64,000 bases of DNA from Escherichia virus TH57: the sequence record MT446422.1; one strand, written 5' to 3'. How positions within the stretch are numbered: position 1 is the stretch's first letter; every line of letters starts with the position of its first letter. Below the pieces are notes generated by a model that did not search any database, had not been told where the DNA came from, and saw nothing but the letters and a program-made list of their open reading frames with translations. The position numbers and the translations under genes are program-made. This document shows positions 1 through 64,000 of this stretch, piece after piece.

Positions 1-80
1 ATCTGGAAGAATTTGCTAATCGATTTGATGAGAAAGAAAACGAATTAATAGCTTATGTGAATACGCTTTAAGAAGGTGAT

Positions 81-653
81 ATGGCGAGTTTAATTTATCA
101 TTACGCAGCAATGAATGCAGGCAAAACAGCTTCATTGCTGACTGCAGCTTATTCCTATAAAGAGCGTGGAATGAGTGTGCTTTTGCTAAAGCCTGTTATT
201 GATAATCGGGACTCGGAATCTGAAATTAAATCACGTATTGGTATTAGTCAGGAAGCAAACCTGGTAACGGCCGACATGAACCTGTTTGAATTCTATAAAT
301 GGGCCGAGTCTCAAAAGGATATCCATTGTGTCCTGGTCGATGAAGCTCAATTTTTGTTACCAGAGCAAATTGACCAGTTAGCTCAAGTGGTTGATAATTA
401 CAATATCCCCGTTATGTGTTACGGGCTAAGAACAGATTTTCGGGGTCAGTTATTTCCCGGTTCAGCCAGACTTCTGGCTATTTCGGATAAACTGGTTGAA
501 TTAAAGGGCGTCTGCCATTGCGGCCGGAAAGCAACCATGACCGCTCGAGTAATCGACGGTGCTGCTGTAAAGGACGGCGAGCAAGTATTGGTCGGTGGGA
601 ATGAATCGTACGTATCTTTATGCAGGAAACATTGGCTCGAATTGACAAGCTGA
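81..653 (+). CDS. tk: thymidine kinase
   Basis: 190 aa, P-loop NAGKT, strong match to recalled T4 Tk; followed by rI as in T4. Confidence 0.9.
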   Translation: MASLIYHYAAMNAGKTASLLTAAYSYKERGMSVLLLKPVIDNRDSESEIKSRIGISQEANLVTADMNLFEFYKWAESQKDIHCVLVDEAQFLLPEQIDQLAQVVDNYNIPVMCYGLRTDFRGQLFPGSARLLAISDKLVELKGVCHCGRKATMTARVIDGAAVKDGEQVLVGGNESYVSLCRKHWLELTS

Positions 654-660
654 GGTCCTT

Positions 661-936
661 ATGATATATAAGATTTGGACGTATATCTCTATTTTTGTTA
701 TTGCTGGAATTGCATTTATCCCCACACAAACAGATAGCGAGAGATATGAAAGGGAAATTGAAATAGTAGCAAGCACGTATCATTCTGTTAATAAAGAATG
801 CCCGAATAAAAATGGAATAAATTTACAAAAAGCACATTATATGCTGACTGTTACTAGTCCGGTGCAAAGAATATGGGTTGATAGCCATTTTTCTGATTTA
901 TTTGCAATATATTGTTTCAAGTTTAAAAGATTATAA
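661..936 (+). CDS. hypothetical small membrane protein (rI.1 position)
   Basis: 91-aa ORF with N-terminal hydrophobic segment, 8 nt after tk stop. Confidence 0.5.
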   Translation: MIYKIWTYISIFVIAGIAFIPTQTDSERYEREIEIVASTYHSVNKECPNKNGINLQKAHYMLTVTSPVQRIWVDSHFSDLFAIYCFKFKRL

Positions 937-1010
937 ATACAGTTACTAACTAGTATTCCGCTATGTTAAGGCTGCAAAGCGTAATCATGACCAACAATAA
1001 GGAGTCCTTT

Positions 1011-1304
1011 ATGGACCTTATTCGAGGACTTTCTCTAAGTCTATTACTAATGGGCTGTTTAGGCCCAAATCTGTCCTCTGCTACAGATGGTAAATTTACA
1101 CAGTATGCAGATAGTGCGATGCAAATCTATTCGCAATTCAAAGAACCTAGCGTCGAGCAGTCCGAACAATTTTGGGCTTTTATTAAAACCGAATGGAACA
1201 ATAAGAGTCAATGTGTAAATGAAATCACATGTCAAATTGATGGCCGTGCTGCTGCAGTCGAATACGCTAAATTAATGAAGGTAAAATTGGAAGATGAAAT
1301 TTGA
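1011..1304 (+). CDS. rI: lysis inhibition regulator rI
   Basis: 97 aa from internal ATG with AAGGAG SD; signal-anchor N-terminus; C-terminal half resembles T4 RI. Confidence 0.75.
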   Translation: MDLIRGLSLSLLLMGCLGPNLSSATDGKFTQYADSAMQIYSQFKEPSVEQSEQFWAFIKTEWNNKSQCVNEITCQIDGRAAAVEYAKLMKVKLEDEI

Positions 1305-1677
1305 TGATTTCGTAACGGGTCGTGGGTCTGAGGTGGATTCATATATTGGGTGGTTGTTAGTCTCTTTGGCTTATTTTAAATCCGCCCATCTTGAAACCAA
1401 AAGTTACGCCCGCCATAAAGCTTATGATTTCTACTTCACAGAAATCCAAGGTCCACTCGACCAGTTCAGTGAGCAATGGTTAGGTTACAGCGGGAAACAA
1501 TACAAAGCTGCATTACCGTCCGCCTCGGACTTGCCGAAAGATACAATTTTGTTTTTAGATGAAATGATTAAAAGCTCGGAAAGAGTCTATAAAGTTGTAC
1601 CCAAGGCTATTCAATCGACTCTGGACGATATCGTTGGAGTTTTCTTTCAGACTAAGTATCTGTTAACATTAGAGTAA
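1294..1677 (+). CDS. hypothetical protein (rI.-1 position)
   Basis: 127-aa ORF overlapping rI stop; synteny. Confidence 0.55.
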   Translation: MKFDDFVTGRGSEVDSYIGWLLVSLAYFKSAHLETKSYARHKAYDFYFTEIQGPLDQFSEQWLGYSGKQYKAALPSASDLPKDTILFLDEMIKSSERVYKVVPKAIQSTLDDIVGVFFQTKYLLTLE

Positions 1678-1682
1678 TTCAA

Positions 1683-1712
1683 AAGGTCTGCCTTCGGGTG
1701 GACCTTTTTTCA
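1683..1712 (+). terminator. rho-independent terminator-like hairpin with T-run
   Basis: GC hairpin with TTCG core followed by TTTTTT. Confidence 0.5.
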
Positions 1713-1720
1713 TTTAGGGG

Positions 1721-1778
1721 GTTTACATCCTCATCAAAAGGGTGTACTATTATCCCATCAACTACTGAGGAGAACACA
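1721..1778 (+). promoter_or_regulatory. early promoter cassette, CATCAACTACTGA leader type
   Basis: -35 GTTTAC, 18-bp spacer, -10 TACTAT, conserved leader TATCCCATCAACTACTGAGGAG, then ATG. Confidence 0.55.
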
Positions 1779-1982
1779 ATGAGAATTAAAAATATCAAGA
1801 TTGATGCAGTTAATACTGGTGATGAGGTTGTTATCTATCTTAATGATTATGCAATCTTTATGGACAGTGCCACTGATGAAGAAATGGTTGAACTCTTACA
1901 GAAAGCTCCATTTGAACTGTGTGAAGAAGATGCTACCCATCTTTCATCAGCAATTTTCTCATTATCATATGTGGTGGAATAA
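1779..1982 (+). CDS. hypothetical protein
   Basis: 67-aa ORF from ATG directly after the conserved leader with GAGGAG SD. Confidence 0.5.
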   Translation: MRIKNIKIDAVNTGDEVVIYLNDYAIFMDSATDEEMVELLQKAPFELCEEDATHLSSAIFSLSYVVE

Positions 1983-2218
1983 TGAAACTTACAAATACCA
2001 TGGTTTCATTGGAATATGAAACCAATAATCATATTCTTGAAATTAAGATATTTGATGACGGAAGCATATTTGCTGATTACCGCGGATATAGAATTCGCCT
2101 GGAAAAGGAACAGCTTAAAGATGTTGAGCTTTTTAAAGAAACATTAAAAAGTTGTGGGTGTAAACTGAAAAATACTCAAGTCCAAGAATTAATTTCTACC
2201 ATCAACAAATACTGGTGA
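1982..2218 (+). CDS. hypothetical protein
   Basis: 78-aa ORF, start overlaps preceding stop. Confidence 0.5.
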   Translation: MKLTNTMVSLEYETNNHILEIKIFDDGSIFADYRGYRIRLEKEQLKDVELFKETLKSCGCKLKNTQVQELISTINKYW

Positions 2219-2222
2219 TATT

Positions 2223-2405
2223 ATGTTAACTACTGAACAAATTGAAAAAATTATTAAACTCGCCTGGCATATTGAAAATGCATCTAATGACCTGGCAGTG
2301 GAATTATGTGAAGGCTATTCATATTCTGGAATAGAACAGTGTAAGCGTGATTTGAATAGTTCTAAAGCTAATTTGGTTGAATATCTGAATGGGTTGAAAG
2401 CATAA
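2223..2405 (+). CDS. hypothetical protein
   Basis: 60-aa ORF in operon tiling. Confidence 0.45.
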   Translation: MLTTEQIEKIIKLAWHIENASNDLAVELCEGYSYSGIEQCKRDLNSSKANLVEYLNGLKA

Positions 2406-2662
2406 TGGCTGTTGGATTTGCAAAAGATGGCGCTGAACAGTTAGAGATGGAAGCGGTTGTACAAGCCGCTATCACCCATGCGAGAGCACAGGTTGCAGTT
2501 GAAAGGGAGTCTGCTGAATTCTGTTTTGACTGCGACGAAAAAATTCCTGAAGCGCGGAGACAAGCGATTAAGGGTGTGATATATTGTGTTGGTTGTCAAT
2601 CAATGCATGATGAAATTTTTAAACGTGAGCCACGAAACTGTTGGCACAGGAGCATGAGATGA
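2405..2662 (+). CDS. DksA/TraR-family C4 zinc-finger protein
   Basis: 85 aa; C-F-D-C ... C-V-G-C with intervening IPEARRQA fits the DksA/TraR C4 signature. Confidence 0.6.
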   Translation: MAVGFAKDGAEQLEMEAVVQAAITHARAQVAVERESAEFCFDCDEKIPEARRQAIKGVIYCVGCQSMHDEIFKREPRNCWHRSMR

Positions 2663-2753
2663 TTTACTATCTTGAACCTTGGGCTTGGTTAATAATGGCT
2701 GTAGGGCCTGTTTTAATTGGTTTATTCTTTTCATGGTTAGCGAGGAAACTGTA

Positions 2754-2969
2754 ATGTTATATGACCCTAGTGGTAATTCTGAAAATGGTGTGATTGTTCT
2801 GGAGCCTGAGCATCCAGTTGGTGACGTATACCGCCCGGTTGAAGTGTGCGAATGTAATTTTGTTAAAGGTAATACTGGTGGTATTTCCATTGAGCAAGAT
2901 GATGATGTTATTTACCTGGATGCAAGCCAAGTAGAAGCGCTTTATAGTATTTTAAAACACAACCGGTGA
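2754..2969 (+). CDS. hypothetical protein
   Basis: 71 aa from ATG with GAGGAA SD; track ORF 2679 begins at an upstream TTG. Confidence 0.45.
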   Translation: MLYDPSGNSENGVIVLEPEHPVGDVYRPVEVCECNFVKGNTGGISIEQDDDVIYLDASQVEALYSILKHNR

Positions 2970-3167
2970 TTTATGAAAACTAAAGAAAAGCATTTAAAGC
3001 TTGAAGAGCTTATCGAGGCCTTATGCAGGTACAGTTGCTAGATTCGAAACAGCATTTTGTCACCAATACTCGGTTGATGATTGTACTAGGCTTTCTAAAG
3101 AAGAAGATAATGCCCTTAAAGAATTGCTAAATTTTATTAAACAAAATGTGAAATGAGGAAATAGAAA

Positions 3168-3728
3168 ATGATTATTGAAACGACTGAATTGTTTGGCGAA
3201 CTGACCGCTGAAGTAGTTAATAACGCAATTGAGCTTTGTCAAGAAGACGATAAAATCGTACTGACTATCGCTGATATTAAACCGCTTTATGATTTAATGG
3301 TTTTGGATAGACACGATTATCTTAATGGTCGTGCTAGTGCTCCTATTGATATCAATGATGATATGTATGCCTATATCTATAAAAATGAAGCTGGGTTTAA
3401 TCTGGAAAATGGTATTGAATGTCTGAGCATCAGCGATTCTGATAAATTCTTTGATTGTATTTTCAAACTCTTTCAGGAAGAATGTAAACCAGAAGTTGAA
3501 TGGAAAGTCCCAGGACAAGACGCACTGATTCGTTCTAGCGAAACGTTTGAAGGCGATGAAGAGGAATTAGATTATAACACTGAACTGACTGTGCATCAAC
3601 ATAACGGCCGTGACTTGTTGTCCATTGTCCAAAGACATGACGGCGAAAGTGAAGTAGTATTTACTAAGGACGAGCTAAAAGTTTTAGTCTCTTATCTGAA
3701 CTCTGTTATCCCAACTATGAACGCTTAA
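3168..3728 (+). CDS. hypothetical acidic protein
   Basis: 186-aa ORF with GAGGAAA SD, D/E-rich. Confidence 0.55.
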   Translation: MIIETTELFGELTAEVVNNAIELCQEDDKIVLTIADIKPLYDLMVLDRHDYLNGRASAPIDINDDMYAYIYKNEAGFNLENGIECLSISDSDKFFDCIFKLFQEECKPEVEWKVPGQDALIRSSETFEGDEEELDYNTELTVHQHNGRDLLSIVQRHDGESEVVFTKDELKVLVSYLNSVIPTMNA

Positions 3729-3738
3729 GGAAAATATT

Positions 3739-4191
3739 ATGATTATCAATACAAACTCATGGCACGCTCGTTTCCACGACCGTTTTTATGACCGCCATTC
3801 TCGACCACACTCTTTGTGTGCTTACTTTTGGAAAATTGTATGGGCCTGCTTTATTTGTTCTGTGCTTGCAGGTAGTACAATCTTCGCCTTATCTGCTGCA
3901 GGTGCTGGTATATTGGAGCAGTTCTTTGTATTAAGTATTCCTGTTGGTTTAGGGTTAGGGTTTATTTTAGGACTAGCTACAGTAGCTCTTATTCTGGCTG
4001 TAGCATTTGGTTTAATGTACGGTCTAATGAATTTATGGTCCTGGTACGATTTACATAAAGAAGAAAAAGAATGGAAACGTATTCAAGCTGAGCGTGAAGG
4101 CCGAGAAACTAAAGAAAACGTTTTCATTCAATATATCAAAGCTCGTAAATCTAAGATGTGTCCGGTAATCCATTTTGAGGCGAAGAAATGA
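3739..4191 (+). CDS. hypothetical membrane protein
   Basis: 150 aa, two long hydrophobic segments, basic C-terminus. Confidence 0.55.
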   Translation: MIINTNSWHARFHDRFYDRHSRPHSLCAYFWKIVWACFICSVLAGSTIFALSAAGAGILEQFFVLSIPVGLGLGFILGLATVALILAVAFGLMYGLMNLWSWYDLHKEEKEWKRIQAEREGRETKENVFIQYIKARKSKMCPVIHFEAKK

Positions 4192-5198
4192 GAACAGTTA
4201 TGAAAGGCTACTTCGGTAGCCATCTTTATGGAACAAGTACTCCTGAATCTGATGTCGATTTTAAGGAAATCTTTGTTCCACACCCACGTGATATTCTGTT
4301 AGGTACGGCTATGAACCATACCAACTTGAACACGAATAATACGGCATCCAAAAACACTAAAGACGATGTTGACCACGAGCTTTATAGTCTGAAATATTTC
4401 TTTAAACTGGCGGCTGAAGGCGAAACTGTTGCTCTGGACATGATTCACACTCCGGCTAACCTGGTAGTCAAATCCGATTTACCAGATGTATGGAAATTTA
4501 TCCAAGACAACCGTTCACGGTTCTATACAACTAACATGAAAGCCTATTTGGGGTATGTCCGTAAGCAAGCTTCAAAATATGGTGTTAAAGGTTCTAGACT
4601 GGCTGCTCTGCGTGGTGTACTGGCAATTGTTAACCAGATTCCTGAACAGTGGGTCGATTATCAAGAAGATGGTTCTGTTAAACAGCGTCGAACTAAGGTA
4701 GAAGATATTAAGCACCGACTCCCTGAAAACGAGTTCTGTGAATGGGTATTTCATAACCATGAGAAAACAGGTCCTCAAACGTTCTATACTGTCCTCGGTC
4801 GTAAATACCAAACCACTTTGTCGTTAATCGAGCTTAAGCAATCTCTGAATAAGCTTGATTCTGAATATGGTGAACGTGCTCGCAAGGCCGAAGCCAATGA
4901 AGGTATTGACTGGAAAGCTCTGAGCCACGCTTATCGTGCTGGATATCAGTTGAAGGAAATTTATATGACCGGTGACCTTCAATATCCTTTACGAACAGCC
5001 CCATTTATCCTTGAAATCAAACAAGGCCTACACGCTTTTAAAGATGTACAAGCTGAACTTGAAGCAATCGTCGATGAAGTCGAAACCAATGCCATCTGGG
5101 CGGCCAAGAACGGCATGCCAGACAAGGTAGACATGAAGTTCTGGGACAAGTTTGTTGAAGAGGTATATCTTGACAACCACAATTCCTATTATTGTTAA
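4188..5198 (+). CDS. putative nucleotidyltransferase-fold protein
   Basis: 336 aa; N-terminal GSHLYG...SDVDF resembles the minimal NTase motif; ATGA overlap with upstream ORF. Confidence 0.45.
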   Translation: MRTVMKGYFGSHLYGTSTPESDVDFKEIFVPHPRDILLGTAMNHTNLNTNNTASKNTKDDVDHELYSLKYFFKLAAEGETVALDMIHTPANLVVKSDLPDVWKFIQDNRSRFYTTNMKAYLGYVRKQASKYGVKGSRLAALRGVLAIVNQIPEQWVDYQEDGSVKQRRTKVEDIKHRLPENEFCEWVFHNHEKTGPQTFYTVLGRKYQTTLSLIELKQSLNKLDSEYGERARKAEANEGIDWKALSHAYRAGYQLKEIYMTGDLQYPLRTAPFILEIKQGLHAFKDVQAELEAIVDEVETNAIWAAKNGMPDKVDMKFWDKFVEEVYLDNHNSYYC

Positions 5199-5203
5199 AT
5201 TCT

Positions 5204-5229
5204 AAGGACCCTTCGGGGTCCTTTTTTTA
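5204..5229 (+). terminator. rho-independent terminator
   Basis: GGACCC-TTCG-GGGTCC hairpin followed by TTTTTTT. Confidence 0.75.
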
Positions 5230-5242
5230 TTTTAAAAAGTAG

Positions 5243-5311
5243 TGTACGACCAGATGGTTATGAGGCATAATGATTCCATACTGAGTTACCAAATAAAAAC
5301 TGGAGAATAAA
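5243..5311 (+). promoter_or_regulatory. early promoter cassette, CCATACTGAGTTACC leader type
   Basis: AAAAAGTAGTGTAC -35 region, 17-bp spacer, CATAAT, conserved leader GATTCCATACTGAGTTACCAAA..CTGGAGAATAAA ATG. Confidence 0.6.
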
Positions 5312-5518
5312 ATGTTAGAATTAATCAAAGCTGCTGGTGAAAAAGGTCTGATGGTTAACACTCGTGACCCTGAACAACGTCAAGCATTTGGTGAGTTAAA
5401 AGCCAAAGGTCTGGTTAAAGCATCCCTTGGTATTGGCAATGCTTTGCGTGTGACTTTGACCCCTGCAGGTAAAGCAATGTTCTTCCCTAAACCATTACCA
5501 AAACGTCGTCGCAAGTGA
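5312..5518 (+). CDS. hypothetical small basic protein
   Basis: 68 aa, C-terminal KRRRK, directly after promoter cassette. Confidence 0.5.
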   Translation: MLELIKAAGEKGLMVNTRDPEQRQAFGELKAKGLVKASLGIGNALRVTLTPAGKAMFFPKPLPKRRRK

Positions 5519-5524
5519 GGAATT

Positions 5525-5827
5525 ATGAAAAAGTATGAAATTGACATGATTGATGCATGTCTTAAATCTGCTGACCATTTTAAGTTGAAAATGCACAAGT
5601 TAAGAGGAATGGTCAAAACTCCAGAAGAGAAGAAACGTTATGCTCTGAAGGAGAAATGTAAAGCTCTTATCATGATGGATAAGTTGCAAATAGTCGCCGC
5701 AGAAGCTCACAGGACACGTAAAGCTGAGGCCCTTAGTGTTTATATGGCAGAACAGCTACAGCGCGCACAGCAAGCCGTTAAGAGCGCGTGGTTCAGTGGT
5801 GAAAATACTGAAAGAACTTTTAATTAA
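5525..5827 (+). CDS. hypothetical protein
   Basis: 100-aa ORF with GAGG SD. Confidence 0.5.
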   Translation: MKKYEIDMIDACLKSADHFKLKMHKLRGMVKTPEEKKRYALKEKCKALIMMDKLQIVAAEAHRTRKAEALSVYMAEQLQRAQQAVKSAWFSGENTERTFN

Positions 5828-5829
5828 AT

Positions 5830-5896
5830 GTGTACATAGTATGGGGATAGCCGTATAATGTTCCCATACTGAGTTACCAAATAACTGGAGAATAAA
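5830..5896 (+). promoter_or_regulatory. early promoter cassette, CCATACTGAGTTACC leader type
   Basis: GTGTAC, 18 bp, TATAAT, then TTCCCATACTGAGTTACCAAATAACTGGAGAATAAA ATG. Confidence 0.6.
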
Positions 5897-6421
5897 ATGG
5901 AAGCCAAATCAATCTTTAATCTGATTAATTACAATAATGGTAATTTTAAATCAGAAGCACAAAGTAAGTTCTTTAATGATGTTGCTTGTGTGGGTGAGAT
6001 TACAGTATCAGGTGGTCAGACTTATAAAAACGCCTGGAACTGGATTGTGACTGTTGATTCAGTTGGTATTGTTGATGTATATAAAAACACCAATAAAAAT
6101 CGCTCCTTGTTCTGGTCAAGAGAGACTAATGCTGAGTATCAGGCAACAAGAGCAAAGAAAAATATGCCTACTGAATCTGATGTACAGAACATCAAATCAG
6201 ATATCCAATATTATGATGGTCTGATTGCTGAACAACAAGCGGTGCTTGATAAGTTCAATGAAATCAAAGCATGTAAAGAGATTCCTGAATTCATGCGGGA
6301 ATCGGTTAATGAACAATACAATCTCACTTCAGAGCGTATTGAAACCTATACCAAACAAAGAGCAGAGCGCCAGGTACTCCTTCAGAAGTTTGAAGAGCGT
6401 TTAAAGACGGTTCACGCATAA
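5897..6421 (+). CDS. hypothetical protein
   Basis: 174-aa ORF after promoter cassette. Confidence 0.55.
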   Translation: MEAKSIFNLINYNNGNFKSEAQSKFFNDVACVGEITVSGGQTYKNAWNWIVTVDSVGIVDVYKNTNKNRSLFWSRETNAEYQATRAKKNMPTESDVQNIKSDIQYYDGLIAEQQAVLDKFNEIKACKEIPEFMRESVNEQYNLTSERIETYTKQRAERQVLLQKFEERLKTVHA

Positions 6422-6423
6422 AC

Positions 6424-6447
6424 GCTTTATACCAAGGATGGTATAAT
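6424..6447 (+). promoter_or_regulatory. putative middle-type promoter
   Basis: GCTTTAT MotA-box-like element about 12 bp upstream of TGGTATAAT. Confidence 0.4.
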
Positions 6448-6484
6448 GGTTCTGACCTTTGATTAATCTATTGAGGAAATTATT

Positions 6485-7333
6485 ATGTCACAAGCAATTA
6501 ATGAAATTCGTTCTGAAGTTAAAAAAGTTGTTAAATTCGGGCGTATTCCAAGCACTAAAGATGTGGTTTTAAATGTTCTATATATGATGTGGAATAAGTT
6601 CAATGTTTGTACTAATTCCGCTGAATTCACTAAAATCTTTGAAAAGACCAACGGTCTTCTTACATTAGAAGACCGAGTCATGAAATCTCTTCATCGTTCA
6701 GGTATGTTGTCTCGTGCTAATGCCAAAATTATTCTTAAAAAATATAACAAAGGTTACGACCTTTATGGTCGTGCGATTAGCACCATGACGTTTGATGAAG
6801 TGGTTAAAGACCTTTGGAAAAACCAGCGCCGTTTATTGGCATTAGGTGCTCGTTTAGCAAGCGGTCAAGATAAACAAATGACCTTTAAAACCAATAATTC
6901 TTTAGATTATAAACTATTTAATGTTATTAAAGGTCAAAATGAAGGCGAATACAGTATTTCTTCTTTTAGTGGATGTCAATACGAAAACTGGAAATTCCAC
7001 CTCCGTTTGGCTTTGTCTGAACTCGAATGTCACGGGGTTCTTACCTTTTATGATGTTAAAACTGGAGGCGTCCAGCGTATTAAATTATGTCAAATTAAAG
7101 ACCGAGTTGAAGTCGAGAGCCCCATTGAACAAGCTCCTAAAATGGAACCTGTTCCAGTGCGAAGCAATGAAAAATATTCAGAGCAAATTGAGCTTTTCAC
7201 TAAACAGATTGAAGAGCTCAACATCACCATCCAGCAGCAAGATGATGAAATTTTCCGTCTGTCGGGACTGAACAATGCAGCGAAAGCCGAACGTCAAAAA
7301 CTGATGAACGTTATTGAATTGCTTAAGGATTAA
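6485..7333 (+). CDS. hypothetical protein with C-terminal coiled-coil
   Basis: 282 aa; C-terminal ~45 aa heptad-like (QIEELNITIQQQDDEIFRL...). Confidence 0.55.
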   Translation: MSQAINEIRSEVKKVVKFGRIPSTKDVVLNVLYMMWNKFNVCTNSAEFTKIFEKTNGLLTLEDRVMKSLHRSGMLSRANAKIILKKYNKGYDLYGRAISTMTFDEVVKDLWKNQRRLLALGARLASGQDKQMTFKTNNSLDYKLFNVIKGQNEGEYSISSFSGCQYENWKFHLRLALSELECHGVLTFYDVKTGGVQRIKLCQIKDRVEVESPIEQAPKMEPVPVRSNEKYSEQIELFTKQIEELNITIQQQDDEIFRLSGLNNAAKAERQKLMNVIELLKD

Positions 7334-7334
7334 T

Positions 7335-7550
7335 ATGACCATTTTGATTATCAGTATTATTTTTGGTTATCTTTTGACGGGATTTATTACTACCCTGTTG
7401 CTCCACAAGTTTGATAGTCCCTACGAAAGTGGGGACGAGTATGATGCGGTGTTCACAACATTTTGCTGGCCTATATTCTGGGTAGTCGCTGTTATAATGT
7501 GTGTGACCTGGCCTTTTGCTAAACTCTATGAAAAATTACTTGGAATATGA
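7335..7550 (+). CDS. hypothetical small membrane protein (CWP-motif family)
   Basis: 71 aa from ATG right after upstream stop; two TM segments; CWPIFWVV motif shared with 10288..10455. Confidence 0.5.
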   Translation: MTILIISIIFGYLLTGFITTLLLHKFDSPYESGDEYDAVFTTFCWPIFWVVAVIMCVTWPFAKLYEKLLGI

Positions 7551-7551
7551 T

Positions 7552-8439
7552 ATGAACATTAAAACACGTAAAGAATATTCTCGATTTGAACAGCGTGAAG
7601 GTCGTGCGACTCGTCTTATCGCGATGAATTCTCTGGTTAACTTTGGCAAAATTAAATCAGGTTCTGCCACCCAGGGGTATGGACAACGTATTGTAAGAAT
7701 TAACTCTCTGAATGATTACTGCCGCCGCCCGGCGTTTTTGTTTGGTGCCACAGTTCGTAAGAGCATCAAGGAAATCCTGGCTGCTGGGCTTCGTATTCGT
7801 AAAGCTCCGGTTAACATCAAGAACTATAATTTCAATTCTAGTAACTTGATTATCAATATCAAGAATGATGGTGTGCAGATTAAGTTCAAGCCAACTACTA
7901 AAGGCGATGTTGCCCTTTGTGATACCTTTAAAGAGGTTATGGGTATTGCTCTGTTTTATATGCGTCATGCTGTTGAAGCATACACGTTTGAAGAAGATAC
8001 AAATTATATCCATCAAACAGAAAAATTCCTTAAAACTATAACCATTGATATTAAATTAACTAAAGAATATCTTTTGTCTTATGCTCCTTATCAAGAGAAA
8101 AATGAACCAGAAGAGAAAAAGGAATCAGAAATGGAACGTATCCCTACTGCATCATATGGCCCAGCATTTGCAGGTCAGTATAAAACACAACCTATTTCAC
8201 CACCGGACGTTAAAAATATGTACAAATGGAACGTCCAGCCATCCAGCTCTCTTGGAATCTTTAACCCATCAATGAAACCTATTGAGAGCCATCATGCTGA
8301 TGCTATCCAGGAATCAGTCAACCGCTTAAACGGTCTGATTGAAGATGAGAAAAAGGGTATTCAGGACGTCCTGAATCGCATCAAGAACATGGAAAAACAA
8401 CGCAATAAATTGCAAGCTGCAATCAAAGCATTAAAATAA
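7552..8439 (+). CDS. hypothetical protein with C-terminal coiled-coil
   Basis: 296 aa from in-frame ATG just after upstream stop; C-terminal heptad-like tail. Confidence 0.5.
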   Translation: MNIKTRKEYSRFEQREGRATRLIAMNSLVNFGKIKSGSATQGYGQRIVRINSLNDYCRRPAFLFGATVRKSIKEILAAGLRIRKAPVNIKNYNFNSSNLIINIKNDGVQIKFKPTTKGDVALCDTFKEVMGIALFYMRHAVEAYTFEEDTNYIHQTEKFLKTITIDIKLTKEYLLSYAPYQEKNEPEEKKESEMERIPTASYGPAFAGQYKTQPISPPDVKNMYKWNVQPSSSLGIFNPSMKPIESHHADAIQESVNRLNGLIEDEKKGIQDVLNRIKNMEKQRNKLQAAIKALK

Positions 8440-8440
8440 T

Positions 8441-8470
8441 GTTTACTTCCAAGGATGGAGGGAGTATAAT
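8441..8470 (+). promoter_or_regulatory. early sigma70-type promoter
   Basis: GTTTAC, 18 bp, TATAAT. Confidence 0.5.
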
Positions 8471-8496
8471 GAATTCCTACTTTTGAGGAGAACACT

Positions 8497-9489
8497 ATGA
8501 CACGTAATGAATATATCCGGGCCTTTAACACCACTATCGATGCAAAAGTAAAACCATTAATAGGTGAATCGGCTATCCTTTCGATTATCAATTTCTGGTT
8601 AAATCAGATTGACGCATCGATTGTTGCATCCGGTCGTTTTAAGAAAGACATCATGACTATTGCGAGTCGTGCTGGTAATGATGATATCAAGAAAACTTTT
8701 AAAGGTTCCCGAGTCCTGGCATACCTGGTTAATAAAGACCTTCTTAATAAGTTTGGTGTTGAATCCAGACGTGGTAAAGGTACAATTGGGTATCATTGGT
8801 TTGGTGATGTTGAAAAATACTACCTTGATACGCAAGGCTATACTGTTTCTGAATTCGCAAATTGTTGGGCTCGTGAATTCAGAGATAACAAAATGTCTAT
8901 CATCAAATCAGCGACAAAAATGATGGGTGGTGATTTTCGCACTATCTCCCATTTGGCTGAGCACATGATAAATGTTAAAGATTCTGGTGAAAACCAGGTA
9001 ATTATTGCAGTTAAGTATGAATTCTTTACGCCAGTGGCTACCCCAGAAAATGTCAAAAAGTATCTTGATGTTGCATGTGTTCTTACTCATCAGCTGCAGT
9101 GTGCCCTTAACTATATGCGTACTGTTGAAAAAATTAAAGTAGACCCTATCACCAGTACTCATGGTTGGAAGGGTTATAAAATTGTGGTAACATTACGCAA
9201 AGTTAAATGTGCAAAGCAACCAACTGTTGCAGAAATCCATAAAAAGAAAAGTGAGGAAATTATGAATGCACCGCAAGAAGTTACCACCCTTGAAGACCTG
9301 ATTGATAATCTGAATAATGAACCAGTGAAACAAAAAGCGCCTGAAATTGTTGCCCTGGAAACAGCGTATAATGAAGCTCTTGTTATTAATAAAAAGGCAA
9401 CTGAAGATTATACAAAAGCCAAGCGACTTTGGGAAGAATCAACCAATCGTCTGGATAAACTGGAACAGGCTCTGGAGCTGCTGAAATGA
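8497..9489 (+). CDS. hypothetical protein with C-terminal coiled-coil
   Basis: 330-aa ORF, GAGGAG SD; C-terminal heptad-like tail. Confidence 0.55.
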   Translation: MTRNEYIRAFNTTIDAKVKPLIGESAILSIINFWLNQIDASIVASGRFKKDIMTIASRAGNDDIKKTFKGSRVLAYLVNKDLLNKFGVESRRGKGTIGYHWFGDVEKYYLDTQGYTVSEFANCWAREFRDNKMSIIKSATKMMGGDFRTISHLAEHMINVKDSGENQVIIAVKYEFFTPVATPENVKKYLDVACVLTHQLQCALNYMRTVEKIKVDPITSTHGWKGYKIVVTLRKVKCAKQPTVAEIHKKKSEEIMNAPQEVTTLEDLIDNLNNEPVKQKAPEIVALETAYNEALVINKKATEDYTKAKRLWEESTNRLDKLEQALELLK

Positions 9490-9803
9490 AAAATCGTTTA
9501 AGAGAAGATATTGCTGCGGCCTCTAATACAGATTTATTGAAATTTATTAAAGAAGCCGAGCTCGATGAAGTTAAATTGAATGGAAAAATTCATGGCTGTG
9601 ATGATTATAGCCGAGATATTCCTGATTGGAATGCTATTATTAAAATTGTCGAACGTCGTGAAAAAGCTTCTAAGAACGTTCCTAACTGTCCTATGTGTGG
9701 AACTGAACAAGTCCAGTTGATTCAATGGCGACATAATCCGCTTCAGTATAAATGTCGCATGTGTAAACACAAATTTGAGCGAGATGAAAATGGCAAAGCG
9801 TAA
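9486..9803 (+). CDS. hypothetical zinc-ribbon protein
   Basis: 105 aa; C-terminal CPMCG...CRMC. Confidence 0.5.
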
Positions 9804-10035
9804 AGAATATGTTGAGACCGCCGAAAGGGTGGTCCGTGAATTAACTCTGGCCTATTATAAAGAACACGGCAAATTTCCGGATAGTTATTCGGTATTGAAA
9901 TCTGCTTTAACTCGTTCATATAATAATATCCTTACTGAAGTGCATGATATCAGAAATGCGCACCTTAAAGAAACCGGAACAGAGCTTGACCGCTCTGAAG
10001 TATTCAAACAAGTATTAGGAATTCAAGATGTTTAA
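9775..10035 (+). CDS. hypothetical protein (nrdC.1 position)
   Basis: 86-aa ORF; true start may be a downstream in-frame ATG. Confidence 0.45.
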
Positions 10036-10291
10036 AGTATATGGCTATGATTCAAACATTCATCGTTGTGTTTTCTGCGACAATGCAAAACGTCTACTTG
10101 ACGTTAAAAAACAGCCTTACGAATTCATCAACGTGATGCCTGAAAAAGGTGTGTTTGATGATGAGAAGATTGCTCAACTCCTGGCTGCACTTGGTCGCGA
10201 ATCCCAAATTGGTTTGACTATGCCACAAGTGTTTGCTCCTGACGGAAGTCATATTGGTGGCTTCGACCAACTGCGAGAATATTTCAAATGA
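10028..10291 (+). CDS. nrdC: thioredoxin/glutaredoxin NrdC
   Basis: 87 aa, CVFC active site, near-identical to recalled T4 NrdC. Confidence 0.9.
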
Positions 10292-10455
10292 TTGAATTAA
10301 TGTTGGGTGTTTTGTATCTTATCATTGGTATTGGTTATGCTAAGACCCTAGCTAAATTAGATGATTTCGGTGCAGGTGACTTTTGCTGGTGGCTGACGTC
10401 TATGATTTGTTGGCCTTTATTTCTGGTTGGTGCTTCATTCTGGAACTTTAAATGA
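10288..10455 (+). CDS. hypothetical small membrane protein (CWP-motif family)
   Basis: 55 aa, ATGA overlap with nrdC stop; CWPLFLVG motif; not in ORF track (below 60 aa). Confidence 0.4.
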   Translation: MIELMLGVLYLIIGIGYAKTLAKLDDFGAGDFCWWLTSMICWPLFLVGASFWNFK

Positions 10456-10477
10456 TTGACGAATTTATGGTGGAATT

Positions 10478-10786
10478 ATGATTGGATTAAATGAACAGAC
10501 TATTTTTCTAGGTGATGGTACCGAAGATGACCTAGAATATAAACTCTATGAATACATGGTAGCCCTGGCGAAAGAAGAAGGTATTGACTTTGCTGTGGCT
10601 AATCCATATGGCGAGAACACCGTTGTAATCGGTGGCACTGCTTATGAAGTCCAATGGCAATACGTTGGGCTTGAATCTGAAGAATATGAAGAAGATAAGC
10701 ATGGCGATTGGCATCCGGTTGGTCCTTGGTATTGGGACGACGGTGAGCCTGATTTTGAAGTATCAAGCTATTGGAGTGACCAATGA
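10478..10786 (+). CDS. hypothetical acidic protein
   Basis: 102-aa ORF. Confidence 0.5.
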   Translation: MIGLNEQTIFLGDGTEDDLEYKLYEYMVALAKEEGIDFAVANPYGENTVVIGGTAYEVQWQYVGLESEEYEEDKHGDWHPVGPWYWDDGEPDFEVSSYWSDQ

Positions 10787-11103
10787 CTATTGAAAATGAA
10801 TTAGATGTTGATGCTGTTTTAAGCGAAATCATTGAAGACCATGATGCGTTTACCGAATCATACGAGTTTGAATTTTCGGACTACCTGGTTCCGGTTGAAT
10901 TAGGCGAATGGACACAAACCGGCAAATACCAATATCGCCAGGCAATTTATTTCAGCAAAAAACATAATGTGCATGTGGCTGTAAACGAAACTCGTACCGG
11001 CTCTTATCATACCGATTGGGACTATATGGTCCCGACTGTTGAACTGGTTAAGCTCCAAGAACGTGTCGTAACCCAAACTATCAGAGAATGGATTACGCTA
11101 TAA
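10783..11103 (+). CDS. hypothetical protein
   Basis: 106-aa ORF, ATGA overlap. Confidence 0.5.
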   Translation: MTIENELDVDAVLSEIIEDHDAFTESYEFEFSDYLVPVELGEWTQTGKYQYRQAIYFSKKHNVHVAVNETRTGSYHTDWDYMVPTVELVKLQERVVTQTIREWITL

Positions 11104-11220
11104 AACCATGGTATACCGCTCGATGGGAAACTGTCGAGCCAGAGGAACCTGTTTACAACGATTCCGAAATAGATTATAATGAACCTTCAAACAATGATTT
11201 AATCGATATGGAGTTTGGAT

Positions 11221-11394
11221 ATGAGTACCAAAATTGAAGTTGGCCGCCACAAAGGTCGTTTAATTGAACATTCACTTTACGAATTGTCGGATTCTCGTAA
11301 GTTACCCGATGAAGAATCTGCTTTAATTTTTGCCGCGGCGGATTATATCCATTGGCTTGAAGCACAACTTCGCTTTTCTGATGAGGTCTTTTAA
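11221..11394 (+). CDS. hypothetical small protein
   Basis: 57-aa ORF whose stop overlaps the next ATG; not in track. Confidence 0.35.
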   Translation: MSTKIEVGRHKGRLIEHSLYELSDSRKLPDEESALIFAAADYIHWLEAQLRFSDEVF

Positions 11395-11663
11395 TGTTTT
11401 TAGAAATTGTTAATATTCATGCTGCTCAATCAGGTTTTATGAAAGAGCTTCAAGACGCAGGATTTAAAAATGGCGATGTTATCCAGGCGTTAAGACAACG
11501 TTTTGACCCTGATGTTGAATGTAATGTTTGGGACGTTGTTGAAACAGATGAATACCTTTTTGATACCATAGAAATTGAAGGGTCATGGACTTGTATCACT
11601 GAGTATATGATAATTGATAATGGTAACGTTGAATGCCATTATCCTTGTTTTAGGATTGTTTAA
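11394..11663 (+). CDS. hypothetical protein
   Basis: 89-aa ORF. Confidence 0.5.
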   Translation: MFLEIVNIHAAQSGFMKELQDAGFKNGDVIQALRQRFDPDVECNVWDVVETDEYLFDTIEIEGSWTCITEYMIIDNGNVECHYPCFRIV

Positions 11664-11839
11664 TGAAAACTAAATTAGTCTATACTGAAAAGTTAAATGG
11701 TGCCAAGGTCTGGAAACTTCTTATCAAAGGAAGTCCTACTGACCAGTTTATGGCCACCTGTGTGGGATTGTATACTCGCCCTACCAAAAAGATGATTCGT
11801 CAATTTAAACGGTTGCATCGCTCGTTCTATAATATTTAA
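11663..11839 (+). CDS. hypothetical small protein
   Basis: 58-aa ORF, TAATG overlap with upstream gene; not in track. Confidence 0.4.
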   Translation: MKTKLVYTEKLNGAKVWKLLIKGSPTDQFMATCVGLYTRPTKKMIRQFKRLHRSFYNI

Positions 11840-11844
11840 TAAAT

Positions 11845-11869
11845 ACCCTTATCTAATAATGGTAAGGGT
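11845..11869 (+). promoter_or_regulatory. 5' UTR hairpin sequestering the gene 49 ribosome-binding site
   Basis: 7-bp stem ACCCTTA/TAAGGGT with 11-nt loop; the AAGGG SD lies in the 3' arm 6 nt before the ATG. Confidence 0.5.
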
Positions 11870-11874
11870 TTATT

Positions 11875-12348
11875 ATGTTGTTGACTGGCAAATTATACAA
11901 AGAAGAAAAACAAAAACTTTATGATGCACAAGCTGGTAAGTGTCCAATTTGCCACCGTGATTTGGACTCTGATGTTCAGGCCAACCATCTTGACCATGAC
12001 CACGAATTGAACGGGCCAAAAGCCGGTAAGGTTCGCGGGTTACTATGCAATCTGTGCAATGGAACAGAAGGGCAAATGAAGCATAAGTTCAGCCGTTCGG
12101 GTCTGAAAGGTCGTGATGTTGACTACCTGGAATGGTTGGAGAGTTTGCTTGTCTATCTGAAATCTGATTATACCGAAAACAATATTCACCCCAATTTTGT
12201 AACAGACAAAGCCAAAGAGTTTGGCCGCCTGGGGAAAGAAGAAATGATTCGGGAAATGCTTTTGAATGGTATGACTTATAATGAATCTGACACCAAAACA
12301 CAATTAATGGCTTCATTTAAGAAGCAGCTTAGAAAGAGTTTAAAATGA
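11875..12348 (+). CDS. 49: endonuclease VII, Holliday junction resolvase
   Basis: 157 aa, near-identical to recalled T4 gp49 including Zn-binding cysteines. Confidence 0.92.
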   Translation: MLLTGKLYKEEKQKLYDAQAGKCPICHRDLDSDVQANHLDHDHELNGPKAGKVRGLLCNLCNGTEGQMKHKFSRSGLKGRDVDYLEWLESLLVYLKSDYTENNIHPNFVTDKAKEFGRLGKEEMIREMLLNGMTYNESDTKTQLMASFKKQLRKSLK

Positions 12349-14162
12349 CAATTGAAAACGAAATTGAAGGATTGATTCATAAAACTAATAAAGACCTTTT
12401 AAACGAGAATGCTAATAAAGATTCTCGTGTTTTTCCAACTCAACGTGACCTTATGGCTGGTATTGTATCTAAACACATTGCCAAAAATATGGTCGCGTCT
12501 TTTATTATGAAAGCACATGAAAGCGGAATTATTCATTTCCATGATATTGATTATTCCCCTGCTCTTCCATTTACTAATTGCTGTTTAGTAGATTTAAAAG
12601 GAATGCTTGAGAACGGATTTAAGCTTGGTAACGCACAGATTGAAACTCCTAAATCAATTGGTGTTGCTACTGCAATTATGGCACAAATTACTGCACAGGT
12701 TGCTTCTCACCAATATGGTGGAACGACTTTTGCTAATGTAGACAAAGTATTTTCTCCTTATGTTAAACGTACATACGCAAAACATATTGAAGACGCAGAA
12801 AAATGGCAAATCACTGATGCATTGAATTATGCCCAATCTAAAACAGAAAAAGACGTATACGATGCATTCCAAGCTTATGAATACGAAGTAAATACTCTCT
12901 TTAGTTCAAACGGACAAACGCCTTTTGTAACCATTACATTTGGTACGGGAACTGACTGGACTGAACGAATGATTCAGAAAGCAATTCTGAAAAATCGTAT
13001 CAAAGGTCTTGGTCGCGATGGGATAACTCCTATTTTCCCTAAACTTGTTATGTTCGTTGAAGAAGGTGTTAATCTTTATAAAGACGACCCGAACTATGAT
13101 ATTAAGCAGCTTGCTCTAGAGTGTGCAAGCAAAAGAATGTATCCTGATATTATTTCAGTTAAGAATAATAAAGCTATCACCGGTTCATCTATTCCTGTTT
13201 CTCCAATGGGTTGCCGTAGTTTCTTGAGCGTATGGAAAGATTCGACTGGTAATGAAATTCTTGATGGACGTAATAATCTTGGCGTTGTAACACTGAATCT
13301 TCCTCGTATTGCATTAGATTCTTATATTGGAACACAGTTCAATGAACAGAAATTTATCGAATTGTTTAATGAGCGAATGGATTTATGTTTTGAAGCATTG
13401 ATGTGCAGAATTAGTTCCTTAAAAGGAATTAAAGCGACTGTTGCTCCTATTCTTTACCAAGAAGGTGCGTTCGGGGTTCGTCTTAAACCTGATGATGATA
13501 TAATTGAGTTATTTAAAAACGGTAGAAGTTCAGTGTCTTTGGGATACATTGGTATTCACGAATTGAATATTCTTGTCGGTCGTGATATTGGGCAGGAAAT
13601 TTTAACTAAAATGAATGCTCGTCTTAAGCAGTGGACCGAAAGAACCGGTTTTGCTTTTAGCTTGTATTCTACTCCCGCTGAAAACCTTTGTTATCGATTC
13701 TGTAAACTTGATACTGAAAAATATGGAAGTGTAAAAGATGTTACCGATAAAGGATGGTACACTAACAGTTTCCATGTTTCAGTAGAAGAAAATATTACTC
13801 CGTTTGAAAAGATTTCTCGCGAAGCACCATATCATTTCATTGCGACAGGTGGTCACATTTCTTATGTTGAACTTCCTGATATGAAAAATAACTTAAAAGG
13901 TCTTGAGGCTGTATGGGATTATGCTGCACAACATTTAGATTATTTTGGTGTTAATATGCCAGTAGATAAATGTTTTACGTGTGGAAGTACCCATGAGATG
14001 ACTCCTACTGAAAACGGATTTGTTTGTTCTATTTGTGGAGAAACTGACCCTAAAAAGATGAACACAATAAGAAGAACATGCGGCTATCTTGGAAACCCGA
14101 ACGAACGCGGATTTAATCTCGGCAAAAATAAAGAAATCATGCATAGGGTTAAACACCAATGA
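12345..14162 (+). CDS. nrdD: anaerobic ribonucleoside-triphosphate reductase
   Basis: 605 aa uninterrupted; C-terminal CxxC Zn site; T4 NrdD-like. Confidence 0.92.
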   Translation: MTIENEIEGLIHKTNKDLLNENANKDSRVFPTQRDLMAGIVSKHIAKNMVASFIMKAHESGIIHFHDIDYSPALPFTNCCLVDLKGMLENGFKLGNAQIETPKSIGVATAIMAQITAQVASHQYGGTTFANVDKVFSPYVKRTYAKHIEDAEKWQITDALNYAQSKTEKDVYDAFQAYEYEVNTLFSSNGQTPFVTITFGTGTDWTERMIQKAILKNRIKGLGRDGITPIFPKLVMFVEEGVNLYKDDPNYDIKQLALECASKRMYPDIISVKNNKAITGSSIPVSPMGCRSFLSVWKDSTGNEILDGRNNLGVVTLNLPRIALDSYIGTQFNEQKFIELFNERMDLCFEALMCRISSLKGIKATVAPILYQEGAFGVRLKPDDDIIELFKNGRSSVSLGYIGIHELNILVGRDIGQEILTKMNARLKQWTERTGFAFSLYSTPAENLCYRFCKLDTEKYGSVKDVTDKGWYTNSFHVSVEENITPFEKISREAPYHFIATGGHISYVELPDMKNNLKGLEAVWDYAAQHLDYFGVNMPVDKCFTCGSTHEMTPTENGFVCSICGETDPKKMNTIRRTCGYLGNPNERGFNLGKNKEIMHRVKHQ

Positions 14163-14629
14163 ATTACGATAGAATATATCCTTGCGATTTTATTAATGGT
14201 CCTGGCTGCAGGGCCGTTCTTTTCGTTACAGGTTGTTTGCATAAATGCGAAGGGTGTTATAATAAATCAACATGGAATGCTAGAAATGGTGTTCCATTCA
14301 CTGGTGAAACACTAGAACAATTAATTGAATGTTTGAATAATGATTATATAGAAGGATTGACTATAACTGGAGGAGACCCTCTCTATCCCGATAACCGAGA
14401 TGTTATTCACTCTGTGGTTCAAACTATTAAAAATCTTTATCCCAATAAAAGCATTTGGTTGTGGACCGGATATAAGTTTGAAGATATTAAACAACTAGAA
14501 ATGCTTAAATATGTTGATGTTATTATTGATGGGAAGTATGAGAAAAATCTTCCGACCAAAAAACTGTGGCGAGGGTCAGATAATCAGCGACTTTGGTCAA
14601 ATACCGATGGGGTGTGGAAACATGATTAA
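14159..14629 (+). CDS. nrdG: anaerobic RNR activating protein (radical SAM)
   Basis: 156 aa; CxxxCxxC cluster motif near N-terminus; ATGA overlap with nrdD. Confidence 0.9.
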   Translation: MNYDRIYPCDFINGPGCRAVLFVTGCLHKCEGCYNKSTWNARNGVPFTGETLEQLIECLNNDYIEGLTITGGDPLYPDNRDVIHSVVQTIKNLYPNKSIWLWTGYKFEDIKQLEMLKYVDVIIDGKYEKNLPTKKLWRGSDNQRLWSNTDGVWKHD

Positions 14630-14743
14630 ATTTAATTATATTATGGACACTATAAATGATATGATTTTTCATTTTGGTCCAGAATTTTATTCGCAGTATA
14701 GTTTAGTGTTTATCAATGCTTGGTTAATCAATTAAGGGTAAAT

Positions 14744-14959
14744 ATGAATAAATTTCGTAATGCTACAGCAGATATTCTGGCAAACATAACGCTTGTGTTG
14801 TTCATCGTTTGTCTGCTTATTCTGGCTATCCCGTTTGGTTTACTGTTTGTTATCATCGGTTGGTTAAGCACCAATCCTGGCCTAGAAAGCTCTGAATTCA
14901 ACAAACGAATCCAGGCTATTCATAGTACCATTGCAAAAATGATGAAGGTGAAAGAATGA
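14744..14959 (+). CDS. hypothetical membrane protein
   Basis: 71 aa from ATG with AAGGG SD; one long TM segment. Confidence 0.45.
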   Translation: MNKFRNATADILANITLVLFIVCLLILAIPFGLLFVIIGWLSTNPGLESSEFNKRIQAIHSTIAKMMKVKE

Positions 14960-15255
14960 AACGTTTTGAAGAATATGTAGCTACTAATTGGACCGCGTGG
15001 GACAAATTCGGTGATGAATGGTACTTCCACGACTGTGACCTGGACCCGAAATTCTTTGCTGATAAAGAAGAAGACCTTAAAGATATCTATGCTCTATCTG
15101 AGATTCATGGAATCAAACCGACGGTTTATTTCTCTTTCAATGACACAGGTTTCCTTATTCAGGTTTATGTCCCGTATGCAACCGCCAGCGATGAAGAAGT
15201 TATTAAAACCTGGAACTACCAAGGAGTGATTTCCTGTGGGCCAAAACTCGACTAA
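14956..15255 (+). CDS. hypothetical protein
   Basis: 99-aa ORF, ATGA overlap. Confidence 0.5.
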   Translation: MKRFEEYVATNWTAWDKFGDEWYFHDCDLDPKFFADKEEDLKDIYALSEIHGIKPTVYFSFNDTGFLIQVYVPYATASDEEVIKTWNYQGVISCGPKLD

Positions 15256-15553
15256 GATTGAAATTTATGGTATCCCCGAAGAAGTCGGTCGATGCCCTGG
15301 TTGTATGCACGTAAGGAGCCTTCTGGGCTCCTTAAACCTTCCTTATACATTCTATTCAGTCCTTAACAAACAAGGCTCTGAAATCGCTTATGACAGGCCT
15401 TTAATCATGTCTTTGGCTAAGCGTGCTGGATATCCTACCCTTAACATTCGTTACCCAGTGATTTTTGTCAATGATGAAAAAATGACAAATATTCCTGCCT
15501 TTAAAACAAAACTGATATCCCTGGGGTACGACCAGGACTTAATTGAAGATTAA
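15236..15553 (+). CDS. glutaredoxin-like protein (nrdH-like)
   Basis: 105 aa from GTG with AAGGAG SD; CPGC dithiol motif; position matches T4 nrdH. Confidence 0.5.
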   Translation: MGQNSTKIEIYGIPEEVGRCPGCMHVRSLLGSLNLPYTFYSVLNKQGSEIAYDRPLIMSLAKRAGYPTLNIRYPVIFVNDEKMTNIPAFKTKLISLGYDQDLIED

Positions 15554-15620
15554 AAAGGGGTGTACAAGCCCCTTTGAACGGTGTATCATTATCCCATCAA
15601 CTACTGATGAGGAAAACAAA
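15554..15620 (+). promoter_or_regulatory. early promoter cassette with stem-loop, CATCAACTACTGA leader type
   Basis: AAAGGGG/CCCCTTT hairpin enclosing GTGTAC, then TATCAT and ATCCCATCAACTACTGATGAGGAAAACAAA ATG. Confidence 0.55.
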
Positions 15621-15803
15621 ATGGTTATTGAAGATAAAGAAATTAAACTTGACCATTATTATTCTGTAAATGGTTATCCTATACAAGTAACCAAAGTGAC
15701 TGACCAAGATGTATGGTATCGTCCTTTGAAATGGCCAGACGCTCCGTTGATGGTGTGCGACCGTAGCTTGTTCAATACAGTTGCGAAAGGACCTAAATTA
15801 TGA
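15621..15803 (+). CDS. hypothetical protein
   Basis: 60 aa from ATG right after conserved leader. Confidence 0.5.
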   Translation: MVIEDKEIKLDHYYSVNGYPIQVTKVTDQDVWYRPLKWPDAPLMVCDRSLFNTVAKGPKL

Positions 15804-16054
15804 GCCTGAAATTACACTCAATGAAAAATATCATTACCCTTAATCTGGATGATGAGCGCCTGATTTTTCTCACCGTCACTGATAAGAATATTGAAATTGC
15901 AAATGGTCCTAAGACTTATTGTTGCCCAGTGAAGAATTGGAAACATGTAACCTTTTTGACCCTGGGTGAACGCCTGAAAGACCTTAAGTTGGATTTGGAT
16001 GTCAAAGATATCCAGTACATTAAAAATCTTATTGGATACAAACTGTTGAGGTAA
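15800..16054 (+). CDS. hypothetical protein
   Basis: 84-aa ORF, ATGA overlap. Confidence 0.5.
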   Translation: MSLKLHSMKNIITLNLDDERLIFLTVTDKNIEIANGPKTYCCPVKNWKHVTFLTLGERLKDLKLDLDVKDIQYIKNLIGYKLLR

Positions 16055-16056
16055 CT

Positions 16057-16350
16057 ATGGGTAAAACTATCCGTCGTAAAGAATTGTCTGTAAAAGATTT
16101 TTATTATTCCGGACGTCGTAAAGCACCAGACGGTGTAAGTCAGGAACAAGTTGAAGAAAATATTTTCCGTTCAGACAAATGGAAGCGTATGCGTGGCGTT
16201 GATTCAGAAGTCAAGAATGAAATGAATCGTCAACTGCGCAAAGAAGTTCGCCAGTTGAAAAAAGATGTATACGTTGAGGATGATTTTGATTATAATACTT
16301 CTCACCGTGTTGCAAAGCGTAAATCAAATGAATGTTATCGTTACAGTTGA
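16057..16350 (+). CDS. hypothetical basic protein
   Basis: 97 aa, K/R-rich. Confidence 0.5.
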   Translation: MGKTIRRKELSVKDFYYSGRRKAPDGVSQEQVEENIFRSDKWKRMRGVDSEVKNEMNRQLRKEVRQLKKDVYVEDDFDYNTSHRVAKRKSNECYRYS

Positions 16351-16357
16351 GGAAAAT

Positions 16358-16489
16358 ATGAATATCAAACGTATGCTTTTTAAACAAGGGTTATACACTT
16401 TAAATTCTGCTCCAAAAGGCGATACAACCAAGTGGTCAGTAAATGACTGGATTGAATTTATTGATGAAAACGGTAACTGGAAAATTTAA
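16358..16489 (+). CDS. hypothetical small protein
   Basis: 43 aa from ATG with GAGGAAAA SD. Confidence 0.35.
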   Translation: MNIKRMLFKQGLYTLNSAPKGDTTKWSVNDWIEFIDENGNWKI

Positions 16490-16687
16490 ATGAACCCTGA
16501 ATCTAAATTATCACAGCGAATTGCTGAAGCTCGTCGCCAGTTTTTTGAAAATATGATAGCTCAAGGTATCGATGACGAAGTTTTTCTAAACTGGTTTTGG
16601 AATCACAAGTATTCAAGTTGTTCAGGAGCGATATTCATATCAGCCGCAATGATGTATGAAGGCTGGAAAGCGGCTAAAGCGCAATAA
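16490..16687 (+). CDS. hypothetical protein
   Basis: 65-aa ORF. Confidence 0.45.
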   Translation: MNPESKLSQRIAEARRQFFENMIAQGIDDEVFLNWFWNHKYSSCSGAIFISAAMMYEGWKAAKAQ

Positions 16688-16694
16688 AAACCAA

Positions 16695-16759
16695 CGGGGT
16701 CATGGTATAATGACCCTAGGATAATAAAATTTTAATTTAATGAGACTGAGGAATATATC
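16695..16759 (+). promoter_or_regulatory. early promoter with inverted repeat flanking -10
   Basis: GGGTCAT-GGTATAAT-GACCC. Confidence 0.45.
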
Positions 16760-17086
16760 ATGACTGCATCTATCACTAACATCATCGCTAATTTCGCATT
16801 TACTAAAGTTAACACTCTGATGAAATCTGGTTTTGTTACTCCTGAGATTCTGGACCAGTGGGAAGGCGATGTACAGAAACTGATTATTGCAGAAGGTCAG
16901 ACAATGGGTAAAGCGCGTATTCGTGAAAGCCTTGTCCAGTATATCCTGAATGAATTTGATGTAGTAGCGTTTGGTTTACCGCTTCTGCGTGAAAACAAAG
17001 AAGTTTCTGATAAAGCTATCAAGCGTATGAAGTCCCAACGCAAGAAGGGGTTTGTTGACCTGAAAATTGTTAAGGGTGCAAAATGA
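16760..17086 (+). CDS. hypothetical protein
   Basis: 108-aa ORF with GAGG SD. Confidence 0.5.
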   Translation: MTASITNIIANFAFTKVNTLMKSGFVTPEILDQWEGDVQKLIIAEGQTMGKARIRESLVQYILNEFDVVAFGLPLLRENKEVSDKAIKRMKSQRKKGFVDLKIVKGAK

Positions 17087-17346
17087 TGTGCCCTGCTATT
17101 GAATTACCTGAAGGTGTTGCGGTAATAGTATCCTACAAACATACGTATGCTAATGGAATTCGCCGAGCTCATAAAATTAGTCACGGTTACTATTTACAAA
17201 GGACTTTAAATTATTTCATTTCAATGGGATATGAATTCAGAATCTATCCTATGTGTACTAAAACCAAGTACACTAAAATCGATGCTTGGGAAGCTTGGGC
17301 GGAAGGCATGACATTAGACGAATTCCTGGACTACTTAAATGATTAA
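17083..17346 (+). CDS. hypothetical protein
   Basis: 87-aa ORF. Confidence 0.5.
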   Translation: MMCPAIELPEGVAVIVSYKHTYANGIRRAHKISHGYYLQRTLNYFISMGYEFRIYPMCTKTKYTKIDAWEAWAEGMTLDEFLDYLND

Positions 17347-17605
17347 AATAAAACTCTCTAATTACGATAAAAACCTGGAAATGATTACTATGAAAGAAGA
17401 ACTCCTGAATGATGTCCGCTTGACGGGTTATGCAGTTCAATTTAATGATGTTGGTGTCCTCCAGATTGAAGGCGACCACTTTATTATTGAATATGAATTC
17501 CATCAGTATTGGTTGTATGCCAAAGATGAAGTAGGTGGGATTGATTATGTTGACCAGTTTGATAAGCTTGACGATGTTTTAGAAGCTGCCCAGATGGTTT
17601 ACTGA
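17339..17605 (+). CDS. hypothetical protein
   Basis: 88-aa ORF; start uncertain (alternative ATGs at 17381 and 17390). Confidence 0.45.
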   Translation: MIKIKLSNYDKNLEMITMKEELLNDVRLTGYAVQFNDVGVLQIEGDHFIIEYEFHQYWLYAKDEVGGIDYVDQFDKLDDVLEAAQMVY

Positions 17606-17871
17606 TGCACATCAATCATACAATGATATCCGTCCAGGACCTGGGAACGTTTTGGGTGGATGAATTTATGAAAATAACATTCTTCCCGCATGCAGAAGGG
17701 TATGGCTCTTGGGAGTCTCATATCGGTATGCTGAATGAAGGACAATACCGCAACGAGCATGACCGTTTGATGGAATTCATTAGCGATGCCGAGGTTATTC
17801 CTTATATTGACATCCATGAATTTAAGGCAATTATGGAGAAGGTCTTTCAGGCTTACTGTTTACTTCGCTAA
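17605..17871 (+). CDS. hypothetical protein
   Basis: 88-aa ORF, ATGA overlap. Confidence 0.5.
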   Translation: MHINHTMISVQDLGTFWVDEFMKITFFPHAEGYGSWESHIGMLNEGQYRNEHDRLMEFISDAEVIPYIDIHEFKAIMEKVFQAYCLLR

Positions 17872-17896
17872 TGCTTTGTATTAAGGATGATATAAT
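17872..17896 (+). promoter_or_regulatory. middle (MotA-dependent) type promoter upstream of gene 55
   Basis: ATGCTTTG MotA-box-like element, 12-13 bp, TATAAT. Confidence 0.5.
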
Positions 17897-17919
17897 ATTC
17901 ATATACTAAGTGAGGCGAT

Positions 17920-18477
17920 ATGAACGAAATTAAATTAACCAAGAATAACTATGTAAATAATAAAGAGCTTTTGAAAGCTATTTCGGAGTGGAAACAGAAG
18001 CTGAATGCGAACACCGACCCGAACAAAATTATTCGCCAGAACGATGTTATTGGTCTGGCGATTATGCTTATAGCCGAAGGTCTTAGCAAACGTTTCAACT
18101 TCTCCGGATATACCCAATCCTGGAAGCAAGAAATGATAGCAGACGGAATTGAGGCCGCAATAAAAGGTCTTCATAACTTCGACGAAACAAAATACGATAA
18201 TCCACATGCTTACATAACAATGGCTTGCTTCAATGCTTTCGTTCAGCGTATCAAAAAAGAACGTAAAGAAATGGCAAAGAAATATAGCTACTTCGTCCAT
18301 AACGTATATGATTCACGTGACGACGATATGGTGGCTCTGGCTGATGAAACATTTATCCAGGACATCTACGACAAAATGACACAGTACGAATCCTCTTTAG
18401 TTAAAGCGCCAGGGTCTGATAAGAGCGCCAAAGATAAAGAAGGTGATTTGGATTTTTTATATGGAACATCAATTTGA
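17920..18477 (+). CDS. 55: late-transcription sigma factor gp55
   Basis: 185 aa; long stretches identical to recalled T4 gp55. Confidence 0.92.
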
Positions 18478-18694
18478 TATTACCGATTTTTTAGATAAAA
18501 TCGAGGAAGACTTTACTGCGCTCCCATATTTCATTAAACTTTATCTGCGAGACATAAAAGGTCTTCCAATTGATATCGACCCTTTAAACGTCCGGAATCT
18601 GGAATTTACTTCACCGGATAATAACGTTGATTACCGTTATCATGTGGATAATGCTAATCTATATTTTACAATTGAGTTAACTCCCAAGGATTAA
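18461..18694 (+). CDS. hypothetical protein (55.1 position)
   Basis: 77 aa from internal ATG; start uncertain. Confidence 0.4.
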
Positions 18695-18695
18695 T

Positions 18696-19007
18696 ATGCA
18701 AGCTCCAGATATTTCTCAACTGACCGATAAGCAGATTGAAGAAGCACAGGAACGTCTCGAAGAAGCGAACGCACTCGAAGCGCAGAGTCAAGCAGCAAAG
18801 ATTCTGAAAAAGAATGCTCGTGAAATTGCACGACTGAATAAGCATGCTCAAGGGGCAGTGCTGGAAAACAATTTTGAAGCATACAAATATGCTTTAGTTA
18901 AACTGCGTGGAATTTACCGCCAACCAGTTACGGAAGACCTGATTAAGTTGATGTGGGAAACTACTCGCAAACAAATTTGGGAAATCGTAAATGGCATTAG
19001 TAAATAA
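18696..19007 (+). CDS. hypothetical protein
   Basis: 103-aa helical ORF. Confidence 0.5.
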   Translation: MQAPDISQLTDKQIEEAQERLEEANALEAQSQAAKILKKNAREIARLNKHAQGAVLENNFEAYKYALVKLRGIYRQPVTEDLIKLMWETTRKQIWEIVNGISK

Positions 19008-19194
19008 ACCTTTTAAACGGCTTCTTGTTGGAGCCGCTTTCAGACTTCGCTCATACGGTAATATCTGTATCAAGCAGACCGAAACCGAATATAAAATGGT
19101 TGGTCAGTATTCTGATGGTATTTTTCAGATTGAGCCTGTGGCCAAGGTTTGGGTGGATTCACACCAACTTAAGAAATGGTGGCAACGATGGTAG
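18991..19194 (+). CDS. hypothetical protein
   Basis: 67-aa ORF. Confidence 0.4.
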   Translation: MALVNKPFKRLLVGAAFRLRSYGNICIKQTETEYKMVGQYSDGIFQIEPVAKVWVDSHQLKKWWQRW

Positions 19195-19284
19195 GATTTT
19201 ATGAAAGCGGATGTAACGAAGACGAACATCCGGATTTTTAAGCTTATGAACGACGAATAAGAAAAAGTTTAAGAGGTTTTATGA

Positions 19285-19458
19285 ATGACGAATTCGACGG
19301 ATTTTGATAAGATTAAATCTGGCAAAAATGAGATGATACTTCAATTTGAAGCCGCTCGTATTAAAGCAGAAAATGAAGGCACTATTACCCATAAGAAAAT
19401 CAAGTTCAAGTCTAATCGCGAACCTCTGTATGGTGTATTAATTGGAAAGGAAGCCTAG
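19285..19458 (+). CDS. hypothetical small protein
   Basis: 57 aa, AAGAGG SD, terminator overlaps its end; not in track. Confidence 0.35.
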   Translation: MTNSTDFDKIKSGKNEMILQFEAARIKAENEGTITHKKIKFKSNREPLYGVLIGKEA

Positions 19459-19470
19459 TGCTTCCTTTTT
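19446..19470 (+). terminator. rho-independent terminator
   Basis: AAAGGAAGC-CTAGT-GCTTCCTTT followed by TT. Confidence 0.65.
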
Positions 19471-19493
19471 GCTTTATATTCGGGATGATAAAA
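19466..19493 (+). promoter_or_regulatory. middle-type promoter upstream of 47
   Basis: TTTGCTTTAT MotA-box-like element, then GATAAAAT. Confidence 0.4.
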
Positions 19494-19514
19494 TGAACCA
19501 ACTGAGGAGAACAT

Positions 19515-19658
19515 ATGGAATTATTTTTAGGATATGTTGTGTTATTCATGGCATTCTACACATTCACACGAGCTTGTTGGATAGGATTCTTTTCTACTCC
19601 TGACGGGTTCATTTCAATAATTTTATTTTGCACTGCGATAACGGCGCTTGGCTTATGA
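19515..19658 (+). CDS. hypothetical small membrane protein
   Basis: 47 aa, GAGGAGAA SD, ATGA overlap with gene 47; not in track. Confidence 0.4.
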   Translation: MELFLGYVVLFMAFYTFTRACWIGFFSTPDGFISIILFCTAITALGL

Positions 19659-20674
19659 AAATTTTAAATTTAGGTGATTGGCACTTGGGTGTCAAAGCTG
19701 ACGACCCATGGGCTCAAAACATTCAACGTGATGGTATTTTACAGGCGATTGCATATTCCAAAGCGAATGGAATTAAAGTTTGGATTCAATATGGTGATAT
19801 TTTTGACGTCCGTAAGGCCGTAACGCATAAGACAATGGAATTCAGCCGCGAGATTATGGAACTCCTTCGTGAAGCAGGAATTACTATGCACACGATAGTC
19901 GGGAACCATGACATGAATCTGAAGAATAAGATTCATCCTAATGCTATCACCGAACTCCTGAATAAGTATGACCATGTTAAAATCTACGACAAGCCAACGA
20001 CTGTTGATTTTGACGGTTGTCAGATTGATATGATTCCATGGATGTGTGACGAGAACGCGACTGACATTCATCAACACATCAAAACTTCTGGTGCCGAATA
20101 TTGCATCGGTCACTGGGAATTAACCGGGTTTTATTTCTATAAAGGATTGAAATCCCACGGGCTTGAGCCTGATTTCCTTAAGAAGTACAAGCAAGTTTGG
20201 TCTGGGCACTTCCATACCATTTCAGAAGCTGCGAACGTTAAGTACATAGGAACGCCATGGACATTAACAGCAGGTGATGAGAATGACCCGCGCGGATTCT
20301 GGGAATTTGATACAGAAACCGAAGAGATGAAATTTATTCCGAATGAAACCACCTGGCATCGGAAGATTTTTTATCCAAACGAAACTATTAACTACGACGA
20401 CTTCAAAGACTTATCAGTCCGTGTTATTGTAGAAAAAGTCGATAAAGACCTGACCAAGTTCGAATCTGAATTAGAAAAGCGTGTACATGAATTGCGTGTT
20501 GTCAATAAGGTTGATAACAGTGTTGATACGACTGACTCCGAAGAAGAGTTAGACATAAAACGCTTAACTGATATGATGGCAGAATATATTGATGCATTAC
20601 CTGACACCAATGAGAAAGAATCAAAAGCTCTTAAAGCATTGGCCAACAAATTATATCTTGAGGTGCAACCGTGA
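19655..20674 (+). CDS. 47: recombination endonuclease subunit gp47 (Mre11/SbcD-like)
   Basis: 339 aa from MKILNLGDWHLG; phosphoesterase motifs GDxHLG, GDxFD, GNHD. Confidence 0.9.
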   Translation: MKILNLGDWHLGVKADDPWAQNIQRDGILQAIAYSKANGIKVWIQYGDIFDVRKAVTHKTMEFSREIMELLREAGITMHTIVGNHDMNLKNKIHPNAITELLNKYDHVKIYDKPTTVDFDGCQIDMIPWMCDENATDIHQHIKTSGAEYCIGHWELTGFYFYKGLKSHGLEPDFLKKYKQVWSGHFHTISEAANVKYIGTPWTLTAGDENDPRGFWEFDTETEEMKFIPNETTWHRKIFYPNETINYDDFKDLSVRVIVEKVDKDLTKFESELEKRVHELRVVNKVDNSVDTTDSEEELDIKRLTDMMAEYIDALPDTNEKESKALKALANKLYLEVQP

Positions 20675-20934
20675 GACTTTATGATTTTAATGAAGCGGGG
20701 CTTGAACATATCCGCGAATGTGATGTGGTTGACGACGATAATCAACCGAATACTATTAAGTATTGGTTTGAAGCTATCACTGACCGGGAAACCGGTCAAC
20801 TTATCAAAGTCTATGTAGTCACCGATTGGGCCGTAGAATTTAGTTTTAATGTAATGGAAGATGATACTCCAGAAACATTAATTCATATGGCTGAATCATG
20901 CATCAAGGATGCTTATAATGATGAAAATGTATAA
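20671..20934 (+). CDS. hypothetical protein
   Basis: 87-aa ORF, ATGA overlap. Confidence 0.5.
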   Translation: MRLYDFNEAGLEHIRECDVVDDDNQPNTIKYWFEAITDRETGQLIKVYVVTDWAVEFSFNVMEDDTPETLIHMAESCIKDAYNDENV

Positions 20935-21133
20935 ACATGATTTTCATATTGGCGATGGCTGGTTCGGTAATGTAGAATGGGACGTGGATGGTTCTTGGTA
21001 TACCGGAACTATGTATGTCACTTCTGAATATTCTGAAGGTGTTTCATGGGTCATGGAACTTGACGACGTGTTTGCTTCTTCCGAAGAAATGCTAGAATAT
21101 GCTGAACAAACAATTCGTGAGAACAATACATGA
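20927..21133 (+). CDS. hypothetical protein
   Basis: 68 aa from in-frame ATG; start uncertain (track gives 20909). Confidence 0.4.
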   Translation: MYKHDFHIGDGWFGNVEWDVDGSWYTGTMYVTSEYSEGVSWVMELDDVFASSEEMLEYAEQTIRENNT

Positions 21134-22812
21134 AAACGTTTAAGCTTAAGAAAGTTATCTATAAAAATATTATGTCGGTTGGTGCTCAACCGATTACTGT
21201 TGAACTGGATAAAGTCCAGAAAACTCTTGTAACTGGCAAGAATGGCGCAGGGAAATCTACGTTCCTTGAAGCGGTTACCTTTGCTATGTTCGGTAAGCCT
21301 TTCCGTGATGTAAAGAAAGGTCAGCTGATTAACTCGAGCAACAAAAAAGATATGCTCGTTGAATTGTGGATGGAATATGATGGAAAAGAATACTATATCA
21401 AACGCGGGCAAAAACCCAATGTTTTTGAAATCTCTTGTGGCGGTAAACGTCTTGATGAATCTGCCAGCAGTAAAGACTTCCAAGCGGAATTTGAACAGCT
21501 TATCGGAATGTCATACGCAAGCTTCAAACAAATTGTCGTACTCGGCACAGCTGGATATACCCCTTTTATGGGCCTATCCACTCCTGCCAGAAGAAAGCTT
21601 GTCGAAGACCTTTTAGAGGTTTCTGTACTGGCCGATATGGATAAGCTGAACAAATCTCTTATCCGCGAAGTCAATAGCCAAATCCAGGTGATGGATGTAC
21701 AGCATGACGGTATCGTTCAACAGATTAAAATCTATCAGGACAACGAAGACCGTCAAAGAAAATTGTCAGGCGATAATCTGTTGCGACTGCAAACGATGTA
21801 TGATGAACTTGCCACAGAAGCACGTGGAATCAAGGCAACTATCGAAGAAGCAACGACAAGACTGACCGAGATAATCTTGGGAGAAGACCCTGAGCACGAA
21901 CTCACAAAGTTAAAGCAGGAATCATTCCTGATTAAATCGAAGATTGACGATTATCGAAAGGTTGTTGGTCTGTACGAGAAAGGTGGTTGTTGTCAGACCT
22001 GTGCCAGTCAGTTGCATCCAGGAGACCCTATTGTCGCCAGGATTGAGTCAAAGATTGAAGAATGTAATGCATCGGCTGATAAGCATAAAGCTCGCCAGAA
22101 TGCTGTTCAGGAGCAATTTGATGCGTATACCAAGGCAAGACAAAACCAGCGTACAATAGCTCAAGACATTCAAACTAAGAAACAAACCTTAGTCCAGACT
22201 GTCGAAAAAGCTAAAAAGGTTAAAGCATTAATCGAGCAAGCCAAGTCAGAATTCATTGACCATGCAGCAGACATTAAAATGCTTCAAGACCAGCTTGATA
22301 AAATAGTCAAACAGAAATCTGACCTTGTGATGGAAAAATATCAACGTGGTATCCTAACGGATATGTTGAAAGATTCTGGTATCAAGGGCGCGATTATTAA
22401 GAAATATATTCCTATCTTTAATAAGCAGATAAACGCTTATCTTAAAGTTATGGAAGCTGATTATAGCTTTACGTTAGATGAAGAGTTCAACGAAACGATT
22501 AAATCTCGTGGACGTGAAGACTTTAGCTATGCATCATTTAGCCAGGGTGAAAAAGCTCGTATAGATATTGCATTGCTGTTTACATGGCGCGATATTGCTG
22601 CGAAAGTATCTGGTGTTAATATTAACACATTGATTCTGGATGAAGTTTTTGACTCGGCCACTGATGTAGAGGGTGTTAAAGCAATTGCTACCATCCTGAA
22701 CAAATTGGAAGACACCAACATTTTTATTATCAGTCACCGAGACCATGACCCGGAAGCATACGGGCAACATCTCCAGATGAAAAAAGTTGGTCGATTCACC
22801 GTTATGGAATAA
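21130..22812 (+). CDS. 46: recombination endonuclease subunit gp46 (Rad50/SbcC-like)
   Basis: 560 aa; Walker A GKNGAGKST; CxxC zinc hook; strong match to recalled T4 gp46. Confidence 0.92.
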   Translation: MKTFKLKKVIYKNIMSVGAQPITVELDKVQKTLVTGKNGAGKSTFLEAVTFAMFGKPFRDVKKGQLINSSNKKDMLVELWMEYDGKEYYIKRGQKPNVFEISCGGKRLDESASSKDFQAEFEQLIGMSYASFKQIVVLGTAGYTPFMGLSTPARRKLVEDLLEVSVLADMDKLNKSLIREVNSQIQVMDVQHDGIVQQIKIYQDNEDRQRKLSGDNLLRLQTMYDELATEARGIKATIEEATTRLTEIILGEDPEHELTKLKQESFLIKSKIDDYRKVVGLYEKGGCCQTCASQLHPGDPIVARIESKIEECNASADKHKARQNAVQEQFDAYTKARQNQRTIAQDIQTKKQTLVQTVEKAKKVKALIEQAKSEFIDHAADIKMLQDQLDKIVKQKSDLVMEKYQRGILTDMLKDSGIKGAIIKKYIPIFNKQINAYLKVMEADYSFTLDEEFNETIKSRGREDFSYASFSQGEKARIDIALLFTWRDIAAKVSGVNINTLILDEVFDSATDVEGVKAIATILNKLEDTNIFIISHRDHDPEAYGQHLQMKKVGRFTVME

Positions 22813-22836
22813 TGCTTTAAACAAGGATGTTATAAT
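22811..22836 (+). promoter_or_regulatory. middle-type promoter
   Basis: AATGCTTTAA MotA-box-like element, 12 bp, TATAAT. Confidence 0.5.
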
Positions 22837-22846
22837 AGAGGCTATT

Positions 22847-23038
22847 ATGGCTGACTTCTTAACCGGGCAGCATTTACTGGCTGTCCCTGAAATTAAACGG
22901 TATGTGTTAGTTAATACCTTTTCGAAAGATGAACACCTTGTCACTGAACGTGACTTGCAAAACGCTTTCGGTGAAGAATATGTTAAAATAATCGCGAACA
23001 GACACAATGCCTGGTTCGCATATGAATACTTTGATTAA
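22847..23038 (+). CDS. hypothetical protein (45.2 position)
   Basis: 63 aa from ATG after middle promoter. Confidence 0.4.
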   Translation: MADFLTGQHLLAVPEIKRYVLVNTFSKDEHLVTERDLQNAFGEEYVKIIANRHNAWFAYEYFD

Positions 23039-23062
23039 TTGATAATGAATAGAGAGAATATT

Positions 23063-23470
23063 ATGAACAACGTAACTGCTAAAGATATCCAAGTTAAAAC
23101 CATCCGCACTGACGCTAACCCGCATAACCAAAACCGTGTGCGCAAATCCTGGGTTCTGGCCTGTGATGAAGCATCTGCTACCCGTCTGCAGTCTCTGCCG
23201 CAAGAAATTAAATTCATGCTGTACGGTGTGATTGATACTGATGTATCTGATAAGTGGATTGAACTGATGCGTAATCACTACAACGATTCACTGGCTGCTG
23301 GTGCTAAACTGGTTATCGACCGTGATGGTTCCGAACGTCTTGAAGATGATTATTGTGTTAACTCGGACGACCATCTGGTGCAAGCCGGTTCTATTATTGC
23401 TGCGCAACTTCCAGAGTATATTGAATCTCTTCCGGAAGCTATCCGCAAACAAATGGCAGTTGTTGCTTAA
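23063..23470 (+). CDS. rpbA: RNA polymerase-binding protein RpbA (positional)
   Basis: 135 aa from ATG after GAGAGAA SD; position between 46 and 45 as in T4. Confidence 0.55.
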   Translation: MNNVTAKDIQVKTIRTDANPHNQNRVRKSWVLACDEASATRLQSLPQEIKFMLYGVIDTDVSDKWIELMRNHYNDSLAAGAKLVIDRDGSERLEDDYCVNSDDHLVQAGSIIAAQLPEYIESLPEAIRKQMAVVA

Positions 23471-23500
23471 TTAATTTTGATTTGAATAAAAGGTAATTAA

Positions 23501-24196
23501 ATGAAATTCTCTAAAGACACTATCGCAGTTCTGAAAAACTTCACCTCCATCTACTCTGGCATTATGCTTAAGCCAGGTAATACCATCCTGACCCGTTCTG
23601 TAACTGGAGCGTCATATGGCGAAGCCGAAATCAATGATACAATTGACTTTGAAGCTGCGATTTATGACCTGAACGGCTTCTTAAGTATCCTGGGCCTGGT
23701 AACTGACCAAGCTGAAGTATCTCTGGCTGAAGATGCATCGAATATCATTATCAAAGACCAACGTTCAACGATTCACTGGCCTGCAGCAGACCCGAGCACT
23801 ATCGTGTTCCCTGCTAAGAAGATTCCTTTCCCGGTAGCTAAGGTTATCTTCGACCTGAAAGGCAGTGACCTGCAGCAGCTTCTGCGTGTGGCTGGTGGTT
23901 TGTCTCTGGATACTTTTGCAATCACCAACAAAGACGGTAAGATTGTTATCCATGGTTATAACCAGCTCGAAGATAAAGAATTAGCGCGTCCATTGTATTC
24001 CCTGGTGTGTGGTGATTACGAAGGTGATGCAGCGTTTAAATTTATCATTAACAAACTGAACATGAAAATGATTCCGGCTGATTACCGTGTTATGCTTTGG
24101 GCAAAAGATGATAAATTTGCTACGAAGTTTGAAGGTACACAAGCAAGCTATGTGATTGCAATGGAACAAGGCTCTAGCCACGAATTCCAAGATTAA
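23501..24196 (+). CDS. 45: sliding clamp gp45
   Basis: 231 aa; extensive identity to recalled T4 gp45. Confidence 0.93.
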   Translation: MKFSKDTIAVLKNFTSIYSGIMLKPGNTILTRSVTGASYGEAEINDTIDFEAAIYDLNGFLSILGLVTDQAEVSLAEDASNIIIKDQRSTIHWPAADPSTIVFPAKKIPFPVAKVIFDLKGSDLQQLLRVAGGLSLDTFAITNKDGKIVIHGYNQLEDKELARPLYSLVCGDYEGDAAFKFIINKLNMKMIPADYRVMLWAKDDKFATKFEGTQASYVIAMEQGSSHEFQD

Positions 24197-24254
24197 TAAA
24201 TGGGGCTTCGGCCCCATGGAGTACAAAGTAGAAACTAATATGAGGAAAATAATA

Positions 24255-25232
24255 ATGGCAACAGTAATTAACGGTCTAACAGTCAACGAATCCGACTTCA
24301 TGTGGGAACAAAAATACCGCCCAGGCACATTATCAGAGTGTATTCTGCCGGCTCATGATAAAGAAACGTTAGAGGCGATTGTTAAAAAAGGTTTGATTCC
24401 TAACTTGATTCTGGTCAGTAGTTCCCCTGGCACCGGTAAGACAACAGTTGCGAAAGCTATGTGTGCGGATACGAATTCTGATATGTTGTTTGTTAACGGC
24501 TCCGATTGTCGAATTGACTTTGTGCGTAATGAATTGACTCGCTTTGCATCATCCAAATCAATCGAAGGGCGCCGTAAGGTAATCGTTATCGATGAGTTTG
24601 ACCGTGCAGGTCTGGCAGAATCCCAGCGACATCTTCGTAGTTTCATGGAAGCTTATTCGAGCAACTGTTCAATCATTATGACCGCGAACAACATCGATGG
24701 TATCATCACTCCATTGCAGTCCCGTTGCCGTGTGATTAAATTCGGTGAGTCAACCGATGAAGACCGTACCTCCATGCTTAAACAGATGATTCATCGTTCA
24801 GTGGCTATCTGTAAGAACGAAGGTGTTGAAATCGAAGACCTGAAAGTTGTTGCTGCCCTGGTTAAGCATAACTTCCCGGACTTGCGTAAGACAATTAACG
24901 AGCTTGACCGTTACTCTGCGAAGGGTGTTATCGATTCTGGTATCTTAAGTATCGTGACAAATAATCGCACTCCAATCGATGATGTGATTGATGCCCTTAA
25001 GGACCGTAACTTTAAAGTTCTCCGTGGCCTGGCACCGAAATTTGCAAATGATTATTCAAACTTCATTGCCAAGCTCGCTGATGAAATGTACGGCAAACTG
25101 ACTGGTGCAAGCATCATCCGTATGTATGAGATTGTGGGTGAGAACAATCAGTATCACGGGCTGGCAGCGAACACCGAAGTTCACTTGACTTATCTGTTTG
25201 CTCAACTGGCTGGGGAAATGAAATGGCTGTAA
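24255..25232 (+). CDS. 44: clamp loader large subunit gp44
   Basis: 325 aa from ATG with GAGGAAAA SD; Walker A SPGTGKTT; track ORF extends upstream in frame. Confidence 0.9.
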   Translation: MATVINGLTVNESDFMWEQKYRPGTLSECILPAHDKETLEAIVKKGLIPNLILVSSSPGTGKTTVAKAMCADTNSDMLFVNGSDCRIDFVRNELTRFASSKSIEGRRKVIVIDEFDRAGLAESQRHLRSFMEAYSSNCSIIMTANNIDGIITPLQSRCRVIKFGESTDEDRTSMLKQMIHRSVAICKNEGVEIEDLKVVAALVKHNFPDLRKTINELDRYSAKGVIDSGILSIVTNNRTPIDDVIDALKDRNFKVLRGLAPKFANDYSNFIAKLADEMYGKLTGASIIRMYEIVGENNQYHGLAANTEVHLTYLFAQLAGEMKWL

Positions 25233-25801
25233 GTCTCTTTGATGATGACGTTCAATTAAACGAACATGAGGTTGCGTGGAAATCACGTGACTTTAACAAA
25301 ATTCAGGAATTGTCCGATTCATACAAAGAGAAAGCAGAAAATGAATTGTTCGCGATTCTTAATGACATAACCGTTAGCAAAAAACCACGGAACCTGATTC
25401 AATCGGAAAACTACAATAAATTCTGGTTGGAAAACGCATTGAGCCAACATGTCGATTGCATTATGCAGGTGAACGTGATGAACTTAATCGGTTCCGGGTT
25501 AACAGACCAACAGCATTATAATTATTTGCTGCATGCGGTTCCACAAGGCAAACGTTATGGTAAATGGGCAAAGGCTGAGCCGGATGCGGTCAACGTCCAG
25601 CTTGTGTTAAAGCTTTTAATGAAATATTATACAATTAATGCAGATGATGCTTTGATGTATATGGAAACATTGAAAGTCAAAGGTAGTCTTAAAGATGTTT
25701 TGAAAAAGACAAAAGGTCTGGTAACGGATGAATTCTTAAAGACCGTTACCAGTAATGTGAAAGAACAAAAAGAAATTAAAAAACAAATATTGGAATGGTA
25801 A
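25223..25801 (+). CDS. 62: clamp loader small subunit gp62
   Basis: 192 aa, overlaps gene 44 end; synteny. Confidence 0.85.
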   Translation: MAVSLFDDDVQLNEHEVAWKSRDFNKIQELSDSYKEKAENELFAILNDITVSKKPRNLIQSENYNKFWLENALSQHVDCIMQVNVMNLIGSGLTDQQHYNYLLHAVPQGKRYGKWAKAEPDAVNVQLVLKLLMKYYTINADDALMYMETLKVKGSLKDVLKKTKGLVTDEFLKTVTSNVKEQKEIKKQILEW

Positions 25802-25802
25802 A

Positions 25803-26171
25803 ATGATTGAAATTACATTAAAGCAACCTGAAGACTTCCTGAAAGTTAAAGAAACTCTGACCCGTATGGGCATCGCAAATAATAAAGACCGTGTGCTGTA
25901 CCAGAGCTGCCACATCCTCCAGAAGCAAGGTCGTTACTATATTGTTCACTTCAAAGAAATGCTGCGTATGGATGGTCGCCAGGTAGATATTGATGGTGAA
26001 GACTATCAGCGCCGTGATTCCATTGCTCAACTGCTCGAAGACTGGGGCTTAATCACTATCAAAGAAGAAGAGCATAATGAATTGTTCGCAGTAACAAACA
26101 ACTTCCGTGTTATCTCCTTTAAACAAAAAGACGACTGGAAGCTCGTAGCCAAATATACAATTGGTAATTGA
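25803..26171 (+). CDS. regA: translational repressor RegA
   Basis: 122 aa, near-identical to recalled T4 RegA. Confidence 0.92.
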   Translation: MIEITLKQPEDFLKVKETLTRMGIANNKDRVLYQSCHILQKQGRYYIVHFKEMLRMDGRQVDIDGEDYQRRDSIAQLLEDWGLITIKEEEHNELFAVTNNFRVISFKQKDDWKLVAKYTIGN

Positions 26172-26172
26172 T

Positions 26173-26388
26173 ATGAAGCATGAAATTGAAACATGCGAAC
26201 GCCTTAAAGAAATATATGGACTTTCCCCAACTCAAACTATTTTTGACCTTTCCGAAGAACTTCAAATAGAATTTCAAAAGGAACTCAAGAAATTATTGCA
26301 TCCTGGGCAGAGAGTCTTCCAGGCTATGGTTAGAACTAAAGATGAAAAGGGGAATCCGACCATCGAACGTCGTACAATAGAAATTTAA
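26173..26388 (+). CDS. hypothetical protein
   Basis: 71 aa between regA and the gene 43 control region; start uncertain. Confidence 0.4.
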   Translation: MKHEIETCERLKEIYGLSPTQTIFDLSEELQIEFQKELKKLLHPGQRVFQAMVRTKDEKGNPTIERRTIEI

Positions 26389-26391
26389 AGC

Positions 26392-26413
26392 AAAGGGACT
26401 TCGGTCCCTTTTG
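26392..26413 (+). terminator. rho-independent terminator
   Basis: AGGGAC-TTCG-GTCCCT followed by TTT. Confidence 0.65.
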
Positions 26414-26416
26414 TAG

Positions 26417-26473
26417 TATAATAGCGTCAAGTCATAAAACAAAAGTCAATCACTCGACTATAAAGGAAACCAA
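26417..26473 (+). promoter_or_regulatory. gene 43 promoter and putative translational operator hairpin
   Basis: TATAAT at 26417-26422; hairpin AGTC-AATCACTC-GACT (26444-26459) then AUAAAGGAAACCAA AUG, like the T4 gp43 operator layout. Confidence 0.4.
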
Positions 26474-29188
26474 ATGCAAGAATTTTATTTAACTATCGAA
26501 CAAATCGGTGACAATCTGCTTGAACGATACATTGACAAGAACGGTCATGAACGTGTTCGTGAAATCCCTTATGCTCCATGCTTGTTTATGCATGCCCGTG
26601 AAGACCAGGCTGCAAAGTATACAGACATCTATAATAAAGGTTGTGTGAAAAAAGAATTCGATTCCATGCGTGATGCATCCCAGTGGATGAAGCGAATGAA
26701 TGACATGGGTCTCGAAGCTATGGGTATGGATGACTTTAAACTCGCATACTTGTCCGACCGTTACCCGCACGAAATCAAATACGATTCAAGTAAAATCCGT
26801 GTGGCTAACTTCGATATCGAGGTGACATCTCCTGATGGGTTCCCTGAGCCGTCTGAAGCACGTCACCCTATTGATGCCCTGACGCACTATGATTCGGTAG
26901 ACGATAAATTCTATGTCTTTGACCTTTTGAGCTCACCATACGCCACTGTGGAGCAATGGTCTATCGATATTGCTGCTAAGCTGCAAGAAGATGGCGGCGA
27001 TGAAGTCCCCGAAGAAATCCTGGAAAAAATTGTTTATATGGCCTTCGATTCAGAAGAAGAAATGCTCCAGCAGTATTTGGTATTCTGGAACGAGAAAACT
27101 CCGGTTATGTTGACTGGTTGGAACATCGAGAAGTTTGATATTCCATATATCTACAACCGCCTTAAAAATGTGTTTGGTGAAGCTACGGCAAAACGTCTGA
27201 GTCCACATCGTCGTACAAAAGTTAAGGTCATTAACAACGGATTCGGTGAAGAACAAGAAATCATTCAGATTCTGGGTATCTCTGTTCTGGATTATCTGGA
27301 CCTGTATAAAAAGTTCAGCTTCACAAACCAACCATCTTATTCGTTGGATTATGTTGCAGAATCTGAGCTGGGTGTTGGTAAACTCCCGTATGATGGTCCG
27401 ATTTCTAAACTGCGTGAATCAAATCACCAACGGTATATTTCTTATAACATCATCGACGTTTATCGTGTTGTGCAGATTGACCGTAAGCGACAGTTTATTA
27501 ACCTAAGCCAGTCAATGGGTTATTATGCAAAAATGCAGATTCAGTCTGTATTCAGCCCAATCAAAACTTGGGATGCGATTATCTTTAACAGCCTGAAGAC
27601 GCAAAACAAAGTCATTCCGGAAACCAAATCGCATGTTCGCCAATCGTTCCCTGGTGCATTTGTTAAGGAACCGATTCCGAACGCATACAAATACGTTATG
27701 AGCTGTGACTTAACATCTCTGTATCCGAGCATCATCCGACAGATTAACATCAGTCCAGAAACGATTGCCGGGTCATTTGCACCTGCGCCGATGTACGAAT
27801 ACATTGCAGGAACTGCTGACCGTCCATCTGATACATTTAGTTGTGCTCCAAACGGTATGATGTATTTTAAAGATGTTGCGGGTATTATTCCGACAGAAGT
27901 CACCAAGGTGTTTAATCAGCGTAAAGAACACAAAGGCTATATGCTTGCGGCTCAACGTAATGGTGAACTGATTAAGGAAGCTCTGCGTAATCCAGGAACT
28001 GGTACAACCGAGCCTGAAGTTGATTATCGTTATGACTTTGATGACAATATGAAAACAACCTTGCATGGTCTGAATCAAACAGTCCTGAATGGTATGTTGT
28101 ACAAAGCGCAGATGGAAGAAGTTGCTGGTATGACCGCACAGATTAACCGTAAACTGCTTATCAACAGTTGTTATGGTGCTCTGGGTAATATCTGGTTCCG
28201 TTACTTTGACCTGCGAAATGCAACCGCGATTACATCTTTCGGGCAACTTGCATTGCAGTGGATTGAGCGTAAAGTTAACGAATATTTTGATAGTGTTTGT
28301 GGTACAAGTGGTGAAACATATGTATTCTATGGCGATACTGACTCCATTTATATCCAGTGCGATAACCTGATTAAAAAGGTTGGTGGCGAATCTAAATTCC
28401 GCGATACAAACCACCTGGTTGACTTCATGGACAAGTTTGCGAAAGACCGTCTGGAACCAGCAATCGATAAAGCTTTCCGTGAACTAGCTGAATACATGAA
28501 CAACAAACAGCACCTTATGTTTATGGACCGTGAAGCGATTGCATGTCCTCCACTTGGTTCTAAAGGTGTTGGTGGATTCTGGACGGCGAAGAAGCGTTAT
28601 GCTCTGAACGTGTACGATATGGAAGGCACACGATATGCTGTTCCGAAACTGAAAATCATGGGTCTGGAAACTCAAAAGTCGAGCACACCAAAAGCATGTC
28701 AGAAAGCTCTGAAAGAATGTATCCGCCGTATGTTGCAAGAAGGTGAAGAATCTCTGCAGACGTACTTCAAGGAATTCAACAAGGAATTTAATGAGCTTAA
28801 TTACATGACCATCGCAGGTGTATCATCGGTTAACAACATCCAGAAATATAATGAGGGTGGTTTCCCTGGATTTAAGTGTCCGGCTCATATCAAAGGCGTG
28901 CTTGCTTACATGCGTGCAACCAAAGGGCTGAAGACTGTTCCACAAATCATGGAAGGGGAAAAGGTGTATGTGCTTCCTCTTAAAGTTGGTAACCCGTTTG
29001 GCGAAACCGTGATTGCGTGGCCATCAGGGATTGAACTCCCGATTGAAATTCGTGACCAAGTCTTGCAGTGGATGGACTACAACACACTGTTCCAGAAGAC
29101 TTTTGTTAAGCCATTGACAGGGTTCTCTGAAGCAGCTAAGGTTGATTACGAGAAAAAAGCATCTCTTTTTGATATGTTTGACTTTTAA
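26474..29188 (+). CDS. 43: DNA polymerase gp43 (family B)
   Basis: 904 aa, uninterrupted; exonuclease and polymerase motifs (FDIE, YGDTDS). Confidence 0.95.
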   Translation: MQEFYLTIEQIGDNLLERYIDKNGHERVREIPYAPCLFMHAREDQAAKYTDIYNKGCVKKEFDSMRDASQWMKRMNDMGLEAMGMDDFKLAYLSDRYPHEIKYDSSKIRVANFDIEVTSPDGFPEPSEARHPIDALTHYDSVDDKFYVFDLLSSPYATVEQWSIDIAAKLQEDGGDEVPEEILEKIVYMAFDSEEEMLQQYLVFWNEKTPVMLTGWNIEKFDIPYIYNRLKNVFGEATAKRLSPHRRTKVKVINNGFGEEQEIIQILGISVLDYLDLYKKFSFTNQPSYSLDYVAESELGVGKLPYDGPISKLRESNHQRYISYNIIDVYRVVQIDRKRQFINLSQSMGYYAKMQIQSVFSPIKTWDAIIFNSLKTQNKVIPETKSHVRQSFPGAFVKEPIPNAYKYVMSCDLTSLYPSIIRQINISPETIAGSFAPAPMYEYIAGTADRPSDTFSCAPNGMMYFKDVAGIIPTEVTKVFNQRKEHKGYMLAAQRNGELIKEALRNPGTGTTEPEVDYRYDFDDNMKTTLHGLNQTVLNGMLYKAQMEEVAGMTAQINRKLLINSCYGALGNIWFRYFDLRNATAITSFGQLALQWIERKVNEYFDSVCGTSGETYVFYGDTDSIYIQCDNLIKKVGGESKFRDTNHLVDFMDKFAKDRLEPAIDKAFRELAEYMNNKQHLMFMDREAIACPPLGSKGVGGFWTAKKRYALNVYDMEGTRYAVPKLKIMGLETQKSSTPKACQKALKECIRRMLQEGEESLQTYFKEFNKEFNELNYMTIAGVSSVNNIQKYNEGGFPGFKCPAHIKGVLAYMRATKGLKTVPQIMEGEKVYVLPLKVGNPFGETVIAWPSGIELPIEIRDQVLQWMDYNTLFQKTFVKPLTGFSEAAKVDYEKKASLFDMFDF

Positions 29189-29190
29189 GT

Positions 29191-29257
29191 GTTTACAACG
29201 GCAAAGGACTGCCGTATGATTACTCCATCAACTGATGAATAACTTAAGGATATTAAA
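29191..29257 (+). promoter_or_regulatory. early promoter, CATCAAC leader type, upstream of imm
   Basis: GTTTAC, 18 bp, TATGAT, TACTCCATCAACTGATG leader. Confidence 0.5.
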
Positions 29258-29500
29258 ATGGAAACATTAATTGCGGGTACTGTTGTTCTGGGTGCTGGCT
29301 CTTTCTTCCTGGCTGCACTGGCATATTTTCTGCCGTGGATTATCGCACTACTGCGAGGAACCAAAAGTAATTGCGGAATCTTCTTTGTTAACCTCCTGTT
29401 AGGTTGGACAATGGTCGGATGGTTTATTGCATTTATCTGGGCACTCGTTGCTGAGCGTAAATCAAACGCACAAGTAATTATCATCAAGGAAACCAAATGA
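29258..29500 (+). CDS. imm: superinfection immunity protein Imm
   Basis: 80-aa two-TM protein with YFLPWIIA motif; downstream of 43 as in T4. Confidence 0.8.
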   Translation: METLIAGTVVLGAGSFFLAALAYFLPWIIALLRGTKSNCGIFFVNLLLGWTMVGWFIAFIWALVAERKSNAQVIIIKETK

Positions 29501-29640
29501 AGATAATTACAATTATTATACTGATTGCATTTTTTAGTATGTCAATCTATTGGGCAATAATGACTCCGCATATGATTCCAACTTTAATTTTGGGTTGGGT
29601 ATTTTTGGGGCTCCAAGCTCGCTATGAATGTTTTAATTGA
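29497..29640 (+). CDS. hypothetical small membrane protein (imm.1 position)
   Basis: 47 aa, ATGA overlap with imm; not in track. Confidence 0.4.
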   Translation: MKIITIIILIAFFSMSIYWAIMTPHMIPTLILGWVFLGLQARYECFN

Positions 29641-29650
29641 GGAAAATACA

Positions 29651-30154
29651 ATGAAAAAGTTAGCTATCGCAGCTGTTATGCTGCTATCTGGTTGTGCTTA
29701 CCAGGGCGATGTAGTTAATGTCAGTGAAATTGGTAAAGCGCGAATTGCTGCAGACCGTCAGGTGCATAATGGTTCCTTTGATTTCAAAGGTGGTACTGGA
29801 CTTATCTACAAACGCGACAACAATCAATGTGGAAACAACTGCGCAAAATATGCTCAACAAGAAATTGAGTACAAACGCGAGCAAGCTGCAAAGCATGACG
29901 AAATCATTGCCAAGCTGGAAGCAGAAACTAAGCGACAAAATGACTTGGATACTGTTAACCAGATTTCACAGGTCTGCATGTCATACATCAATATGCAGAT
30001 AAACATCATGCGCGCGGAAGCTTATCAGGCAGCGGAGACGGGTTCTCCAAAAGCCAATGAGTATCGCGATATGTATCAGCGGTCTGCTCAAAATCGTCTG
30101 AGCTATATTAATAAATGTGTGGCTAAAGAGAAAGCCCGCCAAGGTATTAACTAA
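29651..30154 (+). CDS. hypothetical lipoprotein
   Basis: 167 aa from ATG with GAGGAAAA SD; signal peptide plus lipobox LSGC; sits where T4 has 42 and beta-gt. Confidence 0.55.
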   Translation: MKKLAIAAVMLLSGCAYQGDVVNVSEIGKARIAADRQVHNGSFDFKGGTGLIYKRDNNQCGNNCAKYAQQEIEYKREQAAKHDEIIAKLEAETKRQNDLDTVNQISQVCMSYINMQINIMRAEAYQAAETGSPKANEYRDMYQRSAQNRLSYINKCVAKEKARQGIN

Positions 30155-30177
30155 CATTAATTGCTCTAAAAATACAG

Positions 30178-30186
30178 TGATATAAT
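30178..30186 (+). promoter_or_regulatory. extended -10 promoter element upstream of uvsX
   Basis: TGATATAAT. Confidence 0.35.
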
Positions 30187-30239
30187 TATCCTATCTTAAA
30201 CCTGTGAGAAAAATATAATGGTGCCTATGGAAAAAATGA

Positions 30240-31418
30240 ATGTCTATTGCAGATTTGAAATCCCGTTTGATTAAAGCTTCTACATCCAAAATGACTGCGA
30301 CTCTTACTAAGTCCAAGTTTTTTAATGATAAAGATGTAGTTCGTACAAAAATCCCGATGCTGAACATTGCAATCAGCGGTGCACTAGATGGTGGTATGCA
30401 GTCAGGTTTGACTATTTTTGCTGGTCCGTCAAAACACTTTAAATCCAATATGGGTTTAACGATGGTCTCTGCATATATGAACAAATACCCCGAAGCAATC
30501 TGTTTGTTCTATGATTCAGAATTTGGTATCACAGAAGCCTATCTGCGTGCAATGAAAGTAGACCCGGAGCGTGTTATCCACACACCAATCCAGTCGGTTG
30601 AACAATTGAAAGTTGATATGGTTAACCAGCTTGAAGCAATTGAGCGTGGTGAAAAAGTCATTATCTTTATTGACTCAATCGGTAACATGGCGTCAAAAAA
30701 AGAAACAGAAGATGCGATGAACGAAAAAGTCGTTGGCGATATGACTCGTGCTAAATCCCTGAAATCTCTGTTCCGTATTGTTACCCCATATTTTAGTATC
30801 AAGGATATTCCTTGTGTCGCGGTTAACCATACAATCGAGACGATTGAGATGTATAGCAAAACCGTTATGACCGGTGGTACAGGTGTTATGTATTCTGCGG
30901 ACACCGTATTCATTATCGGCAAACGCCAGATTAAAGAAACTGGTAAAGAACTTGAAGGTTTCCAATTTGTTCTGAATGCCGAAAAATCTCGTATGGTCAA
31001 AGAGAAAAGTAAATTCTTCATTGATGTAAAATTCGATGGTGGTATTGACCCGTATTCTGGCCTGCTTGATATGGCAATGGAAATCGGATTTGTAGTGAAA
31101 CCGAAAGTTGGTTGGTATAACCGTGAATATCTTGATGTTGAGACCGGTGAAATGGTCCGCGAAGAAAAATCATGGCGTGCAAAAGATACTAACTGTACTG
31201 AATTCTGGGGCCCGTTGTTTAAGCACGAACCTTTCCGTGACGCAATCAAACGCCATTACCAACTGGGTGCAATCGATAGCAATGCTGTTGTTGATGCCGA
31301 AGTTGATGCGCTTATTGCCTCCAAGGTTGAAAAATACTCTGCCCCTGAAGGTAAGGCAAAACCATCTGCGGCAGATATCGAAAACGATTTAGATATGATG
31401 GAAGACCTTGATGAATGA
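30240..31418 (+). CDS. uvsX: recombinase UvsX (RecA-like)
   Basis: 392 aa; Walker A GPSKHFKS; high identity to recalled T4 UvsX. Confidence 0.95.
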   Translation: MSIADLKSRLIKASTSKMTATLTKSKFFNDKDVVRTKIPMLNIAISGALDGGMQSGLTIFAGPSKHFKSNMGLTMVSAYMNKYPEAICLFYDSEFGITEAYLRAMKVDPERVIHTPIQSVEQLKVDMVNQLEAIERGEKVIIFIDSIGNMASKKETEDAMNEKVVGDMTRAKSLKSLFRIVTPYFSIKDIPCVAVNHTIETIEMYSKTVMTGGTGVMYSADTVFIIGKRQIKETGKELEGFQFVLNAEKSRMVKEKSKFFIDVKFDGGIDPYSGLLDMAMEIGFVVKPKVGWYNREYLDVETGEMVREEKSWRAKDTNCTEFWGPLFKHEPFRDAIKRHYQLGAIDSNAVVDAEVDALIASKVEKYSAPEGKAKPSAADIENDLDMMEDLDE

Positions 31419-31752
31419 TATCGATTTATCTGATTTAGATAATTTCGAGAAAGATGCGGAGGGAGCTAAGGCTCCTTCTGTGCCTTACTACGAAAAAAGT
31501 TTGGAGATTATCCGGCAATCCATGGGAACCGTACGACAGGAAATTCTGTTATCACTCCCTGATGGGTCCAATCACATTGTGTACGTAACCGGAATTAAAA
31601 TTGAACCATCTGGAAAAGTTTCCGTTGATTTCGGCACCCCTTCTGAAGACCGCAAAGCGGAGCTTGCAGTGCATGTAGAAAAGTGTGTTACAATGCAAAT
31701 ACAAGATGAAATTGATAAGATTAAAATGAAAAAGAGGTGGTGGAAGTGGTAG
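31408..31752 (+). CDS. 40: gp40-like protein (positional)
   Basis: 114-aa ORF between uvsX and 41 as in T4. Confidence 0.5.
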   Translation: MMNDIDLSDLDNFEKDAEGAKAPSVPYYEKSLEIIRQSMGTVRQEILLSLPDGSNHIVYVTGIKIEPSGKVSVDFGTPSEDRKAELAVHVEKCVTMQIQDEIDKIKMKKRWWKW

Positions 31753-33176
31753 AAACTATTTTATCCCAGCTACTCTTTAACAAGGAATATTTTGTTAAAG
31801 TCTGGCCATATCTTAATAACACATATTTTGAAAAGGGTCCAGCAAAGACCCTTTTTAATACGATTAACGAACACGTAAAAGAATATCAAGCGGTACCAAC
31901 TAAGACTGCACTTGATATCGCGCTCGACAGTTCTGACCTTTCTGAAGTCGAATATGAAGGCACAAAGAAACTCTTAGGAGTCCTGGCCGATACTCCAGAA
32001 GACCAGGAATGGTTGGTCAAAGAAACCGAGAAGTATGTACAGAAGTCTGCGATGTTCAATGCCACATCCAGGATTATCGAAATCCAGAGTAATGCCGAAC
32101 TTCCAAAAGATAAACGTGATAAACGAATCCCAGATATTGGGGCTATCCCTGACATCATGCGCGATGCATTGTCCATCTGTTTTGACTCTGCTCTGGGGCA
32201 TGACTGGTTAAACGATTACGAAGCTCGATTCCAGACTTATCTGAACAAATCGAAGAAGGTTCCGTTCCGTATTAACATCCTGAATAAAATCACGAAGGGT
32301 GGAGTTGAGTACGGCACAGAGAACGTTTTACTGGCCGGGACAAACGTCGGCAAATCCCTTGGACTTTGTTCGTTAGCGGCTGACTATCTTCAGACTGGTC
32401 ATAACGTGCTTTATATAAGCATGGAAATGGCTGAAGAAGTATGTGCCAAACGTATTGATGCCAACTTGTTGGATGTATCTCTGGATGATATTGATGAAGG
32501 TCATGTGTCATGGGCAGAATACAAAAGTAAGATGGAAAAATGGCGTGCTTCCGGGACTCTCGGGACTCTGAAGATAAAACAATATCCAACTGGGGGCGCG
32601 CATGCGGATACCTTCCGTGCATTACTGAACGAGTACAAACTGAAGCAAGGATTTGTACCGGATGTGATTATTGTTGACTACCTGGCAATCTGCGCAAGCT
32701 CAAGACTGAAAACGTTTACCGAAAACAGTTACGGCCTGATTAAGATGGTTGCAGAAGAACTTCGTGGTCTGGCGGTCGAGAAAAATGTGGTCCTGTGGAC
32801 TGCAGCACAGACAACCAGGGGCGCAAACGTTGCAGCTGAGATTGACATGGCTGACATCGCAGAATCCTTTGGTATTGCTCACACGGCTGACTTTATGTTG
32901 GGTGTTGTTGAGACCGAAGAATTCGCTCAAATGGGACTGCAGTTAATCAAACAGCTTAAGTCTCGTTATGGCGATAAGAACTACTATAATAAATTCAAGA
33001 TGGGTGTTAAGAAAGGTAATCAACGCTGGTATGAGGTTGATGATGATTCAGCTCCTAAACAAGGCCCTACGGTGAAAGAAGCCACTGGTGAGATGAATCG
33101 TCAGGCTGAAATGAATAGACAAACCAGGGTCAACAGGAGCGACCTGGATGACCTTGCCGCTCAAATGAAATTTTAA
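31746..33176 (+). CDS. 41: replicative DNA helicase gp41
   Basis: 476 aa from GTG with GAGGTGG SD, N-terminus aligns with T4 gp41; Walker A GTNVGKS. Confidence 0.9.
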   Translation: MVETILSQLLFNKEYFVKVWPYLNNTYFEKGPAKTLFNTINEHVKEYQAVPTKTALDIALDSSDLSEVEYEGTKKLLGVLADTPEDQEWLVKETEKYVQKSAMFNATSRIIEIQSNAELPKDKRDKRIPDIGAIPDIMRDALSICFDSALGHDWLNDYEARFQTYLNKSKKVPFRINILNKITKGGVEYGTENVLLAGTNVGKSLGLCSLAADYLQTGHNVLYISMEMAEEVCAKRIDANLLDVSLDDIDEGHVSWAEYKSKMEKWRASGTLGTLKIKQYPTGGAHADTFRALLNEYKLKQGFVPDVIIVDYLAICASSRLKTFTENSYGLIKMVAEELRGLAVEKNVVLWTAAQTTRGANVAAEIDMADIAESFGIAHTADFMLGVVETEEFAQMGLQLIKQLKSRYGDKNYYNKFKMGVKKGNQRWYEVDDDSAPKQGPTVKEATGEMNRQAEMNRQTRVNRSDLDDLAAQMKF

Positions 33177-33184
33177 AATATTTT

Positions 33185-33209
33185 AAAAGGGGCTTACAGC
33201 CCCTTTTTC
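33185..33209 (+). terminator. rho-independent terminator
   Basis: GGGGC-TTACA-GCCCC followed by TTTTT. Confidence 0.7.
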
Positions 33210-33215
33210 TTATGT

Positions 33216-33247
33216 TATAATGACCCTATCAACTACTGGAGAATAAA
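33216..33247 (+). promoter_or_regulatory. early promoter cassette, CATCAACTACTG leader type
   Basis: TATAAT, then GACCCTATCAACTACTGGAGAATAAA ATG. Confidence 0.55.
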
Positions 33248-33565
33248 ATGAAAACTATTGATTGCAAAGCGGAATACAAAGTTTATTATCATGGCTCAAG
33301 CTCTAATGCTGGAATCCAAAATATGCTTTGCCCTCCTGATGCAACTGGTGTTCTGTCAGAAGTTGGGCGCAAGAAAAATTTAGGGCGTGTGTTTTTTACT
33401 GAAGATATTGGTTTGGCCCGTATCTATGCAGGAAGAGCAGCTCGCTCGTATGGAGGAGAACCCCGTCTTTATCGTGTGATTGCACCTGTTGACGTGGTTT
33501 GTTTAAATGATACTAAAGGTGCTACAGTTTATCACGCTGACTGGGCCTTCTGTGAGGAAATCTAA
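33248..33565 (+). CDS. hypothetical protein
   Basis: 105-aa ORF directly behind a terminator-promoter cassette, between 41 and dmd. Confidence 0.5.
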   Translation: MKTIDCKAEYKVYYHGSSSNAGIQNMLCPPDATGVLSEVGRKKNLGRVFFTEDIGLARIYAGRAARSYGGEPRLYRVIAPVDVVCLNDTKGATVYHADWAFCEEI

Positions 33566-33778
33566 ATGTATAAATTAGAGAACGTAGTGTTTATTGGTTG
33601 GTTTGAAAATGGTAATATGTTTACCAAAGAAACTGCACTAGATGTTAGCGACCAAAATATGATTGAATGGGTCACAGTGCAGTATGCAGAAGTGAATAAT
33701 GCGCTGGTGAAAGCCTTTGTTAATGACAATAAAGTTTTTGAATATGATTATCGTATCCACTTATCTGAGGAAATCTAA
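33566..33778 (+). CDS. dmd: Dmd antitoxin (inhibitor of RnlA/LsoA-type toxins)
   Basis: 70 aa; VVFIGWFENGNMFTKE...YAEVNNALVKAFVNDNKV closely matches recalled T4 Dmd; position downstream of 41. Confidence 0.75.
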   Translation: MYKLENVVFIGWFENGNMFTKETALDVSDQNMIEWVTVQYAEVNNALVKAFVNDNKVFEYDYRIHLSEEI

Positions 33779-34120
33779 ATGGCTTTTAATCCAGAAGACC
33801 GCGTAAAAGTAACAATCAAAGTGAGTGCTGTTGGTGTACCATCTTTTGAACGTTCTAGCATGTTCCACCCAGCAGGTATTCACTGGTATGTCCAGAAGAC
33901 TGCTGATAACTATAATGCACTGGTTGAAGCTTTTGTTGATGACAAGCTAATTCATAAAGTAGACATGCGTAAGGGTACTGCATTGCGTAATCTGATTTTG
34001 ACCGTTGAAGCTCAACTGGTAAATGAAGAAATCTGCCTTACTGATATTGAAGCAGCTCTTCATATTGCGCGTGCTGAATATTACAACTTGACTGGTTTTT
34101 CAGTTGAAGGCGAAAAATAA
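33779..34120 (+). CDS. Dmd-like paralog
   Basis: 113 aa; shares the NALVEAFVDDKLI core with the adjacent Dmd. Confidence 0.5.
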   Translation: MAFNPEDRVKVTIKVSAVGVPSFERSSMFHPAGIHWYVQKTADNYNALVEAFVDDKLIHKVDMRKGTALRNLILTVEAQLVNEEICLTDIEAALHIARAEYYNLTGFSVEGEK

Positions 34121-34178
34121 GTGTACAACAAAGGGATAATGCTGTATATTATCCCTATCAACTACTGAGGAGATTGAA
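34121..34178 (+). promoter_or_regulatory. early promoter cassette with inverted repeat, CATCAACTACTGA leader type
   Basis: GTGTAC; AGGGATAAT...ATTATCCCT inverted repeat around -10; TATCAACTACTGAGGAG leader. Confidence 0.55.
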
Positions 34179-34472
34179 ATGAAAAAGTTATTAATTGCAG
34201 CAATTCTTACCGTAGCATCATGTGGTACAGCTCCAGTTACTGCTGGGCTTGATAAAGACCTTTGTGAGTGGTCTATGACCGCTGACCAGACTGATGTTGA
34301 ACATCAGATTTATGCTGATATCATGAACATAACTAAACGTGACCGTCCTGATATGGTTAAAGAAGTGTCTGACCAACTGGCTTCTGGTGACGTTATGCAG
34401 TATAACTATGTTCTGTATTGCGATGCTTCATTCGACAACAGCAAAATTGTTCAATGGGTTACAGGTGAATAA
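34179..34472 (+). CDS. sp: spackle-like periplasmic protein Sp
   Basis: 97 aa, signal peptide with lipobox-like VASC; size and position match T4 sp; CEWSMTADQT motif. Confidence 0.6.
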   Translation: MKKLLIAAILTVASCGTAPVTAGLDKDLCEWSMTADQTDVEHQIYADIMNITKRDRPDMVKEVSDQLASGDVMQYNYVLYCDASFDNSKIVQWVTGE

Positions 34473-34473
34473 A

Positions 34474-34911
34474 ATGATTAACAGAAATTTGGTTATCAAA
34501 AAACTTCGCTGTAAAAATCCAAATGCGCAAGCATACAGAGTGTTTTGGAGCGACGAGATTCAATATCTGGGTTATTTTCTTGTTGACAGTGATAATAGAA
34601 TTACGTTTGCTCATAAGCTTCTTAACAAAGAATTAAACCATTGGCAAGAACTTATTGCAGTCAAGTCTAAATTATTTTCATGCAATGCAATGCACCAATT
34701 GGTTTATTTTTTCGCTGATGGTATTCCTGACAAGGTTGAGTTTGAAGGGTTTGAATTTAAAGACATCAATCCAGACAATGAATTGAATAATGATGTTGTT
34801 AATATGGGTATCCCTGGTAAGTACATCAAAAACAGTCTTTTGAAAATTCTGGAAAATCCTGTTTATTCAGTTGACGACCAAATTTTTAATGCCTTTATGA
34901 AGCGAGATTAA
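34474..34911 (+). CDS. hypothetical protein (61.2 position)
   Basis: 145 aa from in-frame ATG after sp stop; C-terminus DDQIFNAFMKRD. Confidence 0.5.
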   Translation: MINRNLVIKKLRCKNPNAQAYRVFWSDEIQYLGYFLVDSDNRITFAHKLLNKELNHWQELIAVKSKLFSCNAMHQLVYFFADGIPDKVEFEGFEFKDINPDNELNNDVVNMGIPGKYIKNSLLKILENPVYSVDDQIFNAFMKRD

Positions 34912-34912
34912 T

Positions 34913-35269
34913 ATGAGTTATTATAATTTTCTGAATTTTGAACTGGCCAGCAATAATGATGGTAATGCTCGTTATGAATTTCGTGAGCCTCGGTTTAATC
35001 AGGCGATTGGTTATATTATCGTTAAAGATGATGTTATCATAAAGGCTCGCTCATTTATGGTAATGGATGGACCTTATGAAGATACTCGTGGATACCCATT
35101 TGATAAAAAGAATGTGCGCGATTGCGCAATCTGGATAACTGGGAACCCTGAAATTGGGGTCATGATATCTACTGAAGCGAATGACATTCTGGAAGGGGTA
35201 GCCAAAGCTCAAGAACCGCCTACTGATATTGATGACCAGATTTTTAATGCCTTCATGAAGCGAGGTTAA
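34913..35269 (+). CDS. hypothetical protein (61.1 position)
   Basis: 118-aa ORF; C-terminus DDQIFNAFMKRG repeats the upstream gene tail. Confidence 0.5.
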   Translation: MSYYNFLNFELASNNDGNARYEFREPRFNQAIGYIIVKDDVIIKARSFMVMDGPYEDTRGYPFDKKNVRDCAIWITGNPEIGVMISTEANDILEGVAKAQEPPTDIDDQIFNAFMKRG

Positions 35270-35270
35270 T

Positions 35271-35492
35271 ATGTTTGTTTTGACCCAATTCTCTAAAGCA
35301 ATATATAGTTACTCTTGCCAGTGGGAAGTCTTTATTGATACTCCTTCGCCTAAGTATGGTGTTTTTGGACGAGTAACTACTCAAGCTTATGTTGCACGAC
35401 CGACTAAACGTCAGATTCGTAAACTTAAAAAGGCACATCGTCAATTGATTAAAAGAAGGGAACAATATGAGTGCAATGTGTACGGGCTCTAA
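35271..35492 (+). CDS. hypothetical basic protein
   Basis: 73-aa ORF. Confidence 0.45.
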   Translation: MFVLTQFSKAIYSYSCQWEVFIDTPSPKYGVFGRVTTQAYVARPTKRQIRKLKKAHRQLIKRREQYECNVYGL

Positions 35493-35658
35493 GATTTCGG
35501 TCTTCCAGATTTTTGAAGAATATGAAATCGTGTCGCAAGACCAAGAAGCAATCCATGTTATCGCTGATGATGGTGTTACCTGGATTATTCCGTTGTATCA
35601 TGAAGACACTTATGAAGTGACTGATGCAAATGGTGATAAAGCTATCTTCGTTGTATAA
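35467..35658 (+). CDS. hypothetical protein
   Basis: 63-aa ORF. Confidence 0.45.
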   Translation: MSAMCTGSKISVFQIFEEYEIVSQDQEAIHVIADDGVTWIIPLYHEDTYEVTDANGDKAIFVV

Positions 35659-35661
35659 ATA
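35654..35661 (+). promoter_or_regulatory. late promoter TATAAATA
   Basis: exact TATAAATA 17 nt upstream of the 35678 ATG. Confidence 0.5.
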
Positions 35662-35677
35662 GCGGAAAGGGGGTGTT

Positions 35678-35845
35678 ATGAAAACATTCAAAGATTTTAT
35701 AAACGAAGATATGGTTGCCGGTGATGCAGGTGGAAACCCAACTAATATCGCAACAGGTACCACTTCCGGGGCAGTTGTCAATAAAGGCCCTGAACAAATC
35801 CCATCAAAAAAGCGTAAGAACAAAGACGATAAACCTACAGTATAA
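35678..35845 (+). CDS. hypothetical small protein, possibly late-expressed
   Basis: 55 aa, AAAGGGGG SD, K/R-rich tail, followed by GGTCCC-CC-GGGACC hairpin; not in track. Confidence 0.4.
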   Translation: MKTFKDFINEDMVAGDAGGNPTNIATGTTSGAVVNKGPEQIPSKKRKNKDDKPTV

Positions 35846-35877
35846 TGGTCCCCCGGGACCATTGAAATGAGGAAACT

Positions 35878-36906
35878 ATGTCATATATTGATAAAGAATT
35901 TGCGGTCAGAGCTTTATCGTATCAACCACGTTATAGAGAAGTCACCGGGAGCACATTTAAAGCAAACTGTCGTTGTAAGGTTTGCGGGGACTCCCAGAAA
36001 GATTCACATAAGGCTCGATTCTGGGCGTATACCAATCCGTCTGATGGTGCGGTTTACGTGAAATGTTTTAACTGTGACTACTCCACGCATATAAGCAAAT
36101 ACATAAAAGAGTTTGAGCCGGATTTGCACCGGGAATATATGGTTGAGAAGTACAAGGAAAATGCCTTCGGTCGACAACGTAATGAAGTTGCAGAAACTCC
36201 GAAAGAACCAGAAAAAACTCCGGTTATTGAAGAGCTTGCTTTTTGCGAAAGAATCGATACTTTACCAGAAGCACATCCGATAGTTAAGTATGTGAAAAGT
36301 CGGTGTATTCCGAGCAATGTTTGGAACCGGTTATGGTTTACAAACAAATGGCCTGCATTAGTTAACTCCGTTAATCCTGGGACGTATAAGAATGAAACGA
36401 ATGAACCACGCTTGGTTATTCCTATCTTCAACGGCAAAAAAGAAATCGAATCTTTCCAAGGACGAGCTCTTCGCAAAGATGCACCACAAAAATATATCAC
36501 AATCAAAGCTCACCCAGAAGCTTCCAAAGTCTATGGCGTAGACAAGATTGATGAGCGCAAGCGCGTGTGGGTAATGGAAGGTCCGATTGATAGTTTGTTT
36601 ATCCCTAACAGCATTGCGATAACCGGTGGAACATTAGCATTGGAAGCCGTTCCTTATGCTGAAACCCGAGTATGGGTAATGGACAACGAGCCAAGACATC
36701 CGGATACGATTAAACGTATGAAGAAACTCGTTGAAGCTGGCGAAGCTGTTATGTTCTGGGACAATGCACCATGGCATACGAAAGACATAAATGAGATGGT
36801 TAAATCGGAGGGTGCAACCCCTGAACAAATCGAATCATATATGGCCGATAACGTTGCTCAAGGGCTGATGGCGAGAATGCGACTTTCGAAGTACGCAAAA
36901 GTTTAG
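35878..36906 (+). CDS. 61: DNA primase gp61
   Basis: 342 aa; N-terminal zinc ribbon CRCKVCGDS...CFNC; same length as T4 gp61. Confidence 0.9.
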   Translation: MSYIDKEFAVRALSYQPRYREVTGSTFKANCRCKVCGDSQKDSHKARFWAYTNPSDGAVYVKCFNCDYSTHISKYIKEFEPDLHREYMVEKYKENAFGRQRNEVAETPKEPEKTPVIEELAFCERIDTLPEAHPIVKYVKSRCIPSNVWNRLWFTNKWPALVNSVNPGTYKNETNEPRLVIPIFNGKKEIESFQGRALRKDAPQKYITIKAHPEASKVYGVDKIDERKRVWVMEGPIDSLFIPNSIAITGGTLALEAVPYAETRVWVMDNEPRHPDTIKRMKKLVEAGEAVMFWDNAPWHTKDINEMVKSEGATPEQIESYMADNVAQGLMARMRLSKYAKV

Positions 36907-37014
36907 GAAGGGATTCCGGTAAAGTAACCGATGATGGAATGGATATGTTCCATTGTGACCTGAGGTAAGTGTACCCCTTGTGATGCAGCGATAGGCATAA
37001 CCAGTAAGTTCTAC

Positions 37015-37212
37015 CTATATAAGGCCGATTAATGCCAGTGAAACATCTACAACTGATTCGAGTGCGATGACTGGCAATATAACGCCATGTGCCAATGCAA
37101 CAGGGGCAACAATGAAATTCCAGAGTAGAACTAAACAGAGTATCGAAAGGACTAGAATCGTTCGCTTACGACTGCCTTTGATGGCTTGAATTAGACTAGA
37201 TAGTTTTAGCAT
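37015..37212 (-). CDS. hypothetical small membrane protein on opposite strand
   Basis: 65 aa from ATG with AAAGGAGG SD; two hydrophobic segments; only minus-strand ORF with a strong RBS inside the early block. Confidence 0.5.
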   Translation of the reverse strand: MLKLSSLIQAIKGSRKRTILVLSILCLVLLWNFIVAPVALAHGVILPVIALESVVDVSLALIGLI

Positions 37213-37296
37213 ATATCCTCCTTTCTTGTATTTATGCTTCAAACCAATATGATATAATTAACATACAAACAACATGAATTGATAAGGAAAAATATA

Positions 37297-37815
37297 ATGG
37301 CTCATTTTAATGAATGTTCACAACTGATTGCTGGTGTTGACAAAGCTGAAGAAGCTTATGACAATGCAATTATCGAAGGCACTGACCCGCTGCAGATTAT
37401 GCTTGATATGCAGAAATCATTGCAGGTCCGTTTGGCTACTGAAAAACCAGAATACAACTCACATCCAGACGAATTGGCTACCGCCGGCGATGTTGTTGCA
37501 TGGCTTCGTAACCAGAAAGATTATGTTGATGATGAATTCCGTGAACTTCTAACTTCTCTCGGTGGTATGTCTAATGGCGAGAAAGCTGCATCTAGTGTAT
37601 GGAAGCCTTGGAAAGCCCAACATGCTGAATTCCGTAATCGTCGTATTGATGAGTTGTCTCCTGAAGACCAGCTCGAAATTAAATTTGAGATGATTGACAT
37701 CCTGCACTTTGTTCTGAACATGTTCCATGGTCTTGGCCTGTCGGCAGAAGAAATCTTTAAATTGTATTACCTGAAAAATGCTGAAAACTTTGCTCGTCAA
37801 GACCGAGGTTATTAA
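37297..37815 (+). CDS. 56: dCTPase-dUTPase gp56
   Basis: 172 aa from MAHFNEC; strong match to recalled T4 gp56. Confidence 0.9.
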   Translation: MAHFNECSQLIAGVDKAEEAYDNAIIEGTDPLQIMLDMQKSLQVRLATEKPEYNSHPDELATAGDVVAWLRNQKDYVDDEFRELLTSLGGMSNGEKAASSVWKPWKAQHAEFRNRRIDELSPEDQLEIKFEMIDILHFVLNMFHGLGLSAEEIFKLYYLKNAENFARQDRGY

Positions 37816-38096
37816 TGGCTCGTTTAAATAAACGACAGCTTAAGAAAGCTCGTAAGAAGCATATTAATGATATAATTGAAAACGCTAATGTTGAAATCTT
37901 TGTAGAACTTTTAGCCAATCAACTAAAAAATTTATCTAAACAAGAAATTGCTATGAATACTGAAAATGCTAAAAATGTAATCGAAACTCATAATGTTTTT
38001 GCCCAAGCTACTGCTGAATACATTGCTAATCCTACTGCTGAAAATCTAGCTAAAATGACCGAAGCCAATAAAGCAGTCCAAGCCGCCAAATTGTAA
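37815..38096 (+). CDS. hypothetical protein
   Basis: 93-aa helical basic ORF, ATGA-type overlap. Confidence 0.5.
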   Translation: MARLNKRQLKKARKKHINDIIENANVEIFVELLANQLKNLSKQEIAMNTENAKNVIETHNVFAQATAEYIANPTAENLAKMTEANKAVQAAKL

Positions 38097-38098
38097 GT

Positions 38099-38106
38099 TA
38101 TAAATA
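38099..38106 (+). promoter_or_regulatory. late promoter TATAAATA upstream of soc
   Basis: exact TATAAATA about 30 nt upstream of soc ATG; soc is a late gene in T4. Confidence 0.6.
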
Positions 38107-38137
38107 CACCTGTAATTAAACATCAAAGGAGTTTATT

Positions 38138-38371
38138 ATGGGTGGTTTCGTTAATATCAAAACCTTCACGCATGCAGCTGGTGAAGGTAAAGAAGTTAAA
38201 GGTACTGAGGTTTCAGTTCCATTTGAAATCTATTCTGATGCGCATCGTATTGCTAATGCTCATTATCAGACTTTCCCTTCGGCCGTTGCAGCCTATTCTA
38301 CCGTAGTGACTGATGCTGCTGACTGGAAGACCAAGAACGAGGCAATGTTTACGCCGACCGATATTGTTTAA
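38138..38371 (+). CDS. soc: small outer capsid protein Soc
   Basis: 77 aa; VNIKTF...YSDAHRIANAHYQTFPS matches recalled T4 Soc. Confidence 0.85.
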   Translation: MGGFVNIKTFTHAAGEGKEVKGTEVSVPFEIYSDAHRIANAHYQTFPSAVAAYSTVVTDAADWKTKNEAMFTPTDIV

Positions 38372-38375
38372 TTAT

Positions 38376-38401
38376 AGGGAACCTTCGGGTTCCCTTTTTG
38401 C
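38376..38401 (+). terminator. rho-independent terminator
   Basis: GGGAACC-TTCG-GGTTCCC followed by TTTTT. Confidence 0.75.
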
Positions 38402-38422
38402 TTTTAATAGAAGCGGTATAAT
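38397..38422 (+). promoter_or_regulatory. middle-type promoter
   Basis: TTTGCTTTT MotA-box-like element, 11 bp, TATAAT. Confidence 0.45.
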
Positions 38423-38447
38423 TATTTCAATTACAGAGGAGAATACT

Positions 38448-38645
38448 ATGTTAAACCGTTGGATTAAACCAAATAAAGCTTTAGATGAAATTATTGCTCA
38501 TGATGTCCATTTTAAGTACGGATTGGGTGTGTTTGATGAGGTTATCGTACATTCATTCATGATGCATGACGATGACTCTTTAGAATTCAATATTGAAATC
38601 CGTTATGATGATGGTCAAGTTGAATTTAAACGAGGTTTCCTATGA
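38448..38645 (+). CDS. hypothetical protein
   Basis: 65 aa from ATG with GAGGAGAA SD. Confidence 0.45.
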   Translation: MLNRWIKPNKALDEIIAHDVHFKYGLGVFDEVIVHSFMMHDDDSLEFNIEIRYDDGQVEFKRGFL

Positions 38646-39001
38646 TTAGTTGGCTCAAGAATTTGTTCAAGACCAAACCAAACGAGGGTGTGGTTCCGGT
38701 TAGCCTGCCGGATGTTAAGCTAAGAGAATATGTTTACATGGGTGACGGCATGATGGAAGAAGTTCGTCGACGTCCAGAAAAAGCCGGTAATGTCGGGCCA
38801 GGTGCATTACCATTGAATTCGAAAAAGTTAAAAGAGCATCTGGATTCAAGACGTCCTGCAAACCATATTAATACCACTCCAGTTATCGATACTACTTCGA
38901 TTGTGGTTACGGCCGCTGCAGTCAGTTCCTGGACCGGTGATTCGTCTTATTCCTCCTATGATTCGGGAAGCTGTGATTCGTCTTCCAGCTCGTGTGATTA
39001 A
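38642..39001 (+). CDS. hypothetical protein with Ser-rich C-terminus
   Basis: 119 aa; tail SSYSSYDSGSCDSSSSSCD. Confidence 0.5.
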   Translation: MISWLKNLFKTKPNEGVVPVSLPDVKLREYVYMGDGMMEEVRRRPEKAGNVGPGALPLNSKKLKEHLDSRRPANHINTTPVIDTTSIVVTAAAVSSWTGDSSYSSYDSGSCDSSSSSCD

Positions 39002-39196
39002 ATGAGAATTACAAGTTGGCTTAAAGATTGGTTGGTTACTCCAGGGATTGATGATTCCTGGGTGGCCAGAGCCGAGGAAGAAATGCAACGCGAAGCCGAA
39101 GAATGGGCTGTTAACGGGCTTAAAGCCATGCAGGAAAAGAAGACTGAACGAGCAGCGCTTAAACTGATGCGTGATATCTACGGAGATAAATCATGA
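39002..39196 (+). CDS. hypothetical protein
   Basis: 64-aa ORF. Confidence 0.45.
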
Positions 39197-39342
39197 CACA
39201 AGAAGATGCTGAACGCCGAGCAAAAGAAGCACTGGATTTGCTTTTGAAAATTGGCAGTAAAATGATGGAAGAAAACGAAAAGTACATCAAGGAAAATAAA
39301 GTTCCTGATGGTCCATTAGTCGGTAAGAGGAAAACATTATGA
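39193..39342 (+). CDS. hypothetical small protein
   Basis: 49 aa, ATGA overlaps on both sides; not in track. Confidence 0.35.
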
Positions 39343-39827
39343 AAGTATATGAATTAGAATTCTATGTCCGTGATTCGGCAGGTCAAACACGACCTTACGA
39401 TGCTACCGCATGCCTTATCATGGTTTACAATGGCATGGATTCGGTTACTGAGTTAGAAACAAAATTAATGAACCTGACGATGCCAGAAAATGTCATGATG
39501 AAGGTATTTCATAACAAAAACGTTAATGTGGCTGAAGGGTGTCCGTTTACTGTTTCTGAAGCTCTGCACATCAAAGGCTATCGTCACCCGGACCCTTATG
39601 CAGAAGGTACTGCGGATATTTTCTATAAAGATACCGATAGAATTTCAGAAGAACGCCTTAAAGGTCGCACATATCTGATTTCCACTACCGACGACCTTGC
39701 TGAAGTTGAACGTCAGATTTGGAAGCACTTTGATATTGGCTTACGCTTTACTTTAACAGAAGAAGCTATTCAAGATACTAAAATGCGTGCTCATATGTAT
39801 GGTTACGGTCCGATTGGTGGTTACTAA
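39339..39827 (+). CDS. hypothetical protein (possible mrh by position)
   Basis: 162-aa ORF upstream of the modB/modA-like pair. Confidence 0.5.
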
Positions 39828-40006
39828 TGGATTTATTTGAACTTTTTGAAGAGCCTAAAGCTCATACGGAAGCCCGTGTGGACCTAGTTGACGAACTTGA
39901 TGCGATTATACAGAAGCACGGTTTTAGTCTCCCAATGGAAGTTCTACGCGACCTGGCCTCATATTACGACGACCCACCTCCATGGGCACCATGGGTGAAA
40001 CAATGA
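39827..40006 (+). CDS. hypothetical small acidic protein
   Basis: 59 aa; not in track. Confidence 0.35.
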   Translation: MDLFELFEEPKAHTEARVDLVDELDAIIQKHGFSLPMEVLRDLASYYDDPPPWAPWVKQ

Positions 40007-40236
40007 ACTGGTTAACAAATATCCCCACATCGGCACTGGATATCGACCGTAAACATGCTCATAAGGAAATTGAGCAACAAAAAATTAATCGTTTACAAAG
40101 GCTTAAGACTGAATCCGAGACAATTAAAGTCAAACGCCCGACAGAATCGAAAAGTTCTTACTCATCATATCAATCTCCGATTGGCATGGCCGTAGACATT
40201 GCAGTCTTTGGCACCCCACTTGGAGTATTTAAGTAG
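40003..40236 (+). CDS. hypothetical protein
   Basis: 77 aa from in-frame ATG; contains SSYSSY. Confidence 0.45.
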   Translation: MNWLTNIPTSALDIDRKHAHKEIEQQKINRLQRLKTESETIKVKRPTESKSSYSSYQSPIGMAVDIAVFGTPLGVFK

Positions 40237-40292
40237 TTTACTTACTCCCCTCCTAATGACATAATGGTCTTTCTTACAACAGAGAGGCCATT

Positions 40293-40853
40293 ATGAACAT
40301 CATCAAATCTGATACCGAACCCAACCAGTTAAAATTTAGTGAAATGGAGATAGCTTCATTATTTGAGTGCCGTACAGCAAAGGTTGATAAGACCTTGCAT
40401 TCAAATGTCAACTCAATCATCAAGTCAAGGTTATCTATACCCGATACAGTCTTGTATCGTGGGGTAACCCAGCAAGAGATTGATTTATTAGATGAAGCAA
40501 AAGAATCAATGCAACCTTTTGAATTTGGAAGGATAACCTCCTTTACAGAAGACTATGGTATTGCCAGGGATTTTGCTGCAATGGAATATGTATCAAGGAC
40601 TATCATCAGATTGAATCATACAAAAGCTTTTTGTTACCATGATGCGATGCGCAAAATTGCGCTTGATGTTCCACTGGAATTCTTCAATACTGCTTCTGGT
40701 TCCGAACAGGCGGCAACGTTAAGACGTGAAGAATATATGGACATGATTGATTCTGAGCTTGAATGGTTTGTTCCAGCTGACCAGAAATTCGTGATAGTTG
40801 ATGCTGGATTTGTTGGTGATTATTATGTTCTTGACTGTGTACAAGAGCAATAA
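40293..40853 (+). CDS. modB: ADP-ribosyltransferase, ModB-like
   Basis: 186 aa; R (LYRG), S-x-T (TSFTED) and E-x-E (SELEWF) motifs; synteny with srd and dda. Confidence 0.6.
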   Translation: MNIIKSDTEPNQLKFSEMEIASLFECRTAKVDKTLHSNVNSIIKSRLSIPDTVLYRGVTQQEIDLLDEAKESMQPFEFGRITSFTEDYGIARDFAAMEYVSRTIIRLNHTKAFCYHDAMRKIALDVPLEFFNTASGSEQAATLRREEYMDMIDSELEWFVPADQKFVIVDAGFVGDYYVLDCVQEQ

Positions 40854-40897
40854 GACACGTTAATATGTTCCTATCAACTACTGATGAGGATAATAAA
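40837..40897 (+). promoter_or_regulatory. early promoter cassette, CATCAACTACTGA leader type
   Basis: GTGTAC inside the upstream gene's 3' end, 18 bp, TAATAT, CTATCAACTACTGATGAGGA leader. Confidence 0.5.
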
Positions 40898-41512
40898 ATG
40901 CTGTACACTGATGATGTTTTGAATGGAATTATTGACACTGCTGCTTCTAGTGAGTCTTTTCGTGACCAATGTCAAGCGGAGATTGATGCTCTTTATACAG
41001 ATGAAGAGCAATCGGTACTCTGGCAGTGTATGGAAAATAAACCCGACTTGATTCAAGAAGACTTAACCAGGATTATCCGCAACAATCTGAATACTGCACC
41101 GCCTGCGGCATTGTTCCGTGGTATATCAAAGAAAACTATGGAATACCTGGAAGATTTAAGATATGTTGGTGCGACAATTGAGTTCAACCGTGTAATGAGT
41201 TTTTCCAGGGACTGGCAGGTTGCAAGAAATTTTGCATCATACAGTTTCTATGGCACAAGGAACATTTTCTGTATAAACAATGCACCATATGCGTATAACT
41301 ATCAGGAAGCAATCTTCAAAATGATTTGCGGTGCTCCTCCTGAAGAGTTCAATGGTGCATATCCAGAAGCAACCAGGAAGTCAAACTTGCACCTGGTTAA
41401 TGATGAAGATGAGTTTATGTTTCCCGCTGGGACTACGCTCCGCGTAGACTTGATTGAAACACACCCATTGAATAACCTGTATACTGTTTGGCATTTAACT
41501 GTTTTGAACTAA
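40898..41512 (+). CDS. modA: ADP-ribosyltransferase, ModA-like
   Basis: 204 aa; R (LFRG), S-x-S (MSFSRD), E-x-E (DEDEFMF). Confidence 0.6.
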   Translation: MLYTDDVLNGIIDTAASSESFRDQCQAEIDALYTDEEQSVLWQCMENKPDLIQEDLTRIIRNNLNTAPPAALFRGISKKTMEYLEDLRYVGATIEFNRVMSFSRDWQVARNFASYSFYGTRNIFCINNAPYAYNYQEAIFKMICGAPPEEFNGAYPEATRKSNLHLVNDEDEFMFPAGTTLRVDLIETHPLNNLYTVWHLTVLN

Positions 41513-41572
41513 CCAAAGACCTTAGAACCATTATACACAGTAAAAATAAAAGCGTTAAAGGTGAAAAAGTAG

Positions 41573-41645
41573 TGTACATAAAAGATGAATAGTATATAAT
41601 GATTCCGTACTGAGTTATTCACGTCCGTAAGATGAGAAAAATATC
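41573..41645 (+). promoter_or_regulatory. early promoter cassette, CCATACTGAGTTA leader variant
   Basis: AAAAAGTAGTGTAC, TATAAT, GATTCCGTACTGAGTTATTC leader. Confidence 0.55.
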
Positions 41646-42392
41646 ATGACTTTATCAAAAACCAAAACACTGAAAGTTAAACGTCGTCTGGAACACACTC
41701 AAGCTTCTGCTAAACGTCGTGGTAAGGACTTTAACCTGGATTTCAATTACCTGGTTAACATTCTTGACCAAAAAGTTTGTGCTTATTCTGGTGAAGCATT
41801 TAATAACTCTGTTGAAGACGAGAAGTTATCATTAGAACGTTTTAACAATGATATTGGTTATATCAAGGGTAATGTTATTCCTGTTAAAAAGAAATACAAC
41901 ACCATGCGTTCTGATTGGTCCCTGGATGAGCTTAAACAACGTCGTGATGATGTTGCTGTAAAAATTGCTCGCCCGTCCGCCAAGAAGATTGAAAAGTTAA
42001 ATCTGACTTCAGAGAAATGGGAACAGATTAAAAAGGCATATAACCATATAAAGAACATTCAGCACAAACGTGAGAATCGCGTTAAGCATTATGCTCAAAT
42101 GAGTAAATCAGAACAGTCCAAAGAAAACCAATTAAAAATGGTTGCTTTGAAGGCTCGCATTGATGGTTCCCGTGTTGCGGAAGGTCATGAGCTTACTAAA
42201 TTGAATGTTTTGCTCAAAGGCAATGACTGGAAAGTTACCAAGAAATTAACTGATGCTGAAACGCTTTTTGATTGCTATGATAAAATCATTCAAGGTCTTG
42301 AGCGTTTTGAGAAGATTGGTTTTATTGGTAAATTAAAACTGAAACGTGGTTTGCCTTTGAACGCGTCAATTTTTAAACTGATTAGAGGTTAA
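41646..42392 (+). CDS. srd: Srd-like protein (positional)
   Basis: 248 aa basic helical protein; position next to dda.1 and dda; size matches T4 Srd. Confidence 0.5.
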   Translation: MTLSKTKTLKVKRRLEHTQASAKRRGKDFNLDFNYLVNILDQKVCAYSGEAFNNSVEDEKLSLERFNNDIGYIKGNVIPVKKKYNTMRSDWSLDELKQRRDDVAVKIARPSAKKIEKLNLTSEKWEQIKKAYNHIKNIQHKRENRVKHYAQMSKSEQSKENQLKMVALKARIDGSRVAEGHELTKLNVLLKGNDWKVTKKLTDAETLFDCYDKIIQGLERFEKIGFIGKLKLKRGLPLNASIFKLIRG

Positions 42393-42393
42393 T

Positions 42394-42693
42394 GTGATGT
42401 ACTACGCATATGTGCTGGTCCACAAAGATAAAGATGGTTTTGAACACCCATTGGAGTATGATGGAAAGGTGACCTTATACACCACAAAAGCTGGCGCAGA
42501 TTATGAACTTGCCAACTATTCATATACTACAAACCGCTATTTACGCATGGGACGTATTGAAACACGGTATATTCCCAGGAAGTGGTGGTTTGATAAGCGT
42601 GAAACAAAAACTGTTTTTCCTACTGAAGAACGCGCACGAGAATTGAAATTAGTTTTAGATACTTTATATGTTAAGCGAGTAAAATTGGCATGA
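42394..42693 (+). CDS. hypothetical protein (dda.1 position)
   Basis: 99-aa ORF. Confidence 0.5.
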   Translation: MMYYAYVLVHKDKDGFEHPLEYDGKVTLYTTKAGADYELANYSYTTNRYLRMGRIETRYIPRKWWFDKRETKTVFPTEERARELKLVLDTLYVKRVKLA

Positions 42694-44018
42694 TTAAATT
42701 TGAAGACTTGAACACAGGACAAAAAGAAGCTTTTGATTATATCACTGAAGCTATTCAGCGACGTTCAGGGGAATGTATCACTCTGAATGGCCCAGCTGGC
42801 ACAGGTAAGACCACTCTGACAAAATTTGTCATTGACCACTTAGTGCGTAATGGAGTTATGGGAATTGTGCTCGCTGCACCAACTCACCAGGCGAAAAAAG
42901 TTTTATCTAAATTGTCTGGTCAAACAGCGAATACAATCCATAGTATCCTGAAGATTAACCCGACCACATATGAAGACCAAAACGTTTTTGAACAGCGCGA
43001 AATGCCTGACATGTCAAAATGTAATGTTCTGGTTTGTGATGAAGCAAGTATGTATGACGGGTCTCTGTTTAAGATTATTCTTAACTCTGTTCCCGAATGG
43101 TGTACTATTCTTGGGATTGGTGATATGCACCAGCTGCAGCCAGTTGACCCAGGAAGCACACAACAAAAGATAAGCCCATTCTTTACGCATCCTAAGTTCA
43201 AACAGATTCATCTGACTGAGGTCATGCGAAGTAATGCTCCTATCATTGAAGTGGCGACAGAAATTCGCAATGGTGGTTGGTTCCGTGACTGCATGTATGA
43301 AGGCCATGGCGTGCAAGGTTTCACCTCACAAACCGCTTTAAAGGATTTCATGATAAACTATTTCAGTATTGTAAAAGATGCTGATATGTTGATGGAAAAC
43401 AGGATGTATGCATACACGAATAAATCAGTTGAAAAACTGAACAATATTATTCGTCGCAAGCTATATGAAACGGACAAAGCATTTTTACCGTATGAAGTCC
43501 TGGTTATGCAAGAGCCACACATGAAAGAGCTGGAATTTGAAGGTAAGAAATTCAGCGAAATTATTTTTAACAATGGTCAGTTAGTTCGCATCAAGGATTG
43601 CAAATACACTTCCACCATTCTCCGCTGTAAAGGCGAATCGCACCAGTTAGTGATTAATTACTGGGACCTGGAAGTTGAGTCAATTGATGAAGATGAAGAA
43701 TATCAGGTTGACCGCATTAAAGTTTTACCAGAAGACCAGCAACCAAAATTCCAGGCATATCTGGCGAAAGTTGCTGACACATACAAACAGATGAAAGCCG
43801 CTGGTAAACGTCCAGAGTGGAAAGACTTCTGGAAAGCGCGCAGGACCTTCTTGAAAGTTCGTGCTCTTCCGGTCAGTACAATCCATAAGGCACAGGGCGT
43901 TTCAGTGGACAAAGCATTCATCTATACTCCATGCATCCATATGGCCGAAGCTTCATTAGCGAGCCAGTTGGCTTATGTAGGAATCACACGAGCGAGGTAC
44001 GACGCATATTATGTATAA
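42690..44018 (+). CDS. dda: DNA helicase Dda (SF1B)
   Basis: 442 aa; Walker A GPAGTGKTT; extensive identity to recalled T4 Dda. Confidence 0.93.
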   Translation: MIKFEDLNTGQKEAFDYITEAIQRRSGECITLNGPAGTGKTTLTKFVIDHLVRNGVMGIVLAAPTHQAKKVLSKLSGQTANTIHSILKINPTTYEDQNVFEQREMPDMSKCNVLVCDEASMYDGSLFKIILNSVPEWCTILGIGDMHQLQPVDPGSTQQKISPFFTHPKFKQIHLTEVMRSNAPIIEVATEIRNGGWFRDCMYEGHGVQGFTSQTALKDFMINYFSIVKDADMLMENRMYAYTNKSVEKLNNIIRRKLYETDKAFLPYEVLVMQEPHMKELEFEGKKFSEIIFNNGQLVRIKDCKYTSTILRCKGESHQLVINYWDLEVESIDEDEEYQVDRIKVLPEDQQPKFQAYLAKVADTYKQMKAAGKRPEWKDFWKARRTFLKVRALPVSTIHKAQGVSVDKAFIYTPCIHMAEASLASQLAYVGITRARYDAYYV

Positions 44019-44256
44019 GGTACATAAAGAAGATTTAGATAATCTTATCTATGGTATTCAGGACGCGGTTGAATTTTTCGAAGATAATCCAACTATCGTC
44101 GTGCAGGGTAATTACGTTTTGCTGGAACTGAATCTTATTCGGAAACGTATGGCCGCGATTGAATATTTTAACAATGAAGAGCCAGGGATTTTTATCTCCG
44201 ACTATGTTGCTGGTGAAATTCAGAAATTAAAAGAGATGTGCGATGGTTGCTGGTGA
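44011..44256 (+). CDS. hypothetical protein
   Basis: 81-aa ORF whose last 17 codons run into the 40-bp tandem duplication. Confidence 0.45.
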   Translation: MYKVHKEDLDNLIYGIQDAVEFFEDNPTIVVQGNYVLLELNLIRKRMAAIEYFNNEEPGIFISDYVAGEIQKLKEMCDGCW

Positions 44257-44285
44257 AATTCAAAAATTAAAAGAGATGTGCGATG
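44206..44285 (+). repeat. 40-bp direct tandem duplication (2 copies, 1 mismatch)
   Basis: GTTGCTGGTGAAATTCAGAAATTAAAAGAGATGTGCGATG at 44206-44245 and again at 44246-44285 with G to A at unit position 18. Confidence 0.9.
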
Positions 44286-44966
44286 ATTGATGCTATTATT
44301 GACTTTGAAACTCTAGGAAACGGCTCGAAGGGAGCCGTTATTGACCTGGCTCTGATTACATTCGAATCTGACCCTGCTATTGTGGAATCATTCGAAACTC
44401 TGGTTAATCGCGGCAAACGTATTAAGTTCAGCCTCGAATACCAAAAAGGTAAGCGGTTGTTCGACACAACAACCATGGGTTGGTGGAAAAAACAATCACC
44501 AGAAGCTCGTGTTAACCTGACTCCTTCTGCGCATGATGTTGATACTCTGACCGGTATCCAACAGGCGATTGACTATCTGAATGGCAATGGAATTAACAAA
44601 TACGAAAGCCTTATGTGGTGCCGTGGAATGTCTTTTGACTTCCCGTTGTTTGTCGACCTTATCCGCGACCTACAGCGCAATGAGGGGATTCCTGAGCGTG
44701 AATTGAATACCTACGGTCTGGAGCCGGTTGTATTCTGGAATCAGCGAGATATCAGGACAGCCATCGAAGCCTTATCACTCGTCCGTAAGATGTGTGAAAC
44801 CCCATTACCGAAAGGGACTTTAGATGGATTTGTGGCGCACGATTCGGTACATGACTGCGCGAAAGATATTTTGATGTTGAAGTACGCCCAACGCTATGCT
44901 CTTGGTTTGGATGAAGTTCCTTCCGAAGAAGATGCAGACCCGTTATCTTTACCGAAAAAACGATAA
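44283..44966 (+). CDS. dexA: exonuclease A DexA
   Basis: 227 aa; DFET exonuclease motif; strong match to recalled T4 DexA. Confidence 0.9.
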   Translation: MIDAIIDFETLGNGSKGAVIDLALITFESDPAIVESFETLVNRGKRIKFSLEYQKGKRLFDTTTMGWWKKQSPEARVNLTPSAHDVDTLTGIQQAIDYLNGNGINKYESLMWCRGMSFDFPLFVDLIRDLQRNEGIPERELNTYGLEPVVFWNQRDIRTAIEALSLVRKMCETPLPKGTLDGFVAHDSVHDCAKDILMLKYAQRYALGLDEVPSEEDADPLSLPKKR

Positions 44967-44973
44967 AAAGTAG

Positions 44974-45033
44974 TGTACAAGGCCAATAGAAAGAGACATA
45001 ATCATCTCATCAACTACTGATGAGGATAACAAA
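44974..45033 (+). promoter_or_regulatory. early promoter cassette, CATCAACTACTGA leader type
   Basis: AAAAAGTAGTGTAC, CATAAT, CATCTCATCAACTACTGATGAGGA. Confidence 0.55.
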
Positions 45034-45291
45034 ATGATTACTTCTTTTGAAATTGGCCAACAATATGAAATGTCTGCTCTTCAAGCTGCTGAAGCAGGTC
45101 TGACTAAAGCGTTTGAATGTGCATTTGCAAATATTCGTGGTAAAATCTTTACTGTCAATAAAATTGCGGTATATGATAAAGAAACAGACATGAACAAAGG
45201 CATCTACCTGAACGTGTCAAATGCAAAAGGCCGTCGTGAAATTATGGTTGTACAACCTAATCAACTGGCGATGTTCAATAAGGTTGCATAA
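45034..45291 (+). CDS. hypothetical protein
   Basis: 85-aa ORF after promoter cassette. Confidence 0.5.
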   Translation: MITSFEIGQQYEMSALQAAEAGLTKAFECAFANIRGKIFTVNKIAVYDKETDMNKGIYLNVSNAKGRREIMVVQPNQLAMFNKVA

Positions 45292-46046
45292 TGAAACCAG
45301 AATTTATTGACTTTGATGTTGTAAGCACTTATGTGTGTCCAATTAAACCATTAAAACTTGAGAAACAAAATATGACTATTGAAATTAACAAAACTTATCA
45401 ACTGATTGAACCTATTATTCAAAACGCAGCTATGATTTCTGGGTATAATACTTTGACTGATGCTTTAGGTGAAGGTGAATTTGTTGTTGAAACTTTTGTA
45501 AAAAGTAACTGGTTTGATAAAGCATATATTTTGCATGCCCGTCGTCTGGATACTAATGAAGTGGAAAAAATTATGGTTTATGAAGCTGAGATTGAACTTT
45601 TCAAAGAAGTTGAAGAAACTCCTATCAAAGTTGGTAAAACATATCAGCTTATTGAAGATGGTAGTCAGTTTGATAATGCTATCGCACTGCATGCAGGCTG
45701 GCGTGTGCTGAAAGGTATTTTTGGCTTTGCTCCATTTACCGTTGAAACAGTTAAGTACCACAATCACTTAAATATCTTTGAATTTACTGCAATTAATGAA
45801 TCAGGTGACAATCTTGAAGCTATCCTTTATCCGCGTGAATCTGTACTGTTGGAAGAAGTTAACGAACTGGGTGACCCTATTGACTTGTTATGTAAACCAG
45901 TTCAAATCAAACGCCCATTTAACAGTTCCATTTGTGGTTGGGTAACAGACCAGTGGATTGAAGATGGGGTTGAACTCCTGAACGTCGTCCATGCTGGTGA
46001 ATTTACTGTTGTCCCACGTTCCATGGTTGTTCAAATTTTTAATTAA
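45291..46046 (+). CDS. MotB-like paralog with internal duplication
   Basis: 251 aa; two KTYQLIE-containing segments; C-terminal region similar to the next ORF. Confidence 0.5.
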   Translation: MKPEFIDFDVVSTYVCPIKPLKLEKQNMTIEINKTYQLIEPIIQNAAMISGYNTLTDALGEGEFVVETFVKSNWFDKAYILHARRLDTNEVEKIMVYEAEIELFKEVEETPIKVGKTYQLIEDGSQFDNAIALHAGWRVLKGIFGFAPFTVETVKYHNHLNIFEFTAINESGDNLEAILYPRESVLLEEVNELGDPIDLLCKPVQIKRPFNSSICGWVTDQWIEDGVELLNVVHAGEFTVVPRSMVVQIFN

Positions 46047-46052
46047 GTTTAG

Positions 46053-46123
46053 TGTACAAACTCTTGGGGTCGGAGTATAATGACCCCACTGGAGAATAAA
46101 CTTATTAACCAAGAGAGAAAATT
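46053..46123 (+). promoter_or_regulatory. early promoter cassette with inverted repeat around -10
   Basis: GTGTAC; GGGGTC-GGAGTATAAT-GACCCC; CACTGGAGAATAAA leader. Confidence 0.55.
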
Positions 46124-46615
46124 ATGAAAGTTGAAGCTGGTGATATTGTACGTGTTTCTAAAGAATCTCGTTCCAAAGCTGCTGGTCGTTTTGTTGAGGT
46201 TGTGGGTCTTCGCACTAATTTAGCAGGTGGAATTAAAGAAGTTAAAGTGCGCATCATTCCTAAAAATGGTCAGACTGAAACTCAATTGGCTTATGTGCAT
46301 CCTAAATTCCTGGAATCAACCGAATTTACTGGGTACATCGCTCCTGTGGCCGAAGAAGTTGAAACTATTGACCAGTCTCATGTTGGGGTTGATTTTAAAT
46401 GGAAATTGGGCAAAGGTGTCTTTTTTGTTTCACCTAAACCGTTTGAATATAATTGTCAGTATGGTCCGACTTATGAAACCACTAGCATGTCTGGTTATAT
46501 CACAGACCAATGGGTTGAAGAAGGTGTCAAACTGTATAATATCGTGTTCCTTGGAACCTTTAAGGTTGTTCCTGAGAGCTTTATTGTCGAGTATGCTGAT
46601 ATTCATTTTGCCTAA
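46124..46615 (+). CDS. motB: MotB-like protein (positional)
   Basis: 163 aa; position between dexA and 39; size as T4 MotB. Confidence 0.5.
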   Translation: MKVEAGDIVRVSKESRSKAAGRFVEVVGLRTNLAGGIKEVKVRIIPKNGQTETQLAYVHPKFLESTEFTGYIAPVAEEVETIDQSHVGVDFKWKLGKGVFFVSPKPFEYNCQYGPTYETTSMSGYITDQWVEEGVKLYNIVFLGTFKVVPESFIVEYADIHFA

Positions 46616-46662
46616 ATTATAAAAATGATAGGGTAATTTGCCCTATCAATGAGGAGAATATT

Positions 46663-46887
46663 ATGTTTAATGAAGATTGTGTGACCACTTCCCTGACTGC
46701 TGAAGAGTTTTGGGATACTGCTGAAAGTGATAAAGTGATTGTGAAGAAAAACATCAATGAATTTCTTTGCACCACTGATATCATTTATGTGTATGCAGAC
46801 AAAGACGCAGAACTACCTAGCTATGCGTTGTTCCGTGAAGAATCAGAAGATGGTACAGATTTTTGGAAGGAGATTTATAATGTCTAA
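46663..46887 (+). CDS. hypothetical acidic protein
   Basis: 74-aa ORF with GAGGAGAA SD. Confidence 0.5.
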   Translation: MFNEDCVTTSLTAEEFWDTAESDKVIVKKNINEFLCTTDIIYVYADKDAELPSYALFREESEDGTDFWKEIYNV

Positions 46888-47239
46888 ATTTGAAACTGAT
46901 AAGTGGTATTATTTTAAAGATAATGTTGCTGAAAGCAGATTCCGTTTGTTATGCACAGATAATGATAATATAGCCAATGCTATAATCAATGGCGAGGGAT
47001 TTAGACCAGTCAGAATTGAAGATGGTGATGTGTGTAAAATGGAATTATCAACTGGTGAATTTGTGAGCCTATTCATAAAGGAAGATGAATTCCGTTTCTT
47101 TGAAGAAGAAAAAGATGACGGCGATGAAGAAACTGAAGCTCCAGAAATCACTGCATTCCCATTGACTAAAATCACCATTAGTAATAATGAAGAAGCCTGG
47201 TCAGTTTTCCAGATGTTGAAAGCACACTTTAAGGAATAA
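46880..47239 (+). CDS. hypothetical acidic protein
   Basis: 119 aa from in-frame ATG with GGAAGGAG SD. Confidence 0.5.
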   Translation: MSKFETDKWYYFKDNVAESRFRLLCTDNDNIANAIINGEGFRPVRIEDGDVCKMELSTGEFVSLFIKEDEFRFFEEEKDDGDEETEAPEITAFPLTKITISNNEEAWSVFQMLKAHFKE

Positions 47240-47246
47240 TTTAGAG

Positions 47247-47420
47247 ATGCCACTTTATGATTACAAATGCCAATCTGAAGACTGCGCAAAAGAATACGAA
47301 AAAATCAAGAAAATCTCTGAAAGAGATAATGATGTTTGTCCTGATTGTCATCGGCTGGCTGTTCGGCTAGTCTCGGCCCCCAAACATGTTAATGGTGGGG
47401 TTTACGACCTGCTTAAATGA
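47247..47420 (+). CDS. FmdB-family zinc-ribbon protein
   Basis: 57 aa; MPLYDYKC..C ... CPDC fits the FmdB pattern; not in track. Confidence 0.5.
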   Translation: MPLYDYKCQSEDCAKEYEKIKKISERDNDVCPDCHRLAVRLVSAPKHVNGGVYDLLK

Positions 47421-47426
47421 GGAAAT

Positions 47427-47687
47427 ATGAAATATATTAATCGTTCTATTGCCGCGCTGGTTTTGGCAGTTTCATTGACTGGTTGTACTGATGCAGATAA
47501 TGCTGTTCGCGTATTAGATGCAAACGGCTATGAGCAAATCCAAATCACCGGATATAACTGGTTTGGATGCTCTAAAGATGATTTCCAGCATACTGGTTTT
47601 ACAGCAGTGGGTTCAACTGGTAAGAAAGTTGAAGGAACTGTTTGTTCTGGATTGTTGTTCAAGAATTCAACCATCCGATTTGAATAA
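47427..47687 (+). CDS. hypothetical lipoprotein
   Basis: 86 aa; signal peptide plus lipobox LTGC. Confidence 0.55.
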   Translation: MKYINRSIAALVLAVSLTGCTDADNAVRVLDANGYEQIQITGYNWFGCSKDDFQHTGFTAVGSTGKKVEGTVCSGLLFKNSTIRFE

Positions 47688-47705
47688 GGCCTTCGGGCCT
47701 TTTTG
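47686..47705 (+). terminator. rho-independent terminator
   Basis: AGGCC-TTCG-GGCCT followed by TTTT. Confidence 0.7.
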
Positions 47706-47728
47706 CTTTAAAATATGTGACTTATAAT
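47702..47728 (+). promoter_or_regulatory. middle-type promoter upstream of gene 39
   Basis: TTTGCTTTA MotA-box-like element, 12 bp, TATAAT. Confidence 0.5.
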
Positions 47729-47750
47729 ACCTCCATACACAAGAGGAAAG

Positions 47751-49583
47751 ATGATGATTAATAATGAAATTAAAGTACTCTCGGACGTCGAGCATATCAA
47801 AAAACGTTCCGGGATGTATATTGGTTCCAGTTCAAATGAAGCGCATGAGCGATTCTTGTTTGGTGAATATAAGTCCGTAAGCTATGTTCCTGGTATTGTA
47901 AAACTGATTGATGAAATTATTGATAACTCTGTTGATGAAGCAATTCGCACCAGTTTTAAATTTGCCAATAAAATTGATGTCCAAATTAAAGATAATCAGA
48001 TTTCGGTTTCTGATAATGGCCGTGGTATTCCACAGGCAATGGTTACAGACCAAAACGGTGAACAAATCCCTGGCCCTGTTGCAGCATGGACTATTCCAAA
48101 AGCAGGTGGCAACTTCGGCGATGATGCTGAACGTAAAACTGGCGGGATGAATGGCGTCGGGTCTTCTCTGACCAATATTTTCTCCGTATTGTTCACCGGG
48201 ATTACCGCTGATGGGGCGAACGAAATTACTGTTAACTGCTCCAACGGTATGGAAAACAAATGTTGGTCGACTAAGAAATCAAAGGGTAAAGGTACGACTG
48301 TTATATTTATTCCAGATTTTAGTCACTTTGAAGAAAATAGTCTGTCCCAGATTTATCTGGATATTACATTGGACCGTCTGCAGACTCTTGCTGTTGTTTA
48401 TCCGGATATTCAGTTCACCTTTAATGGTAAAAAGGTTGATGGCAACTTCAAGAAGTTCTCCAAGCAATTCGGAACCGAAGTTGTTATTCAGGAAACTGAT
48501 ACAGTATCGATGGCCTTTACGACCAGCCCAGACGGTTTCCGTCAGTTGACTTATGTCAACAACATTCATACAAAGAATGGCGGACACCACGTTGAATGTG
48601 TTATGGATGATATCTGTGAACACCTTCAGCCGGCGATTAAGCGCAAATATAAAGGCATTGAGGTGACCAAGGCACGAGTTAAAGAATGTCTCACCATGCT
48701 TATGTTCATCCGCGATATGAGCAACATGCGATTTGATTCCCAAACCAAGGAGCGATTGACTTCTCCGGCTGGTGAAATCCGAAATCACATTAAGATTGAT
48801 GCTAAGAAAATCGCGCAAGCTATTCTGAAAAATGAACCGCTGATTATGCCGATTGTTGAAGCTGCATTAGCCCGTAAATTGGCTGCAGAGAAAGCAGCAG
48901 AGACTAAGGCAAATAAGAAAGCTTCAAAGGCCAAGGTACAAAAGCATATCAAGGCCAACGAATGGGGCAATGATAAGTTGGAAACGACTCTATTCCTGAC
49001 CGAAGGGGATTCTGCAACTGGCCCATTTATCAAGGTTCGCGACCGTGAATTGCAGGGTGCTTATCCATTACGGGGCAAGTTTAAAAACACATGGGGCCTG
49101 AAAGCTATTGACGTTATGAAGAACGCTGAAGCCTTTGATGTGTGTGCAATTACTGGATTAACGATTGGACAACCGGCCGAGAATATGAATTACCGAAACA
49201 TTGCTATCATGACAGATGCGGATGTGGATGGTGTCGGTAGTATCTATCCATCGTTATTGGCGTTTTTCAGTAACTGGCCAGAGCTGTTCCATGAAGGACG
49301 AATTCGCTTTGTGAAAACTCCTGTTATTATTGCGCAGCTCAAAGATAAACAAGAATGGTTCTATTCTCTTCCTGACTATGAAGAAGCTAAGGATAAACTT
49401 CCGAAGCACACCATCCGATACATCAAGGGACTTGGTTCTCTGGAAGATGCCGAGTACAAACGCGTATTGCTCGAACCGGTATTCGAAGTTGTTCAATTGC
49501 CTGACAACTGGAAAGAACTGTTTGAAATGTTATTCGGTAAAGATTCCCAGCAGCGCAAAGATTGGATGAATGCGACGCTATAA
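47751..49583 (+). CDS. 39: DNA topoisomerase II large subunit gp39 (ATPase), unsplit
   Basis: 610 aa continuous ORF covering the region that T4 splits into genes 39 and 60. Confidence 0.92.
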   Translation: MMINNEIKVLSDVEHIKKRSGMYIGSSSNEAHERFLFGEYKSVSYVPGIVKLIDEIIDNSVDEAIRTSFKFANKIDVQIKDNQISVSDNGRGIPQAMVTDQNGEQIPGPVAAWTIPKAGGNFGDDAERKTGGMNGVGSSLTNIFSVLFTGITADGANEITVNCSNGMENKCWSTKKSKGKGTTVIFIPDFSHFEENSLSQIYLDITLDRLQTLAVVYPDIQFTFNGKKVDGNFKKFSKQFGTEVVIQETDTVSMAFTTSPDGFRQLTYVNNIHTKNGGHHVECVMDDICEHLQPAIKRKYKGIEVTKARVKECLTMLMFIRDMSNMRFDSQTKERLTSPAGEIRNHIKIDAKKIAQAILKNEPLIMPIVEAALARKLAAEKAAETKANKKASKAKVQKHIKANEWGNDKLETTLFLTEGDSATGPFIKVRDRELQGAYPLRGKFKNTWGLKAIDVMKNAEAFDVCAITGLTIGQPAENMNYRNIAIMTDADVDGVGSIYPSLLAFFSNWPELFHEGRIRFVKTPVIIAQLKDKQEWFYSLPDYEEAKDKLPKHTIRYIKGLGSLEDAEYKRVLLEPVFEVVQLPDNWKELFEMLFGKDSQQRKDWMNATL

Positions 49584-49586
49584 ATA
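49579..49586 (+). promoter_or_regulatory. late promoter TATAAATA overlapping the gene 39 stop
   Basis: exact TATAAATA. Confidence 0.45.
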
Positions 49587-49591
49587 GATGT

Positions 49592-49607
49592 GGGAGAATA
49601 TTCTCCC
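49592..49607 (+). repeat. perfect 16-bp palindrome
   Basis: GGGAGAATATTCTCCC between the late promoter and the next ATG. Confidence 0.9.
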
Positions 49608-49623
49608 GCTACTAGGAGACAAT

Positions 49624-49776
49624 ATGACTAAATACTGGATTACACTCGCTACCGGTGAATATGGTTTTCTCTGGGCAGAGAAAAAGCCTTTGTTTGCAGA
49701 ATTTGTAACAATCACGTGCGAAACCTGGGAAGGTGAAACTTTCATGGCGTATGGTCAAGTCTATAAAGTAGAATAA
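49624..49776 (+). CDS. hypothetical small protein
   Basis: 50 aa from ATG with AGGAGA SD; followed by terminator. Confidence 0.4.
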   Translation: MTKYWITLATGEYGFLWAEKKPLFAEFVTITCETWEGETFMAYGQVYKVE

Positions 49777-49780
49777 AATT

Positions 49781-49806
49781 TGGTCTCCTTCGGGAGACCT
49801 TTTTAT
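49781..49806 (+). terminator. rho-independent terminator
   Basis: GGTCTCC-TTCG-GGAGACC followed by TTTTT. Confidence 0.75.
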
Positions 49807-49854
49807 TATGTACAAGCCACAAAAATTGTGTTAAGATGTCTTTGAGGTGAAAAT

Positions 49855-50139
49855 ATGATTATGTCTGACGGAAGTTTAGTTAATCTGCAAAATGTTGCAC
49901 GGTGTATTATGGAAGCAGGTCTAAGGAAGGTGCAGGGGCTCCCAGATAACGACAGGAAGCGAAGTTACTTGTTAGCTGTAAGAACAACAGCCATGAGCAT
50001 TAAGGCTGGCCAGAAGGTCCCTGAGGAGCGAATTGAAGCACTCCTTGCATTGATATACCATGACCAAGAACATAAAGCTACCATGCGTAGTATGAGAAAA
50101 ATATTACAGGAGATTGGAAATGACGAACTTCAAAGTTAA
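49855..50139 (+). CDS. hypothetical protein
   Basis: 94-aa ORF. Confidence 0.5.
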   Translation: MIMSDGSLVNLQNVARCIMEAGLRKVQGLPDNDRKRSYLLAVRTTAMSIKAGQKVPEERIEALLALIYHDQEHKATMRSMRKILQEIGNDELQS

Positions 50140-50323
50140 TATGGAACTGTTTGATAAGGCTATCCATAAAGAGTACCGTGTTATCCAACGATTTTTTGAT
50201 ATAAGAGAAGCTGAAGAGTTTAAAGAACGCTTCAAAGAAATCCGTATTAAAATAGCTTCTGACGCCGCAACAAAGGATGAACTTCTTGAAGTTGCAGAAT
50301 TAATCAAACGTAACATAAAGTGA
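50114..50323 (+). CDS. hypothetical protein (rIIA.1 position)
   Basis: 69-aa ORF; start uncertain. Confidence 0.45.
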   Translation: MEMTNFKVNMELFDKAIHKEYRVIQRFFDIREAEEFKERFKEIRIKIASDAATKDELLEVAELIKRNIK

Positions 50324-50330
50324 GAAAAAC

Positions 50331-52565
50331 ATGATTTTAGAAACTGAAAAGGAAACAATCCTTGGTAATGGTGCCAAGGCATCAGCATTCACAATCCAGG
50401 CATCTCCAAAGGTGTTTAAGATTCTGACCAGCGACCTTTATACAAACAAGGTGCGCGCGGTTGTTCGTGAGCTGATTACCAATATGATTGATGCTCATAT
50501 GCTCAATGGTTGTCAGGATAAATTCATTGTGCAAGCTCCTGGTGAACTGGACCCACGTTTTGTATGTCGTGACTTTGGTCCGGGTATGAGTGATTTCCAG
50601 ATTCGTGGTGATGAAAATACTCCAGGTCTGTATAACAGTTTCTTTGCATCATCCAAGGCTGAATCCAACGATTTTATTGGTGGCTTTGGCCTGGGTTCTA
50701 AATCTCCGTTCAGTTATACCGAGACGTTTAGCCTGATTTCATATCATGATGGTCAAGTTAACGGTTATGTCGCTTATATGGATGGCGATGGCCCACAGAT
50801 TAAGCCAACCTTTAGCGAACCAATGAAACCTGGTGACCGCACAGGGATTGAAGTTGTTGTCCCGGTTGATAGTAATGATTTTGGTAAGTTCCGCTACGAG
50901 ATTGCGTATATCATGCGTCCATTTGCTGGACTGGCTGAAGTGCAAGGCGTAGGCGAAATTAATTACTTCCCAGAATTTGATGATTATTATGCTCCAGCGC
51001 GTATTGATTATAGCAGCCCAGAACGTTATGGACTTTATGCAATTTACGGCGGTATTGTTTATCCGATTGGTGACGGTTATACAAAGAAAACCTGGATGAC
51101 TGCCAAAAATGATGTTGTCTTTATTAAGTTCCCGATGGGTTCGTTGGATATTGCACCTTCTCGCGAAGCATTATCACTGGACAAACGTACGGTCGCAAAT
51201 ATCGTTGAACGTATTGAATCGCTTGATAAGAAGGTCATGGAAGATGATTGTAAGAAATGGCAGGAATCAGAATGTATCCGCCATACGTATCGCGAATTGC
51301 AGAGTCTGAGTTATGAAGCTCGTAATTTTCTGAAAGCTCGTAATGCTGAAACGAAATTTACAAAATCACAATTGACTTTTAACCAGATGTACGAAATGTT
51401 CGAGCTGGACAAAGACCTTATTAATGCCGGGGTTGTCTATGATATCTATAGCACCACCCGTCTGAAACGTCTGCGTAACTCAAGCTCGAACACGAATACT
51501 GCAAGCCTGACAAGCATGTTTGGTATTCATAATGATACCTTGAATATTGTTATTGACGATGCTAAAGGGCGAATTGCGATGATTCGTGGTATCAGTTCAA
51601 TGCTGTATGACACCAGCGCGAAAGCCAAAAAGCTCAAAGCATCTGGTAAAGTTCCGACTGTGCAGGGTAGTAGTCTATTGTTCGTTGACCCAACCAGCGA
51701 AATTCAAACACGTCTGATGGTTCAACTTCAAGAACGATTTAAAGGCGATACAGTTAATATCTATCGTACGTCTGAACTGACCGCCCTTGTAAAAGACTGG
51801 ATTCCGGTTGCGGACCCGAAAGAGCGTGTTAAGTCAAAGACTCCATCGGTGATTCGTTGGACTAAAACCAATGGTCGATGGCAGGCTGTTGAAGAATTTA
51901 CATGCGCTGCTGATGCAGAGGAAATCGATGGTTATGCTGTATTCATTAACCGTAGCAACATTTCCCCGTTGAATCAGGATTATGGCGTCACGAACTTCGG
52001 GACCCAGACATTGTGCAAACTGGCAAACCTGTTGGAAATCAATGAATTCTGTGTTATTCGTCCACAGCTTCAGAAAAAGGTTACCAAGCTGGCGCAGTGT
52101 GATTGTCTGATTGAAGCTGCAGTCAATCGTTATGTGGAATTGATTGATTCAGTTGATGCGGACCAGTACATTGCCGCTTCAAGCCGTTCGCGTTATTATA
52201 TTCCTATCCTGTCTGAATATGCAGAACTGAATTTTATGTTCAAGTATTTTTATGCAAAAGATGTTCAGAAAGATGTGAACACTGACTATGCCGAACTAAT
52301 GCAGTTCAATAAGTTCTTTGCTTATAACGCATATAACAGTGGAACAGTTGATAAGACCATGCAGGAAACTCTGGTCCTTTGTAATAAGATTTATGACGAC
52401 CTGACCAAAAACGCTTCGGTAACAAGCGATAAAATGGTTTTTGAATTTGAAAAGAATCACCCGATTGTTTCACACTTTTTATATAACCGTAACGCCATGT
52501 CAACTGAACAAGTACAGAACGTTGCTCAAATCATGAAGGCCGTGGAAGCGGCCAATAAGGAATAA
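50331..52565 (+). CDS. rIIA: rIIA protein
   Basis: 744 aa; N-terminal region matches recalled T4 rIIA. Confidence 0.93.
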   Translation: MILETEKETILGNGAKASAFTIQASPKVFKILTSDLYTNKVRAVVRELITNMIDAHMLNGCQDKFIVQAPGELDPRFVCRDFGPGMSDFQIRGDENTPGLYNSFFASSKAESNDFIGGFGLGSKSPFSYTETFSLISYHDGQVNGYVAYMDGDGPQIKPTFSEPMKPGDRTGIEVVVPVDSNDFGKFRYEIAYIMRPFAGLAEVQGVGEINYFPEFDDYYAPARIDYSSPERYGLYAIYGGIVYPIGDGYTKKTWMTAKNDVVFIKFPMGSLDIAPSREALSLDKRTVANIVERIESLDKKVMEDDCKKWQESECIRHTYRELQSLSYEARNFLKARNAETKFTKSQLTFNQMYEMFELDKDLINAGVVYDIYSTTRLKRLRNSSSNTNTASLTSMFGIHNDTLNIVIDDAKGRIAMIRGISSMLYDTSAKAKKLKASGKVPTVQGSSLLFVDPTSEIQTRLMVQLQERFKGDTVNIYRTSELTALVKDWIPVADPKERVKSKTPSVIRWTKTNGRWQAVEEFTCAADAEEIDGYAVFINRSNISPLNQDYGVTNFGTQTLCKLANLLEINEFCVIRPQLQKKVTKLAQCDCLIEAAVNRYVELIDSVDADQYIAASSRSRYYIPILSEYAELNFMFKYFYAKDVQKDVNTDYAELMQFNKFFAYNAYNSGTVDKTMQETLVLCNKIYDDLTKNASVTSDKMVFEFEKNHPIVSHFLYNRNAMSTEQVQNVAQIMKAVEAANKE

Positions 52566-52566
52566 T

Positions 52567-53541
52567 ATGTTTAATATTAAAGCTTTATCCAAATTTGACC
52601 AAAACCAGGTAGTTTCTCTTTATAAAACTGGTAATTATACCCAACAGGAACTAGCAGATAATTTCGGTGTATCGGTTGACACCATTCGCCGTGTTTTGAA
52701 AAATGATAAAGAATCAAAATTATCTAAAACCATTTCTGCATCACTGAAAGCAGCTGTTGGTGTGGCGATTAATGCTCCGGTGACAGTAACGGTTGAAGTC
52801 CCGGTTGTTGAAGATACAATCGGCGGGAGCCGCCCGGAAATCGTATGGAATGCATCAAGCAAATTCGTTTCCATCACCGAAGGTCGTACGGTCTGGAACG
52901 CAACAAAAGACCATAAACACTTTAATGATATTATTCAGGCATTGATTGAATCTCGTTTTGATGATGCTATCGAGTTTATCTCAATCAAAGCTGCAGTACA
53001 AAAATATGTGAAAGGCGATGTGCGTATTGAAGGTGGTAGTTTGTTCTATCAGGGAATTGAACTGCGCTCTGGCCTGGTTACTCGTATCATTGATTCAATG
53101 CAAAATGGCGAAGACTTTGAATTCTATCTGCCGTTCCTTGAGAATCTCCTTGAGAACCCGAGTGAGAAAGCTGTACAGCGTTTGTTTGACTTCCTGGTTG
53201 CAAACGATATCGAAATCACCGAAGATGGCCATTTCATCGCCTGGAAAATGGTTCGTTCAACCTACAAAGATTGCCACTCAAACACATTCGACAACAGCCC
53301 TGGCCAATATGTTAAAATGCCGCGCTCTCGTGTGAATGACAATGACGAACAGACCTGTTCAACTGGGCTGCACGTTTGTTCTAAAGGTTATATCGGAAGT
53401 GGCTTTGGTCATGGTGATGGGCGCATCGTATCCTGTAAAGTTCACCCGCGCGATGTTGTAAGCATCCCGGTGGATTATAATGATTCCAAAATGAGGGTAT
53501 GTGGTTATCTGGTCCTTGATGATGTAACTGAACAATTCTAA
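52567..53541 (+). CDS. rIIB: rIIB protein
   Basis: 324 aa immediately downstream of rIIA. Confidence 0.85.
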   Translation: MFNIKALSKFDQNQVVSLYKTGNYTQQELADNFGVSVDTIRRVLKNDKESKLSKTISASLKAAVGVAINAPVTVTVEVPVVEDTIGGSRPEIVWNASSKFVSITEGRTVWNATKDHKHFNDIIQALIESRFDDAIEFISIKAAVQKYVKGDVRIEGGSLFYQGIELRSGLVTRIIDSMQNGEDFEFYLPFLENLLENPSEKAVQRLFDFLVANDIEITEDGHFIAWKMVRSTYKDCHSNTFDNSPGQYVKMPRSRVNDNDEQTCSTGLHVCSKGYIGSGFGHGDGRIVSCKVHPRDVVSIPVDYNDSKMRVCGYLVLDDVTEQF

Positions 53542-53574
53542 ATGAATCGGGGCTTCGGCCCCTAATGAGGCTTT

Positions 53575-53772
53575 ATGTTAGGTTTCCAAGCACGTGTAGT
53601 TGAAGAATATGACCAGCTGGTTTTGAAAATCAATGCTCTTGAAGAATTTATTAAGGGCGGTGTTTTTGAAACTCTCGATGCTCGTCAACAAGGTCTTTTG
53701 ATTGCCCAGTTAGATGCAATGGGTGCTTATGCTCATGTACTGGCAATTCGTATCTCTTATTTTGGTGAATAA
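53575..53772 (+). CDS. hypothetical protein
   Basis: 65-aa ORF. Confidence 0.45.
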   Translation: MLGFQARVVEEYDQLVLKINALEEFIKGGVFETLDARQQGLLIAQLDAMGAYAHVLAIRISYFGE

Positions 53773-53775
53773 ATT

Positions 53776-54045
53776 ATGATTAAGCATTTCAATGTGTCAG
53801 ACCGTGACATCAAAGTTTCAAATCTCCGGGGTCACCATTACGCAGGAATAGTTTACTGTGGCAAGCTCATCAAGCATGAAGGTGATGTTCACTATGGCTG
53901 GTTGGAATGTGATGAAGTAGTTGTTGGGGAATTCCCTGACCCGGATTCTGATACATTTGATGCTAATGACCGTTTGTATTATGGCGAGCTTCATATCCGG
54001 GGAATCGTCGGTATCGATGAGGTAAAAGATGATTCAGAAGAGTAA
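53776..54045 (+). CDS. hypothetical protein
   Basis: 89-aa ORF. Confidence 0.5.
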   Translation: MIKHFNVSDRDIKVSNLRGHHYAGIVYCGKLIKHEGDVHYGWLECDEVVVGEFPDPDSDTFDANDRLYYGELHIRGIVGIDEVKDDSEE

Positions 54046-54622
54046 AACATGGGAGCATCTGAAAAAGATGCCCTCCTTTCTTTATACAAAGGAAGACTTA
54101 ACACCTGAATCCCTACAAAAGATTGTAGACACGGCCAGGTATTCATTGCGTAAAGACCCAGGTCAAGACCGTGAGCAAGTCATGCAAAGATGTATGGTGG
54201 CTACAATGGCAGAACAAGCTATTGCTAAATGGACCTCCGGCTTTTTATGCGGCGGTGATGAAGATTACGATAATCCTTATTCCTTTGCATTTGATGTAGT
54301 TTCGAAGGAAGGGGTAAGAATCGAAGTCAAGACCCACCAGTCTGGTTCCAAATGGATATCCGTGCATACTGGTAGTCAGGGCGATTATCCACATGGTTAC
54401 GGGATTAATCTTGGTCCTTTTATGCAACACAAGCTTGCTGACCTTATGATTATGTTTAATGTAAAAGAGACTATCAAAGGTTATAGATTTAAACCAAAAT
54501 TCCTTGCTGGGCCTGGGGCTTTTGTTCCTGAGTCCGGTCTTGTGCAGAAGTCACAAGGGGATGGCTGGTACCTCCGTTCTTGTTCAGAAGAAAAATTCCC
54601 CTATCACCGGTTTACAAGCTGA
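54029..54622 (+). CDS. hypothetical protein (possibly denB-like by position)
   Basis: 197-aa ORF between rIIB and ndd; no motif recognised. Confidence 0.45.
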   Translation: MIQKSKTWEHLKKMPSFLYTKEDLTPESLQKIVDTARYSLRKDPGQDREQVMQRCMVATMAEQAIAKWTSGFLCGGDEDYDNPYSFAFDVVSKEGVRIEVKTHQSGSKWISVHTGSQGDYPHGYGINLGPFMQHKLADLMIMFNVKETIKGYRFKPKFLAGPGAFVPESGLVQKSQGDGWYLRSCSEEKFPYHRFTS

Positions 54623-54669
54623 ACCAACCATGTAATAATGTCCTCACACCAACAAATGAGGACATTATC

Positions 54670-54945
54670 ATGGACCACGTTACTACTCACAACATTAAAC
54701 AAATTCTTATTCAAGCACTCAAAAACAACAACATCAATTTTCCAACCCATGAAATTTTTGATGTGGTATTCAACGAAGTCCAGGGTCAAGTTGCATATTA
54801 TGACGTTATCGTTTATCTTTCAGAATTTGAAGTCTACCACCTGACTGAAATCGCTTTCTATCTCTATCGTGGAACAGCAGATTTTACTGGTGTCGTGAAT
54901 GCAGTTGGCGCATATAAAGAAGTTAAAGAACAAATGCACAATTAA
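54670..54945 (+). CDS. hypothetical protein
   Basis: 91 aa from in-frame ATG. Confidence 0.45.
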   Translation: MDHVTTHNIKQILIQALKNNNINFPTHEIFDVVFNEVQGQVAYYDVIVYLSEFEVYHLTEIAFYLYRGTADFTGVVNAVGAYKEVKEQMHN

Positions 54946-54955
54946 TTAAAAAGTA

Positions 54956-55019
54956 GTGTACATCAGTATGGAGTCTATGTATAATGATTCCATACTGAGT
55001 TACCAAACTGGAGAATAAA
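54956..55019 (+). promoter_or_regulatory. early promoter cassette, CCATACTGAGTTACC leader type
   Basis: AAAAAGTAGTGTAC, 18 bp, TATAAT, GATTCCATACTGAGTTACCAAACTGGAGAATAAA ATG; AGTATGGA...TCCATACT inverted repeat around -10. Confidence 0.6.
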
Positions 55020-55175
55020 ATGAAACCTGCTCAATATGCAATGACTTTATACCTTGAAGTTAATGGCGATATTACTGAATTTTTTAAATTAATGCAACAG
55101 CGTGGAAAAAGTTTTGCAGTTACTGAGCGTCAATTTTACGCTTGCCGTAAAAATACATACAATCGTTATGCATGA
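55020..55175 (+). CDS. hypothetical small protein
   Basis: 51 aa directly after conserved leader; not in track. Confidence 0.4.
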   Translation: MKPAQYAMTLYLEVNGDITEFFKLMQQRGKSFAVTERQFYACRKNTYNRYA

Positions 55176-55185
55176 GGAAAATAAA

Positions 55186-55452
55186 ATGGATATTAAATTA
55201 TACTACGCCAAACACAAAGTTACAGGTATGGTTGTTGCCGCTATGTATGATGCGTCAGGTGATGGTGATGATGTTACCACAGAATTGTCTCTTTCTGATT
55301 GTAAATTTCTTCGTCCATTGATTGCATCAAAGGAAGATTTGGAAAAGCTTATTGATGGAAAACTGGATAATGTTGATGGCATAGATATTCTTTATGACCT
55401 TCGCACCGCATTGCACAGGGGTCTGATTGAAATAAAAGAGGTGATATTTTGA
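55186..55452 (+). CDS. hypothetical protein
   Basis: 88 aa from ATG with GAGGAAAA SD. Confidence 0.45.
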   Translation: MDIKLYYAKHKVTGMVVAAMYDASGDGDDVTTELSLSDCKFLRPLIASKEDLEKLIDGKLDNVDGIDILYDLRTALHRGLIEIKEVIF

Positions 55453-55542
55453 GCAGCAAAACCTGGTGTCTTATCTGGATGCTGTGTATCCCAGTAATTT
55501 GCGTTTGTTTTAGTTTATTATTAATGAAACTTGCATAAAAGA

Positions 55543-55597
55543 GTGTACATCTCCGGTGGTTGTAGTATAATGAACCTATCAACTACTGGAGATGATT
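55543..55597 (+). promoter_or_regulatory. early promoter cassette, CATCAACTACTG leader type
   Basis: GTGTAC, 17 bp, TATAAT, GAACCTATCAACTACTGGAGATGATT ATG. Confidence 0.55.
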
Positions 55598-55714
55598 ATG
55601 AAAAAGTTACTTAAAGCCATTTGGAACATGTTTGTATTGTTTGTTGTCCTGAGCATTTTCCCAATTGTTTTTATGATTGACCATGTGCGCGTTTACTTTA
55701 ACTATTTCTTTTGA
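55598..55714 (+). CDS. hypothetical small membrane protein
   Basis: 38 aa, one TM segment; not in track. Confidence 0.35.
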   Translation: MKKLLKAIWNMFVLFVVLSIFPIVFMIDHVRVYFNYFF

Positions 55715-55724
55715 GGATAATATT

Positions 55725-55931
55725 ATGAATTACAATTCACAATTTCAGAAATCCAATCGTCGCTTTGACTTTATGTTCAAGTTTATTGTGGCGATGATTA
55801 TCCTGATTTTCATTGGTGCCATTGCAATGATTAGTTTCCAGCTCTGGATTGCTGCTGAAGTGTTCACACAAATCCAGGATAATGGTTTGAAGTCTGTTGT
55901 TGATGTAATTTGGAATGGAGCTAAGCAATGA
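55725..55931 (+). CDS. hypothetical membrane protein
   Basis: 68 aa from ATG with GAGGATAA SD. Confidence 0.45.
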   Translation: MNYNSQFQKSNRRFDFMFKFIVAMIILIFIGAIAMISFQLWIAAEVFTQIQDNGLKSVVDVIWNGAKQ

Positions 55932-56173
55932 AACTTTTTAAAGACATTGCAGTTGGTGAAAAATTTGTCCTGGGTAATGGTCAACAACTGATTCGCATTT
56001 CGCCTTTAATGGATAACAGCGAGCGCCCCGTGCGCACTGAAAACTGTTTGGATTATCCTTTTTATCAGAAGCGTTTTGCAATTGAAAATAATACTGAGTG
56101 CTTCACAGTTGATGAACTGATGGAATCATCAGAAGAAGTTGACTTGTGGGATGGCGCAGTAGACCCTGAATAA
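55928..56173 (+). CDS. hypothetical protein
   Basis: 81-aa ORF, ATGA overlap. Confidence 0.5.
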   Translation: MKLFKDIAVGEKFVLGNGQQLIRISPLMDNSERPVRTENCLDYPFYQKRFAIENNTECFTVDELMESSEEVDLWDGAVDPE

Positions 56174-56188
56174 ATTGAGGAAATCATT

Positions 56189-56530
56189 ATGTCTAAATTA
56201 TTTTTTGGTAATGCCAATGTTATGTTCTTTAAGAACCTTAGTCTCCAAGATGCAGCTTTATGTAATCAAGGGCAGATTCCAGGGTTACATTTAAAAACTG
56301 TAATGAGCACAGATTTTGTTTTTGTTCAAGACCCTGATACAGGTTTTTACAGATTTATTAAATTCCGTATGTGCATGGACCCCGACTATCGCAATGCTTA
56401 CTATGTAAGTTATGAAAATGTTATTAAAGAATTACGTAATACCTATGGATATGCTTTGATAAACCTGAATAAGGTGTATAACGCTACTTGTTACACCCCC
56501 GAATTTATTTTAGAACAACTTCAAAAATAG
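56189..56530 (+). CDS. hypothetical protein
   Basis: 113-aa ORF with GAGGAAA SD. Confidence 0.5.
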   Translation: MSKLFFGNANVMFFKNLSLQDAALCNQGQIPGLHLKTVMSTDFVFVQDPDTGFYRFIKFRMCMDPDYRNAYYVSYENVIKELRNTYGYALINLNKVYNATCYTPEFILEQLQK

Positions 56531-56603
56531 TGTACAAACTCATGGGGTCAGAGTATAATGACCCCACTGGAGCACAAAACTTTAACTTACTGAGGAAATT
56601 AAT
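56530..56603 (+). promoter_or_regulatory. early promoter cassette with inverted repeat around -10
   Basis: GTGTAC; GGGGTCA-GAGTATAAT-GACCCC; CACTGGAGCACAAAAC leader. Confidence 0.55.
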
Positions 56604-57053
56604 ATGACTACTTACATGACCCGTCGTGACGTACTGAATGCTGGCGCTACCACTGTTGCTCACATCCATAATGGCAATTATGTTGTAGGGCGTCCAACTA
56701 AAGAAGCTATCACCCAACCAGGTTTTTATTTCGTGGTTAAAGGTGAAGGCGAATCACGTATTGTTGCTGCACGTTTTTACGTTGGTAACCAACGTTCACA
56801 ACAAGGGTTTGACACTGTATTAAGTCACATCCGCAAACAGCGTTCACAACTGTCGCGCACAATGGCGAACAATGGTGTTATCTATGAAGTCCTGTTTGTT
56901 CCAGTTTCTAAAATGAAACCTTTGACAACTGGTTATGGTAAAGGTCAAATTGCGATGGCGTTCACACGCTCACATAGTTCTGATTGTCAGACCCTTTCAG
57001 AAATGAATCGCATGCTTGCTGATAACTTTAAATTCATTTTGCAGAGCTATTAA
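56604..57053 (+). CDS. ndd: nucleoid disruption protein Ndd
   Basis: 149 aa; [14 protein letters not shown]...[12 protein letters not shown]...[11 protein letters not shown] matches recalled T4 Ndd. Confidence 0.9.
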
Positions 57054-57054
57054 T

Positions 57055-57135
57055 ATGAGTAATTTCCATAATGAACATGTGATGCAATGGCATCGTCATA
57101 ATCTGAAATTAACCGGCGTCTTTGGGCGCCCTTGA
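57055..57135 (+). CDS. stp: Stp peptide (PrrC anticodon-nuclease activator)
   Basis: 26 aa [26 protein letters not shown], near-identical to recalled T4 Stp; not in track. Confidence 0.8.
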
Positions 57136-57142
57136 GGAAAAT

Positions 57143-57298
57143 ATGAATAAATTTGTTTATAGTGTAGCTTTTTTCTGTTGGTCATTTGTATTTGTTGGAA
57201 CATTATTAACTGGAGAAACTTCAGTATTTTCACAGGCGATTGCTCAAGGTACCGTAGCGGTTTTATCACTATTTAAATTATTGGATAAAAATGATTAA
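57143..57298 (+). CDS. ac: Ac-like small membrane protein (positional)
   Basis: 51 aa, membrane; position between stp and 52; same length as T4 Ac; not in track. Confidence 0.5.
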   Translation: MNKFVYSVAFFCWSFVFVGTLLTGETSVFSQAIAQGTVAVLSLFKLLDKND

Positions 57299-57431
57299 GA
57301 AAATCTTGGGCTACTCATTAGCCCTTGCTACCTTATTGGTGGCGCTGTATTATGGAGTTGTATTTGCATTAGTGCAGGTTGTGCTTTTTATTTCTGATGC
57401 TATAATGGCAGTACATTCGTTAATCTGGTAA
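57291..57431 (+). CDS. hypothetical small membrane protein (52.1 position)
   Basis: 46 aa; not in track. Confidence 0.4.
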   Translation: MIKKILGYSLALATLLVALYYGVVFALVQVVLFISDAIMAVHSLIW

Positions 57432-57439
57432 GGTGATAT

Positions 57440-58819
57440 ATGTCTGACGTTTTAAGTATGATGTCCAAACAGTTCAGTGATTCCATGGGGTCCCTTAACC
57501 CACGCAGTCTAAAAGACATTATTGATGTGGAAGCATTGTCATATGCTATCTACACTGTGGAAGGTCGTGCCATCCCAAACATGATTGATGGTTTTAAACC
57601 AGTTCACAGATTTGTTATGGCGAGAGCATTAGACCTGGCTCGTGGCGATAAGAATAAATTCCATAAGGTTGCCTCCATTGCAGGTGGCGTAGCTGATTAT
57701 GGTTATCACCATGGCGAAGCATCAGCGGAAGAAGCAACTTCTGGTCTGGTCGCAACATATAAAAATGAATACCCCATGTTTGATGGGCAAGGCAACTTTG
57801 GTTCCAGAATGGTGCCAGAAGCATCATCAGCTCGTTATGTATTCGCAAGGGTTTCAAAGAACTTTTATAACTTGTTTAAGGATACAGAATATGCTCCGGT
57901 CCATCCTGATGAAGAACATAAGCCTCCTGCTTTTTATCTTCCTGTTATTCCTACTGTATTACTTAACGCCACTTCTGGGATTGCTGTTGGCTTCGCTACT
58001 GATATTCTTCCTCATTCGTTCCAGGACGTCAAGGAAGCTGTTAAAGCTATCGTGGAAGGTCGTGAGCCGGTTGCTCCGAAAGTAAAATATCCAGAATTCC
58101 GTGGTGAAGTTGTTGAGCTGGAAGAGCCTGGTAAGTATGAGCTTCATGGCACGTACAAAATGACTTCCAGGACTCAAATGGAAATTACTGAAATCCCGGT
58201 CCAATGGAACCTGGAAAAGTATACAAGTAAAATCCTGGACCCACTGGAAGAGAAAGGTTTTATCACCTGGAAAGATAACTGTGGCGAGCATGGTTTTGGG
58301 TTTAAGATTAAATTCCGTAAGGAATACAAGCTGGATGGCACTGAAGAAGAAAATCATGAGAAAATCATGAAAGACTTTGGTCTGATTGAGAAGCTCTCCC
58401 AGAACTTAACTGTACTTAATCACAAAGGCAAATTGGCTGAATACACCAACACGCTTGACCTGATTCGCGATTTCGTTGATGTCCGTAAGACTTATGTCCA
58501 AGTGCGAATTGACAGTAAGATTAAAGAAACTGAAGCCGCGTTTAAACTGGCCCGAGCAAAAGTCTTCTTTATTAAAGAAGTGATTGATGGTAAGGTTGTT
58601 ATCCAGGGGAAACCTCGTAAGAAGTTGATTGAGGAGCTCCAGGCGAGTGAAATATATGGCGATTATGCAGAGAAGTTAGTGGCGATGAACATCTACCATA
58701 TGACCTCTGATGAAGCCAAGAAGCTTGCAGACGAAGCAAAGGCTAAGAAAGCCGAGCATGAGTACTGGAAGACAACTGATGTTAAAACTGAATACCTTAA
58801 TGATTTGGAGGCTCTATGA
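57440..58819 (+). CDS. 52: DNA topoisomerase II medium subunit gp52 (GyrA-like)
   Basis: 459 aa; matches recalled T4 gp52. Confidence 0.9.
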   Translation: MSDVLSMMSKQFSDSMGSLNPRSLKDIIDVEALSYAIYTVEGRAIPNMIDGFKPVHRFVMARALDLARGDKNKFHKVASIAGGVADYGYHHGEASAEEATSGLVATYKNEYPMFDGQGNFGSRMVPEASSARYVFARVSKNFYNLFKDTEYAPVHPDEEHKPPAFYLPVIPTVLLNATSGIAVGFATDILPHSFQDVKEAVKAIVEGREPVAPKVKYPEFRGEVVELEEPGKYELHGTYKMTSRTQMEITEIPVQWNLEKYTSKILDPLEEKGFITWKDNCGEHGFGFKIKFRKEYKLDGTEEENHEKIMKDFGLIEKLSQNLTVLNHKGKLAEYTNTLDLIRDFVDVRKTYVQVRIDSKIKETEAAFKLARAKVFFIKEVIDGKVVIQGKPRKKLIEELQASEIYGDYAEKLVAMNIYHMTSDEAKKLADEAKAKKAEHEYWKTTDVKTEYLNDLEAL

Positions 58820-58914
58820 GTTTTGGAGTTGAGTTTGCATTGCTTTGTATTTTCGCGGCAATCGCGGGTGTGATTGTTGGTATGTTTATTGGTAATAAGA
58901 TAGATAAAGACTAG
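58816..58914 (+). CDS. hypothetical small membrane peptide
   Basis: 32 aa, ATGA overlap with gene 52 stop; not in track. Confidence 0.3.
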   Translation: MSFGVEFALLCIFAAIAGVIVGMFIGNKIDKD

Positions 58915-58936
58915 GGCCCTTCGGGGTCCTTTTTTA
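58913..58936 (+). terminator. rho-independent terminator
   Basis: GGGCCC-TTCG-GGGTCC (one mismatch) followed by TTTTTT. Confidence 0.65.
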
Positions 58937-58948
58937 TTTTAAAAAGTA

Positions 58949-59027
58949 GTGTACAAGTCCCTTGACCCGATGCATAATGATTCCATACTGAGTTACACAC
59001 TGAATCATAAAAATTTTGGAGAATAAA
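58949..59027 (+). promoter_or_regulatory. early promoter cassette, CCATACTGAGTTAC leader type
   Basis: AAAAAGTAGTGTAC, CATAAT, GATTCCATACTGAGTTACAC...GGAGAATAAA ATG. Confidence 0.55.
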
Positions 59028-59243
59028 ATGTTTACTGCACAACAGAATGAAGGTCAAGAATACATCAACGCCAAATTCAAATCTAACAAAGAAGCTTGTT
59101 ATTACTACTTTGACATGTTCAAACTGGCAAACTCTAAAGAAGAACGTAAACAAGCGATTGATGTTATTGTTTCTACTTCCCATATGAAACGTACTGTGGT
59201 ACAATCATATGCATCAAATTATATGAAATCTATTAAGGGATAA
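59028..59243 (+). CDS. hypothetical protein
   Basis: 71 aa from ATG after leader (track ORF begins at upstream TTG). Confidence 0.5.
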   Translation: MFTAQQNEGQEYINAKFKSNKEACYYYFDMFKLANSKEERKQAIDVIVSTSHMKRTVVQSYASNYMKSIKG

Positions 59244-59245
59244 TT

Positions 59246-59854
59246 GTGAACAAGTTAAATTATATCGTTAAATGCTCCCAGAACGCCTTACATGAGACTG
59301 ATGTCAATGCCCTGGTGTTTGTATACAAAAACAACTTTGTGCGTCCAGAGGTTGTTTTAAACCAGCAGAACACATCAATTGATAGTGTGCAGACATTGTT
59401 GAATAACAACTATGTTGAAGCTTCTGGTGATGGTTTGATGGTTACAGAAAAAGGTGTTGACCTTATTCTGGATGCAGCTGAACTTTGGGCAAATGAAAAT
59501 AATCCTGACCTTCTGGAAGTGAAGAAGACAAGAACAAAACGCGGTGTGACTGATGAAATGGAAGCGACTGCAGAATATATCAAAGAGCAATTGTTGTCTA
59601 TTGGTATTGACTTTAAGAGCATTTCAGAAGACCGCAGCAATCTGATTGTGAAGTTCAAGCGTGTCAAGACATTAAAACAGATTGATGTACGTCGTGATGG
59701 TCAGATTCGCGTGCATGCGTATAATACTGAACAAAAGATAGTAAAACAGTTTACAGACGTGGGATTTAGCGTTAAAGTGGGTGGATTAAATACCTACATT
59801 GACAACGTTATGTCAACTGAAAACATTCAACATGTTATTAACATCTTAAAGTGA
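59246..59854 (+). CDS. motA: middle-transcription activator MotA
   Basis: 202 aa from GTG; SGDGL and NIQHVI regions align with recalled T4 MotA; adjacent to gene 52. Confidence 0.8.
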   Translation: MNKLNYIVKCSQNALHETDVNALVFVYKNNFVRPEVVLNQQNTSIDSVQTLLNNNYVEASGDGLMVTEKGVDLILDAAELWANENNPDLLEVKKTRTKRGVTDEMEATAEYIKEQLLSIGIDFKSISEDRSNLIVKFKRVKTLKQIDVRRDGQIRVHAYNTEQKIVKQFTDVGFSVKVGGLNTYIDNVMSTENIQHVINILK

Positions 59855-59864
59855 GGAAATTGTT

Positions 59865-60041
59865 ATGAACATCTATCTGATTAAGTACCTAAAAGATGGT
59901 AAAGAACGTGATTACCAAATCCCCGCAAAAAATGAATATGATGCGTGTGTTCGCCTTGGTCAGATTCATGGTGATGACCGTGAATATCGCAATGATGTTG
60001 AAATTGAAATCCAATCTGTAACTTTGAAAGTGAGAGGCTAA
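59865..60041 (+). CDS. hypothetical small protein (motA.1 position)
   Basis: 58 aa with GAGGAAA SD; not in track. Confidence 0.4.
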   Translation: MNIYLIKYLKDGKERDYQIPAKNEYDACVRLGQIHGDDREYRNDVEIEIQSVTLKVRG

Positions 60042-60043
60042 TC

Positions 60044-60376
60044 ATGAATAAGCTGAATATTGTTAATGAATTGCGTGCTTGCGTAGAACCTACTCAAGAG
60101 GGTTGGGATGTTTGGTATCATGGCGCTTACCTTGGGACTATTGTCAAGGTCAAAGCTGGTCAGTATCTTATTCACCGCCAGGATGATGCAACAGCACCGT
60201 TTGGCGTCCGCAAGAACTTCATGGCAGCGATTGGCGCCTTTGTTCCAGCAGCATATGAAGTCTATAAAGCTGACTATAAGGAATACCAGGAATCACAACC
60301 AGTTATTCGCTCAATTGGTGTCAATAAAGCTCAACAGAAAAGTCTGTGGCAACGTGTTAAAGGTTGGTTCAAATGA
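60044..60376 (+). CDS. hypothetical protein
   Basis: 110-aa ORF. Confidence 0.5.
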   Translation: MNKLNIVNELRACVEPTQEGWDVWYHGAYLGTIVKVKAGQYLIHRQDDATAPFGVRKNFMAAIGAFVPAAYEVYKADYKEYQESQPVIRSIGVNKAQQKSLWQRVKGWFK

Positions 60377-60711
60377 TTCCTATGGAGCTAAATTGGGATG
60401 GCGAAGGTCATTCCCTTAAATTGATTGAAGAGCAACGTAACGCTTGGGATGAGCGTTGTGCCCTGGTGAATGGTATTAAGGTAATTTATAACCTTCATCT
60501 CCAAATTGATAATATTCCTCTTGAGTTTGGTATGCAGTTATCACGTTTTCTTGAGATTATTACTATAGAAAAAGTATCCATAACTTCATTTGGTGTATGT
60601 CAAACAGTTGATATCAAATTGGCTTCTTCTGATAAAGGCGAGTTGATTGGTATTGGTGATAAAATTCATGAATTCGTGAAATATAATGGTTATAAGGTGA
60701 TTATCAAATGA
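60364..60711 (+). CDS. hypothetical protein
   Basis: 115-aa ORF. Confidence 0.5.
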
Positions 60712-61196
60712 ATCCATTAAAAGGTAAAGAATTATCTTTTAAAGACCGTATGGCTTTATTGGATAAAGCTCTTTCTCGTGAGACACCTGAAAGTCTAGCG
60801 GCTAAATTACAGGCATCCGGTGACTATACAGAATATACAGAAGAAGATGTTTTAGAAGAAGTCCCAGAAATCTGTTGGCAGATTGCTCATTGGAACAACA
60901 ATGAAAAATATCAGCGACGAATTGTATGCGCTGCCAACCGCTTTAGATTAAAAGATGGCGGGACTTTGGTTATTCCTGGCGCCAGACATTATTCAAAAGA
61001 TATGGCAGAAGTGCTTGACCAGGTAAGTGATAAACTTGTATCAGACCATGTTTGTGGTGATAATCAAGGATTCATTGACCAATACAGCAATTACTGGACC
61101 CGTGAAGAAGCAATGATTATTGCGACTTATGCAAATCAAGTGCGTATTGAACGTGGTGGTAGTGAAAAAGAACTTTACTCTGAGGACCTTTACTAA
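60708..61196 (+). CDS. hypothetical protein
   Basis: 162-aa ORF, ATGA overlap. Confidence 0.5.
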
Positions 61197-61477
61197 TGAA
61201 TCTTAAACAACTCCAGATTGATGCAATCGAAGCCCATATTAACCATATTAAACGTCTGAATGTTATGCTGGAAGACAACTGGGGAACTTATGTCAACCAA
61301 CCGGCCTGGGATGCATTAGACCATGAATATATAAAGAATATTAGTTCCAAGACAATTCATGGAAATATGGAAGGCCTAAAGCCATTCTTGCGTGATATGT
61401 ATATTGCTACTAATAAAGAAATTATTGGCTCTTTGGAATATCAATTAAGGAAATTGCATGAACAATCTGGTAGCTAA
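61196..61477 (+). CDS. hypothetical protein
   Basis: 93-aa ORF. Confidence 0.5.
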   Translation: MNLKQLQIDAIEAHINHIKRLNVMLEDNWGTYVNQPAWDALDHEYIKNISSKTIHGNMEGLKPFLRDMYIATNKEIIGSLEYQLRKLHEQSGS

Positions 61478-61577
61478 ACACGATTTCAATAAGGCATCTG
61501 TCCATAAGGACAAGAAGAAAAATTTTAAAGAGTCCAATCGCAAACAGAAACATAAGGGTAAAGGCTATGATTACTAA
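61458..61577 (+). CDS. hypothetical small basic protein
   Basis: 39 aa, K-rich; overlaps neighbours; not in track. Confidence 0.25.
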   Translation: MNNLVAKHDFNKASVHKDKKKNFKESNRKQKHKGKGYDY

Positions 61578-61857
61578 ACTCCATACATATCAAGCAACTG
61601 AATTGGTTATTCTTATTGATGAGCTTTTTAAAATCCATGCTTCAGTTCCAGCCGAAATCTATGCAGAAATTCTTTGTGATTTGGATAGCAGCTTTGGCTA
61701 TATTCAACCGGAATATACAATTAGATTCTCTAGTGAACGACCTGGCTACGCTAAAGTGGTTTTTGGTCCTGGATTAGATGAAGAACAAGTATTAAGAGAA
61801 ATTCAAGAAGAAATTGATGATTTTGGTTTAGAAGATTACATCGAGGAATCACTATGA
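61567..61857 (+). CDS. hypothetical acidic protein (possible Arn-like by position)
   Basis: 96 aa, strongly acidic, two ORFs upstream of asiA where T4 encodes Arn. Confidence 0.4.
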   Translation: MITKLHTYQATELVILIDELFKIHASVPAEIYAEILCDLDSSFGYIQPEYTIRFSSERPGYAKVVFGPGLDEEQVLREIQEEIDDFGLEDYIEESL

Positions 61858-62018
61858 GTCATAACTTAGAGAACACCATCACTGGCCAACGTACACACGA
61901 ATCGACTTGCTTTGATGAATTCCTGGGAGCCGATTTTAAGTTCCAGGAACCAGTTGAACAGATGTATCAGGAATATGTTGTACAGATGGAAAATCATGTG
62001 TACAACCCAGAGGAATAA
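61854..62018 (+). CDS. hypothetical small protein (asiA.1 position)
   Basis: 54 aa, ATGA overlap; not in track. Confidence 0.35.
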   Translation: MSHNLENTITGQRTHESTCFDEFLGADFKFQEPVEQMYQEYVVQMENHVYNPEE

Positions 62019-62076
62019 TAGTACAATATCCTTACTGAATAATTGAATGTCTTATTGAATACTTGAGTAAATTAAA

Positions 62077-62352
62077 ATGACTAAATTTGAAATTGTTTCT
62101 GAAATTGTTACTATAACTTCAATTTTGATTAAAACCGACCGGGAAGATATTACGATGAAGCGTGATGTGTTTATCGCGTTTTTGAATGAGTTGGGATTAA
62201 GGAATGAGAATGGTAATGAGTTAAACAATGTATCGTTTAACAAGTTGTTTAAAAGTTTATCTGAAGATGAAATTGAACAAATCATTGAACAATTTAACGA
62301 AGGATTCGAAGATATACACCGATATCTGATGATGTATACCTCCGGATTCTAA
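62077..62352 (+). CDS. asiA: anti-sigma70 factor AsiA
   Basis: 91 aa; ITSILIK..REDI...FIAFLNE...EQFNEGFE..HRYL matches recalled T4 AsiA. Confidence 0.9.
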   Translation: MTKFEIVSEIVTITSILIKTDREDITMKRDVFIAFLNELGLRNENGNELNNVSFNKLFKSLSEDEIEQIIEQFNEGFEDIHRYLMMYTSGF

Positions 62353-63002
62353 CGTGTACGCCCGAGCGTACGACCTGCTTGCCCACACATAGCAGAAAGC
62401 CTATCAAAACTAAGGTCGGGTTTTTGCTTATACCAGTACAGCGAGACTGTACCTGCATAAACGTTTTCCAAATTAAAGAATGGGCAGCTGAACATATATT
62501 CGAAGCTGCTTTTTTTCTTTGTTGGTAAGAATACAGATTCCGTGCCGGATTCAAAATAATTACCATTAACCCCCGCCAAATATTCCGCTGAAGTTTTATC
62601 TATTGGAAACCCACCCAAGTTTTTTTCGTCGACTGTATCAGGTAATATCCCCTCATAACCCACCATATCCACGAAGTAGTTAAGGTTAGTTGGTCTAAAA
62701 GAATATATTGCTGTAAAGTCTGCCCCACTTGATGAGTGAACTATCTGGATTTGCTCGATAGCTGCAATTTTAAATCTGTTATCCTGGTCTTGCCTTATCA
62801 TTTCTGTGTACGAGGCATATGAAGCATCCCTATACGCATCTAAAATTGCATCACCTTTATACCAGATTACCGCCATTAAAAATAATAGAACAATAACTAG
62901 TACCCGGGAAAAAACAACTTTCCCGGTTGCATTATCTTTAAAAATTCTATCAAGAAGTCCAAAAAGTAGGTCGGGTATTGAGATTCCTACTTTTGGTTCC
63001 AT
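62349..63002 (-). CDS. t: holin T
   Basis: 217 aa; N-terminal LLFGLLDRIFKDNATGKV and TM segment match recalled T4 holin; stop overlaps asiA stop. Confidence 0.9.
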   Translation of the reverse strand: MEPKVGISIPDLLFGLLDRIFKDNATGKVVFSRVLVIVLLFLMAVIWYKGDAILDAYRDASYASYTEMIRQDQDNRFKIAAIEQIQIVHSSSGADFTAIYSFRPTNLNYFVDMVGYEGILPDTVDEKNLGGFPIDKTSAEYLAGVNGNYFESGTESVFLPTKKKSSFEYMFSCPFFNLENVYAGTVSLYWYKQKPDLSFDRLSAMCGQAGRTLGRTR

Positions 63003-63020
63003 ACTTTTCTCCTTTAAAGA

Positions 63021-63028
63021 TATTTATA
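63021..63028 (-). promoter_or_regulatory. late promoter TATAAATA for gene t
   Basis: TATAAATA on minus strand about 18 nt upstream of the t ATG, with AAAGGAG SD. Confidence 0.6.
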
Positions 63029-63042
63029 ATGCTTTTGCGTTA

Positions 63043-63588
63043 TTATTTTTTAAACAATCCTTTGAAGAATGATTTTTTCTCTTTCTCTGGCCAAGCCGGG
63101 AATTCACCACCAAGGTGTTCGTGTTTTTCTAAAAGAGCAAAGAAACGTTTAAGATTCTGGTGATAGAATTTTTCTTTCTTATCGGCGACTGAGGCTTCAA
63201 CCATATTACTTAATACCTGGAATTCTTTATACAAATCGTCAATTTTTCGATTACGAATTAAAACGCGTTTATAGGTTTCGTCTTCTTTCCAGCCATCGTC
63301 GGTCCACACATCAAATTCACCAGGCTCGTCAAAAGATATACCGACTGGGCTTCCTATGTCATTTATTAAGATTTCTTCTTTATTAAAAGTCCATGCACGT
63401 TTGCCTCGATGGTCTTCTTCATAAATCCAATCTTGAACGCGTTCATCAAATACAACGGCGAAACCTTCTTTAGGTTCCAATGGTTCCTTTGTGGTTGAGT
63501 GAGCCGGGAGACCAAGACCTTTAATGGGTTTATAATTTTCTTCTTTGTAAAATTCTTTTGTGTCAAAATAAAAATGATAAATTTTCAT
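63043..63588 (-). CDS. 38: tail fibre assembly protein gp38 (T4-type)
   Basis: 181 aa from MKIYHFYFDTKEFYKEENYKP, near-identical to recalled T4 gp38 (track ORF starts at upstream TTG). Confidence 0.9.
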   Translation of the reverse strand: MKIYHFYFDTKEFYKEENYKPIKGLGLPAHSTTKEPLEPKEGFAVVFDERVQDWIYEEDHRGKRAWTFNKEEILINDIGSPVGISFDEPGEFDVWTDDGWKEDETYKRVLIRNRKIDDLYKEFQVLSNMVEASVADKKEKFYHQNLKRFFALLEKHEHLGGEFPAWPEKEKKSFFKGLFKK

Positions 63589-63592
63589 ATTC

Positions 63593-63615
63593 AAAAGGGG
63601 CCGAAGCCCCCTCTC
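63593..63615 (-). terminator. terminator-like hairpin between 37 and 38
   Basis: minus-strand GGGGGC-TTCG-GCCCC followed by TTTT. Confidence 0.5.
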
Positions 63616-63616
63616 C

Positions 63617-64000
63617 TTATGCTAAACGAACGATATAGTTAAAAGCAATGTTTTTAACCGTGTTTTCTGTATTACCTGTACTATTTACAGTGATAGTATG
63701 ACCGTGCGAACCAATTGCTACCGAGTGGGTATGAGCACCAATACCTACAGTATGTGTATGGGCACCAATACCTACAGTATGCGCGTGGTTACCTGTGGTA
63801 CTTGTGGTTCCTGACCAAGAGTGGGTATGAGCACCATCATTTGATGTTTTACCAATAGAGCTACTAATACCGATAACACTGGTTGAATTAAATCCAGTCA
63901 TACCAGACGAGGCAGATACTGAATTAACACCGTCTGGAAATAACCCGTTTGGATTATTTCCACTCGAATATCTAGGACCTGAACGAGCGTGCTGGTGAGC
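63617..64000 (-). CDS. 37: long tail fibre distal subunit gp37, C-terminal part (partial)
   Basis: frame stays open to the window edge; ends NIAFNYIVRLA like T4 gp37; His-box repeats GAHTH. Confidence 0.85.
   Translation of the reverse strand, partial: AHQHARSGPRYSSGNNPNGLFPDGVNSVSASSGMTGFNSTSVIGISSSIGKTSNDGAHTHSWSGTTSTTGNHAHTVGIGAHTHTVGIGAHTHSVAIGSHGHTITVNSTGNTENTVKNIAFNYIVRLA
63735..63788 (-). repeat. 27-bp tandem repeat (2 units) encoding the gp37 His-box motif
   Basis: GCACCAATACCTACAGTATG core repeated; encodes two copies of TVGIGAHTH. Confidence 0.8.

Follow-up and report, generated by a model that had tools for sequence, protein, structure and literature searches.

We analysed a window of 64,000 nucleotides from Escherichia virus TH57 (MT446422.1), a Gaprivervirus of the VR7/SP18/TH54 group with 92-98% nucleotide identity to VR7, VR25, SP18 and TH54. 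The window carries 19 promoter cassettes, all on the + strand. A first-pass annotation had reported at least 16, and all 16 lay where it placed them to within 1 nt; we found three more, with -10 elements at 8465, 40260 and 62022. It had described the genes behind the cassettes as mostly small unknown ORFs, but most units precede named T4 early genes, the orthologues of motB, ndd, modA, modB, srd, asiA, imm, sp, nrdC.4, nrdC.8, 55.2, 55.6 and mobD.5. Window units correspond directly, by position and orthology, to the T4 early promoters of motB, srd, sp and motB.2.

The units consist, in order, of an A-tract, a GTGTAC or GTTTAC -35, a spacer of 17-18 bp and a TATAAT-like -10. This is the make-up proposed from the first reading, except that the site at 16706 has no -35. 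The -35 can also be read as TGTACA/TTTACA (GTKTAC), the A-rich tract is UP-like, the discriminator is C-rich and the spacer sequence is free. G is the commonest base directly 5' of the -10 (14 of the 19 units), and inspection of the 19 units by eye revealed no apparent TGn extended -10. Likeness between units does not stop at the -10 but takes in the discriminator as well as 16-30 nt of the leader. Transcription would start at the conserved A 7 nt past the -10, so that type A transcripts are predicted to begin AUACUGAGUUACCAAA..CUGGAGAAUAAAAUG and type B transcripts AUCAACUACUGA(G/U)GAGGA..AUG.

Type A units stand before a 68-aa ORF resembling VR7ORF098c (5204..5314), nrdC.8 (5816..5899), the 51-aa ORF at 55020-55175 (54942..55022) and a 72-aa ORF upstream of motA (58913..59030). 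The first and last carry TTCG terminators (5204-5223, with the -10 at 5266; 58913-58930, with the -10 at 58973). In the other two a hairpin encloses the -10, one of 12-13 bp around 5854 (-19.5 kcal/mol, z -3.7) and one of 13 bp around 54980 (-21.6 kcal/mol, z -5.3). The RegB-optimum SD GGAGAATAAAA of the first unit lies at 5302-5312, and the same sequence recurs in the others at 5887-5897, 55010-55020 and 59018-59028. A type A variant before srd (41558..41648, -10 at 41595) is orthologous to the T4 srd early promoter.

Type B units precede the mobD.5 orthologue (1681..1781; TTCG-loop terminator hairpin at 1681-1708, -16.7 kcal/mol, z -3.9; -35 at 1721-1726, -10 at 1745-1750, ATG at 1779), gp55.6 (15546..15623; -10 at 15584, the -35 in the loop of a terminator-like hairpin at 15554-15575), sp or spackle (34107..34181; the stem AGGGATAA/TTATCCCT encloses the -10 at 34145), modA (40823..40900; SD region GGATAATAAAA), an 85-aa ORF at the T4 motB.2 position (44959..45036; SD region GGATAACAAAA) and ndd.4 (55529..55594; -10 at 55566). 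A further type B unit lies downstream of gene 41 (33178..33250), its -35, GCTTAC, in the loop of a hairpin that resembles an intrinsic terminator and has a T-run behind it, and GGAGAATAAAA at 33238-33248. The type B-like unit before imm (29177..29260; -10 at 29215) has a hairpin within its spacer. In the motB cassette (46038..46126) the hairpin GGGGTC-GGAGTATAAT-GACCCC encloses the -10 at 46076 (-17.4 kcal/mol, z -3.7), with GGAGAATAAAC 3 nt further on. Its paralogue at ndd (56516..56606) repeats the GGGGTC/GACCCC hairpin, here around the -10 at 56554 (-17.0 kcal/mol, z -4.2), then GGAGCACAAAA. The degenerate cassette before gp55.2 (16682..16762), the one without a -35, retains a hairpin, GGGGTC..TATAAT..GACCCT, and a GGAUAAUAAAA site. 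The three added early promoters have different leaders: those before nrdC.4 (8427..8499) and modB (40222..40295) have GTTTAC, and that before asiA (61984..62079) lies beyond the range first annotated.

A generic sigma-70 scan of the window performed at chance (68 found, 64 expected), so the signal is a phage-specific motif rather than generic hexamers. The pattern G[TC][GT]TAC-N16-19-TAnnnT matched 26 times on the + strand, 18 of these directly 5' of an ORF start, and 3 times on the - strand. The two leader types are real. The motif CCATACTGAGTTACCAAA had 4 matches at up to 3 mismatches (3 exact) against 0.06 expected, and ATCCCATCAACTACTGA had 7 against 0.30, all on the + strand and at the places originally given. 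Nor is the likeness confined to the hexamers, as the block behind the -10, (G/T)AT(T/C)CC-A-T, has an information content equal to that of the -10 itself. To call the copies near-identical was nevertheless an overstatement: within type A, identity is 0.87 in the discriminator and 0.83 in the first 16 nt beyond it, but 0.27 in the spacer, where random sequence gives 0.26.

Orthologous leaders diverge by 1.6%, SD regions by 2.0%, the -35 by 1.5% and the -10 by 2.2%, whereas spacers diverge by 5.9% and third codon positions by 9.4%. Between genomes the leader changes as slowly as the two hexamers and at about one-sixth the rate of third codon positions, although homogenisation between copies, rather than selection, could account for part of this. 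According to PMC1702504, the RegB site consensus is the 11-nt GGAGRAYARAA and the T4 optimum for RegB/S1 is GGAGAAUAAAA; the sites are single-stranded and usually coincide with an early-gene SD (see also PMC3014915). The type A SD module is exactly this optimum. The window has five exact copies against 0.38 expected, all five in cassette SDs with the A of the ATG as last base. In T4, RegB cutting is established for the motB leader, the model substrate, for the GGAU sites of 55.2 and motB.2 and, at a moderate level, for nrdC.8, and the window sites of motB, 55.2, motB.2 and nrdC.8 are orthologues of these. The regB gene lies outside the window; in VR7 and MN01 it is annotated just past the window's left end. 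The earlier suggestion of shared post-transcriptional control is supported by the five leaders that have this exact optimum and in which RegB cleavage is predicted. Such control would not be universal, as RegB is expected to act poorly on half of the leaders (for example those with GGAA SDs, or with C at position 9).

Hairpins are of more than one kind. Predicted true terminators, with a canonical hairpin and T-run, occur in five units, either upstream of the -35 or enclosing it. The TTCG-loop form, said to occur often, was found in only three (-10 at 1745, 5266 and 58973). The inverted repeats reported round the -10 of several copies were borne out: six units enclose the -10 in a hairpin. Unit hairpins have fold z-scores of -2.4 to -5.3, and each spacer pairs better with its own leader than with the leaders of other units (p 0.003-0.007). 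We compared 25 distinct -10 hairpin sequences, which came from at least four loci in several lineages of T4-like phages. All 150 of the 150 cells pair, four of the six pairs have changed on both sides, and the covariation score of 0.626 exceeds that of shuffles (0.25; none of 500 reached 0.626) and of slid controls (at most 0.19). There are eight different stems and one constant loop, and the only non-Watson-Crick cells are nine G·U, with no A·C. In TH54 the long stem at 54980 has a pair-breaking change. The RegB-type site, GGA(G/U) plus an A-rich stretch, lies 1-3 nt 3' of the hairpin and is invariant in all T4-like sequences recovered.

The arms covary strongly between T4-like genera and the only intermediates are G·U, which suggests that the -10 hairpin probably acts in read-through RNA. 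The promoter's own start is predicted to fall inside the 3' arm, and the hairpin could then form only in RNA reading through from the upstream gene. Once RegB has cut, it may mark and protect the 3' end newly formed on the upstream cistron; alternatively, it may attenuate the read-through. The -10 hairpins have no U-tract, being followed by ACUGGAG.., and so are not classical terminators.

The cassettes belong to an already known kind of element. PeSL (promoter-early stem-loop) cassettes are described in RB49/phi1 (PMC2839356) and in PST/T4 and nt-1/KVP40 (PMC4122927), and the PeSL anatomy first proposed for the window is largely right. An AT-rich tract, a sigma-70-type early promoter, an SD and an ATG follow in the same order; in 12 of the 19 units a stem-loop lies where these papers place it (upstream of the -35, across it, in the spacer or across the -10), the other seven having no convincing hairpin; and the units lie in an early, accessory-gene-rich part of the genome, with cassette-bounded gain, loss or swapping of ORFs at some loci. 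The -35 differs, being the T4-type GTGTAC/GTTTAC here and a near-perfect TTGACA in RB49 (PMC2839356). Two conserved leader families are not reported as a PeSL feature in the available portions of either paper, and the term 'leader' is absent from PMC2839356. Cassette junctions in this genus also have no indel enrichment; the promoter and terminator activity of the units is predicted, and mini-circles would be hypothetical. In T4 itself, early promoters are 'uber' UP/-35/TGn/-10 promoters (PMC2988021), with predicted counterparts in RB69, RB49, 44RR, RB43 and Aeh1 (PMC1524935). The window units have in common with them a -35 of the GTTTAC type, a TATAAT -10 and, at -40 to -44, an A-rich tract. 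The G at -33 and the C at -3 to -1 had been noted before in other T4-like genomes. They differ in having no apparent TGn and in a genus-specific (G/T)AT(T/C)CC discriminator and type A leader, for which blastn matches fell in about 33-44 records, nearly all Gaprivervirus. A promoter family with a RegB-type site 1-3 nt behind a covarying -10 hairpin does not appear in the available portions of PMC1702504 and PMC3014915. The T-even internal-protein (IP) loci also have repeated T4-type early promoter units, weak stem-loops and interchangeable small genes (Repoila et al. 1994, as cited in PMC2839356), but those units are limited to two loci, while the window units extend over about 60 kb before many unrelated early genes.

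It had been proposed that the cassettes drive modular shuffling. In its strongest form they would be mobile PeSL elements whose main significance is shuffling, recombination between copies excising, inserting or swapping promoter+ORF modules, possibly via mini-circles, and so explaining most gene-content differences in the early region. We think this possible but doubtful. Four hot-spot loci are clear cassette-bounded mosaics. Downstream of nrdC.11 (5198-5242, the unit with its -10 at 5266), SP18 and MN01 have an extra ORF between two cassettes, and the single window unit equals the upstream hairpin plus the downstream leader of that arrangement; its orthologue in SP18 and MN01 has the spacer of the 5854 paralogue. 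One to three tandem cassette+ORF modules follow gene 41, varying by genome. At sp, the A-tract is the exact point from which SP18, VR7 and MN01 are homologous to the window; the flank upstream of it is non-homologous in these three and the same as the window's in TH54. The ORF at 55020-55175, which among four relatives only MN01 has, is inserted exactly behind a type A leader. Mini-circles are also demonstrated for RB49 and phi1 (PMC2839356). Against this, breakpoints are not in excess at cassettes (4 of 16 cassette junctions and 43 of 114 other gene junctions in comparisons with the four relatives; Fisher p=0.90), and while a cassette was near 16 of the 64 pairwise indel events, the other 48 had none within 90 bp in either genome. 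Few of the sites that differ in gene content carry a cassette. The spacers of different copies match no better than random sequence, which means that the units were not recently copied whole, and the exact repeats that copies have in common, as seen in the printed sequences, span a short 15-24 nt (e.g. CCATACTGAGTTACCAAA, CTGGAGAATAAAATG). Another idea is that leader likeness is only a by-product of recent duplication or gene conversion among promoters, the leader having no function of its own. The swapping of cassette variants between paralogous positions and the near-identity of the motB and ndd units, spacer included, speak for such concerted evolution. Within type A, however, blocks 83-100% identical flank a spacer at the random level, which fits block-wise selection better than whole-unit copying. 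The slow divergence of the leader, the match of the SD module to an experimentally defined 11-nt RegB/S1 site and the conservation as far as T4 of the type B core ACTACTGAGGAG and of the motB, 55.2 and motB.2 sites make a by-product improbable.

The hairpins allow two further readings. As DNA, the -10 repeats could be a dimeric-repressor operator for early shut-off, or a cruciform or hairpin extruded to expose a single-stranded -10. In phage N4, early promoters do present single-stranded DNA in an extruded hairpin or cruciform. The window repeat is centred on the -10, and the shut-off mechanism of T4 early promoters is described as incompletely understood (PMC3014915). The arms covary rather than hold one sequence, which is evidence against a sequence-specific protein site. 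The nine non-Watson-Crick cells are all G·T on the sense strand, which in a duplex or cruciform would leave C·A mismatches on the other strand, and the repeat is present at only about 6 of the 19 promoters; a role as DNA thus seems very unlikely. A less remote reading, though still on the unlikely side, is the role proposed by the PeSL authors, in which all stem-loops, those at the -10 included, are plain terminators or attenuators insulating modules from upstream transcription, with no link to RegB. The stem-loops of RB49 and phi1 have such activity in several positions, including overlapping the -10 (PMC2839356), and the five canonical terminators of the window fit it. It does not fit the ACUGGAG.. 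found in place of a U-run behind the -10 hairpins, and plain termination leaves the invariant RegB-type site just downstream unexplained.

We therefore favour, as the probable reading, that the repeats are sigma-70-dependent immediate-early promoters of a T4-like Gaprivervirus fused to short conserved 5' leaders that are often RegB targets and, at some units, linked to the -10 hairpin. The support observed is the sequence anatomy, a constrained leader, a covarying hairpin and the orthology of units to T4 promoters and of sites to T4 RegB targets cut experimentally; from these we infer start sites, termination, RegB cleavage in phage TH57 and the role of the hairpin. The shared blocks may occasionally act as crossover points, at which promoter+ORF modules are added, removed or swapped. 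In type A, where the SD region and the A of the AUG together form the 11-nt optimal RegB/S1 site, the mRNAs are predicted to be translated at once; RegB would then cut them inside the SD and so inactivate them towards the close of the early period.

The repeated units of the window, each named here by the start of its -10, are predicted T4-type early promoters. They have the features of that class: a GTTTAC-like -35, an A-rich UP-like region, a TATAAT -10 and a site 5' of early genes. A scan for G[TC][GT]TAC, a gap of 16-19 bp and TAnnnT gave 26 matches on the + strand of the window and 3 on the - strand. Directly 5' of an ORF start lie 18 of the + strand matches, which comprise 15 of the 16 sites listed in the first-pass annotation and three more, with -10 at 8465, 40260 and 62022. 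The sixteenth listed site, unit 16706, has the -10 and no -35. In 18 of the 19 units the coding strand reads GTKTAC (GCTTAC in one)-N17/18-TAnnnT directly 5' of the ORF, and all 19 have at the 3' end a purine-rich, SD-like stretch and then the ATG of an ORF that is 35 codons long or more.

When the 19 units were aligned on the -10, information was found in the A-tract, the -35 and the -10, and it was equally high in the 8 nt 3' of the -10, (G/T)AT(T/C)CC-A-T. In the A-tract, 13-15 of the 19 units have A at each of four successive positions 4-7 nt 5' of the -35 (columns -31 to -28, anchored on the -10). We infer that transcription starts at the conserved A 7 nt 3' of the -10. The consensus of T4 early promoters also extends beyond the hexamers (PMC2988021), and a G at -33 and C at -3 to -1 have been described in other T4-like phages (PMC1524935). 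A generic TTGACA/TATAAT sigma-70 scan of the window found 68 sites where 64 were expected, which is chance level, so the signal is a phage-specific motif. MotA-dependent middle promoters were considered and dropped: the -35 region is GTKTAC, with no TGCTT MotA box.

Two conserved leader families, types A and B, lie between promoter and ATG, and their cores are far above chance in the window (type A, 4 matches against 0.06 expected; type B, 7 against 0.30). The cassettes of the first-pass annotation are thus real, and their similarity extends beyond generic hexamers, as the block after the -10 is as informative as the -10 itself. The T4 genome, scanned with the same expression, has matching promoters before motB, srd, sp and motB.2, and their leaders are recognisable as orthologues; the type B core ACTACTGAGGAG occurs in T4 too. 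By blastn the type A leader and the GATTCC discriminator are genus-specific: they occur in 44 and 33 phage records respectively, nearly all from Gaprivervirus, with 4-12 sites in each genome.

The description of the copies as near-identical was too strong. Within type A, identity is 1.00 in the -35, 0.90 in the -10, 0.87 in the discriminator and 0.83 in the next 16 nt, but only 0.27 in the spacer, against 0.26 for random 16-mers. Type B shows the same pattern. The units are mosaics in which conserved blocks surround a free spacer, and not recent copies of a single sequence, except that the motB/ndd pair (46076 and 56554) is similar along its entire length. Orthologous cassettes were compared in four relatives (TH54, VR7, SP18 and MN01). 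The third codon positions of the downstream ORFs had diverged most, by 9.4%, followed by the spacer (5.9%), the discriminator (4.7%) and the A-tract (4.0%); the least divergent parts were the -10 (2.2%), the SD region (2.0%), the leader (1.6%) and the -35 (1.5%). The leader is therefore as constrained as the promoter hexamers.

The Gaprivervirus phages VR7, VR25, VR20, SP18, TH54 and MN01 match segments of the window at 92-98% nucleotide identity, the numbering of VR7 running opposite to the + strand of the window. The early region runs in the order tk, nrdC, gene 49, nrdD/G, 55, 47-46, 45-44-62, regA, 43, imm, uvsX, 41, sp, 61, 56, soc, modA/B, srd, dda, dexA, motB, 39, rIIA, rIIB, denB, ndd, 52, motA, asiA, and past asiA the late genes t and 38 lie on the - strand. 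GC skew is positive almost throughout the window, as expected with a single direction of transcription. The first-pass annotation placed the units mostly before small ORFs of unknown function, which is overstated. They precede orthologues of the T4 early genes mobD.5, nrdC.8, nrdC.4, 55.6, 55.2, imm, sp, modB, modA, srd, motB, ndd.4, ndd and asiA, plus a few small ORFs.

PeSL (promoter-early stem-loop) cassettes are defined by an AT-rich tract, a sigma-70-like early promoter, a stem-loop, an SD and an ATG, the stem-loop lying 5' of the -35, over it, in the spacer, over the -10 or after it (PMC2839356, PMC4122927). In PMC2839356 their promoter and terminator/attenuator activity was assayed with reporters, and mini-circles formed by recombination between copies were detected by inverse PCR. 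Four of these five positions are found in the window; the position after the -10 is absent. A stem-loop is present in 12 of the 19 units, and no convincing hairpin was found in the other 7. TTCG-loop terminators lie 5' of the -35 in three (1681-1708, 5204-5223 and 58913-58930). Two hairpins hold the -35, GTGTAC or GCTTAC, in the loop of a GGGG..CCCC stem (15554-15575 and about 33185-33207); the second has a clear T-run after the stem, the first only a short TTT. At both, the same bases would terminate upstream transcription and start the next transcript. One hairpin lies in the spacer (unit 29215), and six stems enclose the -10 (units 5854, 16706, 34145, 46076, 54980 and 56554), with RNA folds of -9 to -21.6 kcal/mol and z mostly between -2 and -5.3. 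No part of the window matched an Rfam family at gathering threshold. As anatomy the PeSL identity holds, since the tract, promoter, SD and ATG are all present and the stem-loop, in those 12 units, is in a published position. The units are predicted to be the Gaprivervirus representatives of the already known T4-type early promoters, or PeSL-like cassettes, with RegB-targeted leaders. Another TTCG-loop terminator, GGGAACCTTCGGGTTCCCTTTTT, stands 5' of soc (38385-38420) with a TATAAT-like box after it; this is no early cassette.

PeSL cassettes had also been proposed to drive modular shuffling of accessory genes. We chained blastn alignments of the window against the four relatives and counted indel or replacement events of at least 40 bp, which gave 64 pairwise events at about 33 loci. 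Among these relatives no excess of breakpoints at cassettes was found: 4 of 16 cassette junctions carried one against 43 of 114 other gene junctions (Fisher p=0.90), and the cassette count becomes about 5 of 19 once three units whose starts were missed by the greedy gene call are added. Sixteen of the 64 events lie near a cassette. The other 48 have none within 90 bp in either genome, so most ORF-precise indels arise without cassettes; examples are 2969-3154, 12344-14744 (nrdD/G), 20925-21130, 53545-53575 and 59861-60040.

What stands of the proposal is four cassette-bounded loci. Downstream of nrdC.11, SP18 and MN01 have an extra ORF between two cassettes, where the window has a single unit made of the upstream hairpin and the downstream leader; the orthologue of this unit in SP18 and MN01 has the spacer of the 5854 paralogue. 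The region 3' of gene 41 holds one to three tandem modules of cassette and ORF, depending on the genome. At sp, SP18, VR7 and MN01 each differ 5' of the cassette while TH54 shares the flank of the window, and in those three homology begins at the A-tract. The 51-aa ORF at 55020-55175, directly 3' of a type A leader, is found among the four relatives only in MN01; TH54, VR7 and SP18 lack it, and there this leader drives the ORF that comes next. At least among the four relatives sampled, cassettes act as crossover points only occasionally and are not the main driver.

The anaerobic ribonucleotide reductase genes nrdD and nrdG (12345-14629) are present in the window, TH54 and SP18; VR7 and MN01 have about 124 bp in their place, and neither boundary has a cassette. 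MN01 carries a 773-bp insertion between genes 46 and 45.2 (24277-24993 of its entry, L006; window 22810-22856). The insertion holds a - strand ORF annotated only as a hypothetical protein, and it could be of the homing-endonuclease type. Annotated endonuclease insertions of VR7 lie at 10781-11127 (MobE-like) and 37815-38099 (segF).

According to Durand et al. (PMC1702504), the phage endoribonuclease RegB, acting with S1, targets an 11-nt single-stranded RNA, GGAGRAYARAA, with the T4 optimum GGAGAAUAAAA, usually in the translation initiation region of early genes. The type A SD module, CTGGAGAATAAAATG, includes this exact optimum. The degenerate consensus has five exact matches in the window against 0.38 expected, all of them GGAGAATAAAA and all in cassette SDs (5266, 5854, 33216, 54980 and 58973), their last base being the first of the ATG. 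No stable pairing of these five modules was apparent by eye. The motB leader, GGAGAATAAAC, matches 10 of the 11 consensus positions, and in several type B leaders GGAU precedes an A-rich run, AAUAAAA or AACAAAA.

The T4 orthologues of these leaders have recorded responses to RegB. In T4, where RegB-dependent cleavage in vivo falls between G and A, the motB leader is cut and serves as a standard substrate, the only sensitive GGAU sites are those of 55.2 and motB.2, nrdC.8 is moderately cleaved and the mobD.5 transcript is insensitive. The window orthologues of motB, 55.2, motB.2, nrdC.8 and mobD.5 are units 46076, 16706, 44997, 5854 and 1745, and the mobD.5 leader of the window has a disfavoured C at position 9. 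Both VR7 (54452-54910) and MN01 have an annotated regB gene slightly more than 2 kb 5' of tk, which corresponds to a position just past the left end of the window. For about half of the leaders, early mRNAs are predicted to be inactivated by RegB/S1; the GGAA leaders and those with C at position 9 (mobD.5, nrdC.4, 55.6) are predicted to escape cutting. The suggestion that identical leaders imply shared post-transcriptional control is thus well founded, and the control can be given a name.

Across the 19 units the spacer pairs better with its own leader than with those of the others (permutation p=0.0065 when only Watson-Crick pairs count, 0.0025 with G·U). At the motB promoter the stem is GGGACC..TATAAT..GGTCCC in T4, GGGGTC..GACCCC in the window and GGGGCC..GGTCCC in VR7. 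We searched IMG/VR for such promoters. A looser pattern, GTKTACAAACTC-N12-TATAAT, gave mostly unrelated contigs among the matches listed, and we used instead a tighter one in which only the start of the spacer, the first G in the 5' arm and GAGTATAAT were fixed, so that the 3' arm could vary freely. This gave 36 loci, T4-like except for two chance matches in unrelated DNA (L132 and L133), which were excluded from the covariation set. The stems found were GGGGTC/GACCCC, GGGGCC/GGTCCC, GGGACC/GGTCCY, GGGATC/GGTCCT, GGGAGC/GCTCCY, GGGAGC/GTTCCC, GAGGAC/GTCCTC, GAGAGC/GCTCTC and GAGAGA/TCTCTC; the variants occur at motB, ndd, 55.2 and other loci, always around the loop NGAGTATAAT. A third hairpin promoter of the motB/ndd type, GGGAGC..TATAAT..GTTCCC followed by GGATAATAAAA, stands before a gene in the ndd-denB region of SP18-like genomes (SP18 itself, L009, and an IMG/VR copy of a 171.5-kb Gaprivervirus, L127) and is absent from the window.

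The covariation set, which takes in the 55.2 units of the window and its relatives, has 25 distinct sequences. All 150 of its 150 cells are paired, and both sides change in 4 of the 6 pairs. The covariation score was 0.626 against 0.25±0.03 for shuffles (0/500 reaching it) and at most 0.19 for slid controls. Nine cells are not Watson-Crick, all of them G·U or U·G, in at least 6 sequence backgrounds, and none is A·C. The presence of G·U without A·C points to a sense-strand structure, most simply RNA, and speaks against a protein operator or a symmetrical cruciform. GGA(G/U) and an A/U-rich run follow 1-3 nt 3' of the stem in every T4-like sequence recovered. The covariation indicates selection on an RNA hairpin that has the -10 of the next promoter as its loop and lies beside a RegB site. 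The unit before gp55.2 (16682-16762) has lost its -35, with AAAACCAAC where other T4-like phages have GTTTACAAACTC, and retains the hairpin, the TATAAT loop and the site GGAUAAUAAAA, which suggests that the RNA module was kept there though the promoter decayed.

As the predicted start lies inside the 3' arm, the hairpin could form only in read-through RNA from the upstream gene. One live alternative, the role proposed by the PeSL authors, is that the -10 hairpins attenuate this read-through; the stems enclosing the -10 are without a U-run. Our own proposal is tentative and may well prove wrong: the -10 hairpin and the adjacent RegB site would form one processing module, conserved in several genera of the Tevenvirinae (at motB, ndd, 55.2 and other loci), that treats read-through and promoter-initiated RNA differently. 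In read-through RNA the hairpin would form and RegB would cut just 3' of the stem, so that the upstream cistron would keep a protective 3' hairpin and the downstream RNA would be left with a decay-prone 5' end. Promoter-initiated RNA, missing the 5' arm and starting almost at the RegB site, would quickly gain such an end. The 46056 fold also has an outer helix, in which the conserved CUCU of the spacer pairs with GGAG further 3' and which would mask the RegB site of read-through RNA. We do not regard this helix as general, since it cannot form in the GGAU variants and its 5' side is invariant.

The analysis gives a regulatory map of the immediate-early region for a phage genus used in therapy and biocontrol work. 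The map places 19 early promoters and their starts, both predicted, together with terminators and the leaders that RegB is likely to control. It also tests PeSL shuffling quantitatively in a new genus, where the idea holds at a few hot spots and is not the general cause of differences in gene content. Only the covarying -10 hairpin, with the RegB site next to it, goes beyond what we found described, and it is the part most worth pursuing. It is a compact overlap of DNA and RNA signals, directly testable in T4, where the orthologous motB leader is already a standard RegB substrate. If the proposal is true, the spacer and discriminator of a promoter would be shaped by the RNA structure of the upstream transcript.

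What the first reader, a model, noticed from the sequence alone, without database searches (positions are those of the whole stretch)
2405..2662. DksA/TraR-type zinc-finger protein in the rI-nrdC accessory block
The 85-aa ORF carries C-x2-C ... I-P-x2-R ... C-x2-C, which fits the DksA/TraR family signature. Members of this family bind the RNA polymerase secondary channel, so this is a candidate modulator of host transcription early in infection.
Basis: partly seen in the sequence, partly recalled or inferred. Interest (0 to 1): 0.45.

Follow-up and report, generated by a model that had tools for sequence, protein, structure and literature searches.

The report
Phage YbiI/TraR-type zinc-finger protein gene
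This is a real, well-conserved early gene of a T4-like coliphage that encodes a small TraR/DksA-family zinc-finger protein closest to E. coli YbiI; it probably binds host RNA polymerase, but the family assignment was already published and the function has never been tested.

Summary
It passes Pfam PF01258 (36.3 bits, gathering score 24.9). It is under strong purifying selection across T4-like and jumbo phages. Its predicted fold overlays RNA-polymerase-bound TraR at 2.3 Å rmsd.

Its closest relative is E. coli YbiI (PDB 2KGO), not TraR or DksA. It has one N-terminal helix rather than a DksA coiled coil.

The RNAP-contacting arginines (R51, R52) and a C-terminal helix are present. The functional DxxDxA tip motif is replaced by F5-x-x-D8-x-A10. 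A 9-residue tail, RNCWHRSMR, is invariant and has no TraR counterpart.

The gene follows a T4-early-type promoter (1721-1750) within a unit that ends at a terminator (5204-5223).

The most likely function is an early-expressed binder of the host RNAP secondary channel that reprograms transcription initiation. This is inferred, not shown.

An identical protein is already annotated as a TraR-family zinc finger. The Merlin ortholog was described in 2015 as a DksA/TraR-domain protein of unknown function. The finding is ordinary and of modest interest.

The parts
2405..2662 (+). CDS of the 85-aa TraR/DksA-family (YbiI-like) C4 zinc-finger protein. It is the orthologue of VR7ORF106c / VR20 gp099.
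   Evidence: ORF. Pfam PF01258 above the gathering score. Orthologues annotated in VR7 and VR20. Purifying selection with pN/pS 0.27.
2405..2440 (+). Codons 1-12, MAVGFAKDGAEQ: the N-terminal tip segment carrying F5-x-x-D8-x-A10, a variant of the TraR DxxDxA motif.
   Evidence: pN/pS is 0.013 with pS 0.63. Among 153 YbiI-like proteins, position 5 is W/F/Y in all (they were selected on it), position 8 is D in 139 and position 10 is A in 135. The spacing from D8 to the first Cys has a mode of 31, equal to TraR D6-C37.
2423..2494 (+). Predicted single long N-terminal helix (aa 7-30), the counterpart of TraR-N.
   Evidence: AF2 model. Superposes on RNAP-bound TraR 5W1S at 2.3 Å rmsd.
2522..2596 (+). 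C4 zinc-binding globular region (C40, C43, C61, C64). It includes I47-P48-E49-A50-R51-R52 (nt 2543-2560), the counterpart of TraR I44-R49.
   Evidence: The Cys residues and IPE-RR are invariant in a 36-sequence alignment. The roles of TraR R48 (rim helices) and R49/E46 (beta' Si3) come from PMC9239242 and PMC6970531.
2588..2617 (+). Predicted C-terminal helix (aa 62-71), the counterpart of TraR-C, which contacts the beta lobe-Si1.
   Evidence: AF2 secondary structure. hhalign aligns aa 11-74 to TraR 8-71.
2633..2659 (+). Invariant C-terminal tail R77-N-C-W-H-R-S-M-R85. TraR has no counterpart. It appears to be a diverged form of the bacterial YbiI tail NRRGSKDSQLR.
   Evidence: pN/pS is 0.027 with pS 0.70, including an AGC->TCT serine codon switch in PBECO4. 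Tails are compared; P0069 has an intermediate form, HNRKVWHRSMR.
1681..1708 (+). Intrinsic terminator-like hairpin that closes the upstream rI / MobD.7-like unit.
   Evidence: 12-bp stem followed by a T run.
1721..1750 (+). T4-early-type promoter match, GTTTAC-N14-GGTGTACTAT. It is the only promoter of this type found between 600 and 5400.
   Evidence: The consensus GTTTAC(N14)gtggTAttaT is as quoted in the SA79RD record, where such a promoter is annotated at the equivalent position.
5204..5223 (+). Terminator-like hairpin after the NrdC.11 homologue; likely end of the transcription unit that contains the gene.

Best explanation
The gene encodes a small zinc-binding protein of the TraR/DksA family, of the YbiI-like branch. 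It is made early in infection from a sigma-70 T4-early-type promoter.

Inferred mechanism:
- It binds host RNA polymerase without binding DNA.
- Its single N-terminal helix inserts into the secondary channel, placing D8/A10 near the active-site region.
- The zinc-ribbon domain docks on the beta' rim helices and Si3 through R51/R52.
- The C-terminal helix faces the beta lobe-Si1.
- As with lambda Orf73 and other phage TraR homologues, the expected outcome is inhibition of rRNA and ribosomal-protein promoters, which frees RNAP for phage promoters, independently of ppGpp.

Shown here: the ORF, its family, its predicted fold, its conservation pattern and its promoter context. Inferred: RNAP binding, its effect on promoters and its timing. 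Because the tip motif is non-canonical, activity may be weaker than or different from that of TraR.
For: - Pfam PF01258 scores above the gathering threshold.
- Profile-profile alignment to a TraR-type set gives 99.8% probability over aa 11-74.
- The AF2 model (pLDDT 72) has an N-helix, a Zn domain and a C-helix. It overlays RNAP-bound TraR 5W1S_M/N at 2.3 Å rmsd over 66-68 columns, TM 0.72-0.76.
- I47-P48-E49 and R51-R52 are invariant. They match TraR I44-P45-E46 and R48-R49, which contact the rim helices and Si3.
- D8 and A10 are nearly invariant. In most family members they sit at the same distance from the first Cys as TraR D6.
- X. bovienii Gp34, which also lacks the first Asp, still binds RNAP as well as TraR does, with lower activity.
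- All five phage TraR homologues tested bound RNAP and complemented a dksA deletion.
- YbiI is reported to rescue dksA auxotrophy when overexpressed.
- The N-terminal 12 codons have the lowest pN/pS in the gene, 0.013, as expected for a functional tip.
- An early-type promoter lies upstream.
Against: - The strict DxxDxA motif is absent: the first Asp is replaced by Phe.
- The N-terminus is two residues longer than TraR's, and TraR S2 already lies 4.3 Å from the catalytic Mg2+.
- Profile-profile alignment does not place the first 10 residues with any confidence, so the D8 = TraR D6 equivalence rests on spacing statistics only. In this protein the spacing is 32, not 31.
- Scores fall below the curated cut-offs of TIGR02419 (52.9 vs 59.7) and of the YbiI equivalog (76.4 vs 96).
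- No member of the YbiI-like branch has published RNAP-binding data. [quoted passage not shown]
- Some C4 zinc-finger members of the family do not act on RNAP.
- The invariant tail has no explanation in the TraR model.
Confidence: 0.6

Rival explanations
1. The protein occupies the secondary channel but does not regulate like TraR. It would act as a plug or competitor. One version excludes DksA/ppGpp and the Gre factors from host RNAP, blunting the host's stringent or anti-backtracking responses. The other version inhibits catalysis outright, through an N-terminus that is two residues longer and carries an aromatic where TraR has Asp3.
For: - The same fold and rim-helix arginines as in the best explanation.
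- The tip motif is altered to [FW]xxDxA throughout the YbiI-like branch.
- The tip aspartates are needed for DksA/TraR function but not for binding.
- TraR S2 is already 4.3 Å from the Mg2+.
- Rnk is a precedent for a channel binder that only competes.
- The phage clade has an extra acidic residue, E11, giving D8-x-x-E11, a spacing also seen in the Gre-factor DxxExA tips.
Against: There is no direct evidence. Gp34, which lacks D3, retains TraR-like activity. YbiI reportedly complements dksA, which argues for DksA-like activity rather than mere blocking.
Confidence: 0.2
2. It is a zinc-ribbon protein whose target is not RNA polymerase. The target could be a nucleic acid or another protein, and the invariant C-terminal tail would be the key interface. 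Candidates include a phage-encoded partner, as QisA is for TraR of VP882, or a host factor shared with bacterial YbiI.
For: - The most conserved parts are the termini, and the tail RNCWHRSMR has no TraR counterpart.
- Bacterial YbiI proteins have their own invariant tail, NRRGSKDSQLR.
- Some family members do not act on RNAP.
- The function of YbiI is unknown.
- TraR of VP882 works in a complex with a neighbouring gene product.
- The gene is translationally coupled to its neighbours, with TAATG and ATGA overlaps.
Against: - The RNAP-contacting residues of TraR (E46, R48, R49) are invariant here as E49, R51, R52, which would be hard to explain otherwise.
- No neighbour is conserved in all lineages. 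DUF7189 follows the gene only in Gaprivervirus, Mosigvirus and Kanagawavirus, not in Moonvirus or the jumbo phages.
- In VP882, growth arrest still depends on TraR's RNAP-binding motif.
Confidence: 0.15
3. The ORF is non-functional or a decaying remnant.
For: It is an accessory gene, absent from T4. Truncated 54-aa chimeras exist in Mosigvirus.
Against: The full-length ORF is intact in several genera and in jumbo phages. dN/dS is about 0.07-0.15 where it can be measured, and all zinc ligands are invariant.
Confidence: 0.01

Closest known systems
E. coli YbiI (PDB 2KGO; NCBIfam NF008243/PRK11019)
   Same: - Best sequence and fold match: phmmer E=1.2e-9 over aa 1-69, Foldseek E=6.5e-6.
- Same N-terminus, M-A-x-G-[FW]-A-x-D-G-A.
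- Same C4 spacing and the same IPxARR.
- Similar length (85 vs 88 aa).
- Both have a strongly conserved C-terminal tail after the last helix.
   Different: - Scores 76.4 bits, below the equivalog cut-off of 96.
- The tail is RNCWHRSMR rather than NRRGSKDSQLR.
- Clade-specific residues E11 and H25 replace V11 and R25.
- It is phage-encoded and sits behind an early-type promoter, whereas ybiI is a sigma-S-dependent chromosomal gene.
- YbiI's own function is unknown.
F-plasmid TraR and its phage homologues (lambda Orf73, P2 Orf82, VP882 Orf61, VHML Orf8, X. bovienii Gp34)
   Same: - Same three-part architecture: N-helix, C4 Zn globular domain, C-helix.
- The predicted model overlays RNAP-bound TraR at 2.3 Å rmsd.
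- IPEARR is identical to TraR 44-49.
- Encoded by a mobile element or phage among small ORFs.
- Like Gp34, it lacks the first Asp of the tip motif.
   Different: - About 29-30% identity.
- The tip is FxxDxA, not DxxDxA.
- There are two extra N-terminal residues.
- There is a 12-14 residue C-terminal extension with an invariant motif.
- The host phage is strictly virulent and T4-like, whereas the characterised homologues come from temperate phages or plasmids.
- No biochemical data exist.
DksA
   Same: It shares the C4 zinc-finger domain (PF01258). The expected binding site is the RNAP secondary channel.
   Different: - There is no coiled coil; a single helix is predicted.
- About half the length of DksA.
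- The NCBIfam DksA_like model scores 13.2 bits against a cut-off of 105.
- The Foldseek match to DksA is weak (E=0.18).
- TraR-size proteins lack the ppGpp-binding elements and act without ppGpp.

Membership tests
Pfam PF01258 zf-dskA_traR (TraR/DksA C4-type zinc finger) | HMM score at or above the gathering threshold | tested here: met
   36.3 bits against 24.9, E=5.8e-9, aa 38-66
Pfam PF01258 zf-dskA_traR (TraR/DksA C4-type zinc finger) | Four Cys arranged as CxxC-x17-CxxC | tested here: met
   C40, C43, C61 and C64 are invariant in 36 homologues
TraR-like RNAP regulators (Gopalkrishnan et al. 2017/2022) | N-terminal helix carrying the DxxDxA tip motif | tested here: not met
   The helix is predicted at aa 7-30, but the motif reads F5-A-K-D8-G-A10. 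The first Asp is replaced by an aromatic in all 153 YbiI-like sequences, which were selected on that position. Register with TraR D6 is supported by spacing only (31-32 residues to the first Cys) and is not resolved by hhalign.
TraR-like RNAP regulators (Gopalkrishnan et al. 2017/2022) | Globular-domain residues equivalent to TraR R48 (rim helices) and R49/E46 (beta' Si3) | tested here: met
   E49, R51 and R52 are invariant. They align with TraR E46, R48 and R49.
TraR-like RNAP regulators (Gopalkrishnan et al. 2017/2022) | C-terminal helix (beta lobe-Si1 contact) | tested here: met
   Helix predicted at aa 62-71, aligned to the TraR C-helix. The contact itself was not tested.
TraR-like RNAP regulators (Gopalkrishnan et al. 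2017/2022) | Direct binding to RNAP; inhibition of rRNA and r-protein promoters; complementation of a dksA deletion | not testable with these tools
   Needs biochemistry or genetics. The only indirect support is the YbiI complementation statement, reported as data not shown.
NCBIfam TIGR02419 C4_traR_proteo (phage/conjugal plasmid TraR subfamily) | Score at or above the curated cut-off | tested here: not met
   52.9 bits against 59.7
YbiI equivalog (NCBIfam NF008243 / PRK11019) | Score at or above the curated cut-off | tested here: not met
   76.4 bits against 96. It is the best-scoring model, but the score is below the cut-off.
YbiI equivalog (NCBIfam NF008243 / PRK11019) | Conserved termini: M-A-x-G-[WF]-A-x-D-G-A at the N-terminus and NRRGSKDSQLR at the C-terminus (my own description) | tested here: inconclusive
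   The N-terminus matches. The C-terminal tail has diverged to RNCWHRSMR; an intermediate form, HNRKVWHRSMR (P0069), suggests homology.
DksA proper | Coiled-coil domain, ppGpp-site residues and a match to the DksA HMM | tested here: not met
   A single helix is predicted. NF033459 scores 13.2 bits against 105.

The most novel reading that the evidence does not exclude
The YbiI-like branch, including this phage clade, may be a functionally distinct class of secondary-channel effectors rather than 'weak TraRs'. Three features set it apart. Its invariant N-terminus is two residues longer and carries an aromatic in place of the first tip Asp, so it could reach or occlude the catalytic centre. Its invariant C-terminal tail (RNCWHRSMR in phages, NRRGSKDSQLR in bacteria) could engage a second site on RNAP or a partner protein. 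The phage-specific residues E11, H25, C79, W80 and H81 would then be an adaptation of a host stationary-phase factor into an early host-takeover weapon of virulent phages.
Probability: 0.2. Interest if true: 0.55.

Novelty: already known. Interest (0 to 1): 0.3.

Why it matters
TraR-type proteins let plasmids and temperate phages reprogram host transcription without ppGpp. Whether strictly virulent T4-like and jumbo phages use the same trick has not been tested.

This gene is a clean candidate. It also represents the YbiI-like branch, whose function is unknown even in E. coli. A simple set of assays would settle both questions: RNAP binding, rrnB P1 inhibition, dksA complementation and a phage knockout.

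As a discovery it adds little. The domain assignment was published for the Merlin orthologue in 2015 and for other T4-like phages in 2006, and identical proteins are already annotated as TraR-family zinc fingers.

Tried and rejected
- **Register of the N-terminal tip.** I tried to fix it objectively with profile-profile alignment (hhalign). Only aa 11-74 align with confidence, and the global mode gaps out A6-D8. The D8 = TraR D6 equivalence therefore rests on spacing statistics and is marked inconclusive.
- **Conserved partner gene.** I looked for a neighbour conserved in the way QisA is for TraR of VP882, using all-vs-all BLASTP of flanking ORFs in nine loci. DUF7189 follows the gene in Gaprivervirus, Mosigvirus and Kanagawavirus. 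It does not in Moonvirus, HMGUkp2 or the jumbo phages, so no universal partner exists.
- **Other promoter types.** I searched 600-5400 for MotA-box middle promoters and TATAAATA late promoters upstream of the gene. None lies between 1750 and 2405; the only late motif, at 932-939, precedes rI.
- **RNA features.** Rfam and tRNA scans of the whole window found nothing, so no overlapping RNA feature explains the conserved termini.
- **DNA-level constraint on the tail.** I asked whether the conserved tail reflects the downstream gene's Shine-Dalgarno sequence (GGAG at 2649-2652). I rejected this as the main cause: synonymous sites vary, and PBECO4 uses AGA TCT where the others use AGG AGC.
- **Antisense ORFs.** Those at 2441-2599 and 2600-2890 have no family support and conflict with the + frame selection signal.
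- I re-ran it without that row.
- **Literature.** Searches for functional work on YbiI or on T4-like TraR homologues found only annotation-level mentions.

Full report
**1. The observation**

The ORF at 2405..2662 (+) is the first-ATG-to-stop reading frame listed. It encodes 85 aa.

The start overlaps the stop of the upstream ORF (TAATG at 2403-2407). The stop overlaps the start of a 31-aa membrane ORF (ATGA at 2659-2662).

The window is a Gaprivervirus, a T4-like coliphage about 95% identical to VR20, VR7 and CJ20. The ORF is VR7ORF106c / VR20 gp099, annotated 'hypothetical protein' in RefSeq.

The stated context holds. rI is at 963-1304 (Pfam Antiholin, E=7e-30). The NrdC.11-type nucleotidyltransferase is at 4188-5198.

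**2. Is it more than chance?**

Yes.
- Pfam PF01258 zf-dskA_traR: E=5.8e-9, 36.3 bits against a gathering score of 24.9.
- PHROG phrog_54 'DksA-like zinc-finger protein': E=2e-20.
- 63 homologues in the 5.8-billion-protein collection.
- 404 representative clusters at E<=1e-3 in the exhaustive search, though only 8 at E<=1e-10.
- tblastn finds it in 775 phage records, about 166 of them at 60% identity or more.

I ran a codon-level comparison of nine orthologues. They came from Gaprivervirus, Moonvirus (Merlin), Kanagawavirus (PEi26, CIP9), Klebsiella phage HMGUkp2, the jumbo Asteriusvirus PBECO4 and the jumbo Erwinia phage Hallingskeid. Overall pS was 0.70, pN 0.18 and pN/pS 0.27. Where dS is not saturated, dN/dS is about 0.07-0.15. 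The + frame is therefore a real, selected gene.

**3. What it is**

By sequence, the closest characterised relative is neither TraR nor DksA. It is E. coli YbiI.
- The best NCBIfam model is NF008243/PRK11019 at 76.4 bits, below its equivalog cut-off of 96.
- TIGR02419 (the TraR subfamily) scores 52.9 against 59.7.
- The TraR equivalog scores 30 against 108.
- DksA_like scores 13 against 105.
- Against PDB sequences, YbiI 2KGO gives E=1.2e-9 over residues 1-69. TraR (5W1S, 6N57) gives about 1e-4.

An AlphaFold2 model built from 36 homologues has mean pLDDT 72. It shows one long N-terminal helix (7-30), a zinc-ribbon region with a short helix (49-54), a C-terminal helix (62-71) and a low-confidence tail.

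Foldseek against the PDB returns YbiI first (E=6.5e-6). TraR as bound to RNA polymerase comes next: 5W1S chains M/N at 2.3 Å rmsd over 66-68 columns with target TM 0.72-0.76, and 6N57_M at 2.7 Å. DksA matches only weakly (E=0.18).

The architecture is thus that of TraR. TraR has TraR-N at 2-27, TraR-G at 28-57 and TraR-C at 58-73 (PMC6970531). It is not the coiled coil of DksA.

**4. Functional residues**

The Gourse laboratory defines three conserved, functionally tested elements in TraR (PMC9239242):
- the N-terminal DxxDxA tip, needed for activity but not for binding;
- the globular-domain residues R48 (beta' rim helices) and R49/E46 (beta' Si3);
- the C-terminal helix (beta lobe-Si1).

The globular-domain residues are present. 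I47-P48-E49 and R51-R52 are invariant in all 36 aligned homologues, and the stretch is identical to TraR I44-R49. A C-terminal helix is predicted.

The strict tip motif is absent. The sequence is M-A-V-G-F5-A-K-D8-G-A10-E-Q.

I took the 211 proteins fetched and selected those starting M-x-x-G-[WFY]; 153 did. By that selection position 5 is aromatic in all of them (W 81, F 70, Y 2). Position 8 is D in 139 and position 10 is A in 135. The distance from position 8 to the first Cys is 31 in 96 sequences and 32 in 29, including this protein.

TraR D6 lies 31 residues before C37. In 26 DxxDxA-type homologues the corresponding distance is 28-34. The family therefore seems to carry [FW]xxDxA in register with DxxDxA.

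Profile-profile alignment aligns only aa 11-74 with confidence and does not resolve the first ten residues. I therefore call the register supported but not proven.

There is a useful precedent. X. bovienii Gp34 also lacks the first Asp. It binds RNAP as well as TraR does and retains reduced activity.

**5. Features TraR does not have**

- *N-terminus.* It is two residues longer than TraR's, and TraR S2 is already 4.3 Å from the catalytic Mg2+.
- *C-terminal tail.* The last nine residues, R-N-C-W-H-R-S-M-R, are invariant in every full-length phage-clade protein down to 58% overall identity.
- *Bacterial tail.* Bacterial YbiI-like proteins carry a different invariant tail, NRRGSKDSQLR. An intermediate form, HNRKVWHRSMR, exists in P0069.

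The two termini are the most constrained parts of the gene. pN/pS is 0.013 for codons 1-12 and 0.027 for codons 77-85, against 0.26-0.47 elsewhere, and synonymous divergence is high in both segments (pS 0.63 and 0.70). PBECO4 even switches the Ser codon family, AGC to TCT. The constraint is therefore on the protein. It is not on the downstream gene's ribosome-binding site or on an RNA element, and Rfam and tRNA scans found none.

The phage-clade residues E11 and H25 co-occur with the WH-type tail. H25 is found in 42 of 42 such proteins. Bacteria have V11 and R25. This reflects one evolutionary split, so it is a hint only.

**6. Expression context**

A terminator-like hairpin (1681-1708) closes the rI/MobD.7-like unit. 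It is followed by GTTTAC-N14-GGTGTACTAT at 1721-1750. This is a close match to the T4 early-promoter consensus GTTTAC(N14)gtggTAttaT, which is annotated at the equivalent position in Mosigvirus SA79RD.

No middle or late promoter motif lies between that promoter and the gene. The next terminator-like hairpin is at 5204-5223, after the NrdC.11 homologue.

The gene is thus the fourth cistron of an early-type unit of about 3.5 kb, made of tightly packed and partly overlapping small ORFs. The other cistrons are:
- a MobD.5-like ORF;
- a 78-aa ORF;
- a DUF7438 ORF;
- a 31-aa TM peptide;
- a DUF7189 ORF;
- a y05I-like putative transcription factor;
- a membrane protein;
- NrdC.11.

Early timing is inferred, not measured.

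**7. Mechanism**

*Best explanation (confidence 0.6).* This is an early-expressed, ppGpp-independent binder of the host RNAP secondary channel. [quoted passage not shown] This was shown for lambda Orf73 and proposed for other phage TraR homologues. Activity may be attenuated or modified because of the altered tip.

*Rivals.*
- A channel occupant that mainly competes with DksA or the Gre factors, or blocks catalysis (0.2).
- A zinc-ribbon protein whose key interface is the tail and whose target is not RNAP (0.15). The recent finding that TraR of VP882 works in a complex with a neighbouring gene product keeps partner-dependent models open, although growth arrest there still needs the RNAP-binding motif.
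- A non-functional ORF (0.01).

No neighbour is conserved in all lineages.

**8. Comparison with what is known, and novelty**

The family assignment is not new.
- A 100%-identical protein in phage UPEC01 is annotated 'TraR family zinc finger protein'.
- JGI names the same cluster 'phage/conjugal plasmid C-4 type zinc finger TraR family'.
- The 78%-identical Merlin orthologue is annotated 'contains zinc finger DksA/TraR-like domain'. [quoted passage not shown]
- A dksA/traR zinc-finger ORF in the T4-like phage 44RR was listed in 2006 (PMC1524935).

I found no functional study of any T4-like, jumbo-phage or YbiI-branch member.

The verdict is a real and already recognised family member. Its mechanism is plausible but untested. 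It has some under-appreciated sub-family features: the tip variant, the invariant tail and the affinity to YbiI. Interest is 0.3.

Noticed in passing
L003 2459-2623 (Mosigvirus SA79RD); proteins P0048, P0050, P0058, P0060, P0063: These are 49-64-aa chimeric ORFs. Most (P0048, P0058, P0060, P0063) fuse the first ~22 residues of the DUF7189 protein (window 2754-2969, 'MLYD..G.SE.GV') to the last ~30 residues of the TraR-like protein ('VVIYCVGCQSMHDEIFKREPRNCWHRSMR'). P0050 has a different N-terminal part. All lack the first CxxC and IPEARR, yet the frame and the invariant tail are kept, and the family has its own PHROG (phrog_25948). The normal 31-aa ORF and a full DUF7189 gene follow. They look like a recombination scar, or possibly a neofunctionalised tail peptide.
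   Followed up: partly
L005 2501-2758 (Escherichia phage PBECO4, NC_027364.1 140781-141038, minus strand): This jumbo Asteriusvirus carries an intact copy that is 65% identical, but RefSeq annotates no CDS there. Related jumbo phages (Turkey3, ECO103 4-12-1, Erwinia phage Hallingskeid) also carry it. The same gene clade is therefore shared between T4-like and jumbo phages.
   Followed up: partly
window 2659-2754 (+): A 31-aa hydrophobic ORF (MIYYLEPWAWLIMAVGPVLIGLFFSWLARKL) overlaps the stop of the TraR-like gene (ATGA) and the start of the next gene (TAATG). It is 100% conserved in VR7 and VR20 and 94% in Mosigvirus SA79RD. It is absent from Kanagawavirus, where DUF7189 follows the zinc-finger gene directly.
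   Followed up: partly
window 1294-1677 (+): RefSeq calls the VR7/VR20 orthologue (MobD.7-like) a 'starvation-inducible transcriptional regulator'. In Pfam it matches only DUF5856 (E=6e-31), so the product name looks unsupported.
   Followed up: no
window 3168-3728 (+): The MobD.1 homologue matches Pfam T4_y05I_N and T4_y05I_C ('y05I-like putative transcription factor'). It is a second possible transcription-related protein in the same early unit.
   Followed up: no
window 2435-2437, 2477-2479, 2639-2647 (codons E11, H25, C79-W80-H81): These phage-clade-specific residues co-occur. H25 is found in 42 of 42 proteins with the WH-type tail and E11 in 40 of 42. Bacterial YbiI-like proteins have V11, R25 and an SKDSQLR tail. 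This could indicate a contact or a second metal site between the N-helix and the tail, but it reflects a single evolutionary split.
   Followed up: partly
window 932-939 (+): A T4 late-promoter motif, TATAAATA, lies just upstream of rI (963-1304). It is the only such motif between 600 and 5400.
   Followed up: no
window 1-64000: No tRNA gene and no Rfam family at gathering score was found anywhere in the 64-kb window.
   Followed up: yes

Follow-up and report, generated by a model that had tools for sequence, protein, structure and literature searches.

An RlaP-family nucleotidyltransferase of Escherichia virus TH57, orthologous to T4 NrdC.11, as a candidate nucleotide-restoring enzyme in phage tRNA repair

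The last of three tightly packed genes in Escherichia virus TH57, ORF3, is by its sequence the ortholog of T4 NrdC.11 and is assigned to the RlaP family of Pol-beta-superfamily nucleotidyltransferases (NTases). We think it probable, though well short of certain, that the enzyme extends damaged RNA, typically a tRNA 5' half, at its 3'-OH by one or two NMPs, and its most likely role would be nucleotide restoration on nuclease-trimmed tRNA before ligation by Rnl1. This reading draws on orthology, family membership, conservation of catalytic residues, fold, and the RNA-repair gene context of relatives. The RlaP family and the counter-RloC idea have already been published, and the gene described here is a routine ortholog that represents no new class.

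The window analyzed is a stretch of 64,000 nucleotides from sequence record MT446422.1, and its source is a T4-like (Straboviridae) phage. An earlier note on this DNA had described three closely packed ORFs, and they are indeed all on the + strand, with ORF2 and ORF3 sharing an ATGA (Table 1). The gap between ORF1 and ORF2 is 10 nt; Shine-Dalgarno-like sequences accompany ORF1 (GAGGAAA) and ORF2 (AAGGAAA), and a GAGG lies 8-11 nt upstream of the ORF3 start. The terminator after ORF3 consists of an 8-bp GC-rich stem (5204-5223) with a TTCG loop, followed by a T-run. ORF1 and ORF2 are co-transcribed, syntenic neighbors of ORF3. A sigma-70 promoter scan gave 20 matches against 19.7 expected, which is no enrichment, and we claim no promoter on this basis. 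A further hairpin, spanning codons 7-12 of ORF3, which encode the G-S motif, has a perfect 6-bp stem (GGCTAC-TTCG-GTAGCC) and a fold energy of -10.1 kcal/mol. Of 41 related loci, 22 retain it, either unchanged or with a single substitution that preserves the stem, among them loci with protein identity as low as 68%, but some related loci encode the same peptide without it.

Table 1. Features of the ORF1-ORF3 locus, with positions counted in the window
Feature	Position	Strand	Description or basis
ORF1	3168..3728	+	186 aa; acidic; T4 MobD.1 (Y05I) homolog, by sequence
ORF2	3739..4191	+	150 aa; small membrane protein; phrog_944
ORF3	4188..5198	+	336 aa; T4 NrdC.11 ortholog; assigned RlaP-family (PF10127) Pol-beta-type nucleotidyltransferase
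ATGA start/stop overlap of ORF2 and ORF3	4188..4191	+	sequence; possible translational coupling
Hairpin with cUUCGg tetraloop, inside ORF3	4206..4221	+	terminator scan
Intrinsic terminator closing the transcription unit	5204..5230	+	terminator scan and sequence

Orthology is apparent from both similarity and position. ORF3 shares 82% identity with T4 NrdC.11 (NP_049709.1) over 335 aa with no gaps and 99% identity with VR7 YP_004063782.1; the T2 counterpart is YP_010073746.1, and the RefSeq product name for these orthologs is "nucleotidyltransferase." The gene lies between mobD.1 and nrdC.10/nrdC.9 homologs, downstream of tk, in synteny with T2, T4, VR7, and RB69. The interval upstream of it differs, however. 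In T4, mobD.1 and nrdC.11 are separated by the HNH homing endonuclease gene mobD, which runs into the start of nrdC.11, whereas TH57, RB69, and VR7 have the gene for the membrane protein at this place. Viable genome-reduced T4 mutants had lost the segment nrdC.11-mobD.3, a loss that fits an accessory counter-defense role but also a dispensable gene of any other function.

The earlier note had taken the beginning of ORF3 for a minimal NTase motif and had called for profile searches and for structure prediction with fold comparison, and both point to a Pol-beta-superfamily NTase. A Pfam scan matches ORF3 to PF10127 (RlaP), a family that the note had named, at E 1.1e-10 and 42.1 bits, above the gathering cutoff of 23, in an alignment that spans only model positions 25-143 of 249, the N-terminal half; all homologs bear a precomputed PF10127 assignment. 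Homologs of ORF3 occur in 1547 phage records. The motif itself, G10-S11-H-L-Y-G15 followed by TSTPE and S21-D22-V-D24-F, is real and conserved and no chance match, although its spacer has five residues and not six as had been written. In a set of 60 homologs of 35-55% identity, G10, S21, D22, and D24 never vary, and conservation is at least 90% at S11, D60, D62, and D84; in a second homolog set the catalytic residues G10, S11, D22, D24, D60, D62, and D84 are all invariant. The predicted structure (pLDDT 89) has a Pol-beta NTase core at about residues 1-95, comprising G10-S11, D22, D24, and D60/D62, the last pair opening strand 61-67. A beta-rich insert follows at about residues 154-208, and after it comes a C-terminal helical domain with conserved R230, K243, H247, and R250. 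Searches with phmmer against PDB sequences returned no match at E up to 10, and no NCBIfam model matched ORF3 above cutoff.

The structural neighbors of this model include KNTase, ANT(4'), LinB, and MNT-HEPN proteins, and its C-terminal bundle resembles HEPN or KNTase substrate-binding domains. Together with weak subthreshold matches to NTP_transf_2 and MntA, these likenesses could speak for an enzyme that nucleotidylates a protein or small molecule in the style of MNT/MntA or KNTase/ANT/Lnu, for example, by AMPylating a host toxin or factor. The scores concerned are, however, far below their cutoffs (PF01909, 13.8 versus 21 bits; NF047752 [MNT / MntA], 13.1 versus 60), bacterial RlaPs do not label E. 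coli proteins, and in relatives the neighboring genes encode RNA ligase and Pnkp rather than HEPN toxins; in the window, no HEPN toxin gene adjoins ORF3. We regard such an activity as quite improbable and return to RNA as the probable substrate of ORF3.

The biochemistry of the family comes from its bacterial members. PfRlaP and PaRlaP have been found to add 1-2 NMP to RNA 3'-OH ends (2025 preprint), with stimulation by Mn2+ and no activity on DNA or protein, and the crystal structure of PfRlaP comprises an NTase fold and then a C-terminal helical domain. These enzymes have little NTP or RNA specificity, labeling rRNA, tRNA, and single-stranded oligonucleotides alike, and they lack CCA specificity; they prefer the 5' half of cleaved tRNA over the acceptor 3' end. 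T4 NrdC.11 was named as an RlaP in the same preprint, yet labeled "of unknown function."

Gene context in relatives connects the subfamily to break repair. Several environmental relatives have RNA ligase and Pnkp genes immediately next to the NTase gene. Genes for an RNA ligase or for end healing stand beside the NTase in four relatives (L082, L129, L074, and L066), and in L082 and L129 they form tight NTase-ligase-Pnkp cassettes. Such RNA-repair-type neighbors occur in only about 9 of 158 sampled subfamily loci, 4 of which have a ligase, Pnkp, or kinase gene and 5 more only an HD or metallophosphoesterase gene. A gene cluster upstream of the NTase in Aeromonas phages (cluster 22) was considered as a ligase and rejected, being a NUDIX protein. 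The 64-kb window holds no RNA ligase or Pnkp gene. The near-identical phage VR7 does encode Pnkp and Rnl1, with pseT and rnlA about 85 kb from its NrdC.11 gene. RNA repair was among the functions that the earlier note had offered for ORF3, and it gains support from family membership, published biochemistry, and this context.

Bacterial CCA-adding enzymes have an HD domain, which the HD phosphohydrolase neighbors recall, and ORF3 might be an RNA 3'-end NTase with another target, rebuilding tRNA 3'-CCA ends trimmed by host toxins or tailing host or phage RNAs to alter their stability. The low NTP and RNA specificity of the family would allow this, as would the position of the gene in Tevenvirinae, where it is generally not adjacent to ligase or Pnkp genes. 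The cassettes of L082 and L129, however, suggest repair of breaks, a process that requires sealing, and the preference of bacterial RlaP for the cleaved-tRNA 5' half over the acceptor end also argues against it. We hold this alternative to be possible but doubtful, and we favor nucleotide restoration at a tRNA break.

In that pathway, a host nuclease such as RloC would cut the tRNA anticodon loop and then trim it. Phage Pnkp would first heal the ends to 3'-OH and 5'-P, NrdC.11 would next restore the lost nucleotide by extending the 3'-OH end with one or two NMPs without a template, and Rnl1 would then seal the break. Catalysis by ORF3 would employ the G10-S11 loop and the carboxylates of D22, D24, and either D60 or D62 with a divalent metal. 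For ORF3, we infer the substrate and the biological target, as well as how many nucleotides would be added.

The two upstream genes raise the question of whether the locus is a module. ORF1, which had been described as acidic, has a pI of 4.18, with 40 D+E and 14 K+R. It matches PF24449 (6.2e-37; 126.7 bits versus a cutoff of 24.9), PF24448 (1.6e-19; 70.5 versus 27), and phrog_1502 (1.3e-68), and these matches identify it as a putative two-domain "y05I-like putative transcription factor" homologous to T4 MobD.1. A tblastn search recovered ORF1 homologs in 711 phage records, including T4 at 33-35% identity, and in nearly all close loci the homolog immediately precedes the membrane gene. Of 41 enterobacterial Tevenvirinae loci, 40 have the genes in the order MobD.1, membrane protein, (0-3 small ORFs), NrdC.11. 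This order, the tight gene spacing, and the single terminator after ORF3 are what might be expected if a MobD.1-type regulator, a membrane protein serving as anchor or sensor, and an NTase formed an obligate functional module. However, the whole tk-nrdC region is syntenic, and the order may simply be inherited. MobD.1 is present in only 711 records versus 1547 for the NTase, ORF2 is replaced by mobD in T4 and its T2 homolog is frameshifted, and distant NTase loci are without both partners. An obligate module is accordingly unlikely; the trio is a conserved synteny and not an obligate unit.

The description of the trio as translationally coupled holds only in part. The ATGA overlap and the shared synteny are genuine, but a 4-nt or 1-nt overlap of ORF2 and ORF3 is seen in only 13 of the 41 loci whose NTase is at least 59% identical, and also in RB69, while the remaining close loci have 0.4-1.8 kb of extra small ORFs between the two homologs. 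The T4 arrangement, the T2 frameshift, the scarcity of the overlap, and the distant loci led us to reject an obligate role of ORF2 as partner or effector of the NTase. Because T4 lacks ORF2, this protein is not required for the NTase.

ORF2 belongs to phrog_944 (2.1e-55), as indicated by the profile match, a hydrophobic hairpin, and the NSWH and KA(R/K)KxKxCP motifs. Its hydropathy and charge profile shows a single uninterrupted hydrophobic stretch at about residues 29-99 with basic tails on both sides, and a low-confidence AF2 model (pLDDT 62) places helices at 26-62 and 67-119, so that the two transmembrane segments proposed in the earlier note are plausible at the confidence of such a model. 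NSWH lies in the basic N-terminal tail, LCxYFW is a further motif, and the basic C-terminal tail ends Y-I-K-A-R-K-x-K-x-C-P; H9, K139, and C141 are invariant in a diverse alignment of the family. Homologs are present in 1115 phage records. A word-indexed search returned no relative below 58% identity, tblastn with the Pakpunavirus homolog as query gave no match outside that lineage, and the HMM confirmed 34 of the 36 IMG/VR hits to the motif pattern.

Members of the family are repeatedly found next to RNA-repair genes and may contribute to that process. In Tevenvirinae and in T4-like phages of Acinetobacter, they precede the RlaP NTase. In about 120 Pakpunavirus genomes, a phrog_944 gene also lies directly upstream of genes for an Rnl1-type ligase and a PNK-like kinase; in two Aeromonas-phage genera, the gene that follows it encodes a DRB0094-type RNA ligase, and in a Cronobacter S13-like contig, a ligase of the T4 Rnl2 type. 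One environmental contig has a member in a gene string with phosphoesterase, kinase, and RlaP. Adjacency to RNA ligases or kinases is not universal. The phrog_10932 proteins (292-305 aa) that follow the membrane gene in loci L092 and L116 match the Henu5 Rnl1-like ligase weakly and only locally (E 0.003-0.007) and were not counted as ligases. That phrog_944 neighbors RNA-repair genes in unrelated phages is possibly a new point, and the only one here. As a tentative suggestion to which we give a minor chance, ORF2 could be a dedicated accessory of phage RNA repair, tethering or regulating repair at the membrane or blocking the entry or activation of a tRNA-cleaving toxin, with its invariant His and Cys in cytoplasmic tails. 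This recurrent neighbor is a cheap extra lead for studies of phage RNA repair.

A membrane protein next to an NTase also brings to mind a two-component signaling or effector pair, Hailong- or CBASS-like, that would make or sequester an oligonucleotide signal and act on the membrane protein or on host defense; nucleotide signaling or anti-signaling had been among the earlier suggestions. The profile checks do not bear this out. None of the three ORFs gave a PADLOC match at E up to 1, the Pfam scan found no CD-NTase family in ORF3, and no CD-NTase or MNT profile scored above cutoff. Hailong HalB, which makes oligodeoxyadenylate, is a small NTase of 217 aa, and only its core, the generic part, aligns to ORF3 (122 of 336 residues, 12% identity). 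HalB is paired with HalA as membrane effector, whereas ORF2 is dispensable in T4, where NrdC.11 is kept, and elsewhere adjoins RNA ligases, not NTases; ORF3 and ORF2 do not fit a HalB-like NTase with a cognate HalA-type effector. Of 37 more distant NTase loci, moreover, 35 have no gene for the membrane protein within 4 kb on either side. Of all the readings considered, we give this one the least credence.

Besides T4 NrdC.11, a close known system is bacterial RlaP, known from the Pseudomonas rtcB-rlaP-rtcA operon. ORF3 belongs with it in Pfam family PF10127 and has the same GS, DxD, and third-Asp set. Its predicted NTase domain at the N-terminus and helical domain at the C-terminus may correspond to those of bacterial RlaP, and the chemistry predicted for ORF3 is likewise addition of 1-2 NMP to an RNA 3'-OH. 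The two differ in similarity-network cluster (5 for the phage protein, 1a for bacterial RlaP), in the extra beta-rich insert of the phage subfamily, and in partners, which are 5'-P ligases (Rnl1/Rnl2 type) and Pnkp for the phage protein versus RtcB/RtcA for bacterial RlaP. Because of the insert, substrate specificity may differ from that of PfRlaP. CCA-adding enzymes and other template-independent RNA NTases of the Pol-beta superfamily share the catalytic fold and carry out the template-independent addition of NMP to an RNA 3'-OH that is predicted for ORF3, and large phages deploy both CCA-adding enzymes and RlaP for tRNA end repair, but the Pfam scan gave no sequence-level match between the CCA-adding families and ORF3. 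The pathway that NrdC.11 is proposed to join is the first RNA-repair system described, that of phage T4, in which Pnkp and Rnl1 counter the anticodon nuclease PrrC. In its classical form, this pathway heals and seals but adds no nucleotides, whereas host RloC also removes the wobble nucleotide, such that plain resealing gives a dead tRNA. An RlaP step has been predicted to extend Pnkp-Rnl1 repair to nucleotide-excising (RloC-type) nucleases. With an RlaP-type NTase, T4-like phages would possess the counter-move to RloC that has been missing. The NTase is carried by more than 1500 sequenced phages, and the ease of T4 genetics makes NrdC.11 a good testable candidate.

The last of the three ORFs, ORF3, encodes a nucleotidyltransferase (NTase), as the earlier note inferred. 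Its product aligns without gaps to T4 NrdC.11 at 82% identity, supplying the T4 homolog that the earlier note left unconfirmed, and is 83% and 99% identical to the T2 and VR7 proteins, respectively; the RefSeq product name for NrdC.11 genes is "nucleotidyltransferase." ORF3 passes the gathering score of PF10127 (RlaP) with an alignment confined to the model's N-terminal half (E 1.1e-10, 42.1 vs 23 bits) and matches phrog_388, "nucleotidyltransferase," at 3.5e-132. Homologs occur in 1547 phage records by tblastn and form 3057 clusters at 50% identity in an exhaustive search. The GS...DxD motif is present as G10-S11-HLYG-TSTPE-S21-D22-V-D24-F, with a spacer of five residues and not the six first reported. 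Across 60 homologs (35 to 55% identity), G10, S21, D22, D24, N56, Y131, R230, K243, H247, R250, P267, and G280 are invariant and conservation is 90% or higher at S11, D60, D62, and D84, so the chance match that the earlier note had allowed for is excluded. A confident AlphaFold model (pLDDT 89.4, pTM 0.76), built on an alignment of 61 sequences, places a beta-rich insert at about residues 154 to 208 in the phage subfamily. Foldseek gave weak matches in the PDB, pointing to NTase families, and 31 significant matches among viral models, all to phage or giant-virus NTases. We consider it very probable that ORF3 belongs to the RlaP family. Many deposited records and UniRef entries name NrdC.11 homologs "thioredoxin," and one is an "HNH homing endonuclease"; the protein has no thioredoxin domain, and the label probably stems from the name of the nrdC gene.

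A signalling or anti-signalling role, also suggested earlier, is unsupported, as is a defence-type NTase: PADLOC returned no matches for ORF1, ORF2, or ORF3, no CD-NTase match was found for ORF3, and its MNT/MntA matches fell far under cutoffs. Among 78 IMG/VR loci (41 to 99% identity) and 80 cellular-genome loci (32 to 51%) sampled for NTase context, RNA-repair neighbors are a minority, yet they form the only recurrent functional theme. In locus L082, the NTase is followed by a PF09414 RNA ligase and Pnkp (AAA_33 kinase plus HAD_PNKP phosphatase), with a 0-nt gap and then a 4-nt overlap; in L129, by Pnkp and an Rnl1-like ligase; and in L074, by an HD protein and an RNA ligase. In L066, a metallophosphoesterase gene comes first, then a P-loop kinase gene that runs into the start of the NTase. 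In loci from environmental phages and MAGs, the gene right behind the NTase is repeatedly an HD-domain phosphohydrolase of ~165 to 210 aa, often overlapping the NTase gene (directly 3' in L084, L085, L157, and L193); it could be an end-healing partner, as a cyclic phosphodiesterase or phosphatase. Tandem paralogous NTase pairs occur in ~18 of the 80 loci from bacterial genomes and MAGs (Desulfobacterales, Nitrospirota, and Alphaproteobacteria), usually with no recognizable RNA-repair neighbors. In Aeromonas T4-like phages (L052, L054, and L057), a 352-aa protein bearing a NUDIX domain at its C terminus is encoded ~160 to 1200 nt upstream of NrdC.11.

We moderately favor a mechanism in which ORF3 would perform RlaP-type nucleotide restoration on damaged tRNA, with ligation by Rnl1 to follow. 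The chemistry is coherent, because the RlaP product carries a 3'-OH, the end that Rnl1 needs. Neither a ligase nor Pnkp lies anywhere in the 64 kb; VR7, whose NTase is 99% identical, carries pseT and rnlA at 134 to 138 kb.

The window derives from a T4-like phage (Straboviridae) whose nearest DNA relatives are Dhakavirus and Gaprivervirus isolates; over 3000-5300, identity is 91.7% to P479 and ~89% to VR7. The ORFs lie exactly where the earlier note placed them, ORF1 is acidic as described (pI 4.18), and the ATGA overlap of ORF2 and ORF3 is present, with GAGG upstream. A 10-nt gap separates ORF1 from ORF2, and a Shine-Dalgarno-like sequence precedes each. A second strong terminator, farther upstream (12-bp stem, TTCG loop, T-run), is directly followed by a promoter-like site, TTTACA-17-TACTAT. 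Together with the terminator after ORF3, they would bound a unit of ~3.5 kb that holds about nine small genes, with the NTase last; the promoter scan overall showed no enrichment over shuffles. An ORF in this region has two CxxC pairs (CFDC...CVGC), and an 88-aa gene in the corresponding upstream region of the Klebsiella phage Mineola record is annotated as a DksA-like zinc-finger protein.

Features of the window and of related loci
Feature	Sequence	Position	Strand	Remark
Thymidine kinase	window	81..653		
Terminator hairpin	window	1681-1708		strong
Promoter-like site	window	1722-1750		
CxxC ORF	window	2405-2662		85 aa
ORF1	window	3168..3728	+	186 aa
ORF2	window	3739..4191	+	150 aa
ORF3	window	4188..5198	+	336 aa
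Hairpin in ORF3	window	4206-4221		GGCTACTTCGGTAGCC
Terminator hairpin	window	5204-5223		strong; just after ORF3; terminator scan
mobD	T4 (L003)	10430-11209		
Split membrane gene	T2 (L001)	3542-4001		upstream of nrdC.11
N-terminal part	T2 (L001)	3542-3739		
TM and C-terminal part	T2 (L001)	3552-4001		annotated as T2_099, 135 aa
HD-domain phosphohydrolase	L074	5740-6231		
HD-domain phosphohydrolase	L084	4914-5426		
HD-domain phosphohydrolase	L085	4926-5423		
HD-domain phosphohydrolase	L157	4888-5520		
HD-domain phosphohydrolase	L193	4951-5484		
Tandem NTase copies	L131, L135, L137, L138, L145, L146, L152, L161, L166, L171, L174, L187, L194, L196, L197, L198, L200, L204			

ORF1 is a homolog of MobD.1 (Y05I), with both y05I Pfam domains above cutoff and 33 to 35% identity to the T4 protein, and ORF2 belongs to phrog_944. 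The coupled trio proposed earlier holds as synteny in close relatives: where the NTase is at least 59% identical, the membrane gene lies upstream on the same strand in 40 of 41 loci, usually just behind a MobD.1 homolog. In only 13 of the 41, however, does it run into the NTase gene, with an overlap of 1 or 4 nt at the start, the others having 406 to 1836 nt of small ORFs in between, and below 59% identity it lies within 4 kb in only 2 of 37 loci. In T4, the HNH homing endonuclease gene mobD takes the slot held by the membrane gene in the window, RB69, and VR7, and the 15-kb region examined has no membrane-protein homolog; in T2, the membrane gene is split by a frameshift. Because of these exceptions, the trio is not an obligate module but conserved synteny in a region that is itself syntenic. 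T4 mobD is promoter-less and shares 17 nt with the start of nrdC.11; its target site is listed as unknown (PMC2988022). The T2 copy, with NSWH...LCAYFW in one frame and the remainder in another, is either a frameshifted pseudogene or a sequencing error.

A perfect hairpin begins 18 nt into ORF3 (cUUCGg tetraloop, -10.1 kcal/mol) and codes for G-Y-F-G-S-H. Of 41 related loci, 22 keep it unchanged or with a single substitution that preserves the stem, and these reach down to 68% protein identity; in others with the identical peptide, codon choice destroys it. The hairpin could affect ORF3 translation or mRNA stability, or could mark a hotspot of recombination or homing where mobD is inserted.

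ORF2 has a single hydrophobic block (about residues 29 to 99) between basic tails, which are probably cytoplasmic since both are basic, and a model of low confidence (pLDDT 62) gives it two long helices. Homologs share an N-terminal NSWH...LCxYFW, a hydrophobic hairpin, and a C-terminal Y(I/L)KA(R/K)KxKxCP; 34 of 36 motif matches were confirmed by HMM, so the family is well defined. In the family alignment (A3), the only invariant non-TM side chains are H9, K139, and C141, and every full-length member has C27, a pattern that would fit a small metal-binding site built by the two tails.

ORF2 homologs adjoin other RNA-repair genes in several lineages. In Pakpunavirus (~120 Pseudomonas phages), the membrane gene is followed after 11 nt by an Rnl1-type ligase (PF09511, phrog_562) and then an AAA_33/PNK-like kinase. 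A PF09414/phrog_968 RNA ligase lies ~450 nt downstream in Aeromonas phage SW69-9 (Biquartavirus), a gene annotated as a DRB0094-family RNA ligase lies 90 nt downstream in Aeromonas phage Aes012 (Tulanevirus), and one small ORF separates it from a T4 Rnl2-type ligase in a Cronobacter S13-like contig (L120). In L066, it shares a gene string with the phosphoesterase, kinase, and RlaP, and in L095, an AAA_33/Zeta-type kinase lies 1.4 kb downstream. Clear counter-examples, with unrelated neighbors, are ~12 environmental contigs, an Erwinia jumbo phage, and Aeromonas phage 65. We take the association to be no more than suggestive.

PF10127 was called RlaP by Burroughs and Aravind for its linkage to RNA ligases, and a 2021 comparative study predicted that, ahead of ligation, RlaP puts back nucleotides that nucleases such as RloC have removed (PMC7824862). 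In a December 2025 preprint, two Pseudomonas RlaPs extended the 3'-OH ends of RNA by one or two NMPs, preferring Mn2+, ignoring DNA and protein, and favoring the 5' half of cleaved tRNA; they partly rescued aminoacylation of tRNA lacking one anticodon-loop nucleotide (10.64898/2025.12.29.696909). There, T4 NrdC.11 falls in similarity-network cluster 5 as an RlaP "of unknown function." The nrdC.11-mobD.3 segment of T4 is missing from viable genome-reduced mutants (PMC9825161). The remaining interest lies mainly in the predicted phage NTase function and the membrane-protein lead; the ORF3 gene itself is a routine ortholog, both its T4 counterpart and its family being on record already, and the likely role of NrdC.11-type NTases has already been proposed in print.
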